Positions 1 to 64,000 of a stretch of 64,000 nt of DNA are shown piece after piece. How positions within the stretch are numbered: the first letter of the stretch is position 1; every line of letters begins with the position of its first letter. This stretch comes from Geosiphon pyriformis uo1. Lineage: Eukaryota; Fungi; Glomeromycota. Both the position numbers and the translations under genes were made by a program. The stretch is from contig JAAOMT010000231.1 in assembly GCA_016748015.1 (NCBI GenBank), positions 261,683 through 325,682 on the forward strand. Direction: 5' to 3'. The notes beneath the pieces are model-generated. The model made no database searches. It was not told the DNA's origin and saw only the letters and a program-made list of their open reading frames with translations.

Positions 1-1737
1 ACATTAATATCTTAAAACAAAAATTAAATTATTTTTATCTTAAATTTTATACTTATTTTTATAAATTTTAAAATTATGTTTAATAGTTAAGAAAATTTTA
101 AGAAAAAACCATTAAAAAATTTATTATTAATTAAATAAAATAATCATAAAATAACATATTAAGAATTAAAATTTGAATAATATAGAATTTTATAGTTTTT
201 TATATTATATATATTTTTGCTATAAAATAAAAAAATTGCTGTCTTTGATTGCTTAGATTTTTTTATTTAAGTAGATTTTTAGATATTCAAAAGTTTTTAC
301 ATAATTTATAAATAGATGTTTTTAATATTTACACAAATAATTTTTTAAAGTATTTAAATATTACTGAAGTTATTAGTAATATAACAGCTTATTTTTTTGA
401 TATTGAAATGAATATAAGAGTTGAAATACATGATTTGCTGTCTTTTATAATAACAAAACTACAAATAATTGTTCTGACATTAAAATATATTCCTATATTA
501 TGTTTAATAGTTGTATATATAGACAACTAAACAATATTAGATAGATATATTTTAGAATTTAAGCTTTATATACCAGATTTTTGAAACAAGTACTAAGTTA
601 AAAAATATTAGATTATTGATTTAATAAGATCTAATGACATTTTTGTTAAATAAATAAAGATTAAAAATTATTTAGATAATATTGATAATAATAGAGCCAA
701 CATTTTTACATATAATACAATGTATTTTGGTTGTGCTTTTTTGAAAGAATTTATAAAAAGTTCATTCAGATTAATAATTAAATTATATTAAAAAATACTT
801 GTTACTTTGTTTAAGATATTTATTAAATTGTTTATTATGTTTAATAAAAAGCTGATTTAAGTACAAAAATTATGAATAAATCAATGATCAAAGACATAAA
901 CTAAAATAGTACTACTGTAATATAATATTCAGATTCTTATATATTATTAAGATTTACAAGTAAGATTTTTATATATATTTAATAAAAACAGCTTATAAAA
1001 AACTGCCAACTGCTATTAAAAAAGGACTTTATAATAGAGATTATTTAAATATATTGTATTTATTATGTAATAATATTAAACTACCTAATTATGTTTTTAC
1101 TTATTTAAAAAAAGCTATTATATATTCTGAAATTTTGTTAAATTATGTGAATTTGTGAAAGTTTTTGATAAATAACTGTTCTTTGTCATTATTTTTGGTA
1201 GCATATATGTTTTTTTCTGGAATTTCAGATATTAATATTTATGTAATTCTATGTAAAAGTTTTGTTTCAAAGATTAGATTAATAAAGTGGTTTCAAATTT
1301 TAATAATAAAAAGAAAATAGTATTAGTAGTAATTGATTTTGTTTACTATTTAGCTAAAAAACATTATAACAAGCTTTAATTATTTAGGACAAAATTCAGG
1401 ATAAATATAGAAAAAAGTGATTTAGTGAATAATATTAGAATGATTTCTGTAATTTAAGTAAAGTATCAAATTTTTGTTTGTTAAAGTTGTATGTTTACTT
1501 GGTATTGTTAAGTTTTTTGCTATTGGTTTTGGTTTACTCTTTTTTTTCAAGTATTAATAATAAAATAAGAGTTTATATAAGTATATAGTATTGTTCTAAT
1601 TGGTTTAAATAGCTGGTTATATGTAGTAAGTATAGAATCATGTTTAATTAGTCTTACTTAGTTTGTTTCTGTATGCTAAATAATAGTTAGGCTGTACTCA
1701 TTAATAATAACAATAATAATAATAATAATAATAATAA
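1..1737 (+). mobile_element. Hypermutated 3' relic of a LINE (RNase H and C-terminal Cys-finger region) with a (TAA)n tail
   Basis: ~325-500 reads as a G/C-depleted version of the RNase H at 27840-28020 (atatttacacaaat... ~ VYTD; ttgctgtcttttataataacaaaactacaa ~ LLSSTxAELQ). ~1003-1105 matches the RLPxAx(R)KxxY...CxxC...DHxF region. Ends with 'gttaggctgtactcat' followed by (TAA)n, the same 3' motif as 29225-29246. Confidence 0.75.
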
Positions 1738-2102
1738 ATTAGTACTATAATAACATAAATCTGTTTTTTAACTAATTATACAAAAAAAATTATTATTTTT
1801 CAAGTTAATATTAATAAAAAACTTGTTTTTAAAAATTTAAAATAGTTTAAACTAAAATTATTTTATTTAAAAATTAGGTTTAATAATTAATTAAAAAAAC
1901 TTTACTTTAATTTATAATTAACAATTTTTATTAAAAAACTATAATAAAACTATATTATTTAATATATATATATTATATAATAAAAAACTTCTTTCTCTCT
2001 TACCTTTACAAATCCCCAAAAAGTGCATTTTCTGAAAAAAAAGTTTTTTGTTTTTTTTTAGTCTATATCAATATTTCTTTACCTAATAGTAACCCATTTT
2101 TT

Positions 2103-3982
2103 GTGGATATAAAAGCTACTGCTAGTAGCACCACACCTAAGAAGAAGGCTCCTAAGGGTGCTTTTCATGGTCCTGCTGGTGACTTTTTTTTTCAGAAAAA
2201 AAAAGTTGTTCTTAGTAATGTAAAACATTCTGATGATAAAAGAGATATATCCTTGAGCAAAGCTGGATCTAGTGACAGTGTTTATTCTAATGTGAAGAGT
2301 CTATCTGGTAAGGATAAAGATGTTAGCATGTCTGGAACAAATGGTGAATCTCTTTTGGGTTCAGTTATTACTATACCCAAAGCAAAGTGAGTCAACACTG
2401 GTGCTGGTTTTGGTTCTTTATTCGGCTCTCCTAATTTTCATATGGATGATGATGAAGTTGTGCTCCTTTCTCACTTGCCTATCTCTTTAGAAAAAAAGTG
2501 AATTAACCCTAAAATTATCAAGACTCCTGTGGAAGTATTAATTAGAAAGTTATTTGCTTTGGATATTAATCTCTCAGCTATAGAAGGTAAATTGGCAATG
2601 ACAAAGACTCAGTTAATTAGAAAATTTTTTTCAACAGTCAATGGTTTTGGGGAGGCCACTACTCCCTCAAAATTTGAAGGGATTATCTGATCAACATTTA
2701 CATCAGAAAAAAGCATGGAGATGGCCACATCATTGGCCAGGGAAAAAGAGATCGATGTAAACAGCAATCTTAAGAAACAAGGAATGAGGTCAGATCAGAC
2801 TGTGGTAATTAAGAAAATTCTCATAGACACATCTAAGGACATAATTGTTGCCGCAGTATCCAAATTTGGGGAAATTAAGTCAATCAAAATTCAACTAATG
2901 GGAATGTGACAAAAAACTGTAGTGGAGTTTGCTGAATCAGACCAAGCTAATTTATTGGCCTCAAAATGGTCATTCCTGATTGGTAAAGACTCTGTGTGCA
3001 TAGCCAAAGCAGTAGAAGATCATGAGACCTGGGTGTTAAGGGATCAGTTCAAAGTGCTGTTGTTTATTCTGCTGGTAGAAATGACAGCACATGATCTTGG
3101 GACTCTTCTGAAAAAGGCTGGTGGGAAAACTTGTATCATAAACAGATCTCTGGGAACTGGTAATAGAATTTGCTGTGCAGTAGTTGGTTTTGAATTTGAT
3201 AATGATCTGAAATTTGTCTTTTGCACAGAGCTGATTCTTGGCAGTATTAGACTTTCTTGGACAAGGATGGATCTAGTTCAGTGTAAGAGATATGAGAAAT
3301 TTGGTCATTCTGCTCTGGAATGTAATGCACCTGTTGCAACCATCTCTAAGTCTTTAAAAAAACCATTTATAAGAGTTGTATCTAATGAACGTTGTCTTCA
3401 ATTGGTTAAATTGTATAAGAAAAAGAGTGTTCCAATATCTCACCCTGCTGTTTTTGGTAGTAAGTCTTGGGCCCAGATGGTCTCACTTGTTGGTTCTTTT
3501 AATGGTTTTCACTTTGCTTCTGGTTCCAGTTCCTCTCTTTCTGGCACCTCAGGCTTGAATAACGGTATCCCTTCCATCTCAGTTAACAATTCATCTTTGG
3601 ATGCTCATTTGGTCTCTTTGGAACAATCCTTAGAATTATTAACTGACCAAGTCTCTGACATCATGTAAAAACTCAGCAACATGGAATTGGTGCCGCAAGC
3701 TTCAACTTCCCCCCTAAAGTCTCAGCTACTTTGATTGCTACCAAAGAGGATTTGATTGTGGATATTGTTATAGATAATTCTGGGTTGGTACTATCATCCT
3801 CCTCCTCTGCTTCTCCTAGTATCTCAACATTGGGTCTAAGTAGTTCAAAGGTCTTAACTACCAAGATTGGCTGTTTGGAATCTAAGTTGGTGGCTCTTGA
3901 GGCCTCTATTGGTTCTGTTTTGGCGAAATTAAAGCTGATCTGTGCTGATTTGAGTTTATTGGCCTTTTTTTCTTCTCAATGA
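2103..3982 (+). pseudogene. LINE ORF1 (gag-like; RRM-like segment and CCHC knuckle), disrupted
   Basis: ORF fragments 2103, 2715 and 2922 are in one frame, with a frameshift before 3731. RRM-like VVIKKI...FGEIKSIKIQL...VVEF; degenerate knuckle CKRYEKFGHSALEC; heptad-like LESKLVALEASI at the C-terminus. Confidence 0.8.
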
Positions 3983-4705
3983 GTGATTTGATCTAGAAGA
4001 TAGCTACCTGTAATGTTCAGAGTATTAATGTCCCTGCCAAGCAGAAGGATGTTGTTTATTGACATAAAAAATCTGGTAATATGGTTTCTATTATCATGGA
4101 AACAAAGTTGAGGTCTAATATTAGGCCATGGATAGCCAATAAGTTTGATGGAGTAAGAATATTCTCGACAGGCTTGGATAAGAGCTTTTTTGGTGCTGGA
4201 GTAGCAATAATCATGGACAATAATCTGGCTTGTTATGTGTGCAAAATTGAGAAAATTCCAGATTGGGTTATTCTAGTGCAGCTCTTGTTTAAAGACAAGC
4301 TTTTAGTTTTGATTTTGGGTCTATATGCTAGTGCTTCAGTTAGAGCTAAATTCAGTCAAGCCCTGGAGATTAATGCATTTATTGCTAAGGCTGTCAACTC
4401 TAGTTCTTTCTTGGTTATTGGTGGGAATTTTAATAAAAATAATTTAAGAAAAAGTGCATGTTTCAGGTTCTGTTCAGATTTGGGTTTGGTTAACTCACTT
4501 AGTGGATCTTCTTTGGTCAAGGCTCTCACATGGAGCAATTCTAAAAGAGTTGAGAAGACCATAGACTTTGTTTTGTTAGAGCAAGTTTGGCTTCTGCAGT
4601 CACTGGACATGCTGTTAGTTCTGCTTCAGAATTTTTTAAGTCTGATCATAAGGTAGTCTTGGTCTTAGTTGGTTTGGGTGGCCTTGTAGATGTCAATTTG
4701 AATGG
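3979..4705 (+). pseudogene. LINE ORF2 part 1: apurinic-type (APE) endonuclease
   Basis: ATG at 3979 overlaps the ORF1 TGA (ATGA). Motifs IATCNVQSIN, ETKL, GVAII, IGGNFN, TW...TIDFV, SDH. Confidence 0.88.
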
Positions 4706-5477
4706 TGTTACAGGGGATTATTTCTGTTGTTGAAATAAATAACAACCTGTAACTTGGTGCTTGTGAAGCTACTTCCGTTGATAAGGTTCTGCGAGTATTG
4801 TATCTGAAAATTTTGATGGAGTCCTTTGTATAATGAACAGAGATTCAATAGTTGTTTTATCCGTAGCTTCCCAGATTCGCAAGTCTGTTAATTTTTTTCT
4901 CAGCTTGGTGGCCGGCAATCCTCTGGTAAGTAATCCGTATCTTCTGTACGTGTTTTACCCTTTTACAGGGGTCTTTTACCAGGCAATCCTTGATGTCAGT
5001 AATCAGTGCTTTTCAATTGATGGGTTAGTGCACAATAATAACTCAAAATAAAATAAAGAAAAATAAGAGAAAATAAAGAAAGAAAAGAAATAAGCCAAGG
5101 TGATTTGAAGATTAGTATTCCATCAATAGCCATGATCAAGAGCTATTGTTCCAGTGTGGTTAAGTATCACTTATTATCAACATGAAGTGTTGATAGTGGA
5201 GAGTAAATTGAGATATAGAATAATTATTTATTTGATGATTTTTGTTTCTAGGCTAAGAATTCTGTGGTATTGATTCTGTCTTTTCTGTTTCTAATACTAC
5301 TGCTATATATACATAATTGAGATTCCTCAATTTCTTGATTTTTCATGACAGGAATCCTAGAATTCCTGGAATCTTGCGATTTCTTTGAGAGAAATCCTGA
5401 AATTCTACATTTACTATGCTTACTTCTGATTGGCTAATAATTATGCTAATATATTTCCTATATTTCTATGAGTAACA
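4706..5477 (-). repeat. 3' LTR of element A (772 bp)
   Basis: Direct repeat of 14989-15760. Confidence 0.95.
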
Positions 5478-5494
5478 TTATTTTTTCCTTTTAA
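5478..5494 (-). promoter_or_regulatory. Polypurine tract of A (decayed by G>A)
   Basis: Minus strand reads AAAAGGAAAAAATAA immediately before the 3' LTR. Confidence 0.7.
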
Positions 5495-6141
5495 TATTGA
5501 GCTCCGTCAAAATCCAACTCATGTAATTCCCTCTCTTGAAGTATTTTTTGGATTTTGTTTTCGAGAATTACTTGTGTTATTTGGGTCTGTACTTCTTCAA
5601 ATTGAGTATTGATGATTTTTCCCAATTGATTACTGGTGACCATATCCATTGCTTTGTTGAGCAATATTTCTGGTTTATCCTAAAATGCTGTGTGTATTTG
5701 GTATATGGCTTGGGCTTGTGTGGATAAGTTGTTCTTTTCCACAAAATGTTCTAATTGTTGTAGTATTCTTTTGTCAAATAATCGCTTTGTTTTATCTGTA
5801 TATAGATTCTGGATATTTATGTGTTGTCCCAAGTAAAAATAACAATAGTTTCTTGGAAATTGTTGTATTCACCAATTCCAAGTTTTTTTAGTCAACTCTT
5901 GATATAGTGACTCTTTTGTCAATTCTTTTATTGCTAATTTTACTTTCGTCATAATTTTGTCTACCGTATCTTCAGTTTTTTTTGGTGTTCTGAGTTGCAA
6001 TGTCTTTTTAGTATCTTGATATCAAATGGTTTGTTGGTTGATTGTAATCTCTATTTTCTGGTGTTGAATTAATTAAAAGAGTTGTTGTGCTAGTGTGTAA
6101 ATGTTGTCTGTAATTTCCATTTTTCTGATATTTTCTGTCAT
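5491..6141 (-). pseudogene. ORF3 of element A (216 aa, unknown helical protein between IN and the PPT)
   Basis: Single frame from ATG 6141 to TAA 5491. Its four internal stops (TAA, TGA, TGA, TAG) are each one C>T away from Gln or Arg codons. Similar to ORF3 of B. Confidence 0.75.
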
Positions 6142-6237
6142 GTCTACTATGTCTTTATATATTCTTTTGATTGATCAATTTAATGTGTTGTTGTTAATAA
6201 TAACTATTGGTTCCAGATCTCATGGAATCTCATCTGG

Positions 6238-7545
6238 TCAGACTAGTATTCTCTGTACTCCTAATTGTGAAATATTACTAGTAGATGGTAGTGTGATGTC
6301 ACGATATGGCTTTAGTTGATCTCTATGTGCTGCTTTGGTTAAAATTTTGTTATCCAATCTTAATTTGTAAGCTCCATTTCCTAGAATTTCTTCTATGTAA
6401 AATGGTCCATCCCATTTGGAGTCAAATTTTTTACTCCATTGTTTTTCCGGTTTGGTACGATATAGTAATACTTTGTCTCTAATCTTGAATTCAACTGGTT
6501 TGTCTGGTAGTTGACTATCATGTCTTTCTTGTGACTTTTGAATATTATTAGCTGCTTTTCTTCGTTTGTTTTCCAATGTTTCCATTAAGTTATATGTTCT
6601 TCTCAGCAATGTTTCTTGAAAATTTTCTTCTGTTATTGGTTTAGCTGGATATGTATTAATTTCTCTCTCTACTGATAATGTTGCTGTTCTCCCATATACT
6701 AATTCAAATGGTGTTGCTTGTGTAGTATCTTGTTTTATTGTCCGATAAACAAATAGTACTGATGATATGAACAAATTCCAATTGTTCTGGTTTTCTTGGC
6801 TGAGCTTAGCTATTGTTTCACACAGTGTTCTATTGAATCTTTCTACTAATCCGTTGGTTTGTGGATGGTATGATGATGATAATGGTCTCTTAATTCCAAA
6901 TCTTTGGCTCAATTCTGTTAATGTTTTGTTCACAAAATAAGTTCCTTGGTCTGATAATAATTCTTTTGGACATCTATGTTGACAAATCAAATCTTGATAA
7001 ACGAATTTGGCAACGGATTCTGCATCCGCTCTTTGAATTGCTTTTGCCTCTGACCATTTAGTGAGATAATTCATAGCTACCACTATGTATCTGTTTCCTC
7101 TGCTGGTAATTGTTAATGGTCTAACTAAATTAATTCCAATACGGTCAAATGGTTGTTCCACTTTGATTGGTCTTAATGGTTCACTGGGTCTTGTTCCTTC
7201 TCTTCGCTGACAAACATCACAATTTTGAACATATTGAATAATGTCTGGGTACATTGATGGCCAATAATATCTCTTTCTGGTTTTTTCTATGATTGCTTCT
7301 TTGTAAAAATGTCCTGTTGTTGGATTTGAGTGCATGTTGAATAATATTGTCTTTTTTTCTGGCTCCGTAATTACTCTGGTTGGTTGATCTGGATCCCTTC
7401 TATTTTTCCGATAAAGTATATTTTGGTAAGTGATAAAATATTTTGATTGTTGTTTGATACTCTTTTGTTCCGTTTGAGATAAATTCTTCTTAAACTGTTG
7501 AGTGTTTATATAATATTGCAATTGTTGATATTTTTGTATGTTCAT
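6238..7545 (-). CDS. Integrase of element A (HHCC, DDE core, GPY/F; no chromodomain); first catalytic Asp is now Asn
   Basis: HSNPTTGH...CDVCQ; GINL, LSDQG, YHPQTNGLVERFN; WDGPFYI. Confidence 0.9.
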   Translation of the reverse strand: MNIQKYQQLQYYINTQQFKKNLSQTEQKSIKQQSKYFITYQNILYRKNRRDPDQPTRVITEPEKKTILFNMHSNPTTGHFYKEAIIEKTRKRYYWPSMYPDIIQYVQNCDVCQRREGTRPSEPLRPIKVEQPFDRIGINLVRPLTITSRGNRYIVVAMNYLTKWSEAKAIQRADAESVAKFVYQDLICQHRCPKELLSDQGTYFVNKTLTELSQRFGIKRPLSSSYHPQTNGLVERFNRTLCETIAKLSQENQNNWNLFISSVLFVYRTIKQDTTQATPFELVYGRTATLSVEREINTYPAKPITEENFQETLLRRTYNLMETLENKRRKAANNIQKSQERHDSQLPDKPVEFKIRDKVLLYRTKPEKQWSKKFDSKWDGPFYIEEILGNGAYKLRLDNKILTKAAHRDQLKPYRDITLPSTSNISQLGVQRILV

Positions 7546-8741
7546 CTTTTATTGTATTTTTCTGTTGGTATTGTTCTGGTTTTGTTATATTTTTGGGTTG
7601 AAATGTTCTTAGATTTGTTTTATTCACAATAAACCATCTGCATCTCCGTTGTCTTTTCCTTTTTTATAATGTATAGTATACTTATATGGTGCGAGTACCA
7701 TTTTCTATCTTGACTGTTTTCTATCTCCAAATTCTTGTTTTTGAAGTGATGTTAATTCTTTGTGATCTGTGTATATCTCAAACTTCTGGCTCAAATATTC
7801 TTTCCATTTCATAACTGACCAGTATATTGCTAAGTGTTCTTTTTCCAGTGTTCCATAGTTCTTTTCGGCCAGTGTTAAACCTCTGTTGGCATATGTCACT
7901 GGATGTTCTCTGCCATCTGGTCCTCTTTGAGATAGTACTGCTTCTAATGCCTGGCCGGATGCATCTATGGTGATGATAAATGGTTTGCTGTGATCTGGAT
8001 AAATCAGTACTGGAGCTTGTATAAGCTTTCTTTTTAGAATATCAAAAGCTTCTTGTTGACTTTCAGTCCATTCATATTTTGTATCTTTGTTTTGCAGTTG
8101 GTTGAGTGGCTGTGCTATTTTGGAAAAGTTCTTGATAAAATGTCGATAGTAGCTGGCGAATCTCAAGAATGATTTCAGTTCTGTCATATTGATCGGCACT
8201 GGAAAGTTCTTTACTATCTTTATTTTCTCTGGATCCGTTTTGATGCTGTCTTTGCTGACTATGTGTTCCAAGAATTTTAGTTCTGTCTTGTCGAAGAAGC
8301 ACTTTGTTGCATTTAACTTTAGTCCTATTCTTCTTAGTCTTTCGAACACTTGTTGAAGATGATGAAGATGATCATCAAATGTTTTTGAGAATACATTGGT
8401 GTTGTCCAAGTATACAACTACTGATTTCCACAATAAGCCAGTATAAACGATTTCCATTAGCCATTGGAAAGTTGCTGGAGCATTGGTTAAGCTGAATGAC
8501 ATCACTTCAAATTTGAAATTCCCTTCTCTAGTAGTAAATGCCATCTTTTTTTTGTCAGTTGGATTCATGACTACTTGCTAGTAACCACTGTCCAAATCTA
8601 ATGTTGAGAATCATTTGTTCCCACCAAAAGCATCAAATAATTCTTGTATTTGTGGAGTTAGATAACTGTCTTCACAAGTTACACCATTGAGTTTTCTGTA
8701 GTCTACACAAAACTGGATTTTTCTATTCTTCTTATAGACAA

Positions 8742-9726
8742 TGTTACCAGACGAAATTAGAGATATTATTTAGCATAAAATTATGTTATAATTCCTATCA
8801 TTAATTAGCATATATTATCGTTTCAAATAATCACTTATTACATTAGCAAAAAAATGTCCGAAATTATCATTTAATTTCTAACCCAAATTGTACACAACAC
8901 AAATGTAACCTAATTGCAATGATCAATCATGCAATACCCTGAACTATGTAACATTCAGAAGTTTGCCAAAATTTGTAGAAATTTGCCGAAATAATTGATA
9001 GTTCACCAAAATATCTAATAGTTCGCCGAAATAACTTGTAGTTTGCTGAAATGTATCTTTAGTTCAGCGAAATTGTAGAAAATAGCAAAGTTCAAGTTCA
9101 TAGAATAGTATTATAACAAGTTGTATAAAAGAAGAGCTTCTCTCTTTGAGAAAATATATCTTATTTTAGATTTATCACTTAGAACTATTCCTATACACAC
9201 AAAAAGAAATAAATATTAAATAATTTGAAAAAACCAAGTTCTTTAATTATTGCACTTGGAAAATTTCCAAAACCCAATTAATATTTCGAAATTGATTAGC
9301 TACCAATTTCAGTAAACTGTTAGTGACTCCAGGCCTGGATAGAAAACGTTTCCCCTGATAAAATTCTATTTCTTTTACACTTCTTTTAATTTTTTTTCTT
9401 TTCTTATTACAATTATTAAGGTAGCCTACAGATGAGATTTCTGTAGAAGAGTTGACTTTCACAGCAAAGTAACTACACATTTTTAGTGAGCTTCCAGACA
9501 AGCAATTCCTGAGAAAGAGTTGACATTTATTACAACGTAACTACATAAAGCAACTGGCACGGAATTGGCCATTCCATTCATAAGCCCAGCAAGTTCAAAA
9601 TTATAAGAGATAATTTGAAGTTAAAAATTCAGTCACTGGAGGTTCAACCACACCCAGGAAACGTAAATTCACAGCAAATAAGTATTAACAACATTACAGA
9701 AAAGAGACCAAAAATCTCCGGTAACA
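8742..9726 (+). mobile_element. Solo LTR (985 bp) of the element-B family, inserted in the RT of element A
   Basis: Closely matches 17945-18925 with small indels; TGTTACCAGA...TCCGGTAACA; flanks ACAA/ATGA. Confidence 0.95.
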
Positions 9727-10429
9727 ATGAGTACCACTGGTGATGACCATGAACTTATTGATGGTTGAATTAGCTCATTGTCAAGCATTCTGTTTATTTC
9801 TTGACGAATGATTTTGTGGCTGGCTGGTGGCACTTTGTATGCTTTTTGTTTGATTGGCATTGCATCTCCAGTCTTGATCTGATGCTGGATGATATCAGTT
9901 TGGCCAAACTCATTTTTGCTGGCAAAGATGTCATTAAAATTGTTGAGTAATATCTTGAGCTGCATACATTGGAGTAGATCTAAGTTTCCTATGTTTATTT
10001 GTTCCAATTGTTTTGGTTAGAACAAATAACATTCATCTCATCTATAGATTGTTTATGATGTGATGTCAACATATCCACAAAGTTGTGGAAAGTTTGGAAT
10101 GGGGTTTGGTGGTTGGTCTTCTATTTCTGTGGTTATATATCCGATGATGGTTTCTTTTGATATGTTGATGACATTACCAGTGTTGTTGTAGATAGAAATT
10201 TTTATGCTGTTATAGCTTTTGGCTGGTATGTGGAGATTGATCAACCCAATCTCTCCTGATGCACAAAAGTTTGCTTCAGCTTCAAAAATTTGTCCTTGCT
10301 TCTTTTCTTTCCTTCCTATTGTTAGCATATACTGGCTATATGGTAGAATGAAAATAGCTTGACTGGTTGAGATAATTTCTCCTTGGCCAACAATTTCTTC
10401 CTCCGCCATATTAACTGGTACATCTATTC

Positions 10430-10830
10430 TACTTATTAATCTGAATCCCTGTATTCCTCTTGCTGTTATTCCTAATTCCTCTCTTTTTCCCACTGATACT
10501 AACTGAGCTACTCTAACCAGAGGCAGGAATATTGCCTGTGCTATTTTTTTGTTGGGCTCTATTATGTAGGCTTTTTTTGAGTCATTTTGTAGCATAGCAA
10601 TGATATTTCCTACATATCCCATGTCAATTATTTCTCCTCTTATATTGATCCCTCTTTTCGCTAAACTACTCCTAGATGCTAATTGAACCATTGTTGTTGC
10701 TAGAATTTCTAGTGCTATTTTCAGATCAATGTAGGTGCGTGAATGTGGTTCCAATTTGATGGCATCTTTTTCTGGATATCTCAGATCAAATCTTGCATCC
10801 ATATCATGCACACGTTCTGGCATAATACTC
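10430..10830 (-). pseudogene. dUTPase domain of element A
   Basis: Five trimeric-dUTPase motifs in order: ARFDL, SRSSLA, IIDMGYVGNI, KIAQAI, RGIQGF. Confidence 0.92.
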
Positions 10831-13800
10831 TCTCCATTGTCACTATACCATTTCAACTCTTGTTCTTTGGAGAGATCTGGTAGTGCAATGTATTGTTCAT
10901 GGTTTAAATCGGAGTTTAAATCTGAGTTTGAATTGTTTTTGTTGTCATTGCTATTTTGAACAGAGCTGGAACCGATGTTTTTGTTGTTGGCATCGGAGTC
11001 TGGATCACGATTGATCAGTGATTCTGATTCCAATGCACAGCTGCTGATTGGTTCTTCTTTTTCAGAGATCGAGTAGATTATGCATGGTGGTAGATTGTAA
11101 AGGAGATCACAATCGTTACAATATTCAAAGTTACTGGAAATTAAACAATGGTGACACAGTCTTGTATTCAACTATGCTAGCCGTTGTTCTTGCTCTTCTC
11201 TAGTGAGTGCCAAGTTTTGGTAGTGTTCATAAAACTCTTCGGGTTCCAGAGAATTTATGACTGGTTCTGCATTCCAGTCAAGCTTAATGGGTTCTGATGG
11301 GTTGTTTTTGATTTCTCTGATCTCTTCGGGTGTTGCTCCTTCTATTTTGGTGATTGTCATTCTCCACAATTTGTCATCGTCGTGTGGACAACTGTTCAGT
11401 TGCTGCACGGCTCTTTTCTAGGCCACTTTTATTGGGGTTCTTTTCCTTATCCAGTTGCTTATTAAATTGTGTATTGACACGACACATCGCATGTTCTTCC
11501 ATATCCTGAAATGTCGTTCCACATCCCTTCATCTAGTAAGATCTCCCCACAAGCGAGACAAGGTTGGTTATCCCATTTTCCTTGCCTCTTTGGTCATCCA
11601 AAGCATTCGAGTAAGCATAAACAACAGTAAAACTTTGTTACGGTGTGGTATTCCTCATTGTCATCACAGCATGCACCCATTGATGACAGTTTCTTGCCAC
11701 AATCGATGCATACTAGTCTTGGCCATCAATAATTGGATTGTTGTGGAGTGTGGTGGGTGTAAGAATTATAACTGTCGGTCGTTAGTAGCATTCTTTCTTT
11801 TTTTTCTTTTCCTTTTCCCTTATCTTCATTCCATTCCCAACTTGAGACTTCTTCTTGTTTGTTATTGGTTCAAGTCAGATTGTTGGTTTCCCAGATAAGT
11901 TCCTCTTTTTGCTTTCCTTTGGGGTTGTCGTCCCATGATAGTACTGGTAGTAGCTTATAGTGGTCTTTGTCGTTGGTTCCAGTGTCAATAGTGGTTTCAC
12001 AGGTAGGTTCTTTTCCTTGCTTCTCTTTTCCGTTGTTATTGTCGTCCCAGGCGAGTATTGGCAGCAGTTTGTTGTGGTCGGCGTCAGCCCATGAGACTTG
12101 GTATGCTTCCCAGGTAAGTTTCTCTTTCTTCTTCTCCAGTTCGATCAATAGTTTCTCTTTTGGAGGAGTCTTGAAATGGCCACATGTGGCTGGTACACAT
12201 ATGTGTCAGCTCTGATATGTTAGCTGGAGTTCCTGGGTGTTTTAATCTAATGTCGTATTGACTTTGAATAGCCAGTCATTACCAACGAGAGCTTGGTATT
12301 GAGTGGCTTCCATCACTAAAACTTTAATGGGAGTTACAATACCATTAACTTCAAAAGGAAAGTTGTCGATTTTGCCAATTAGAGTTTTGGTTACTCCATC
12401 GGCTGTGATAATTCTGGCGCTGGCGGCTCGATCAACTTGGTGACCTAATTGATTCATGAGTTGTCATGTGATGATACTGCCTGCTGAACCACTATTGAGA
12501 ATCAATTTGATGGATTGATCATTAACCTTAGCATCTGTGTACATTGCAGTGATGGATTTTTCATCAAGAGTGGCTCCACTAAATAATAGTGTACTTGACG
12601 GTTCTTCGATCTCGAATGAGAAGATAGTGGCTAGTGATTCATTGTTGGTAACTGTTGCTGATGGAATATTGCTGGTAAGTGTTTGTTGTTTTTGGGTAGG
12701 TTCTTGGTTGCTAGTTGAGACGTCTTCTGAGGTAACCAGAAGACTTAAATAGTGTTGGAAAGTCGGATTTTGGGTGGGGCCTGTACCTGAATTCCGAGAA
12801 CAGGGTCCTAAGCTCTGGTAAGAGGAGCTGGGGACCAGTTAATGAACAACCATCGCCGATCTTCAATTTTGAGCAATTCTGGGTCTTGGGTTTCCTGATG
12901 TCATTATAGCTGAGTTTTGAAGTGGTGTTTGGATTGATGGTTGAGACCGATAAATTATTTGGGGCTGTGGCTGATAAATTACTGGAGGCTGCTGTTAATA
13001 AATTGAAGATTGATATACTGGCAGTTGATAGATTGGTTGCTGTGTCATTGGCAGGTAAATATTTTGATATTGGTCTTGATCTTGATTCGGATAATGATTC
13101 GGAGTTTAGAACTGGCGATCAGGATTTCTGTATTGATTTCTCGATTGTTGGTTGCTATAAGTATGGCAATTAACTCGAATATGGTCTTGTTTACCACAGT
13201 TGTGGCAGACATGCATTTCCGGCTGCCATGGTAGACTAGGTGCAGTCAAGAATGATGACCATGATTGATTTTGGAAACAATTCACGTTTCCTGAATTATG
13301 GTGTCATTGTGGTGTTTAATATATGGTGCGATTGTCAGCTAAGTATCCCTTTAGTTTCTGATTAATTGACTCACTGAATTGTTTCAGTTTGGAGTCCAAT
13401 TCAGATGATCCATTCATTACTAAGTTTACTGCTTGGGCGTGGTTGGCTTCTAACTCAGCTGCTTTAAAATCTCTGGCATGTGTAACTGCAGTAGGGAGGT
13501 CAACTGGATGCATTAGATGTATTCGCTGAAGGAGGTTACTGCACAAACCTCTAATAAATTGATTTAAAATCTGTGGTACTGTAAAATAGTCAGCTTGAAT
13601 TGCTTGGATCTGGCATAGGTTTTTATGGAATCATTCTAGATAAGTAGTGACTGCTTCAGTATCTCCTTGTTTAATGGTGGTGAAAAGGTTGGCTAATTTG
13701 TTAATACTATTATTGTTGCTGAAATATCTTACAAATTCCATCTTGAAGTCATTAAAGTTTTGGGATTTGACAGCTAGACTTTGATACCATGCATCCAGTG

Positions 13801-14969
13801 TGTTCTTTAAAAAGTATGGGATGGCTTGAAGTGCTCGGGCGTTATTCCATCCATTTGCAGTGATGGCTTTTTCTATGTTATTCAGCCATATTTGCACGTT
13901 GTCTTCTTCGCCAGTAAAGTTGTCAAGTTTTGCGATTGGTGTGTAGGCCATTGGATCTAAGTTGGGTTGTTGTGGTGGCTGTTAAAGTGGTTGTTGTTGT
14001 ACTGGTTGTTGGGATGGTAGTTAAAATGGCTGTTGTATGGGTTCGGCTACTGGATTAATCAGCAGTTGATCGATGATAATTACTGGAGGTAAGTTTTGCT
14101 GATTACTTAATTCAGGGTTTGGATTGTTCTGTCTTTGATGATTCGGGATTTCAATTTCCGAATTTTTTAGATTTAAACTTTGCTGAGCTTGAAAATTCAG
14201 GGTTTCAACTTCCGGGTTTTTAGTGATTGAGTTTTGATAAGTAAATTCTTAATCTTCCGATTCTTTTTCCTCTTCTTCTTCAGATAGTTCCCACAGGATA
14301 GCAATTCCAAAGTCTAGTTGAGGTGGCGGTAATCGAATTCCTGATGGAGTTGGTGATCATGATTTAAATCCTTCAAAATACACTCTATATGGCCCTAGTA
14401 AATCTTCTTTCCATTGTTTGCTTTGAAACTGGAATCTTCCAACTGTTAATATTGCGTTTGAGATGGATGCATCTGCTGATGAGATGTTGATAGTGCTTCC
14501 AGGTATGTAGTGATATAATGGAGCAGTTGGTGATTCTACTCTGTGCTTCTTCCAACTAGGTAACTGTATTCCTTTTGGTGTTGCTGCTGGTGTTTGTATT
14601 CTTCCTTTACCTTTGTCTGCGTAGGTAATAGGAAATTGTTGTTGAGTGTATCTTTCAATAGTCTAGTTGATTTCTCTGATTATTGGTGCAAAACTATAGT
14701 TTCTTGGTAAGTTGGTGTGTTGGAATAATTCTGTGTAAAAGTTTTTTCTTGCTGCTTCAATGTTAACTGTTCCTCCTAAGCATTCAGTGATTTTGTTGTT
14801 GACGTAAAAGTTAAAGACTGATTCAGCTGGGTAATGATTACTATTTAATCTTAATTGTTGGCTGTATTGTTGAAACAAGAATTTCACAAATCCTAAATGG
14901 TTTGCTCCTATATTTTCTGATTCTGCCATGTTTAGATTTGGATTGGTGCTGGTTCTCTGTAGGATTATA

Positions 14970-14986
14970 CCTCACAGGAAGCACCA
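14970..14986 (-). promoter_or_regulatory. Primer-binding site of A (TGGTGCTTCCTGTGAGG); possibly elongator tRNA-Met
   Basis: Starts 2 nt inside the 5' LTR. The complement CCTCAC-AGGAAGC-A-CCA looks like a tRNA T-stem plus acceptor end. The tRNA identity is an inference. Confidence 0.8.
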
Positions 14987-14988
14987 AA

Positions 14989-15760
14989 TGTTACAGGGGA
15001 TTATTTCTGCTGTTGAAGTAAATAACAACCTGTAACTTGGTGCTCATGAAGCTACTTCCGTTGATGAGGTTCTACAAGCATTGTATCTAAAGATTTTGAA
15101 TGAGTTTTTTGTATAATAGACAGAGATTCAATAGTTGTTTTATCCGTAGCTTCCCAGACTCACAAGTCTGTCAATTTTTTTCTCGGCTTGGTGGCCAGCA
15201 ATCTTCTAGTAAGTAATCCATATCTTTTGTATGTGTCCTACTCTCTCACATGAGTCTTTTACCAGACAATCTTTGATGTCAGTAATCAGCACTTTTCAAT
15301 CAATGGGTTAGTGCACAATAATAACTCAAAAAAAAATAAAAAAAAATAAGAGAAAATAAAGAAAGAAAAGAAATAAGTCAAGGCAATTTGTAGATTAGTA
15401 TTCCGTCAATAGCCGTGATTAAGAGCTATTGTTCTAGTGTGGTTAAGTATCACTTATTATCAACATGAAGTGTTGATAATGGAGAGTAGATTGAGATATG
15501 AAATAATTATTTATTTGATGATTTTTGTTTTTAGGCTAAGGATTCTGTGGTATCAATTCTGTTTTTTCTGTTTCTAATACTACCACTATATAAACATAAT
15601 TGAGATTCCTTAATTCCTCAATTCTTCATGACAGGAATTCTGGAATTCCTGGAATTCTGTGATTCCTTTGAGAAGAATCCTGGAATTCTACATTTACTAC
15701 ACTTACTTCTGATTGGCTAATAATTATACTAATATATTTCCTATATTTCTATGAGTAACA
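14989..15760 (-). repeat. 5' LTR of element A (772 bp)
   Basis: Direct repeat of 4706-5477; followed on the minus strand by the PBS. Confidence 0.95.
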
Positions 15761-17944
15761 ATAGCATAAGCAGGCCAATAGGGACAAATGGAAGTTCAAA
15801 ATTAAGTCAGCTAGTGATGATCAATGATTGCAATTCAAGGAGTGTTTTTTTAGTGAATTTCAGTTGAAATCTATGGACTTTAATGTCACAAAAAAAGATG
15901 GTAATTTAGATAAAATGTGAGACATTCTTAGAGAGGTGGTAGTTTGCTCTGCTAATTGAGTATTTTCTAAGTTCTGGTTTAATAATTTTGAGTGTTTAAG
16001 GAATAAGATTTCTTCAAAGTTCTTTAAGCTGGAATTATTAATCTTCAAGCTGGTGAAGAATCTGAGCTTGCATTGGAATCCAGTGGCTAACCGCTTTGTT
16101 GACATCTAGTCTGTTGTTGATTTTGAAAAAGCCTTCATATTTTGCGCCATAGTTGATAATGGTGCTGGTTGTGATACAATTCTTGGCCATTTGTCGAGTG
16201 TCAGAAAAAGATACTGTAGGTCCAAGTATTTTGAATTCAGGAATGCCAGAGATACTGCTATTAGAAAAGCAGTTAACAAGTGCATAGAAAATTTTTGTAC
16301 TAACAAGGGCCATATAATTAAAAGCATTTTAGAACAGCCTTTTTGTAAGGTGGTCCTCAACTATTTGATGGTTGACAATGATTTAGTTTTGAAGCCTAGT
16401 GAAGTTAAATCTACAGTTGACACTATCATGGAGGGTTGGACGAGAAAGTACACAATTCTTGATGTTTTGTCTGCTCGCTGGACTGTCCAGTATGCTCTTC
16501 TGAGTTATGTTGATAATAATGCTTTCTCAAAAGTTATATGCAATATAGGGTCTGATGAATTTCTTCAAGTAGTCAAGTGTTTGTCTAATGATAAGGCTGC
16601 TGGTTTGTCTGGCATTTCTAATGAGCTTTGAAAACATGGTGATGCATGAGTTTTGGGTGGTTTGCTAGATATTCTCAATATGTGTTTGGTGTTGGGTGCA
16701 GTGCCTATTCATTGGAGATGCGCATAGGTGTCTATGATTCTGAAACCATATGATTAGGAGAAAACTCTCACAAACACCAGACTAATTGCTTTGGTTGAAA
16801 CATCCTGGAAGATATTGTCTAAGATATTGTCTAACAGAATCTCTGTGGCTTGTAGTAGGTTTAATGTTCTGTAAGGTGACAATTTCTTGGTTTTGAAAGA
16901 TACATCCACACAGACCCCAATTTTTGCTATTGGTTCGATTGTTGAAGACACTTTGGAGAAAAATAGAGAGCTGTAACTAGTGCTTCAGGACATGTGAAAG
17001 GCATATAATTCTGTTGGGTGGTTTTATCTGCATAATAGTCTGGCTAAAATCAAGAGGTGTCCTCATTTTATTAGGTTTTTTGGTGGCCTACACAATGGCA
17101 GATTCAATCGAATCATGACTGATTTTGGACTTACAGATAGTTATGTCATCCACAATGGTCTAGATCAAGGAGAAGTTTTCTTGCTTTTGTCATAGAGAAT
17201 CTTTTATGATCTTTTGCTCTGCAAGATCAAGCATTGTGGTGATTTATTTGGGTATAGATTGGATTCAAAATTTTTTACTAAATCTGGCAAGCCGGATTTT
17301 AGAGGTGGCTTGACATTTTTTCTGGCTTCTGGGGCTTTTGTGGATGACACAATTTGGATTGGTAATAATATAACTGCTACTCAAAATATTTTAGATATAG
17401 CAAGTAAGTTTTTTGGGATCAATAACATCTTTATCAATACAGATAAGATGGTTGTCATACCCATCAACATAAGAATAGAGAATCCTCGGTTGTTTATAAG
17501 TGGAGCTGCCATTTCAATAGCAAAGAGAAAGGAACCACACAAATACTTGGGTATCTTTTTGTCTACAAATAGTTTTTCTGTATCCAGTCTTGCCAAAGTA
17601 CACTCAGATGTTCGGTTTTTTACCAATCTAATATTAAGAAAGGCCATTTCAGACAAGCAATTTTTGTATTTGGTGTCTGCTTTGCTTCAGTCCATTATTA
17701 GTTACAGAATCTAATTCAGTTATGTTTTGGCACATGTGTGTGAAAAATGGGACAGACTGTTTAGAAAAGAGCTGAAAATCAAGGCCAGCTTACCTAAAGA
17801 TTTCTCTAATAAGGCTTTATATTATCCTGAAATATATGATCTCAAATTTTTTAGCCAATTGCAGACCAAAAATCTATTAGCCAGTGTCATTGGGTTTGTC
17901 AACTCTGATGGTGTCTTTGGCAAGTTGTTCGAGCACAGAGCCAT
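15761..17944 (+). pseudogene. LINE ORF2 part 2: reverse transcriptase
   Basis: KAAGLSGI, TRLIALVETSWKILSKIL, LQDM*KAYNSV, GLDQGEV, FVDDT, KYLGIFL; many premature stops. Confidence 0.9.
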
Positions 17945-18925
17945 TGTTACCAGACAAAATTAGAGATATCATTTAGCATGAAACTATCTCATAATTCCTA
18001 TCATTAATTAGCATATATTATTGTTTCAAATTATCACTTATTACATTAGCAAAAAATGTCTGAAATTATCATTTAATTAATAACTCAAATTGTACATAAC
18101 ACAAATGTAACCTAATTGCAATGATCAATCATGCAATACCCCAAACTATGTAACATTCAAAAATTCGCTGAAATTTATAGAAATTTGCCAAAATAATTGA
18201 TAGTTCACCGAAATATCTAATAGTTTGTAGAAATAACTTGTAGTTCGCCGAAATGTATCTTTAGTTTAGTGAAATTGTAGAAAATAGCAAAGTTCAAGTT
18301 TATAGAATAGTGTTATGACAAGTTGTATAAAAAAAGAGCTTCTCTCTTCGAGAAAATGTATTTTACTTTAGATTTATTTCTTAAAAACCATTCCTATACA
18401 CACAAAAAGAAATAAATATTAAATAATTTGAAAAACCAAATTCTTTAATTATTGTACTTGGAAAATCCCCAAAACCCAACTAACATTTCGAAATTGATTA
18501 GCTACCAATTTCAGTAAACTGTTAGTGACTCCAGGCCTGGATAGAAAACGTTTTTCTTGATAAAATTCCTATTTCTTTTTACATTTCTTTTATTTTTTTT
18601 CTTTTATTATTATAATCATTAGGATAGCCTACAGACGAGATTCTTGTAGAAGAGTTGACTTTCACAACAAAGTAACTACACATTTTTAGTGAGCTTCCAG
18701 ACAAGCAATTCCTGGGAAAGAGTTGACGTTTACTACAACATAATTACATAAAGTAACTGGCAAGGAATTGGCCATTCCACTTATAAGCCCAGCAGTTCAA
18801 ATTATAGGAGATAATTTGAAGATAAATTCAGTTACTGGAGGTTTAACCACATCCAGAAAACGTGAATTCACAGCAAATAAGTATCAACAACATTACAGAA
18901 AAGAGACCAAAAACCTCCAGTAACA
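17945..18925 (+). repeat. 5' LTR of element B (981 bp)
   Basis: Direct repeat of 26374-27354. Confidence 0.95.
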
Positions 18926-18927
18926 TT

Positions 18928-18945
18928 TGGTGCTCTTCCACAGAA
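18928..18945 (+). promoter_or_regulatory. Primer-binding site of B (TGGTGCTCTTCCACAG)
   Basis: TGG begins 2 nt after the 5' LTR; the cognate tRNA was not assigned. Confidence 0.75.
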
Positions 18946-21900
18946 ACAACACAGCAAAAACAACTTTAAAGTGGCGACCACACCAGACACAACAACTCTA
19001 GAGTATTACCAATCAATTTACACCCACTGCAAGCAAAGATTCAACATTCCAGACGGAATTGAAGTTGTCAAGAAATCAGTATACCAATACATTGAAAACC
19101 ACATCAACAATTATCTTTTTGGAAATTACAATATCTCAGAAGTTAGAAGCAACTTTTACAATAATTTAGCACACTATTCACAGTTGGGAACTGAAGACCT
19201 TAATAGTGAAACACTTGCCACTTACTTTCACGAACTTAATTTTAACATTATCAAATACTGTGAAGAAACATATCCAGTGCAGTCTCAATACACTATTGAT
19301 TTTGAATCGAAAACAGAAATAAGCAACAAAGGCAAAAACAAATTAAAGCAATATTCAAGAACCACCCCAAATACTCCAACACTACCAAAAACAACTGCCA
19401 AACATTTACAAACACCTGAACAGAGAACCAGTTCAAAACTTCCACTTATTATCACACCTTTTCCAGCTTCACTTGCACAAGCACAAACACCTAATTCATC
19501 CTTGAATCAATTTGCAAGACCAGAAGATTTTACATCACTCAGAAGTCCCACCAGACAACAAGAACTCCTTCAAACTAGTTCTAATCTCCTTGATTTTCTA
19601 GCTGAAAATCAAAGTGAACACTCTGAGACAGCAGCAAACAAAGAAAACAACTCTGAAATAACCGAAGAAGAATCAATAGACAGTGAAAACGAAGAAGATG
19701 AAATGACAACATATATTGCAAAAATCCCTGAATTCAATGGAGAAGATATTGAGACCAGTCCCCAAGAATGGCTCGACCAAGTTACTAAAGCTGGAGATAC
19801 AAATGGATGGAATGCTGCCAGAATGTTAAGAACAATACCCTACTTTCTTAAAAGAACAGCAGGAAAATGGTTTGAAAACCTTGCTGTCCCATTCAATGAT
19901 TAGAATGCTTTCAAAGCAGCCTTCCTTGAACAGTTTACTGACAATAATACCTCCATTACTTTTCACAATTGTTTTCAAAATATCAAACAAGAACCCTCCG
20001 AATCCGTTATGACTTATATTGGGAAATTCAACAAACTTTTCAGATAGATTTGCCAACTCGAAACAAACAATTATTATTCTGATGCTCAAATCTTGGATCA
20101 ATTTATCGCTGGTCTAAAAAATAAACTAATTAAAAAAGTTCACTCACATGTACCAGAAGATTTAAACTCTGCTATACAGCATGCAAAAAGATATGAAATG
20201 GCCATAGAAGAAGCCAATCATACAAAACTTGTAAATTTGGCAATTGGAAAAACCAGCTCAGCAGCTGAGGAAAAAATTGACCAACTCACAAAGAAGGTTG
20301 AAAACTATTTTACCAACCAACAACAACAACAACTCCAAAGATATCAACCACCCCAAAGACGAAATCAAAATAACTTTGCACCACTTTCCAATAACCAGCC
20401 CTAGAATTGCCATTATTGTGGAATCTTTGGCCACTAGAAAAAAGATTACAGAAAGCTGCAACGAGACCAACAAAATAGGGGTAATCAACGTTACTCTTCA
20501 CCACAGCAATCTTATTATCAACCATCACCACCAGCTTACTATCCACCAAGACTCCAGTACTAAAATAACTATTATCAGCCCACCCCACAATCAATCCAAC
20601 AGCAATACCAACAACCACTCACCCAACATTATCAAGTACCTGCTCGAAGACTGATTACACAAAATCAATTTATACCACAAAACTAATACCAAGTAAACAA
20701 CAGTAGAATCAGTTCGAACAACCAATTGGTTCCCTGAAATACCACTCAAACAAGACCCAACCATTACCATACTCAACCCAGTTATTTAACAATGCCAGAA
20801 GAACAGGATTTTCACTATACTGCACTCTCGGAAGGTAGAGCTGCAGCACAACAACAACAAAACCCTTCTTATAACCACACCATTATTCCACCAGCCCAAA
20901 TTGCTGAAAATGCCAATCTCTCTGATATCTTTCCTTTTGAATTTGAAGCAAATGAATCACCATTCTTGCTTAGCAATGCAGTGGCTAATGAGCAAAAAGC
21001 CATCACTGCAATGTACACAGAAGCTGAAGTAAAAGGAAAGCCAATTCGCTTGATCCTAGACAGTAAATCTGCCAAAAGCATTATTATCTACCAGTTAATG
21101 CAACAGTTGAAAAGAAATGTCGACCGACCAGCTCAAACAGTAATTGTCACTGCTGATGGCATGAAAAAGACCCCAGTAGAAGAAATTAACAATTTTCTAT
21201 TCACTCTTGATGGAATTATCATTCCAGTCAAAGTTCTTGTAATGGACGCACCCCAGTATCAAGCTCTCGTCAGAAATGATTGGCTTCAAGAAGCCAATGC
21301 TAATCTGAATTGGGAAACACAAGAGTTAACAATTTCCTACCAAGGACAACACGCCTGGGTACCTGCCATTTGTGGTACATTCAACAAACGCTCTGAAAAA
21401 GCCCCAGCTTTTGAATTTGAACCGGAAGAAGAAAAACCAATAATCAAAACATTCATGGCTTTTGGATCAACGTCCAACTGGGCCGATGAAACAAAACAAG
21501 AACATTTTACCCCACACACTAAACCCAAAACCTCTGGATGGAATATACCTTACTCAAAACCCGAACCAAGAAAACAACGCCCCTATATTTCCCTTAAATG
21601 TAAGGACTGTCACAAGAAACTATTATCAATGGGAGCCTGCATTTTGCCTGAAGAAGAATATGAGAATCATACTTGTTATTACTACAAGGCTTGCCACAGA
21701 GAGTGATGGGGCCATCTAATAAAAAGGAGTGGAAAATGGGACAACACCTCTTGTTTGACTTGTGGAAAGATGCTACCAGAAGAATGCAATTGGATTGATA
21801 TAGCAATGAGAAGAGGCATCTGCAATCAGACCTGCCAATATGCTTTATCAATTTCAGAAAAAGTAAAAAGAAGAACACCCTTTAATGCAACATACAATAG

Positions 21901-22349
21901 TGCTCTCAACAAACTTTATCACTACTCTTATAATGCCGAGATGATTTTTGACTTAGCAATGGCATTAATTAATGGAGCTACCAAAGAAGATGTTCGTCAA
22001 ATAAAGAAAGCAGAATACATTGAATACACTATGGAATTAGCTGGATTCGATTACGAAGATGAAGTAGAAGTCTACCACCAAATTGCAAGTCACACCTACC
22101 CGACCCAAGAAGCTCAAATTCAACGATTAGAGCAAATGAACATTAGGCTATGTGAAGAATGCATTATGCCTTGCAATGAACAATAGTGTTCTGAATGCTA
22201 TGCTCTTAGTATCCCCTTGCTCAGCGAAAATGATGAGAATAAAATTGAATTCGGAGAACCTGAAGAAACAGAAGAAATTGAAACAACACTTATCTACCTT
22301 ATTGAAAATCAGCCTGCCTTACAACTTAAATACTTCAACAACAACGGAC

Positions 22350-22748
22350 AAGGAATAAAACCCAAAAAAGCACACGAAATTGATGCTGGATATGACCTAA
22401 GATATCCAGGCAAAAATACTCTTGTTCTCAAACCCAAATCTTTCACAAAAATCAACCTCAAAATTGCACTCGAAATCCCGCCAGGAGCAATGGTTCAAAT
22501 CACCTCCCGGTCCTTTCTGGCAAGCAAAAGAATCAATGTCAGAGAAGGAATAATTGATGCTGAATATACTGGAGACATAACAGTAATGCTTCAAAATGAA
22601 ACTGACAAACCATTCAAGATCGAACATGCTGAAAAAATTGCCCAAGCTATTTATCTACTCTTAATCAACATTTCGGGTTTGCAACTAGTCAATTAAAGAG
22701 AACAATTAGGAAAAAGTGATAGAGAAACCCAAGGTTTTGGTTCAACTG
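22350..22748 (+). pseudogene. dUTPase domain of element B
   Basis: AGYDL, SRSFLA, GIIDAEYTGDI, KIAQAI, RETQGFGSTG. Confidence 0.92.
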
Positions 22749-23456
22749 GACGATTCACAGTTCCAGTTAATATAGCTCTTAACACACAGAACGAATCCCA
22801 CCAGATTCTCAGACTTCCACAACTGATTACTATCTCATCCTTTGGAGAACATCCGGAAATCTACATCTGCCCAAAGTCAACAACCACACAACAAATTTTT
22901 GAGTCCAATGAACAAGTTTGCTTGGAACATAATATTTTGATCCCAAATATTTATATTCCAGAAGGAACAAAGAAAGTCCAAGTTACTTTTTACAACCCCA
23001 ATAATCACCCCATAATTTTATTAAATAATTTAGAAATTGGAGTTATTCACAGTAATAAATTTCAACAAGAATTACCCCAAATAGTTCCCAATTTCTCTGA
23101 AATTATTGGACATTCAATACCAAAAACCAACTCAAACTCCAGCTCCGAAAACTACCATGTTGTCATGGAAAAACTATCTTGAATCAACATGGGACAACTT
23201 GAACCACAACAACAGACCCAGCTCAAAGAGCTAATTGCAGAATTTGCTGACATCTTTGCCAAAAACAACAATGACTTAGGAAGAACTGATTTGGTTTAAC
23301 ACCAAATCTATACAGGAGATGCCAAACCAAGACGACAACAAGCCTACTGAGTTGTCCCAGAAAGTCACCAATTTATCCGAGAAGAAGTACAATGGATGCT
23401 TAACAATGGGCTTATTCAACCATCAATGAGCCCATGGGCCTCACCTGTGGTCCTAG

Positions 23457-23900
23457 NNNNNNNNNNNNNNNNNNNNNNNNNNNNNNNNNNNNNNNNNNNN
23501 NNNNNNNNNNNNNNNNNNNNNNNNNNNNNNNNNNNNNNNNNNNNNNNNNNNNNNNNNNNNNNNNNNNNNNNNNNNNNNNNNNNNNNNNNNNNNNNNNNNN
23601 NNNNNNNNNNNNNNNNNNNNNNNNNNNNNNNNNNNNNNNNNNNNNNNNNNNNNNNNNNNNNNNNNNNNNNNNNNNNNNNNNNNNNNNNNNNNNNNNNNNN
23701 NNNNNNNNNNNNNNNNNNNNNNNNNNNNNNNNNNNNNNNNNNNNNNNNNNNNNNNNNNNNNNNNNNNNNNNNNNNNNNNNNNNNNNNNNNNNNNNNNNNN
23801 NNNNNNNNNNNNNNNNNNNNNNNNNNNNNNNNNNNNNNNNNNNNNNNNNNNNNNNNNNNNNNNNNNNNNNNNNNNNNNNNNNNNNNNNNNNNNNNNNNNN
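23457..23900. other. Assembly gap (N), hides the RT core of B
   Basis: Run of N. Confidence 1.
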
Positions 23901-24448
23901 CCAGCTCACTACTAAAAATGTCAAATACAAATGGACAGAAGAACACCAAAATGCCTTCAAGATACTTAAGGAAAAACTCACAACAGCTCCAATCCTTGCC
24001 TACCCAGATTTCAGCAACCGATTCCGGTTAGCAACTGACACCTCTTATACTGTCTTTGGTGCCATCCTATTACAGTTAGATGACAATGAAAATGAGCGAG
24101 TAATTGCTTATGCTAGTAGAACATTAAAGCCAGCTGAAAAAAACTATCCCACAACAGAATTAAAAACCGCAGCAGTAATCTGGGCCTTACATCACTTCAA
24201 CCTTTATCTCAGACCCAAAGAATTCGATATTATCACTGATAATATTGGACTTAAATGGCTTCAAAACAAAAACACCCAGCTGAATACAAAACAAACCCAA
24301 TGGACAGGATTTTTAGCTAATTACTAATATATCGTACACCACAAACCAGGAAAACTCCACACCAACGTTGATTGTCTCTCAAGGATGAGGCAAGATTAGA
24401 AAACAAAACCAACACCCATTTGAATTAACAGCATCAAAACAACAAACA

Positions 24449-25783
24449 ATGAACCCCAAAAACTACAACAATCTCAAACAATATTTAGAGACATTAACAA
24501 TTCCAACAGATTGGTCCCCAGACGAAAAACATTGGTTACAACAACAAGCCAAACAATATTTTCTACACAACAACATTATCTATCATCGAAATTTCAAAAA
24601 CCCAACCAAACCACTCAGATTAATACAAAAACAGGAAAAAGAGACCATTTTATACAATATGCACTTAGATCCTTTATCAGCACACTTTGGAAAAGATAGC
24701 ACCACCCAAAGAACACTAGAATACTACTTTTGGCCTCGAATGAGAAAAAACATTCACGAATATGTCGAATCTTGTGATAGTTGTCAAAGAAGAGAAGGAA
24801 CTCGCTCTACAAAACCTTTAAATCCAATCAAAGTTGGACAGCCTTTTGACAGAGTTGGTATCAATTTAGTCAGACCACTATCTATTACCACTCAAGAAAA
24901 CCATTATATTGCAGTAGCTGTAGACTATCTTACTAAATAGCCTGAAGCCAGAGCCATTTAACGAGCAGATGCAAAATCAGTAGCAAATTTCATCTACAAA
25001 GACATCATTTGTAGACATAAATGTCCAATTGAACTTTTATCCGATCAGGGAACACACTTTGTAAACAACCTGATACAAAAAATTTGTGAATGATTCAGTG
25101 TCAAAAGACCTCTGTCTTTGCCCTACCATCCACAAACAAACGGACTTGTGGAACGTTTTAACAGAACATTATGTGAGTCATTAGCCAAAGTCTCAACCGA
25201 TTTTGGGCAAGAATGGGATCTCTTTATTCCATCAGTGTTACTAGCATATAGGACATTAAAACAAGATACCACGAAACACACACCATTTGATTTAACTTAT
25301 GGAAGGATGGCAACGTTACCAATTAGTTTCACAGTGGAAACATACCCAGCACAACCGATCGATGAAAACAATTTCCAAGAAACACTTCAGCAAAAAGCCT
25401 ACACTCTGCTTAGCACATTGGAAGGAAAACAACAAATAGCAGCCCCCCATATTGAACACTCCCAAGCTCAACAAAAAGAACGGCATGATGACAAATTGCC
25501 TTCAGTCACCAATAAATTCAAAATTGGAAACAAAGTTCTCTTACACAGAACTAAAGCTGAAAAACAATGGAGTGGAAAATTTGAAAATAAATGGGATGGA
25601 CCATTCTTTATCCATGAAGTCCTAGGCAATAGATCATACAAGCTAAGACTTGATGACAAAATCTTAGCAAAAGTTGCACATGAAAATTGTTTGAAACACT
25701 ATCATTCCAAAAACAATCCTGAACCATTAATTCTACAAATTGGTACACATTCCCCTTTGATCAGTCCCGAAGATATTCCCTGA
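24449..25783 (+). pseudogene. Integrase of element B (separate ATG-initiated ORF; internal stops)
   Basis: HLDPLSAH..CDSCQ; GINL; LSDQG; YHPQTNGLVERFN; WDGPFFI. Confidence 0.9.
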
Positions 25784-25924
25784 AACTTAGAATCAATAGT
25801 TGTCATTGAACAACCTTCCAACCTGAATACTTAATTTAATTTTACTAGTTATTCTCTTATAATTTAGAACAATCTCACAAAAACAAAACAAAAATAACAT
25901 AAAAACCCATAAACCAAAAATAAA

Positions 25925-25999
25925 NNNNNNNNNNNNNNNNNNNNNNNNNNNNNNNNNNNNNNNNNNNNNNNNNNNNNNNNNNNNNNNNNNNNNNNNNNN
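25925..25999. other. Assembly gap (N), hides the start of ORF3 of B
   Basis: Run of N. Confidence 1.
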
Positions 26000-26000
26000 A

Positions 26001-26405
26001 TATTCTCCAATCTATAGATATTTTCACATTGGAAAAACACTCTATGAACGGAAACTGGAACTTACAACAGCAAACCTCACAAAAGAAGCTATTCAGAAAC
26101 AACTCCACAACAAATTCAAGACAACAGCCAGATCAACAAACAGTTGCTATAGGCTTAGAGCTGCTCTTAGACTTTATGACCTATTCCACACCTGTAAAAA
26201 CGTACTACAAAACCCAATTTTTCAACCTTTGAAGATTCAATACATTGAAAAGCTCACAGAACTGAAATTTCAACAATTTTCAGACCAAATTTCTTTAATA
26301 ATTTTGGATTATTATCTAGAAATAACAGACAGTACTTGGACTTTGATAGAGCTCAGTCTTGAGGAGGAGATTATGTTACTAGATGAAATTAGAGATATTA
26401 TTTAG
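26001..26405 (+). CDS. ORF3 of element B (C-terminal part; N-terminus lost in the gap)
   Basis: Stop-free frame from the gap edge into the 3' LTR: YRYFHIGKTL...AALRLYDLF...IQYIEKLTELKFQQF. Confidence 0.7.
   Translation, partial: YSPIYRYFHIGKTLYERKLELTTANLTKEAIQKQLHNKFKTTARSTNSCYRLRAALRLYDLFHTCKNVLQNPIFQPLKIQYIEKLTELKFQQFSDQISLIILDYYLEITDSTWTLIELSLEEEIMLLDEIRDII
26361..26373 (+). promoter_or_regulatory. Polypurine tract of B
   Basis: GAGGAGGAGATTA directly before the 3' LTR. Confidence 0.85.
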
Positions 26406-27354
26406 CATGAAACTATCTCATAATTTCTATCATTAATTAGCATATATTATTGTTTCAAATTATCACTTATTACATTAGCAAAGAATGTCCGAAATTATCA
26501 TTTAATTAATAACCCAAATTGTACACAACACAAATGTAACCTAATTGTGATGATCAATCATGCAATACCCCGAACTATGTAACATTCAAAAGTTCACTGA
26601 AATTTATAGAAATTTGCTGAAATAATTGATAGTTCACTGAAATATCTAATAGTTTGTAGAAATAACTTGTAGTTCGCCGAAATGTATCTTTAGTTTAGTG
26701 AAATTGTAGAAAATAGCAAAGTTTAAGTTCATAGAATAGTGTTACGACAAGTTGTATAAAAGAAGAGCTTTTCTCTTCGAAAAAATGTATTTTACTTTAG
26801 ATTTATCTCTTAAAAACCATTCCTATACACACAAAAAGAAATAAATATCAAATAATTCGAAAAACTAAATTCTTTAATTATTGTACTTGGAAAATCCCCA
26901 AAATCCAACTAACATTTCGAAATTGATTAGCTACCAATTTTAGTAAACTGTTATTGACTCCAGGCCTGAATAGAAAACGTTTTCCTTGATAAAATTCCTA
27001 TTTCTTTTTACATTTCTTTTATTTTTTTTCTTTTATTATTATAATCATTAGGATAGCCTACAGACAAAATTCCTGTAGAAGAGTTGACTTTCACAGCAAA
27101 ATAACTACACATTTTTAGTAAGCTTTCAGATGAGCAATTCCTGGGAAAGAGTTGACGTTTACTACAATGTAACTACATAAAGTAACTGGCAAGGAATTGG
27201 CCATTCCACTTATAAGCCCAGCAATTCAAATTATAGAAGATAATTTGAAGATAAATTCAGTTACTGGAGGTTCAACCACATCCAAAAAACGTGAATTCAC
27301 AGCAAATAAGTATCAACAACATTACAGAAAAGAGACCAAAAACCTTCAGTAACA
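26374..27354 (+). repeat. 3' LTR of element B (981 bp)
   Basis: Direct repeat of 17945-18925. Confidence 0.95.
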
Positions 27355-29133
27355 CCATGGATTTACAGGCCGTTAGCTGAATGCACCGGCAACCCCTTAG
27401 TTTTCTGGTTAAATTGTCTGTTAATTCAATCAATTGCTTTTTGGTCAGTGTGACCAACACGCTTGTGTTATGTGAGTCTTCATTGGTCAATAATATTTCT
27501 AATGTTTTCCAGTCTGGTGTCAGTGTTCCTGTTACTAATGTTTTGGGTGTGGTATAATACTTAAACGTGGTTGCTTTTTTAAGAAAATTCAGGATTGTGT
27601 TTATGAATTAGCTTTTAGATTGTAGTAATATGTGCTTCACTTGGAGCACTTTTCACTGATAGAAAAAACTGGATCCCAAAGGTCGGGTTTCTGGTTGGTT
27701 TATCTTTTTAGTCTCATTCATTTCTAGTGGTGGTCTAGCTGACATTAGTGCTTTGGTCCACCATTCCATTTCAGACATACACTTATGTAATTTTGGCTTT
27801 GTTAATGGTTGTTTTGTTGAAATGAGCCTGGTGTTATAAGTATATATACAGATGAATCAGTCAAAGATTTGGGTTCTGTAGGCACTTGTGGTGGTGCCAC
27901 TGCTTACTTTTCATATGTTGACTTGAGTGTAAGGGTTAGAGTATATGGCTTGCTTTCTTCAACTCTGGCAGAACTTCAGGCCATTGCTCTTGTTTTGGAA
28001 TGCATTCCAACTTCTAATTCAGTTATGTTGTTTATGAATAGCCAGGCTTTCTTGGATGTGTGTGCTTTGTTGATTAATTCTGTTAGTCCCAATTTTCACG
28101 ATAAATGCTGGATTGAAAAGGAACACATTTGTACCACTATTGCTTCTAAGAGATTTTCAATTTGTTGAAATAAAGTCAAGAGCCACTCTGGAATAATTGG
28201 TAATGAGCATGCCGACTTTTTTGCTAACACTGCCACTAAGTTTAAGTTTGTGCTGCCAGTTAGTATGACATGTCGATTTATTGCTGTGGAAAGCTGACCT
28301 GTTTCTGAGAACATTCATTGGTTTGTATGGCATTTATTTGATGCTGTTAATTTTGTTGGCTGGGAGTCTAAGTATATGGGTGGCATCATTGATTTGAATC
28401 TTGTCAAACAATTTGATATGTGCCAAATCTTTCAAGTTTGGCATCCTGATAGTGGTATCTGCTCTGGCTTCTCCAGCTCTGTCACTATGGCACTAAGATC
28501 TTATTTCATAAAAGCTCTCCATTGTAGGCTGCCCACAGCTATACAGAAGAAATGGTACAAACCAAGTTATCCTAATGTGGTGTGCATCTGTTGTGGTTTG
28601 GTTGAAGATTCTGACCATATGTTTTTATATGCTTGGGATGCTGATGCCAAGTGAAAGTTGATTTCTGATATGATTAAAACATGGACTAACTTGCCTGGAA
28701 TTGGTGATTTTAATTGTGCTGTGATTTACTCCTTGCATGATGCTGAACTGTCGGATGGTTTGTATATGGCCCTGGCCAAGGGTTTTGTGTTGAAAGAATG
28801 GGTGGCTAACATAGCGTATTTGTTAGGCCCTGGATCTGATGGGGATTTGTTGGTTATTAATCTGGTCTGTGAGTTTGCGGAAGGTCATCAATTTTTTATT
28901 TGGATACTAACTGCCAAATTAAGGGTGTATTATAAGAAATACGGTCTCTTGCCAAGGGATGGCTTTGTGTTTCTGACCATATCTGGCCTGGCATCTATGT
29001 GGTCTTGTATAATGGTTTTTGATTTGGAGTCAGATTGAGTATACATGTTTGTTTTTGTTTGTATCTTAGTTTAGTGAGCTTACATTTTGGTTTTCTGCAT
29101 GACTTTCCTGTGCTAAAAGGTTTGAGTGCATAG
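27355..29133 (+). pseudogene. LINE ORF2 part 3: RNase H and C-terminal Cys/His finger
   Basis: YTDES, AELQAI, FMNSQA, KVKSHSGIIGNEHADFFA; CICCGLVEDSDHMF. Confidence 0.88.
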
Positions 29134-30994
29134 TGTTGTCTTAACTTGGCCTGAGTAGCCAGTCACATGTTAACAATGCATGAACCATACTTAATTTAGA
29201 GTTTTGTTAATTCTATGTACTTAAGTAGTGATTGGGCTGCACTCGTAAAAGCTGAATAAAAAAAAATATATTATATATCTTTTTTATAAATTTAATATTT
29301 ATAATAGTTAATATATATAAAATTATTTTTGTAATTATAAAGTATAGTTTTAATAATAAATTTTATTATAATAAAAAAAAGCTATATAAACAAGTTTTTA
29401 AAATTCAAAAAAAGATTTTGGAAAAATATTTAGTTTTAAGACAAAATACAATAGCAAAGCAAAAACTTAAATACACTGAACTAATTTTATATTAAAAAAA
29501 CAAATTCAATATTTGTAATAACATTAACTTAAATTTTAAGTTTTTATTCAAATTTAAATCTTAATTATTAGTTAGTCAATTTATAAGATTAAATATATGT
29601 TTTATAAAAAAAATTTTGAACAATTTAACTTTTATGTTTTGAATAATTTTTTTATTAAAACCACTATTTATTTCTAAAAACTTTAATATAAAATTAGTTA
29701 TATATAATTTTAGTAATAAAATATTTGCTAAATAAATTAAAATTTTTATTTATTAGCAAAACAAACTTCTTAAAAATTTAATTTATTTATAAAAAAAAAT
29801 TTTTTACAATTTTACTTAGAATAATGTTATTATTATCTTGCAAGATTAAAAAAGCATTAAATTTTATTCAAAAACACAAAATACAAATGCAGAAAACAAT
29901 TTTAAATTGTGCTATTAAAATAGATTAAAAACAACAAAAAATAAGAAAAAAGCATTTAAACTTTTTGTAATGACTCTAATTGGTTGTTTGAATAAAACTT
30001 TGAATAAAAAACTTCTATCCAAAGCCAAAAACTGTTTTGTGTATTTAATACTTAAAAAAAGCTTGTCAAAATATATTTCTCTGGTTGTCTCTATTTTTAA
30101 GAGAGCTTCTTAAGTATTAGAACTATTAAAAACAATTAAAGAAATATAGTTTCTTTTTTTTTGTTTTGATTGTAGTTATAAAAATACAAGAAAAAAAAGA
30201 GTATTTTTATTTAATATTTTAAAATATAAATACCTTATTAATTAATGTATTTTATTAACCAAAACATCAATTTAAATTTATTTGGTTAATAATTAAGCTT
30301 GTTTATTTTTAAAATTAGAAGTATTTTAAATTTTTAAAATTTATGCTGCATTTTGTTACAGACTTATTTTAATAATATTTTTTTTGAGTATATAAAACAT
30401 TATAAAATATATTTGTTATTTTTTTTTATCTTATTTTTAAATGTATATATTTGGAAATTTATTAATGTAAGAGGATGATTTTAAAATATATGGAAATATA
30501 TATGAATATTCAACTCTTATTAACCAGCAGACTTTTTGAAATTATTATATAAATAAAACTTTCAACATGTAAAAGCCTTAAAGTTAGTAATACTAACAGA
30601 AAACTTTTTTCAAAGTTAAAGATGGCAGATTGAAAGAATAATTTATAAAAATTGAGCTTGTTTATTAAAAACAAAGGACATTATTAGCTTTTAAATTAAA
30701 TTAAACTAAATTGAATTTGTGTATTGGTTATTTTCAAATGTCAATTCTTCTATGATAAAAAGCCTTTTCACTTTATCAGTAAATTTTTGGTTAATAAATA
30801 ATTTTAAGTGAAAAATAGTGTCTTTTTTTAATTTTAATATGGAAATAAAAAAATTAAAGCTTTGTCCAATTTCTTTAAATATCACCATTTAAAAAAATTT
30901 CAGTAAAATCAAAAACTGCCAAAGTTTTAGAATTCTCATCCTTCTTCGACAATACACAGGTATACTTTTGATATGAAATCAAAAAATTTCAAAA

Positions 30995-31385
30995 TTTTTA
31001 TGGTGATCTCACATTGGGAATGGGAAATTCGTTCATTATATTAATAATAAAATAGAAGTTGACCGAGTGATACATACTAATGATGATCTCCCTTATCAAC
31101 TGAAACATTCCCAGAATAAATTCATGCATCATAATTTAGAATCTTGAATTTTTAGATGATTGTGATTGTCATATGTCAGAGTTTGATAGGTTGCTGCAGG
31201 GTTATCAATGTTCTGGTTTTGTGGGTGTAGATATTGATAGAAAATTTAGCCATGTGAAAAGGATCTAGTTGTAAATATTTTTCTTTATTAAATTAGAATT
31301 ACTATACTGATTATTTTAAGCGAGGCAGAATAGTCATGGATAATAATAAAGTTTTTATTGTATTTTGGGGACAAAAATGTAGCTT
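30995..31385 (+). pseudogene. Decayed class-3 lipase-like paralog (C-terminal half)
   Basis: HIGNGKFVHYINNKIEVDRVIHTNDDLP...FMHHNLES*I...DCDC and YFG parallel PRIGDKGFVRYI...RVTYINDYVP...HPDTEYWI...CDC...YFG of 33226-34551. Confidence 0.75.
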
Positions 31386-31545
31386 TGGGTAAATTCTAAA
31401 CCTACGTTTTCATGCCTATTATTAACATTTAAGACTAAATAAAACCACAATATTTAAAAACCCTTTTTTGATTTCATCAATTAACCTCAACAGTGCCGAA
31501 TAAGCCTAGTGAACACGCCTATAATTTTCAAAAATAATTTCTCTC

Positions 31546-31550
31546 TATTA

Positions 31551-31647
<97 letters not shown>

Positions 31648-31679
31648 CATTGAATTATTATTATTATTATTATTATTAT
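31546..31679. repeat. (TTA)n microsatellite
   Basis: Long, nearly perfect TTA array. Confidence 0.95.
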
Positions 31680-33225
31680 CATTTAATTATGCTCGGTAGA
31701 AACTAAAATTTTTAACTCAAAGCTTTCTCAATAAATCAATTTAATTTTCATCAACGCGCTTACTGAATTCACAATTAATAAACTCCTTAGAAATTATTAA
31801 AACTAAAATTATTTTGAAACATTTAAAGAAATTATAAACTTTATAGATAAGGCAATAATAACAATGTTCATTGTTATTCAAGAATTTTTAAATTTTAAAC
31901 GCTCATAGTCATTAAATATTTTCTTTAAGGATTGATTAGAAACAATATATAAATCTTTTCTAAAATTTTAACATCCATGACAAATATACTTATTAATTTT
32001 CTATAAAAAGTTGATTTTCTCGAAATTGACCGAAAAGTAATTTAATGTCATTAAATCATTTGAAACTGAATTATATAATAAAAAAATTTTCATTTTAAAA
32101 GGAAATGATTAATAGAAATGTAAAATAGTTTCATTCATAAAGTGTTTGATTATAAGCACCAGATTTAAATGCATACCTAAAAAATTAATGTGAAAAAATA
32201 AAAAAGTTGTTCATTATATAATTATTCTAAGGGTTTTATAATGAAAACTATTTCTTTCAGCGTTTGATAAGTTTTCAAAAGTAAATTCAGCCTTAAAGAT
32301 AGGAAAATTAAAATTAAAATTTTATACATGAAAAAGGTGGTTTTGATAAAATGATTATAATTTTTTAATGTTTACTTTGAACGTAATAATAAAAAGAAAT
32401 CAAATTCTACTTATTTAATTAATTAAACAACAAACCAACTAATTAACTTGATGCATTAAAATTTCAAAAATATTATTCTCTTTTTAAGCAATAAAGTAAT
32501 ATGTAAATGTACAAGTTATTGAATCCTGTTTGTTACTTACTATTTTTCACATCCAATTATTTGTAATTATATTAAATTTTGCCTTTTAAAATCAATATCT
32601 AATTGCATAAATTTAGGCAAGAATTATCAAAAATTGAAACGTTACTATATTTTAAATAACTTTTTCTATTTTTTGAGTTATTATCGAAAAGAAAAATGCC
32701 TTAAGCAGCATAAATAATAATGTTTGCGAATTAGGTCTTAAATCAATCATTTTTTTTAGTTTTACGCTCTATACTATATTTTTATTAGAAATTTATTTTT
32801 TTAAGGCCTCTCTCTAAATTAAAAAGATAATATGTTACTTGATTAATGAGATAAAATTATCTAAATTATGAGCATAAAAAAGGCGATGCTTGATAAAATC
32901 ATATAACACATATTTAGAATAACTTTATTTATTGTAGTAAATAAATCTTAGGTTTAATTTGATCTATGAAAAAATTTAGGTATAAAGCCAAAGTTCTATG
33001 TGAGTAAATAACGAGAATATTGATACGGAATATTATTTAAACCTATCTTTTTATGAAAACACCCCTTATAAAAAAAAGTTGAAAGGATATCTAATCTCCA
33101 TAAATACAAACAGAAATCTACAGTTTGCAAACCTTTTTATGGTTTACTTTCTAGTCAAAAATTTTATTCATCACATCTTTCAATTCAAGAACTCTGAGAG
33201 AAATAAAATTGAATATATTTTAAAA

Positions 33226-34551
33226 ATGAATTCAAAAATATCTTTCTCACAACGAAACGTTTCTTTTTTCAATCTATTATTATTATTATTATTATTATCG
33301 TTAGTAAACTATATATTTTCTAAAAAGATTTTTGCATATGAAAAACTGAGAACATACAGAAATATTTCCAATATAGTTTTTAATAATACTCTAAATCGAA
33401 AATATTTAGAATCTAATAATTTGACCAAAAGAGCTAAAATAATTGATAGAAATCAACTAGATAAGATGTGGCTTTTAGCTGATGTGGCTTACTATGCTCA
33501 TCAGACTTATTGTTTACTTGATGAATCAGGGTTTGTGGAAGATGATATTTATAGTAGGTATGGTGCTATTTCACTTGCGAAATTTTAAGTTTTTCTGAGA
33601 ATGAAATTTTTAAATTTTTAAATTTAGCGTGGGTATCATTCGCCTCGCGGAAAATTTTGAGGGATGAATTGTTTGTTCCAGCAATTATGATACAAGTTAG
33701 AGGGCGAGAATTAACCTTTGATAGAATGGTTGAATGGGATAGATCCTTCGCCTTTAAGACTCTAAAATTGGGTGCATTTCAAAATTTCAAAGTACCGCTG
33801 GAATCTTATCAAAGGTTTGAAAGAAAATTGAAAGATAGAATATTGAATTCTCTTGAGAAACTTGTGTCCCATAAAAATTATAAAAATTATGTAAATCATA
33901 ATTTTGTTTTTACAGGTCATGGTGAGGGTGGAGGTAATTAAGATTCGCAATTTTTTATATCCCATTATATATTAAATTAATTAATGGATAAAACCTTTTT
34001 AAAAGCTCTAGCTACCTATGCTGCATTAGAATTTTGGAGGGAGAATCGCGATATAATTAAGCCACAGCAAATTGTAATTATTACATATGGAGCTCCAAGA
34101 ATTGGAGATAAAGGATTTGTACGCTATATTTCACAAAGATTCTTCGTCAACCGCGTGACTTATATCAATGACTACGTCCCATTGTTTTTGAGCCGCACTT
34201 TTAAACATCCGGATACTGAGTATTGGATACTGCGTGACATTTGTGACTGTGGAGATAACAGACCTATAATTTATAATTGCCGTATGCATTTTGGAACCGA
34301 AAATCCTGTAAGTATGGAATATTTTTAACCTGATTTAAATATCTAGAGTAATTTAACCCATTTTGTCATAATTATTATAGAGATGTAATCTAAAATTTCA
34401 AAAATCTTTACTAAAGGGAGAGCTAGATAAAACCTCAGCGATTTATGGCTCATTTATTGATGCACATAATGGACCCTATTTTGGGTACAGGATGAAAAAA
34501 TGCTATAAATATAAGTCATTTGAGAATTTTTATTATAAATATCCAATTTAA
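33226..34551 (+). CDS. Secreted or anchored class-3 lipase-like protein (~368 aa, 4 exons: 33226-33553, 33628-33933, 34006-34307, 34381-34551); nucleophile Ser replaced by Gly
   Basis: Three GT-AG introns join in frame. N-terminal hydrophobic stretch; AYYAHQTYC, VRG, FTGHGEGGALA, TYGAPRIGD, NDYVP, HPDTEYWI, AHNGPYFG. Confidence 0.88.
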
Positions 34552-37500
34552 AGATTTTTAGCTTTATTTGAGAGTTTTAATTTTACATTTCTTTTCATTC
34601 AATTATATACAAATTTGCCTTAAAATAGGTGATTTTTAAAATTTTCATTGTGCTCAATTTTTTTATTTTGAAAAATCTAAATTTTCAAAATGTCAGTTAT
34701 TTCCGACTGCAAGTTTTTAAAACGATGAAATTTTTTTCAACCTCCTCCCCCCCCCCCTTCCACCCACCCCTGATTTGCATGCAACAAAAAAAATTAAAAA
34801 AATTTAGATAACAGTATGTAATAAATGTTAGCCATTTTGTAAATTTTATTATTCCTCAAAATATTCGAATTCTTTAAAAATTTTATTTAGAAATTGAATC
34901 AATGAGTCTTATAAATAAAATTTACACACTAGAAATTTTTGAATTTTTGAATTTAGTAATTGAACTTAATTAAAAAAAGACTTTTTATTTGTTTAAACGG
35001 TAAAATTGAGAATGTACTAAGATTTCTAAATATTTTCTAATTAATGTCCTATAGAGAGTTCTAGATTTAGGGTAATAGTTTTCTGATGTAGTTATCAAAG
35101 TCAGCCGCGATACCATCATCTCAAAATTCTTAATGAAAGGGATATAAAACAAGCAAAATTTATTTTATATAATTTTTTCAAATATAACTGAGTTCACATA
35201 TATTTCAAAGTTGTAGGCTTTAAAATCAGCTTTTCAGTCAAAAGCTTTAAGAGAAACTATTATAAAAAACTAAAGTATTAATGTTCAACTAACAAAACAT
35301 TTCTAATCTTGTAAAAAATAGTTTAACCATGATGAATCTTGATTCTTAATTCAAAAATTTTTCTTCAATTCATTTATTCATCTGGTAATTGGATTGATTG
35401 ATTGAATTGATTATTATTAAATTAGAATAGTCAACATTAGTAAGATGTTCTCACTCTGTAAACTTGCGTACAGCCCCATCAGGCAAAGCCTTTATCGAGA
35501 ACTTTAGCAGCCAACTCCTCAAGGAAAAGAAAACCTATCAAAAGAAATCCTTTGAGTGCTATTTATAACTTATATTTTTCCATTGAAATTCAATAGTCAT
35601 TTGTAATTTAAAAGACTAATCTTGATAATTGTTATATATTTCAAATGTTTAATTAACCAAACAATTACTTTTATAGAGTTACACAACATTTATTTCAAAG
35701 GTAAAATGAAATAAGACAAAATAATATATGAAACCAAGATAATTCAAGTGATTGATAAGCTAATTTTACATTATTTTGAGGGAGTTGAGTGACATCACTT
35801 TTTTGAGGGTTATTGCTATTCTTTGATTGTGTAAAAAATTGTGAAATTTACTTTGCCTACGTTTGGGTTCTATTTTAAAAACATTGAAGCATTCTATATA
35901 TTTCTTTTTTTGATTTCAGTTTTCAAACTTTCAATGTTAATATCAGAGTTCTAAGGGTCCTTGGTTGATTTAAAAGTAACATTGGTGTCTTGTTGAATAA
36001 TTTTTGAAGTCTTTCTGCCAAAACTTATGTCACAATTTGTGAGTTTCGAAGTACTTTTTCAGGCACTTGAAGATAATTGTAATTATTTTGAATTTTGTAA
36101 TTTAGCATCACTGGTAAAAGATTGACCAGTTGTAGAAGGTGGGTTTATAGCAATATTAAAGGTATGAATGAAGAAAAATTGACAAATCTAACACTTTAGT
36201 TATAAATAAAAAAATGCTTGGGCAATTGTAATCAATAGAGGAATAGCAAAATTCCACATCAAAATATATAAGGTGTTCACAGCTGGTATGAAGATTGTAT
36301 TTTTATGCTGCCACATAGCATAAACAAAACTCAAAAAATTTAGGTCCTATTGGTTTCGTCAAAAAATGTGAATACTATTGTATTCAGATTTGTGATGAAG
36401 AAAGCAATATTAGATTGAAATTTAACCCAGCATAGTTAGATTTTTTATAGCTCTTTTGACCCTTAATAACTTCTATTTTATATTACGATCACCACTTTCA
36501 TATATATGTTTCAATTCTCCCATACGATTTTTTAATATCTTGATCAACTTATATAAAAGTTGAAACATAAGCGAAAGACCACCAAGTCCAAACCAGATAA
36601 TGAACCTTGAAACATTATCAATATCTTGATAACGGAATACCAGAGTTGCCAAACATTAACGTTAATCCCCATATATCTCAAGTAAATACTTGTTTGGTGT
36701 CCATGCAGTTATTGAAGCTGAATGAACATTTAGTGTTGAATATATTGTCAAAAGATGATTATAAGAAGAAAAAATAAGTAGAATTAATTTTATTCGGAAA
36801 AATAATTGTGAATATGATTTTTAGTAAGAAACAATTTAATTGCAAAATTTACCAAGATTTATAGGCAAAAATGCTGCTAAACCAAAACCAATAAGATGTG
36901 TGATATCCTATAATCTTAAAAGATTTTAATCTATGAATTATTCATTAAGTTGTTCAGATTCAAATTTGAAAAATGTTTTAATTTGACTATATAGAGTATA
37001 TTAAATTATCACATTCTACAATGATGTTGTTTGGAAAGGTATCAAAAATCAATGGAATCAAATAAAGAAGGTGCACGGATTATAATTTAATTCATGAAGC
37101 TATACAATTTCTTATTAATCTCAACAGTTTGAAGGATTGACATCTCTATAATTTTCAGTCTTTTAAAATAACATGTGGGAAAATATTTCTTTTCTATTGT
37201 TAAATTATATGATTATATTATAATTAAAGGACATATTTTTTTATAAAGTTCTTGTAATTTTTTATTTAATAATGTGCTTTAAAAGTTTTGGTCACTTTTA
37301 GTTTTTATCAAAAATTTTTGAAAAAATTATTATGAGCTTGAAAAAAAAATGGGTGTTGAAATTTAATTGAACATTTAAGAAAAAGCTCATACTTTTCACA
37401 TTTATTCTTATATTAGCTAAAAAAGAAAATAACAAGAAAAGCATAAAACATGTATTTAATTATTTGATTTTTAAAATTTTTTTAAAAATTATACTAAATT

Positions 37501-38184
37501 ATATATATTACTATAACAACAATTATAAAGGTATTAATATTTTGTATATTATTATAGCATTATAATAATTTTAATAATTTGCACATATTACAACATTCGC
37601 AATTTTAATAAAATGTAAAATATTGAATTTTAATTGTCCCAAATTTATGCTAATTTAATTATTAAATAAATTCAATAAATATGACTAAAAATGATATTTG
37701 AACTATATATTGATTTCATTTAAGATTTAGTATGATATAAATACATATTGTTTAAATTTCAAAGGCTATTCTTAATTTAGGAACTAAACTTTTATTCTAT
37801 ATTTATACAAAACTTCTTTAGCATTTTACATTATAATAAATTAATGAACCATTTTTAATTGAATTTTATTTATGCATAGTTTTATAAACCAATTTAAATA
37901 TTTAGCACAGCTTTTAGAATCTTGTTTTCAAAGGATTTTAGTTTATAAAAGTAAAATTTATTAAAAAATATTAATATGGTGATATGACTCAAAATAATAT
38001 GATACTAATAAAACAGTTTAAAGTAGTTCATTCGCGGATTCTTTAAAGGCGCAATTTAATCCATACTGAGATTGGCTCGTGATATACTATATAAAAGGTT
38101 TCCCGGTTTAATAAAATGATAACCTTTTTTAGGAATTTTTCCTGCAGCAGTTTGTCATTTTATTATTTTAAACTTATTATAGCT

Positions 38185-38912
38185 CTCACGCTTTATCTCA
38201 TGATTTTGGAAGCTTATTAAATACTCTGAATTTTTCTCATGTTATGATTGTTGTTAACGACGCAAATTTTTAATGGCAAGATCCTCGTATTTTGCTATAG
38301 CGCTATTTAGTGGTTGGGTTAAAACATCATCATTTTTTCTAAGCCTAACATATCACCCCAAATTTTTGAGGTGAGTATATTTTGTTTCCTCAATATATTC
38401 TATTCACAACTATTTAATTTTTTTATTTTATCTATATACATTTTATAGTGGTGAATATCTCTTAATGAACATGGAGCATTTACAATCTTAAAATTTTTTA
38501 TGAACTTATTCTAGAAAACCTTATCGATTACCTCGATTGAATACCATGCAAAAGAGTTGGGAAGAAAATTTAGCACTTTTAATGAAAAATACTTTATGCA
38601 TCATTCATTCGAAAAGCTACAAGAGTTTTGCTGTCAACAATCCAGCTGCAGTCTTTAACTCTCAGAATTTTATCTCCCCTAATAAAAATGCTCTTTCCTC
38701 AATTTTATCCCGGGATAACTTAAATATAGAAGAAAGTGAAATATAGGGAAAGATTATAGAATGGGGAGTCGCTAAATTAAGCAATGGCATTCAATTGGAA
38801 AAAGTTCTTAATTGGACAGATGAAAACTTTGAATCTTTTAAGGAATCTATTGGAGAATATCTACCTTTAATCCGGTGCTTTAACATATCTTCAGTTGACT
38901 TCTACCGACGTT
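38185..38912 (+). pseudogene. BTB/POZ-BACK domain pseudogene
   Basis: LSHDFGSLL, RSSYFAIALFSGWVK, KPNISPQIFE; SILSRDNLNIEESEI*GKIIEWG...NWTDENF...LPLIRCFNISSVDFY; frameshifts and stops. Confidence 0.8.
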
Positions 38913-41900
38913 GCTTTTGAAAAAAAAATGTTAAATTTTATTATAATTTTAATCTAGCCGAGGCTCTAATAAAAATTGTATATTCTATTTTATAATTAAA
39001 GGATGCTTTCTCGATTTGGGGTTGAGAAAGTAGAAATGTAAAATGGAGAGATGTTTCATAAATTTTTATAAATTTATTTCCAAACATCGTATTATACATC
39101 TAAAAACGATTTTTTTTACTGTACAAATTCCCAATGTGATTTTAAGAAAATTTCTTTTAACAAACTTATAATCTTAAAAATGTATTTAATTTATAAATAT
39201 TATTTATAAGTATTTGAACTGATTAAATTAATCAAAAGAAATTTTGAGTTTGCCGATTTTAATAATCATTTTTGTATATAAATGATGCAAAAATTCAATA
39301 AATTTTAAATACTTTATCTTTTTTAATAAATTAATAATTTATATCGGTCTTTAAATGCTTCATTGAAAATCTTTTGTATATTATTTATCTCTGAATTATG
39401 ATTTTTTAGATTTTTGAAATTAAAAAAAAAATTTCATTTTTTCGATAAAAAACGATTTATTTGAAGAAGATATCAAGTGTTTCATCTTTGTCTTTTTACT
39501 ATGGATAAAAAAATTTTTTGTTTCTTGCCTTAAATAAGTGAATGGAGAAATAAAAGATTTTTGAAAAACTCTTATAGAAATGAAAAAAGTCATATTTCTC
39601 AATATTCAAGCGAGCATTAGTAAAGGTAAGGAAGGGTTTTGAATGAAAAGTTTTCTTTAGAAGAAATTTAAAATAATAGGTATTATCGTTAAGAACGCCA
39701 CTATCATTAGCTTACGAATTAAAAATTATCGCAAAAAAATCAAGAACCATGATTAAAAGAATGGACTTAAGTATAATCCCCTTTTTAATCTTTCTAATGA
39801 AAATAAATAGATCCCTTAGAAAATTGAATAAAATGTTTAGTTGTAGCCAAAACCACACATTTTAAATCTTTACTTTTTTGTTTTTTTTAATAGGCATTTC
39901 GGAACAAAAACTTCAAACACACAAACAAAGTTGAGGTGATAAAAAGAAATGTGATTCATTTGATTTGGTTTGGATTTATTCAGATGGATAGGAATTTGAA
40001 ATTTTGAATATTTGATTCGCATTATGAAAGGATAATTGCTCGTATATTTTTAGACCAATTGAATTGTACTTATTATAACAGAAGAAATTCTTTTTTTCAG
40101 AGCTTCAGGCACAATTAGTGTCAATTATATCGCACAGCAAACTATTGATATATATAATTTAAAAAAAAGTCTAGAGACTTTTTGAAGAATCTAAGATACT
40201 TTCCATTCATTAAATTAAATACTTGCTTTCAATTTATTTGCACAAATTAAAAATAAATGCAATATGGTAAATAATTTCAACAGTCTCAGACAAATGAAAG
40301 TTATTAAACTCAATAGATGTTTATTAAACATTAAATAAGCATGTATTGTGATAATATGAATATTAAAATTCTAATTCATACTATACTATTTATAAAAAGA
40401 TGTAAATTTAATAATAATTAATAAGAGTCATAATGTAAATCAACTTTTGAATCAATAATTAAATTTTAATTTGACTTAAAAAAAAGTAAACCGTTTAAAT
40501 TTAATATTCTTAATAATAAACATAAAAGTGTATTAAATATTTCATCTGTGTTAATTACTTGTATTTTAAGTTTGGAAAACATTATGAATTTTCAAATTTA
40601 TAATTTTTAAGATATAAATTATAACTGAAAAATTAAAATGTAATAATAAAAATATATGCAAAAATTTTCTCTTCCTGATTAACATATTAACAATTTTATT
40701 TTATCTTAAACCCGAAAATAATAAATTTATTTAAAAAATAGTTTTAATTGGTTCACTATTCGCTAATTGTATATGTTATGAATTATTATCTTTAAATCTT
40801 GATTTTTTTTATTTAAATTTGTTTTTAATTGATTATTGAGCAGATTTTAAAGCAAGATAATTTATATTCAAATCAATTATTTATGATATAATTTAATTTA
40901 ATATGTTTTTTAAGTATTGTTCTTAATGTAAATAAGTTTTTGTGCTTTAAATTAATCAATAATTTTTTTAAAATACTATTGTTTATTGACCTGACAATTG
41001 ATAAAATTTAAATTAAGATTATTTGATTTTCTATTCAATTAATTACACAAAACCAAATCTTAATTCCAAATATAAATAGACTCATACCTACTATTTTGTT
41101 TTTAATATCAAGATAATCAATTGAATGTAATAAAAAGGGACTCTAATCAAGGAATAAAATTGGATTTGGTAAAAATTGGTTAGCCTTAATATTGAATATG
41201 ATAATTATATTTGATATATTTTGAGTAATATCTTTATCTACTGCTTCTTGCCAAGTTTATTTGTAGTAGTTATTTATCCTTTACCACCAATTTACTTTGA
41301 AAGTCATTAAGAACTATATTAATTATTTTTTGTTGAATACTAAAACCAATAAAAATCATTCAAAACAAAAAAAAGATTTATTTTTTAGCAGTTTATTTTT
41401 AAATACCAAAAAATTGACTTAAATCTTTTATTAAATTTTTTATAATGAACTTTACTTTTAGTAAATATTTTTAAAATATAAAATTTAATAGAAATTTGAT
41501 AGATGTTAATATATACTGTATATAAACTGTAATTGAAGTATAAAATTTATAATATGTGGAATCCTAAAAAATACCCACGTTGCAATGTTAAATTATTTTT
41601 CGACTTCAATTATTAATTTTCTAAGCTAAATTTAACCTTGGGAATACGCAGAGATAAAAATTACTTTTGACTTGTAATCAGAATAGCTTTTCTCTTTAAG
41701 ACTAAATCTAATTGAATGTAAGTTAAACAAACACGTGTAAATTAAGTGTTTGAAATTCTTAATATAATAATTTAATGTTTGAAATTGAAAATAAATACCA
41801 TAAGTTCGGCAAATAGTGCTATAGATTTCTTTATTTTAGACACCAAAAATTGATTAATATTCACTGGATATTTTATAAAACAAAAAATACTTTAAATCAA

Positions 41901-43224
41901 GAGATCATGTAAAGAGAGTTTTCAAAATATTAATAATTTACACTATATAAACCTAAAAAGACTTGATTTGGTTTTTTTGAAAAGCATTTTATAATTATGA
42001 TACAAATTATTATGTTACACATTTTACATAATTTTATACATTATTAAAATATGATACATATTTAATTTATATATCAGAATCATGCATGACATTGAAATAT
42101 TTATAAAAACTTTCTATTTTAAATTACCAAAAAAATACAAAAAAATGAGTCACCTTTTTCTTATTAATTAATCAACTAAGATAAATAAAGTCATCAACTA
42201 AATTTTATACTTTGAATCGAAAATTTTCAGGGGTTCCAGTTATAGATATTTTTACTTGTATTCATTATGTAAGATTCAACTTCTTAATTTTTTTCAAAAT
42301 TTGAAATTCTGAGTAAATTTTAGATTTTTGATATCGTGAACTGCCAAATTATTTCAAAGATTATAAATATATTCAGTGTTTTTTATGAAGTTTGCTTATA
42401 AAATAATCACTTTTGACACAACAGCCATGGAGAACATTAAATGACATATATAGCAGTATTGCACAAAACCATGAAAATTTTGAGACTGGATATGGTTTTT
42501 CAAAAATCTTAGATCAAGGTGGGTCTAGAAGTACATTTTTCTCATATTAGAATTAAGAATATTGCTAAAAATGAGTAGCAAGGTTGTTTTAGCATATTGA
42601 TTAAAGGAGCAATTTTCGGATAATTTAAAAATAAAATAATATGCTGAGGTATTTTTTATATTAAAAATGTGATCAATCATAGAAATAGTTAAGATATTTG
42701 AAAATTATAGTGATCCCGTGTTTCAAATTGGTCCATGCGAAAATTATAATTAGGTTGTTATTAAAAATTAGAATTAAAATTGAGAAGGTAAATAAATACA
42801 AGATATTACAATTTTTTTTTAACATATATGTTGATTTCAAATTTTCTTGGAAAAATTTGGCTAAAACTTGAAGAGTCGTAAATCAAAGAAAAAACGTTTT
42901 AATATAATAATTTTTAATAATCTTTCAATCAATTTACAAAGCGTTTAAGCATACCTTTGATAGGTTTGCCATTTCGTCGTCGATAGAAAATTAGACAATT
43001 TGAGAATGCCCTTTAGAGTACAAGGTAGTTTAATTGTGCCTTGACTTTACTATTTATCCCATTTTTTGTTCATAGGCAAAACACTTGAATGAAAAACAGG
43101 ATTTAATTCCTTTTCTATCTGTAATTCTAAAATTTTTCTGTTTGAGATATTCTTACAATCTTTTAACCTTCACCCCCTTTATCCTTAAATTTGTATTCTT
43201 CTTTTCGGACCGGAGTACTGAATC

Positions 43225-43691
43225 GTGAATATCTTTATAAGAGTTAAGGTATTAATTAGAAAAAGAATCCGACTTTTTTATTCGAAGGGACTCGTTAATA
43301 CAAATAAGAATATTTTTTATCGAATTTTTGATTAATTGCAAATGATTTTACTTGGGTGTTTTGATCTATGTTATTCCATCGTTCTGGTTTATTGATTCTG
43401 TTTAAATCAATCAGTTATAAAAACGAAATAAATAAGATGACAATTAATTTTGTACGCAAAAGAAAATTTTGAATTTTAATCATTAAAATATAAAATTTAC
43501 CCATCCCAAATAACGTCAGGGCTACGAGCGAGACGACTCAAATACCAAGTTGCGCCTCCAACAGCAATACCCTAAAAAACCGTTTGTTTTTTATATTTCA
43601 ATCATTTTCGTTTAAGTTTATGCTTAGGGTAACACAATAGATCGGAATAATCTCGATTTTTAAAGAAGTTACTTGAGGCAGTGGAAGTCAT
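43225..43691 (-). pseudogene. NDUFA4/MLRQ (COXFA4-like) subunit, apparently pseudogenised
   Basis: IEIIPIYCVT | GIAVGGATWYLSRLARSPDVIWD | NKPERWNNIDQNTQVKSFAINQKFDK. The ATG is out of frame with exon 1 and the expected donor reads CTAAGC instead of GTAAGC. Confidence 0.8.
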
Positions 43692-44027
43692 TTTGATCAA
43701 GTTTTTAATTTTAAAAAAAATTTCAAAGAGTGAAAAAATATTGCGAAAAAATAGATCAATATCTTGGCGTTTTCCTCCTTTCGAGCAACCACACACAGTC
43801 GTCACGATGAAATTAAAATGCATGTAATATATTGAACTTTCGGCGAATTTCACCGTCGAATACATCAGTAAAAAAAAAAACGTTTTACTAATGGTGGTTA
43901 CGGGTATTACATTAACATATGTAAACTATTGATTATCACTTTTAACATACTTTGACAGCTCACAAAGTGGTAGTTAATTTTGAACATATACATTAGTTTA
44001 TGATATCATCAGCGGTGTTAGGGTGTA

Positions 44028-45033
44028 CAGTACCCCCCTAAATAGTAACGGCCGGTTCAAAAATTGGACATAAAAATTCTAATACTTTCCCCATTTATTT
44101 TATTTTTCACAATTTATATACCAAATAAAAAATTATATCTAATACTGCTTCAATCTTCCTTAGCATTGAGGCAATAACCTCTTCGAGAATATTGGTATCG
44201 AATTTCTCCCATTCCCCCTTTAGCGTAAATCTTAATTTCAACTACAGACTTCATTTTTGGATATTATCCTTTTAACTATTTTTTGATTTCTCCCGCAGTA
44301 TAGATCGGCGCATTATCTTACGTAGCTGCCCAGTTAACAGCTTAATGACGTTCTGAAATTGGTTTTAATATTTTAAGGGATTTATTTTTCCACTATTTTT
44401 TTGTATTTGCAAAATTCTCAAGATCCTTTTAATTCGCCCGCGAAACACCCCCAAGCTAGTGTGAATTTTCGTCCACTTTTGAATGTAGGTTTCTAAGATA
44501 TATGGTTTTTTGGTGGCGATATGTGAGTCAATTCTAGAGTTGTAGAGTACGGCAGTTGAAAGCTACATTTAAGACCTTATTATTTGACAATTTTGTGGGC
44601 GCATGTCGTTTTCCTTGGCTTTAAATAACAGAATATCTTTTTCGTGGTTGCTAAGAATTTGTGGTCTTCCAGAATGTGATAAATTTTCACTTTTCTTGTT
44701 CTTTAATGCTTTTCAATTCGTTTAGTTGTGTACGAGTGGTTGTTACTTTTTTCATAACAATATTATAATATTGTAGAGTTGTAAAAAGTAAAAAAATGTC
44801 AAGTTTATTTGTCAAAAAGTGAGAAAACTTGATACATGCGCATTGATTTTTAAAAGTGGTTGCACATGCAAATCGGACGTTACTTTTTAGGAGTTGTAAA
44901 CAGATGGATTTGTAGTAAAATCTGCGATGATCAGTCACGTAATGTAAAACCTGCGATAGATTGCGATAGGGTAAAAACCTGTAAACCCCGTGATTATGTC
45001 AGGTGAAATCTGCCTTTTGAGGGCAAAGTACTG
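44028..45033 (-). mobile_element. Internally deleted Tc1/mariner DNA transposon remnant
   Basis: Minus-strand fragments SGRPQILS, SHIATKKPYI, WGCFAG, WEKFDTNILEEVIASMLRKIEAVL. Ends TA|CAGTAC (44026) and GTACTG|TA (45035). The right boundary is tentative. Confidence 0.72.
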
Positions 45034-45218
45034 TAAAGTCGACCAAACTAAGCTAGTTTATCCTACTAACCTATTGATGAGAAAAATTTATCGCCTGTAC
45101 GGAGGATAATAGGGCAAAAATGATAACTTTGCATATGTACTGATAATATATACATTTTTTTAATAATGGTTTTTTTTTAGTACTGAAAACTAATGTATAT
45201 CTATTTTTTAGTTTGAAG

Positions 45219-46401
45219 ATGGTTTCGAGAGTCTCCACATTGTACGATCTTAGGGTTGTTAAAACAAATAAAGAAAAGCCTCTTAGCTCGGACCAAATCA
45301 AAAACAATAGGATTGAGTTTAAAAGAAAACTCAAAAGAGATACGAGCTCCCTATATCAACATTTATTACCTGGTGTAAATGAAATATCAATCACGGAGCT
45401 ATCTTGGAAAGATCCTTTGGCCAGCCAGGTGATTAGTGATGAATCTGAATTTGTAAGAAAACTACCAGGAACTTTAAAAAAAGGATTTATGGTAAAGAAT
45501 TATATATGTTTTCGGCTATGCTTTATTAACAATGTTAATGATATATAATTTGCATTAGAAACCTGTTCATAAAATAATACCTACACCTATGCCAATGGTT
45601 CAAGAAATGTGTAGGGAATTTGTATTAGATTTTAATAGGCATGAAATCGAGATGAAACCAGCTAAATTGATACACGATGGGGCTTGGAAAGAATCGAAAG
45701 AAGATATCAAACAGGTTATAGAAATTCTTAATGTCTTGAAAGATATTTGGAATAATCCAGCATTCAGCCCAGAATTCGCAAAAACTTTAAATGAAGGGAC
45801 GTATCAATCAACCGTTATAGTATCTGCCATTCGAGCGTCGTTGAAAAATCTTCCTATTGGAGACTCCTTTTTTATTAGTACATCAGAGAAGCAAAGTATT
45901 GCAAGTGCTAATAGAAAGGGAGAAGGTTACATGGGGAGACGTCCAGATATTATGCTTGTAGTGAAATATCTGGAGACAGTTTTTGAACTTATGTACGTAG
46001 AATGCTCTCGATTAATTTGTAGCCGACAAAAAAAGACTGACGATGAGATTAAGTTATGGCGAGAGACTAATGATGGACTATATTGGATACGCCAAAGTCT
46101 TAAACCAGATAAAGATCAGTTTGATATTGTAGGTATACAAGTAGCAGGTAATGTATTGTACTTGAATCTTCTCTTACGAGATATGGTTAATATACACCGA
46201 TATTACCATTTACAATCTGCTGAGATTCCTGTACAATTTTCAGATGAAGCTGTTGTAACTAAATTTATAGAAACTTTGTTACTTCTACGTAATATAGTAA
46301 TTACTAATTTATCTTTACTATATCACGCATTTGTCTCCTCATCGCAAAGACAAACGGAAGGGAGTACCACAGTTTCCACTCCACGAAATGATTATTATTA
46401 A
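45219..46401 (+). CDS. PD-(D/E)xK restriction-endonuclease-fold protein (intron 45492-45558; 5' end uncertain)
   Basis: NEGTY...SEKQS...GRRPDIML...ELMYVECS...DEIKLWRE...IVGIQVAG; the phase-0 GT-AG intron joins ORFs 45213 and 45589. Confidence 0.75.
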
Positions 46402-46965
46402 TATAAAAATAAAATACATTTAACAAAATCTAAAGATGGCCCTAGAGGTCATTATTTTAAACAATCGTCGCGCGTTATTTATCGGGTATATGATAGGATT
46501 CCCACGCTTCTTTTTTAACGCGAAAGTAAACGCTTTTCTTCTCTTGCATAGCAAGGCCATTTACGTGGATGAGTAGGACTCGGCTCTAGGAATAAAATCC
46601 TAACGGCTCGTCGAATGGTGTCACATTTGTCTTTTTTCTCCAATTAGTAATACACCACGAACCTTTTTTCATATCCTATATAAGTATGTCGCAAGAGAAG
46701 AAATTGTCACGTAGTGCTCGCTATAATAAAAAACGTAGGCTTAATAAAGAAAAATCAATATTATCGATAGAGCAAAACGAACATACGTCCATATTATCGT
46801 CGAATCAGAGATTTTGCGCGCCGTGCGTCACTTTCGACCCAAGCTAGGTACATTATTATTTTTGATTAATACTCAGCGCAGACCGTCTCGTCAGTAGCTT
46901 TTTCGTGTCTTTACTATTGTAAGTGATTGGTCAGCCATTCAAGTATTGTGTTGGGTATACTTAGT

Positions 46966-47667
46966 ATGTCGTGTTCGAAAGGGCATGATCACCTTATGGT
47001 AAAATGGTACATTTTCGTAACATCGTGGATTCGGGATGCGTCACGGATGTCGAGGGCAAAACTTTGATTTACTTGGGAGTGCTTTGACGATGGTGCCGTG
47101 AAAAAAGCCACCGAAGCTGGAAATCATTATTATTTCCACACCTTGAGTAATCCTTCGCACCGTAGCAACGATTTCTGGGAAAATTTTATAGAGCATTTTG
47201 GCACGTACACACGAAACAATCTCTTACCTTTCACCAGCTCAAATACAGCAAGTTCGCATAACATTGATCACCGATGATGCGTTAACGCTCTGTTGCGCGA
47301 TCTCGATCCACTTTCAATTTCCGTTAATCAATTCATGCGAGAATATTACGGGGGGTTATATGAGAAACTAGAAAATTTATCGTTGGGGGCTTTTGGACCT
47401 CGACCTTTTGGGGTCTTCCCGATGATCGCGATTAATTTTAACACGATCAGCGATTACCACTGGGACGATCGCGATGAGCCAAACTCTCTCTGTTTTTTGG
47501 TGGCATTAGGAGATTTTGAGGGTGGTGAGCTTTGCTTTCCACAACTCCAGATTGTAATACCTCTTCGGGTTGGACAAATCGTAGCGGTTTCCTCGCGTCT
47601 ACTTCTCCATGGTAATTTTCCAGTGACTCGAGGAATCCAGCCCCCCTTGAGGCCCATTATAACGTGA
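46966..47667 (+). pseudogene. TET/JBP-like 2OG-Fe(II) dioxygenase, disrupted
   Basis: FPMIAINFN, HWD (HxD), GDFEGGELCFP, LLHGN. Frameshift near 47085 and in-frame TGA at 47275; the C-terminal 2OG-binding Arg strand is missing after RGI. Confidence 0.78.
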
Positions 47668-48391
47668 TGTGATTTGCTCCATTTTGTGGCTATATATAAA
47701 ATCAGATGGATTAATATGCGTCAAAGACACTTGCTCCGCTATAAAAATTCTTTATGTACCTTTGTACAATAATATACCTTGTTCTTATTTCGCTTCTTTT
47801 TAGACTTGTGTATCTTTTTTAATGGCACATTAATGGGTAAAGTATCAGAACCAGATGGATTGGATCGGAACAATTTGAATCCGAGGTATCATAATTGATT
47901 TAGGGTGCTTATCCAACTTAGCATTAGACTTCAATTCAAATCCACACTTACATCTTGCCTTTCTATCCCTTAGCTCAAACTCGACCGCAATTAATCTGGA
48001 ATAAATATATACAAAGTAAACCCATTTACGAGAATTTTACCTGGAACCTTATATGAAGATACCACCCACAACTTCTGAGGTACGCCGGCTATAGTCCGAA
48101 TAGGTCAGGAATGATATTGACATTTTCGTTTGCTACGGAAGATTAAAATTGCAGCGTGAGAAATTACTTGGGTGACTTTAATAGATACTGCATCCAGCGA
48201 TCATTTAGCTTTATCGGTTGCGTAACAAAATAATGGTTTGACCAATACCAAAACACGTTATTTAGAAAAATATTTTATTCACACCACAAAATTGTAACAA
48301 ATTCTAGATTTGGACATCCAACCTCTTCTACATTTGGTCATAGTCAGAAGCAAAAGCTTATTTTTTAAAACATTGGCAAAAAGGTTAATTG

Positions 48392-50405
48392 CTATTCTCT
48401 TCTGTATACTTTAACAAATAACGGATTCTTCATTGGAAGGGTAATTGATGCCCCGTAGGTAACTGGTTCTTCTGACGGTACCAGTTCAAACCGAAAGGAT
48501 TTCATCATTGCTGTAATTAAAATTAGCGCCTCGACTGTTGCAAATTGTTGTCCAAGGCTGAATTGAACCAGAAAATTAATAGAAACCACAAAGTTTTTGT
48601 TTATCGTGTGAACATATACCAACCACATTCTCGGCCCGGCATTAAATGCAGGGAATTTGAAAGGACTTGGTCGTAGCACATCTTCATGTTCCAAAAAGCG
48701 TTCTGGCTTAAATTCAGTAGCTTCTGGACCCCAAATACTTTTATCTCTTCCCATTGTATATGAGCTCCATCCTGCTATATCCCCGACATAAATAGGAATA
48801 CCTCCCGGCAATAAATCATCTTTTAGACATTCCTTATATTAAAAAAGGAGTTCTTTAAAATTGATTCACTTAAGTATTAAGTTCATATAAAATTTCACCT
48901 TGGCATTCCTTGGTACAGGCGGATGAAGCCGTAATGTTTCCAACCATGTGGCATTAGTATACTTGAACGTGTTAATGGTGTCAAAGGTAGCTAGGGAATC
49001 TTTTGAACTAAGCATATTATCGATTTCTTTGGAAAGTGAAACTTCAATATTTGGATGAATTATGATATTGTATAACATCCAAGCTAATGACTGTAATTAA
49101 ATCATTTAAAAATTTCAATAAATATCATGATACACCAGAATAGAATTAAAGGATTTGAATTAAATCATATTTCATACTTGAGCTGTCGTGTCTCGCCCTA
49201 TAAATGAAATGAAAACTTTTAAAGTGAAGGCAAAGCACTATTTTGTAGTTTTAATACACTAACCTGCAATCATCAAATTCAAAAGGATATCTCGTAATTC
49301 TTTATCAGTTAGCGCTTCCCCATTTTCAAACTCAGTATTCATAAATAAATTCAACAAATCTGTTGATTTTATCGTAGCATCAGGATTGATACGTCGCTTC
49401 TTGATGAACTGGTAAGAGAAATCGTCAAGAATATCTCGAGCTACACGGAATTTCCGACCATGCTTTGTCAACTTTTCAGTCAAAGGCCAAAAATAATGAA
49501 TCCCACGAAAATCGAGAGCTGATTGAGCATAATCAAAAGCGGCTGCGAACACATTCGGTATTTCGGGTTCATTCAAGGTTTCCAGCTCTTCGCTAAAGCA
49601 AATTCTTTTTTTTTCAAAAATCAAGTTAATAAATTAGGGATTTACTTCAATGGTCAAATTTTAGTCTCATTAATGTTCATACTTGACAAATGTATCCATA
49701 GTGAACCGGTAGAAAAATGATTTTATGTCGATAATTTTTCCACAAGCAGCAACTTGCGACAAAATCTTCAACGCGTTTCGAGTCTCTTGTTCAAACACAA
49801 CGCAGATAATGTCACGGAAATTTCTAGCTTGAAACAATTGGCTTGTTACTTTTCGTTGGAATTTCCAATAGGGGCTTGAAAATTTTCAAATTACAGTAGA
49901 AATTTAAACAAAGAATCACGTTAAATTAGTGGGGAAATAAGTGGAGACAATAAAAATACCCATCAACATTAAATATTCCATCCCCAAAGACATCTTTGAA
50001 ATTCATGATCATTCTTGATGGTTTAGAGTAATTAAGGTGATTTGTTTTCAAGATGTGTTCAACGCCTTCCGGAGTATTGAAAAATATTAATCGACCACCT
50101 GGGATTGTCAAAGTGCTATTTGATACCAAAGAAAAAAGTAAATTATTATAAAATTCTAATAATGACATGAACTGTAATGATATTTACAAATTGGGACCAT
50201 ATTTCTCATTCAATTCATATATAATATCATGGATCTGTCCCCTATTTCTAACTAAAAGTAAATTTCCAATAATGGGGTAACCTTTAGGCCCTTTCAGATC
50301 TGGTCTTGAAGCAGTGCCAACAGCTCTGTCAGGATATTTGACCACCAAATAAATGGTAAAAAACAAAAGGAAAGTTAAAAGATAGATGGCAATTTCAGTA
50401 AACAT
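48392..50405 (-). CDS. Cytochrome P450 (CYP704/86/94-like fatty-acid hydroxylase type), 8 exons, apparently intact
   Basis: N-terminal TM and GPKGYPIIGN; GDGIFNVDG..WKFQRK; AG|RDTTAQ; ETLRLHPPVP; PERF; FNAGPRM[C]LG with the heme-Cys codon split by an intron. Confidence 0.93.
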
Positions 50406-51535
50406 GGTTCTATAAAGTTTTCAAGTAAGAGGATGCTTTCAAAAAGTTGGTCTTGTAAAATGTCGTTCTTTATTGAAATTATGCTCATTTTGATTCACCC
50501 CCTTACTTTTTATATCCTATTGGAAGGGGCGAACATTGTTGATTGCCTTTACTTTAAATAAGTAACTTACTCTATGCATAAATTTTAAGTAGCATAAATA
50601 AATTGCGAATAGTTATTTATCCTTACAAACCATGAATGGAATGCGTGAAGATTTTACGCGATTTGATCAGCGATTCAAAATTCACGTTGAATTATGATTA
50701 CGAAGGCTGTTTGCAGATTGAGGAAGAGCCTTTTACATCATTATCTACTAGTACCGGGGAGTCACCAAACATCTGTTGACGCTCAACCATTAAGTTAAAT
50801 ATTGAATCAGAGTTTCTTCAACCATACAATATAAGGCAGCTTGATCACTGGATTCAAGGCAAAGACGAAAACATTCCTTTTCAAAACCGAGTTGGAAATA
50901 ATTTTAAGTTACTAATTCGACAGATTCTCAATTTAAAAATAAAAATAAAATTTTTAGTTAACATATAATTAGTACATTAATTTATTAAAATAATATAAAT
51001 TTACATAAAATTATTATTCTGCCTATTATATATTAATTACTTTTAACATCCTTTTTTTTGAAATTAAAAAAATAGTTTCAATTTTTGCAAAGTTATTATT
51101 AATATTAAGGAAAACCCATTTTTTTATAACACAAATCATGTATATATATACTATTAAAGATTGAAATGATGAGTTAACAAATAGCAAAAAATAAAGTAAT
51201 AAAAAGCAATATAAATCAGAATTACAGCTACCAATGTTTTCAAAAGAAATCTAAAAATTGAAAAAGAGTTTGTAATTGTTAATAAAAAATAACAGCTGTT
51301 GTAATCTTACGTCTCAATCGGTCTTAGGATTTAATAAGAAATTTTAATTATTTTTAACAGTTATTTATTTAAAACATGATTTAAGATGGTTAAAATCAAA
51401 TACTATAAATAAAAAATGTTTTCTAATTATAAAATGCAATAGGTTTTAGCGTTAAAAATAATATTTTATCTTTTAAATTTTATACTCACAAATATTTTTC
51501 TTCACACAGAATTTTTATTAATAAAATTCAATCTA

Positions 51536-51536
<1 letters not shown>

Positions 51537-51566
<30 letters not shown>

Positions 51567-51650
51567 GTTATTATTAACGAGTGCAGCCCAACCACTACCT
51601 ATTACAACACAATCACGGAAAATTCAAATTACTGCTGAAAAACTGCAAAA
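51537..51650 (-). mobile_element. Short 3' fragment of the same LINE group (or a SINE) with a (TAA)n tail
   Basis: Minus strand GTAGTGGTTGGGCTGCACTCGT-TAATAATAACAATAAT...; matches 29225-29246 and 1683-1737. Confidence 0.75.
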
Positions 51651-53883
51651 TTAATTTTAGAATATATAAAATAAAATAAATAGCATCTAAAATAATATTT
51701 TTTTGACTATAGTTCCTAATTTACTTTTAAGTTTTGATTTAAATTATTTAAATTATTTAAAACAAAATTCATTTATTTACAGTTTTTTGTTTATAAGCTG
51801 AAATTAAACAAAATAAATTTAAACAAATTTTAAACAATATTTAAGATACATAATTAATTGCCACTAAGACAATTAAATAAATCTTTTAGTTAAAACAAAA
51901 TTTTTATGTAATAATTTATTTTATGTTTCTACCAAACAAACACCATTTTTTGTAAACTATAATTATTATTTTAAATTTAATATATTATTTTTTGGAACAA
52001 CAAATTTTGCAACTGTGAATTATGTAAACTGATTACAATATACTTATTTAAAAATAAAAAACTGTATAATTTTAATACCAAAAATTAGCGGATTAAAAAT
52101 AACAAAAGCCTTTCAAATTCAAATTGGCAATTAAGTTTGGCTTTTTTAACATAATATTTATATTAATTAATTTGCGAAAAGTTGAATTTCAAAAAAACTT
52201 AAACAATTTAAAATTATTGACCAAATCAATTCAAGAACTATTACACTATTATTTTTAAGTTACATTATTATTATTTCCAATAAACTAGTTCTTTTAGTTA
52301 CATTATTATTGTCTAATTAATTATTTTTTAGTAAACTAGTTATGAAAAGAAGTGTATTAAAAAAAAGAAAAAATATTTTTTTATTCTAATGATAAAATTT
52401 TGTTTGTAAGTATTAAGAAAAATTTTCGATTTTAAAAAATAATTTTATTATAAAAATTTGAAAACAAAGAAATAAACAAATTTTTTCTAATTTTTTTTTT
52501 ATTAAAAAATATTTTGTAAATTACATTACATGATAATTTTATTATGATGTAATTCTATAAAAATAGTTTTATACAATCATATTTTTTTATAATTGCAAAT
52601 TTGAAAAATTTTTGTGTATTTAATTCCATAAAATTATAACTGTATTCTTATTCCAGAATAAATTTATATTTATTTTAAAAAATAGCATTCATTATTTTAA
52701 AAAAATTAATATTTTTAATATTTAATAAATTTTCTTTATTATTTATTATAAGAATTAGTTAGTTATTTTAATGAGATTAATATCTATTTTTCAACTTTAA
52801 CACTCATTCACAATACTTTAAAGAAATCTAAACATTAAATTAAAATTGAACCTTTGAAAATACTATTTAAAAAAATAATTTACCATTTCTGAATACAAAT
52901 AAATTGAATTTTATATAACCACTTTTTAACATTTTATAAAAAAGAAATTGATATTTAAATGACACAAAAAAACAAAAAAAGAGTTATAACATAGGTTAGA
53001 AGAACTTTGAAGCCAGCTAAAAAACCATGTAATCACAACATTGAAAACAGCAGCAATAATTTGGATCTTGAACAATATTTTTTTGAAAAAAAGTTGTACA
53101 TTATTACAAAAAACATTGAATTTCAAGGCTTCTCTCTAAAAGTAAATTACAGGTATAAAAAATATGGCAAAATTTTTGTTCAACTTTTAAACTAAAAAAG
53201 ATTTGATACCTAAAGGTGAGCATTTTCATTGGGTAAAAAGATTTTTTTTAAATTTATTTTGGCATTATTTGCACTGAGATTACACTCATATTTTAGAGAT
53301 ATATGAAAAATTTAGTGTTAAATCAATAATTATGAATTTTCAGTTTAATAACAAAACTTTTAAGGAATTTTTCATATTTTCAATAATTAAAACAGCAATA
53401 TTTTGAATTTACTCAAGTTTTCTTTTAAAAAACCAAATTACAGCCGTTATTCATCAAAATGTTACCCAAAAAACTCTTTATGAGAAAAATCTTGAAGAAT
53501 TCACTAATAATCAATACGCTTTAATTATATCAAAGAAAAAAGTTTTAAATTTATGGAAGCTTTATGAATTTTTATTTATGCCATGATCTTCAATAAAATT
53601 TGCACAGTAAATATGCGAATTAACATTCTAATTACTATAAACGTAATGATGAACAAAGGTACAAATTTATATTATTGTTGTTTGTTCGGCGTAAAATTTT
53701 GGGGCACAATATATATGAATTTTGTTGGGGGTAAATTTTGGCTAACATGTGAGAATCTCTGAATTTTTATTTGTCTGAATTTCCTTAAATATAATTCAAG
53801 GGTTTCAAGCCTCAAAGAGGAATAATCTTTTGCAAGATCAACGTTAAAAATCTTCAATCTTTTCTTTAGGTTCATCAAGTATC

Positions 53884-54390
53884 ATGTCTAACCCTTGGTT
53901 CTTTTTGAATGTCGGCAACTCACAAGGCACTCGCTCTTTACACTTGACTAAATTAAATACTGAAACCTCTGAGAACGTTGTCAGTAAATATGTGGGTGAA
54001 GATAATGATCAAAGTTGGGCTATAATCGCCCCATTGAACCCAGATTACACAGGTTCATATAATATCATCAACAAAGGATCAGAAGTCGCTCTTAGTTATA
54101 ATCCGGTGACTTTCGGAGTAGAAGCGAAAGAGTTGGATAGACATGATGCTGGTTTCGTTTGGAAATTAGCCAAAGTAAATATTGGGCCAGACCCATCTCA
54201 ACAGCCTGGTTCCCCACGAATCGTTGGTGGCCCATTTAAAGAAGTTTGGTCAATTATTCCTTACCTCTTTGAAAATTATCGATTGACTGGGGGAGAAAAT
54301 AATGCTCCAATTACCATTCAACCTTTAAAAGCAGAGGCGACAAAACCTTATATTAACTATTTTCAAAGATGGCGCCTGGTTGATATTTAA
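53884..54390 (+). CDS. Ricin-B / beta-trefoil lectin-like protein, no signal peptide
   Basis: 168-aa single-exon ORF with QSW / FVW / QRW repeats, each preceded by a Y/W-x-I strand and an L motif. Confidence 0.7.
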   Translation: MSNPWFFLNVGNSQGTRSLHLTKLNTETSENVVSKYVGEDNDQSWAIIAPLNPDYTGSYNIINKGSEVALSYNPVTFGVEAKELDRHDAGFVWKLAKVNIGPDPSQQPGSPRIVGGPFKEVWSIIPYLFENYRLTGGENNAPITIQPLKAEATKPYINYFQRWRLVDI

Positions 54391-55999
54391 TAATATTTTG
54401 ATATAAATTTTAAAAGTTTAAATTTCAAGATATTAAATATCTCGGCTCATACTCAAACTGAATGAAAATTTGTAATAATTAATAGCGATAAAGTAATTGG
54501 GCTTGGGTAAAACGCGATTCATGACCAAGATGCATCCGGAATCGAATTGTAGTGTTTTACAAAGGAAGAAATTAAATGAGTTGCTATTTCTCCTTACTTT
54601 TCATAAAATCATTGTAACGATATGATAATTTCCAGATATAATTGAAACCAATTTGTCATAAAAAAGTTTTTTTTGGAACTTGTCAAGATGTCCTAATGAA
54701 CTATCCAGGTGTCCTATCAGGGTAGATTTTAACAAAATTTGCTGCTGAAATTTCCACAAAAGGTTTGAACTCACAGAAAAGTGTTCTTTCACAACAAAGG
54801 CTCTACACAACTATTGTCACCAATATATGTAATAATTGTTGGAACATCAAAAACTTTCGCCATAATAAATAGCTTTGCGTATGTTTAGATTTAGGGAAGC
54901 TAGAATGCTCAAAAACTTTGATTTTTAAGGAAACTCTTTGTTCGTGCAAAATTGTCAAATCCCATTTAGAGAAAAAGTAAACTCTACTTACAAAGCAAAA
55001 GTCACATGATTCAAATCAAGTGACATTGGATAGCGAATATAAATCAAGAGAATTTTGGGATAAAATTCTCTATACTTTCAAAATTTTAAATATCTTGATT
55101 GTAATGGTTTAGTATAGTCTCTTAAAACTTTATTCCCAAGAAGCAAGATGAGAATTTGTGAAACCTTTCCCATTTGAAAATCATCAAATTTTTTTGATAA
55201 ATAGTAGAAATTTAAATATTTCTTTTCAAGATGTAGTTATTACTAATAGGCAGCTTTATCATAATTTTCGAATCTTTATCAAAAAGGGTTTTGCCGCATT
55301 TGAAATATAAAAACCATCAGATGATTTTTTCATTTCAACTTTGATGATTAAAGTCCCCAAATGGTTAAATCTTTTATATAATTTGAGACTGAGAGGGAAT
55401 ATTATTATTATTTGAAAGCAAAATAATTTTAAAGTACAAATTCATCTCAGAAAGTTTTAGTTTTTATACCAACCAATTTTCATCTACTTTTCCACTCCAG
55501 TGATCATAATTCATATATCTAAAATTTCTCGATATTCAACCTAAATAGTTTTGAAAAAAATTATATATCTCTCACATATTTAAAAGCAAGATTTTTTTCT
55601 GTTTTAAACTTTTAACGAAATGTTAAAATGATTTAATTTCAATCATTATTGAATTTAAAAGAGGAAAATTTGAAAACTAGATTTGGGAAGTCTTTTTTTA
55701 AAGTAATAATGGTTTTTTCTTCATATGAATTTTTTTATAAAATTAAAAATTTACAAATACATTTTATATTATTTAATCGTTACTTTTTTTTTTGAATTTC
55801 CAAAATCGTATTTAATACGTATCATTTGATGAGAAGACTGGTCAAAAATTTACTTTTAAATCAAATCGCAAAATTATTCAACAAAATGAAAATAGTTCTT
55901 GTTCAATTTTTGTATCTTGAATTCTCACAAAATTTTGAGAATCAACGGTTCAAGTAATTATTTTAAGATTTAAAATAAAGGTTTACTTTTTTATCCCAT

Positions 56000-56036
56000 A
56001 AGTCCCAAGTCCCAAGTCCCAAGTCTCAAGTCTCAA
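56000..56036. repeat. 7-bp minisatellite (AAGTCCC/AAGTCTC)x5
   Basis: aagtcccaagtcccaagtcccaagtctcaagtctc. Confidence 0.85.
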
Positions 56037-57821
56037 AATCAAAATCAAAACATTTTAAATGAGATTATAAAATTGTAAAGTATAGTGAAAAAATCCCAAA
56101 ATTTTGCATTAAGCAACCAAAAAAAGTATTATCTTAAACAAACCAAAAAACATCAAGAAAAGTGAAAGAAAATTTTCCTCAAGAAATTATACCCAATTCG
56201 ATTAAAACTGTAAAATGAACAAAAAATAAAATCACAGATTTTTTTTGAAAAATTTAACTTGATTAAAAATATTAAATAGAATGAAATATTTAAATGGAAT
56301 ATGCATAAACCGTTTTAGTTGGTTCAGCCAAGAGTGTGAATCATATAAAAAGAAAGTTGAAAAGAACAATATAAATTTGACTAAGTGAATTCAGGAAAAA
56401 ATTTGTGTTTTGGTTGAGGCTGAATCAACCTATTGTGATGGCTTGGATGAGTTTTTATAAAATGTGACGATTGGAAATGAAAAAAATCTAAAGGAGCCAT
56501 CAAAAACTTACCATCAAGTTCAAATGAAAATCAATTGATCCTTAATATAAATAACGGCGAATTACCTTTGGTTGGATCCGTAAGATATTGCGGTTCAATA
56601 GCACGAGCAAAAATTATTTTAAGCTGTCTAAAATTCCTAGAGAGTTCCTCTATTTGAGTCGTTTCTTTAGAATATTTTTTTTTATGTCTACTGTTTCTCC
56701 TTCTTCTTTGACAAAAAGCTTGCTTGAGATCAAAACAAAAATCTTGGATACAAAAGTCACTCTTCGTAGCAAGAGAGTTTCTACAAGATTGATATAAGGA
56801 TCTTTTGAAAAAAAACTTTCTAAGGGTTGCCAAATTCTTTAGAATTTTTCCCATTGTGGCTTGGAGCTTTCTCGTAGCTTGCCAGATTTTTCCTTTGCCA
56901 TTGCAATCTGCGGTCATTGCTAAGCGTAACAGTTGGTCGTTTTGGTGGATCTGCGTGGCGCCAAGAAAACTCGCTAGGAAGATCAGCATTGCCAGAAATA
57001 CGACGAAAATAAGGATTATGATCATGATGACCTAGATATATGAAAGAGTAAAAAGCAAGTCAAGAGATCTTTTAAATAATTTCACATTTTAAAAAGATAA
57101 GCCCTTTTTTTTAATTGTTAAAAAATGATATTTCATTAGGGCATTTAATGGATCCAAACTGAATTCACCTCTGACGAATTTCAACATTACTTTCGGCAAG
57201 TAATTATTTGTAAAAAAAAAAAAAAATGTAATTCAATGAGATTTCGGCGCCAAAAAATTTCGTAGCAAAGATATTTCAAATGTGACCTTAAATAAAAAAA
57301 TGCCAAAGTTGCAAGAAAATTAAACATTTGGCAACAAGCCTCAACAAGATTTTTTAAAGGAAATTGTCGCGTTTATCTGGTGTGACTACGAATTTTGTTG
57401 TTTGACTTGATTTGGAAGTTTGTCAGATAAACATACGCAATCTGCCTCGTATCGAAGCCACAATTCAACCGCAGTGAATTTAGCAAATTAGCCACCATTT
57501 AAGCAAGATCAGAGCCACAAAATATAGTTTACCATATTTTAGGCAATCTAAAGTTCAACAATGTCATTCTACAATGCAGTATCGTTTTTTCGCTGAGCCC
57601 ATTGATGGGATCTAAATATCAAGCAAAACTATGATGCTTTTATTTGTTTGTTGTGCTTTTAAGAAAAGCTTAGGCTTTTTATGGAGTTTAAAACGCGAAA
57701 TTGAACATCAACAGATTTAAAATCTTTCTAAGCCTGCATGTAAAAGATCATTCTTTTAAAGTATTTACTTTTGAAACGCAAAGGTTCTTTGGGGTAGATC
57801 TAAAGTTTAAGCCTGTCTGCC

Positions 57822-57853
57822 TGATGATGATGATGATGATATGATTATGATGA
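57822..57853. repeat. (GAT)n microsatellite
   Basis: tgatgatgatgatgatgat... Confidence 0.85.
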
Positions 57854-60800
57854 ATGCCATTGTTAAGGCGATCTTATTTTATCATTTTGGTGTTACTTCC
57901 AAATTTTTACATGACAATTTTCCAGAAATTTGTTTTGTTTATGAACGTCTCAGCCCCCAGACAGAATAAAGATAGATAGAATTGAAATGTTTAAAAATTT
58001 ATGTTTTATTGATTTGAGGCTCAGCTATTAAGCAATACCATGTGGAATTAGCACTATTTTGCAAATGTGTAATGGCTTAAAATGTTTTTTTAAGAAACAA
58101 ATTCATGATTCTCAACAGGAATTAGATTTTCGTGCGAATTTGTCGAATAGATTTGAGTTTGAAAACAAAGCTCTCGAGAAAGTGAGGGAAAACTTTGTTT
58201 TATTTTTTTTTTGCTGGAAAAAGTTTTCGAAAAAGAGCAGAATTAATAAATGTCTGCTAAACATAGAGACTTTCTAGTCGATAGAAATGAATTTTTAATG
58301 AAATTGAGATTAATGTGTTTAAACAAAAAACATTAAGGTATTTCAATTTTTCTAGACCCCTCACATTAAAAGGTTTCGTAAAGAATGAAATATGACAAAG
58401 ATGTTGTAAGTGACTTTTTGAAATTAATAAAATTTCCAAAAAAAAATAATCTTCCGCACAAATTTCTCGGTTAATATTTGATATTACCCTTTATAGAAAT
58501 CAATTTATAATTATTAAGGCATAAAATTTGTCATAAAATAAATTAAAATCGAAATAAAATGCTGTAGTTCCTTCATAAAAATAAACCTTATTCTGATTAG
58601 CTCGTCAAACTATAAAAGTAAGTTTTATTGTTTTGGGTTTTTTGCTATTTGGATTCTCAACTTGAAAGTCCCCTGCATGAAAATTATTTTAGGCCTAATG
58701 CAAATTTATGTTTTAGAAAATCAAAAACTGTTTTGGCAAAGATTAATATTTAAACATATAATTAGGTGTCATTCCTTTTTGAGTTTACCGGGTATTTTAT
58801 TTTAAGGTAGACATTCTTTGCTTGAATTAAGCTAGAAGATTTGTTTACATAATTTTTTTTTGCTACCATACTTTACCTTTACTTTAAACTGTCCAATATT
58901 ACAAACCAAAGAGAACTAAGAAGCCCGGCAATAAAAAAAGTACTTTGGGTATTCCTAATTGATATATCAAGGGTTAATTCAGCCAAATACTCTTCAAGTT
59001 ACTGGGCAAGATTTCATCCAAGAAGGCAATATTTTGACGATTCTTAATAACAAGCAAGTCGATCGTGATAGTAGCTTGCCGGTCGAAACCAGCTTCAAGG
59101 CTAGCTTTTCCTGATATTCAAAGAGCAATCTGGTAACTTAATAACAAGCAGTAGACTTTGGAAAAGTGAAGTTTGAACAGTGGAAAATCTACTAAATTCA
59201 GGTTCAAAGAGTGGCTAGTTTATGAATTATTTTCCCTTATTGTCAACAGAGTGGCTGTAGAGGCTTGCCTCTATCAGTCATACGATAAAGTTGTTTTGCT
59301 AATCTTTATGAAATAAAAAAAATTTGAAAATTTTATACCCCAATACACGCTTGCTATTGTTATTGACTTTTTTCCTGAAATAGATTTACTTCAAAAAAAG
59401 GGGTTAAAAACTTGAATAAAATTTCGATTGAATACTTTATAAATTTGTAAGTTTTAACAATTTTAATTCTTTTTAAAAAGGTGAGGGTAATCTGGATCCA
59501 AATCAAAAATTTGACTGGTTTTCATTAGAAAATTTAAAAATACTGTCACACTAATGATTTAAAAGAAATTTATTGAAAGCAAAAATTTTTTTTTTTAATA
59601 GATAGCCCATGAAACTTTTTGAACCAGGTGCTCGATAAAAATATTCATTTCCTTTGTCAAACTGAGAAAATATGACAAAAATAAAGTAATAATATTCGAG
59701 CATTTATGTCTACCAAATAAAAATACATCTATTTAGTCTATTTCAACGTCAACTTTCCCGAGAATTGTGTCATTCACTCTTTTCATAATTATTTGAACAA
59801 AAATTTTGAACACTGGCAAAAAATTTTGAGTCTTTCAAATAAATATTTGTTGAAATCTTTAAAATTTTGAGCTGCTTTATTTTTACTCTTTTGATTTTTT
59901 CCAAGTTTTAAATTCTTTTGAAATCATTAATATTTAAATTAGATTCTTAACAGCCAGTGAATATACAAAAGACTGTCAAAAGTTTTTGAAGCTTTTTTTT
60001 TAAATGTATATTGTATATGCTAAAATAGCTCAAAATGCTTGTAATTACACAAGAATAATATGTTTGCCCAAAAAAATTAATATATTGAAATATTTTATTG
60101 GTCTATTTTTTTATCCGAAACTTACCATTATTACAACGCATTTCTGTAAATGAGAAGAAATAAAGAATTAACTGCAGGAGAGCAGAGACCGTTTGACAAC
60201 AGTTTTTGACATTCTAAAACAAATTGTTAAAAAACTAAAAAATTTAATAGATATAAGATCCTCAAATTCAATCAGTAATAACATCCAAATAAAAATTATT
60301 TGATTAATAAAAAATGCAAAGTTTTTACTAATTACAATAAAATTTTATTGGGCAATTCAGTAATTGATATTATACATTTGAAGTTTTATATTAAATAGAA
60401 ATATTTTTGAAAACTTTTGACATCTCTCCCCACTGTACATTTTTCAATTGTTATTATTTTTAAGTTGAATTTAAATACTTTGAAAATTGAGAATAACAAT
60501 TTAATATAATGTTACAATTAGATACTAAAATGAAAAATAAATATTTAAAGATTTCAAAATTTTTAAAAGATGTTATTTTACTTACAAATAATTATAAACC
60601 TTTAATTTTCATATTAAAAAATTAATTAAATATTTTTGGTATTCTCGAAAAAAGAATAGGATTAAAAATTTTTTATATTATAATATTAAAAAAATTATCA
60701 ATTAAACTATTAATCTCTCGAAAAAATTTACGAAAACAAGATGAAATAAAGAATAAAGATAATTTCAGACCTTTTAGCATTTTGCCATCGATTATACCAA

Positions 60801-63800
60801 AAATCTAATTAAGAAAATTTTGACTTTCTATGGTTACTAAAAGCCAAAAAAACAAATACTCATCATTGTCACTTGGTTAAATTCCCAGCAACAGTTAAAA
60901 ATGTGTAACTTTTTAAAGAAGTTTAAAATATCAACTAAAACATTGGGGATTATTTCATTAGAAAAGTAGATCTTTACCAGAGAAGTCACGTGTTGACGAT
61001 ACATATTCCGGTTCTCTGCGGATAAAAACACATATTGATAAAATTGAAACATCCCAATTTTATGTGTTTTAAATATAAATGTTTTTATTATAGTTATTGG
61101 TAAATCTACTCATATAAACTAGCATCTTAATACGATTGTAATAAGAATGCATATTATTTATTAATACAATATATCAATATGTTTTTGTTAAGTCACAATG
61201 TCACATTAATTATCAATAAAACAAAATACACAAAATAACAAAAATAAAACAATTAAACACCATATAATTTTTAATATTTGTTCAAAAAGATAAAATTTGT
61301 TTGAAGTATTAAGCTTCATAATTAACACAAACAGAATTGCTAGTATTATTAGCCATTTTTCATTGTTTGGTAAATTTGATGTATTTGGTTTTTAAAAAAT
61401 ATTGTTGTTTTTCAATAATTTGAATGTTATCAATAAACTAAAGATTTGTGATTTTAGTTTTAATAATAATGTTTTTTGTACAATAATAAACAAAAAATTT
61501 GTATTAAAATATTTTTTGCAATTTTTGCATTAATGTTTGTCTTTAATAACTGTTAACCTTTACTAAAATTGTTATAATATCAAATTTTTAGGTTCAAAAT
61601 TTAATACCAAATTTGAAAATTAATTTTTGGTTGTGTTTAAAATGTGGTCAAAAAAATTTAATTGTTTAATTCAGATCTTTATTGAATTACTTTAACAAAA
61701 TCTTTAAATTTTTTTCAAATGTAAAAAACAGAATTCAAACAATTTTCATTCACTGAAAGCACACTATGTTTATAACATATTTTTAAGTTTTAGCTGATTT
61801 GTTAAGAATACAATTTTTATCAAAACAATATTTTATTATGAATTCAAATTAAATTTATTAGAATTTTAATTATAATTTTAAAATTTGTTAAATATTTTTT
61901 AACTTTGATTACTTTTGTTATTATATTTCTCAAAATTTATATATATTTAACATTTAATTGTATTCTGTATTGGGTGGAAGCATATTTCCTGAGTTGTACT
62001 TTCAAAAAAATTGCTGGAAATTTATAACTATTAAAAATGTAAGATTCTACATAGTATAATTCAAAGAGTTGTAATGTACATAATTGAAAATACCTGGGTA
62101 TAAATTATAGCGGAGGTCTAAAAGTCAGCAACTTATGGTACACAAATTTTTTATTTCTAATTTATAATCGATACAATAGATTTGCAATGTTTTGTGTTCA
62201 GTTCAAGACTAATGACACGCTGTCATCATGAATTAGGAAATAAAATTGGTTCCAATTTTCCATATTTGGAGAATTAATTAAGATTTGTAGGCACAATTAC
62301 TTGATCAGAGTTTGCCGGATATGTAGATCAAAATTTAAGATTTTAAGTTTCAGTGTTCTAAAAATTTGAATGATCTCTCCTTTAAGTATTGTCCCCTCGA
62401 AAATTAGATGAGATTAACGAAATTTAATTTATTGAATCAAAGTTATACTTTTTAAAGGTTACGGTGCATATTTCAGTTATCATTATTTCCTTATGGATGT
62501 AGGTTAAAACAATAACGTCTTTAACTTTTAGAAGCTTCAAAGGAGCAAGATTTAAATTCAATTCTTCGAGTAAAATAAATTGATATTTGTTATATCAATC
62601 TGTTATTAATTTCTTTTAAAAAAAAATCAAGATTAATGCCAAGCTTCATTGAGTGATCTAACAAACCTCCACCCAGTTATGTGGTCGGTAACAAAGATTT
62701 TTAAGCTAAAGTTTAAATTTCACATATTTTTTTACTAGGCACCCATCTTGGGATCTCTGCCCTAGTTGCAGCATGCAATACACAAAGGCGTATGCATGGG
62801 CACACTTGTACTTCCCACCCCCATTTCTAGTTTAAAAAAATCTATTGTCATAGCTACCAGCTTTCTACGTCTTTGTTGCCAAACTAATTGGTTGAATTTG
62901 CGATTAATTCCGCGGCAATCGGTTGAAAATCAAATAAATTTATTTGATTTCAAAGTTTTTACAATATGTTGCATAATATAGTTCCAAAAAAATCAATCAA
63001 TATATTTAGCAAAGTATAATATTTTACTCATACAAAAACCAAATTGGAAGTTTCTAGCAAATGTTTTTTGCAATTTAAATAGCTTATATGTGTAATTGAA
63101 AAATTATTATTTCAACTTTTAGCATAATCAAATACCAAGTTTTTAATACATTTAACCTTAGATGATTACTTAAATATTTTATTAATTAAATATTTACAAG
63201 AAAATAATACCTATAAGCTGTTTCAAATTATATTATAATAAACAAAACACACTAATATTAAAAGCCAAGAATTACATTTAAATTTTATTTTTATTTTTCA
63301 ACATTCAAATTATTCTATACAGTTGAGCTTTTTTTCGTATTTTCATGCTATGAGTTTAATCAGAAAAATATGAATTTTAATGAAAATTTCTAATGTTTTA
63401 AAGCTTCAAAAATGAATTCGATATAAAGCAATTCAATATGGTGGTGGGAATAGTGCTTAACTTTAAAGCTTTAAAGATAAGTTTTTCAAAAAGTTCCATT
63501 GTTGAAATCATAAAGATTCACGGGCATTTCCAACTTTTACCTAACAATCATCAAAAATTTGAATTTTGATCCATACTTAGACTGTTGTAATAATTAAAGG
63601 ATTAAACCGGCCAACAATTCCCATTATTAAGTCACCGAAAAGCGAACAAAAGTTTTTGACCGAGATCCTTATAAATAGATTGGGAAATGAAAAATCTTTG
63701 ACTTAAAAAGTTTTTTCTATATTGTCGTTAAAGAAAATTTGGATTTAGTTAAGGTGAACTATATAACCCGAAATTCGTAATTGTTACTTCACAAGATCTG

Positions 63801-64000
63801 ACACCGTTTATCCTTTTAATTTACATTTGCAAACTAATTAATAAAAATCCTTTATGATTGATTTGGTTTCTTAAGAAATAAAATATTGGTTTCCACCTCA
63901 AGACTATGAATTCAAATAACAGCTTTACCGAATCTGTACAACTATTTTCATATGATTCAATTCAGAATTTGTTGTTCAATTACTCGATTAGCACAGTCAT

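Follow-up and report, generated by a model that had tools for sequence, protein, structure and literature searches.

In textbook LTR retrotransposons and retroviruses, integrase (IN) reaches the particle within Pol and is cut free afterwards. Canonical Pol is described in the excerpt of PMC12440569 used here as one protein comprising protease (PR), reverse transcriptase (RT), RNase H (RH) and IN, and fungal and rotifer elements other than those studied here are already on record with a dUTPase between PR and RT (excerpts of PMC2864245 and PMC6431247). We analysed a window of 64,000 nucleotides from the fungus Geosiphon pyriformis (contig JAAOMT010000231.1) and identified two elements, A and B, each a dead copy of a different Ty3/gypsy-type retrotransposon family. 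The nearest named proteins of both are all from G. pyriformis, and the two families likely belong to Geosiphon. In both elements IN and a third frame, ORF3, appear as separate reading frames behind a single Gag-PR-Cys-dUTPase-RT-RH frame.

Element A is full length but decayed and lies on the minus strand (4706..15760), flanked by the target-site duplication (TSD) CTAT/CCAT. Its 772-bp LTRs occupy 14989..15760 (5′) and 4706..5477 (3′) and are 89.8% identical; the primer-binding site (PBS; 14971..14986) starts 2 nt past the LTR, and the polypurine tract (PPT) is at 5478..5491. Element B, also full length and decayed, runs on the plus strand (17945..27354; TSD CCAT/CCAT), with 981-bp LTRs at 17945..18925 and 26374..27354 that are 95.0% identical, a PBS at 18928..18945 and a PPT just before the 3′ LTR, at about 26360-26373. 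A sequence-only reading of this locus had described unrelated LTRs with TGTTAC termini, different PBSs and 4-bp TSDs. The LTRs indeed have only a 40-bp T-rich patch in common and both end in TGTTAC...GTAACA; the PBSs diverge after position 7, but both open with TGGTGCT, and the TSD is exact in B (4/4 bp) but agrees at only 3/4 positions in A. A solo B-type LTR inside the RT of A (8742..9726, plus strand) has a TSD matching at 2/4 positions, which fits CpG decay. No tRNA gene was found in the window, and nothing reached the Rfam gathering level across 4500-27500.

ORF1 of A (7609..14929, minus strand) encodes a long N-terminal region, capsid (13819-13466), Zn knuckle, PR (12535-12248), a Cys-rich insert (11112..11710), dUTPase (10829-10437), RT and RH, in a single frame except for a 1-nt shift near 11458, the solo LTR and scattered stops. 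The same series is found in ORF1 of B (18926..24399, plus strand), from the N-terminal region through capsid (19841-20212), Zn knuckle, PR (21020-21340), Cys-rich insert (21599-22201) and dUTPase (22361-22750) to RT, whose core (23457-23900) is an N gap, and RH; B stays in a single frame between 18881 and the N gap, interrupted by 13 in-frame stops. We identified no gag start ATG in the copy of B, and no stops of A and B fall at aligned positions. Pfam matches follow the order gag, PR, dUTPase, RT, RH, IN in both elements, with the dUTPase (PF00692; E 4e-16 in A, 2e-18 in B) between PR and RT as in Ylt1-like and dUTPase-bearing basidiomycete elements. Because family-majority residues across 120 Geosiphon copies retain the usual dUTPase motifs, this domain would serve to keep uracil out of the cDNA. 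In the Cys-rich insert of A, a small helical domain is surrounded by three clusters of cysteines in CxxC-type pairs; the insert had no Pfam match and no Foldseek hit, and its model (pLDDT 64) gave a top VIA Z of 5.6 to small helical domains, in a fold search that barely covered the zinc-binding parts. The earlier proposals that gag and pol share a frame and that the Cys-rich insert and dUTPase mark the lineage hold for A and B but are not supported lineage-wide: four relatives carry an in-frame TGA-CTA (UGA-CUA in the RNA) between PR and RT, one changes frame from gag to PR, and neither the insert nor the dUTPase was found in any of 11 close metagenome relatives.

The arrangement downstream of RH sets these elements apart. 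In A, the RH stop (TAA, 7611-7609) is followed by a 63-nt A/C-rich spacer (together 7546..7611, minus strand) with two further in-frame TAA codons and no ATG, and then by ORF2 (6175..7545), an ATG-started integrase with HHCC, core and SH3/GPF-type end. In B, the stop (TAG, 24397-24399) precedes a 49-nt A/C-rich spacer (24400..24448, plus strand) with no ATG, a +1 frame offset and no unusual fold, and an ATG-started integrase (24449..25834) that is 54% identical to that of A. The spacers of both fold no better than shuffles. The SH3/GPF-type end matches PF24626 under the cut-off, and no chromodomain was hit at E<=0.01 in either integrase, which end about 40 residues past the SH3-type part. Thus a stop after RH and a separate integrase free of a chromodomain, as first read from the sequence, are present in both elements. 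The best solved relative is Ty3 Gag-Pol (E 6e-91 for RT-RH-IN of A, 3e-28 for IN).

We considered whether RH and IN form one polyprotein in live elements, through readthrough or frameshifting, or whether the stops are decay after insertion. RT-RH, IN and ORF3 of A share one frame, each stop type can be reached by C-to-T or G-to-A changes, and 48 of the 49 differences between the LTRs of B are transitions; moreover, one relative (P0133) is fully fused from RT through RH and IN to ORF3, and RT is joined to IN in four NCBI gene models. Those four models are, however, eukaryotic gene predictions, and P0132 is missing the end of RH and the start of IN, as a predicted intron would give. Stops are also far denser in the spacer of A (3 per 21 codons) than in its coding codons (29 per 2563; p about 0.002). 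Rather than a continuous RH-IN frame, other copies of the family point to fixed stops: among 2114 contigs from other copies, none of the three spacer stops has a variant reaching at least 12%, which is weaker evidence than it appears because a nearby decay stop (7624-7626), where contigs are clipped, also has no variant row; depth at the three stops is several times that at 7624-7626, and one of the runs, X1, could derive from the same sample as the window. A decay stop in the gag of B (20561) served as positive control and is sense in 99% of the depth. The +1 offset of B likewise stands: no indel of at least 25% is listed at its RH-IN junction.

Relatives give the same picture. All 11 close metagenome relatives carrying both RH and IN are split, so that in these, as in A and B, IN follows a stop with its own ATG and is not the C-terminal part of a Pol polyprotein; their gaps range from -8 to 727 nt and cover every one of the three frame offsets. 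Among 28 more distant loci, 21 have a continuous RH-IN frame, six are interrupted by lesions and lack a start Met, and one (L051) is split. Of 120 integrase homologues, 19 begin after the column of the start Met, and all of the other 101 have Met there. Given the layout, its conservation in copies and intact relatives, the invariant Met and the AUG-poor spacers, we regard the split as very probably genuine; the polyprotein or decay reading is largely refuted and highly improbable. Those integrase homologues that are named are from Rhizophagus and Cetraspora, and together with the close relatives they support the suggestion that the RH/IN/ORF3 split is an old, conserved lineage trait of early-diverging fungi. 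Rhizophagus irregularis has intact relatives. Trees built on unnamed homologues are compatible with strict monophyly of the split elements but do not prove it. A chimeric origin of the RT of A was considered, as this RT groups with an outside element when trees are built from RT only; an AU test separated none of four placements (p 0.43-0.53).

Integrase is therefore likely translated on its own, separately from Gag-Pol, as judged from frame layout. Our leading reading, to which we give slightly less than an even chance, is that ribosomes stop after RH and restart at the next AUG. The single full-length RNA would then act as a three-cistron message on which the 40S subunit remains bound past the RH stop, moves over 49-63 nt of unstructured A/C-rich sequence and starts again at the integrase AUG. 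Such restart would set the levels of integrase and ORF3 apart from that of Gag-Pol, and free integrase would then need to enter the particle through RNA or Gag-Pol binding. Spacers are depleted of ATG at both junctions, with 12 of 16 RH-IN spacers (8.0 expected) and 9 of 10 IN-ORF3 spacers (5.3 expected) having none, although the p-values from dinucleotide shuffles (p=0.003 in each case) overstate independence because the loci are related to one another. A purine stands at -3 of 14 of 16 IN starts. Start-on-stop overlaps occur at RH/IN in L051 (ATGA), at IN/ORF3 in L009 (ATGA) and in L023, where the ATG lies 8 nt before the end of the stop; with the fused P0133 and the spaced A and B, fused, overlapping and spaced forms all exist.

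The main rival to re-initiation, which we consider rather unlikely, is that integrase and ORF3 come from separate messages: either spliced RNAs that join a donor near the 5′ LTR to a spacer acceptor, or transcripts begun at an internal promoter. AUG-poor leaders and good start contexts are equally expected of a separate mRNA and of restart. Two relatives have long spacers rich in ATGs (L002, 365 nt with seven; L014, 727 nt with 12) that scanning re-initiation would not cross, and the leaky-type stop before RT in four relatives means that few ribosomes would reach the RH stop; a separate mRNA accounts for both. An AG lies 0 nt (A) and 17 nt (B) before the IN ATG, some spacers have branch-like motifs, and rotifer LTR ORF3s typically come from spliced messages (excerpt of PMC5408684). 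Against separate messages, AG is entirely lacking from 2 of 14 spacers, the acceptor position is not conserved, and the three overlaps, the usual mark of coupled translation, would be superfluous.

Integrase might instead start internally on the full-length RNA, whether or not the upstream frame is translated, through an element ahead of its AUG, with the A/C-rich leader serving A and B and a hairpin serving others. In nine loci, L005 for example, we detected a conserved two-helix structure whose end lies between a few and about 30 nt upstream of the IN ATG. In this structure 93.9% of cells are paired and 8 of 13 pairs changed on both sides, counts favoured by deriving the structure from the same sequences as were scored; on four of five measures only 0-1 of 500 shuffles scored equally high, and the model recovered a tenth locus (L027) left out of its building. 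The structure is missing from A, B and several split relatives, however, and could equally be a restart, packaging or repressor-binding signal, so we consider internal initiation quite improbable. The hairpin loci had no Rfam match at gathering level, and viral contigs gave no match to the hairpin and, for integrase, distant homologues only. Also unlikely is a joint reading in which these elements form a polycistronic, virus-like fungal Ty3/gypsy branch whose IN is loaded in trans, with an undescribed hairpin or A/C-rich leader controlling its start and ORF3 binding that RNA to drive restart or to package IN. The last gene of caulimoviruses drives re-initiation, and the restart role proposed for ORF3 would be analogous.

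An ORF at the PPT in both elements had also been claimed, and both have one, though the two share no pairwise similarity. ORF3 of A (5491..6141, minus strand; 216 codons) ends at the PPT and has four stops, compared with 10-15 in the other five frames; it is in frame with IN, with one TGA (6175-6177) between, and may represent an IN-ORF3 fusion. ORF3 of B (26001..26405, plus strand), whose start falls in an N gap (25925-25999), has 134 open codons running through the PPT and 32 nt into the 3′ LTR. On profile evidence it is a member of the lineage's ORF3 family (17.7 bits, top shuffle 5.4, n=200; hhalign E 3e-4, probability 42%). For A, 56 of 500 shuffles scored equally high against the family profile, with motifs in register by eye. 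The family comprises 460 clusters at 50% identity and lies 3′ of IN in 11 metagenome loci and L085. Its model (143 aa, pLDDT 91) is soluble and all-helical, and membrane-like segments (19-residue hydropathy >1.6) were found in none of 150 homologues and in neither ORF3 of the window. ORF3 is not env in the sense of errantiviruses, whose third ORF encodes a membrane fusion glycoprotein. Across 120 members, no Pfam family hit more than a single protein, and Foldseek returned nothing at E<=0.001 in PDB or BFVD; the top Z from VIA was 5.1. Several candidates were set aside: PDB sequence matches to an engineered cytochrome trimer (a summed hit in which no single stretch passes) and to ribosomal uS13 (E 0.22); atlas leads to a closterovirus coat and a phage translation repressor, scoring 0.89-0.94 with 112-150 features shared, which fold searches did not back; and a suspected resemblance to a DUF1016_N-like domain, which lacked Pfam support. 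The least supported of our proposals is that ORF3 may be a soluble, helical helper that binds nucleic acid, and not an envelope protein.

That a large and old lineage of fungal elements encodes integrase separately raises questions about translation of this frame, packaging of the enzyme and the role of ORF3. LTR elements make up 41.2% of the G. pyriformis genome (excerpt of PMC11952901), and hundreds of genes annotated as hypothetical host genes are pieces of the A and B families, so the layout matters for annotating genomes of arbuscular mycorrhizal fungi. The copies in the window are dead; short RNA elements usable in reporters come from intact relatives.

A and B share with canonical Ty3/gypsy elements such as yeast Ty3 the direct LTRs with TG...CA ends, the PBS, PPT and short TSD, and the order gag-PR-RT-RH-IN with gypsy-type RT, RH and IN, but differ in that integrase has its own ATG-started frame and a non-env ORF3 comes after it. 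Fungal chromoviruses are also Ty3/gypsy elements with an SH3/GPF-type IN end, whereas A and B have no chromodomain, a 4-bp TSD and a split IN. PosPlaTy3-5 of Postia, the Phanerochaete elements and Tmt1 of Tuber have the dUTPase between PR and RT as A and B do, and their descriptions, in the excerpts of PMC2864245 and PMC6431247 on which this comparison is based, mention neither a separate integrase frame nor a Cys-rich insert. The bdelloid rotifer elements Juno, Vesta and TelKA likewise combine a dUTPase in pol with a third ORF at the 3′ end that is often not env, but in the excerpt of PMC5408684 their IN is treated as part of pol, and the ORF3s described there (env-like, GDSL, DEDDy, coiled-coil or membrane) do not match that of the A/B lineage. 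The dUTPase site is already published, and we found no description of the split IN plus ORF3 layout in the literature searched. For translation, the closest parallels are the stop-restart systems of SART1 ORF2, LINE-1 ORF2, victoriviruses and caliciviruses. We identified no upstream restart motif in A or B, and those systems are not LTR elements; they overlap start and stop or nearly so, whereas A and B have gaps of 63 and 49 nt and only L051, L009 and L023 overlap. In all of them, nevertheless, a downstream frame is read from one RNA, from an AUG that overlaps or closely follows the upstream stop, comparable with the overlaps in these three relatives and with the 63-nt spacer of A.

Self-comparison of the window recovered two LTR pairs and one additional LTR: element A (4706-15760, minus strand) has 772-bp LTRs that are 89.8% alike, element B (17945-27354, plus strand) has 981-bp LTRs that are 95.0% alike, and a solo B-type LTR (8742-9726) is inserted in the reverse transcriptase (RT) of A. 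All three carry the TGTTAC...GTAACA termini claimed by the sequence-only reading; the 4-bp target duplication it reported is exact in B and one transition off in A, with the solo LTR two off. The target sites, CCAT/CTAT (4702-4705), TCAT/TTGT (8738-8741) and CCAT (17941-17944), match pyrimidine-pyrimidine-purine-T, which with n=3 suggests a possible preference for such targets. The LTRs of A and B were rightly called unrelated, a 40-bp T-rich patch being their only common stretch, and the primer-binding sites, said to be different, share their first seven bases and differ after base 7. Transitions account for 48 of the 49 differences between the LTRs of B and for 72 of the 78 between those of A, so we regard both copies as decayed. 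With stops read as X, both encode gag, Zn knuckle, protease (PR), a Cys-rich insert of ~200 residues, dUTPase, RT, RNase H (RH) and then integrase (IN). Identity between A and B is highest in IN (54%), intermediate in RH (41%) and 34-36% across those stretches from gag to RT that can be aligned; N gaps cover the RT core and the start of the third frame (ORF3) in B. By eye, ~120 residues between dUTPase and RT (22750-23140, plus; 10430-10100, minus) resemble a second, degenerate beta-rich dUTPase-like domain, a stretch for which Pfam gave no match. A 135-codon open frame (12711-13118, minus) overlaps A gag in another frame, in the Zn knuckle-PR interval. A and B also appear nested in one decayed LINE-like element (1900-4705, 15761-17944, 27355-29100, plus), whose endonuclease-, RT- and RNase H-like stretches were assigned by eye from motifs; Pfam gave no confirmation of these fragments.

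We found that RH ends in a stop and IN, with no detectable chromodomain, restarts at its own ATG in both elements, as had been proposed. In A (RH stop 7611-7609, IN start 7545, minus strand), decay needed to be excluded because RH and IN occupy the same frame. The spacer holds 3 stops in 21 codons vs 29 in 2563 coding codons (p ~0.002). Contig mapping can detect reversion of decay stops, since one in B gag is a sense codon in 99% of the depth of other copies, and none of the three spacer stops had a variant at >=12% among 2114 contigs from other copies over the junction, some of which lack 32-42 nt of the spacer. This lack of variants calls for caution, as a decay stop just upstream in A likewise showed none, the contig alignments there being clipped at a CpG cluster. 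The B frames are offset by +1 across 49 nt, with no indel listed there. Among IN homologues of 239-762 residues, all 101 that reach the first column (of 120) have Met there. Longer proteins were searched separately because of that size range, and the close matches were four eukaryotic gene models, one of which (P0132) visibly omits the RH/IN junction, and two continuous frames (P0133, P0136). P0133 (1023 aa) runs through RT, RH, IN and the ORF3 domain as a single frame and could possibly represent the ancestral or a re-fused state; its tree position is unstable. A survey of relatives found the same split in 11/11 close metagenome loci carrying RH and IN, with gaps of -8 to 727 nt and all three offsets. 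The 28 more distant loci comprise 21 that are continuous, 6 lesioned without a start Met, and one (L051) split through an ATGA overlap. We consider it very improbable that recoding or decay lies behind the RH/IN split.

A split IN followed by ORF3 is a general trait of the lineage. The proposal that dUTPase and the Cys insert are conserved lineage traits was not supported, neither being found in the 11 close relatives and dUTPase occurring among relatives in L051 only. The dUTPase is a known trait, its place between PR and RT being already published (PMC2864245, PMC6431247); we class the Cys insert as a local addition. The RNase H of several relatives bears a different Cys/His-rich tail, an extension of 300-590 residues that combines an acidic stretch with a domain rich in His and Cys (L005:3497-4441, L014:4945-6705, L085:2-943, L004:2-544, L011:1-348); the two scanned had no above-cut-off Pfam match. 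The reported gag-pol without frameshift was confirmed in A and B, which have no in-frame TGACTA from gag to RT and no stops in common, but this single frame is local to them: gag and PR lie in different frames in L017, and four relatives carry an in-frame TGA-CTA between PR and RT (L002:870-878, L014:3358-3366, L023:1585-1593, L089:2879-2887). Across these loci, 20 of the 1708 TGA triplets are followed by CTA. The TGA-CTA is likely a readthrough site, unusually placed behind PR and not behind gag; it is close to UGA CUA G, a high-readthrough motif according to PMC12233894. UGA readthrough reportedly occurs in Tca2 (PMC2194720).

Ten downstream frames of relatives were alignable, and their profile matched 460 clusters at 50% identity. 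A second profile, from 133 of 150 listed matches, placed the ORF3 domain downstream of IN in 11 metagenome loci and scored 90 bits against the C-terminal part of the fused P0133. The claim of a conserved ORF3 is upheld for the family and for B, which scored 17.7 bits vs 5.4 for the best of 200 shuffles; A has motifs in register at a score not above shuffles. The ORF3 of A is clearly coding (4 stops vs 10-15 in other frames) and may be fused to IN, because a single TGA lies between them. Structure prediction gives the family a helical domain at high confidence (pLDDT 91), no membrane segment was found in it, and its median pI is 8.8; we infer that it may bind nucleic acid.

Trees of RT-RH plus IN paired A with B as sisters (SH-aLRT 100), within a group that also includes eight split relatives (support 92.5); they used 57 and 39 of ~140 available rows and give placement relative to homologues, not named reference clades. 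RT-only trees failed to place A. One taxon set put every split element but L051 in one clade (support 95), and this clade was absent from the other. Of the separate conserved lineage that had been suggested, the generality of split IN and ORF3 among relatives stood, and the AU test neither excluded nor favored monophyly of split elements (p 0.48 vs 0.52).

ATG was absent from 12 of 16 RH-IN spacers (8.0 expected from shuffles) and from 9 of 10 IN-ORF3 spacers (5.3 expected), each at p ~0.003 among loci related to each other; for L004 and L011, which are among the 16, the contig lacks RH itself and the frame ahead of the spacer is that of the RNase H tail. Three relatives show start-on-stop overlaps. 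IN would be made by ribosomes re-initiating on full-length RNA, an explanation that we tentatively favor over three rivals. Two spacers that are long and ATG-rich, and a leaky stop ahead of RT in some members, speak against such restart in every element; that IN comes from a separate mRNA seems rather unlikely. Shortly before the IN ATG of nine relatives lies a conserved two-helix RNA structure of ~45 nt (L005:4458-4508; also L004, L008, L009, L011, L013, L020, L028, L086), with compensatory changes in 8/13 pairs and consisting of an outer helix, a purine-rich internal stretch, and an inner helix that carries a bulged A and a 3-nt loop. Its model recovered a tenth locus (L027) but gave no significant match to the window or to 12 outgroup loci, and Rfam had no match to it; the spacers of A and B are instead A/C-rich and unstructured. 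We regard internal initiation of IN as doubtful, and re-initiation remains our preferred reading.

The dUTPase region of A had 579 matches at E<=0.001, the best 120 of which were all Geosiphon pyriformis hypothetical proteins (61-81% identity), and named IN matches (~45% identity) were to Rhizophagus and Cetraspora, pointing to a Geosiphon-like glomeromycotan host. PMC11952901 gives 41.2% LTR elements for the G. pyriformis genome. A cytochrome P450 fragment (48392-48838, minus; PF00067, E 9e-14) lies in the right half of the window, which is richer in CpG, and probably belongs to a host gene as one of its exons. Fungal-type retrotransposon genes also lie on contigs of bacterial genome assemblies (L085, L086, L087, L089), likely as contamination.

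The overall observation of the sequence-only reading thus stands with small corrections, and its notable part is the stand-alone integrase together with the ORF3 family. A full-text literature search, covering sources other than subscription journals, Repbase, GyDB and supplements, returned no description of elements of this kind that encode integrase as a frame of its own; a table of elements that accompanies PMC2864245, outside that scope, may bear on novelty. A and B are Ty3/gypsy-type elements in which one canonical feature failed, the integrase within Pol.
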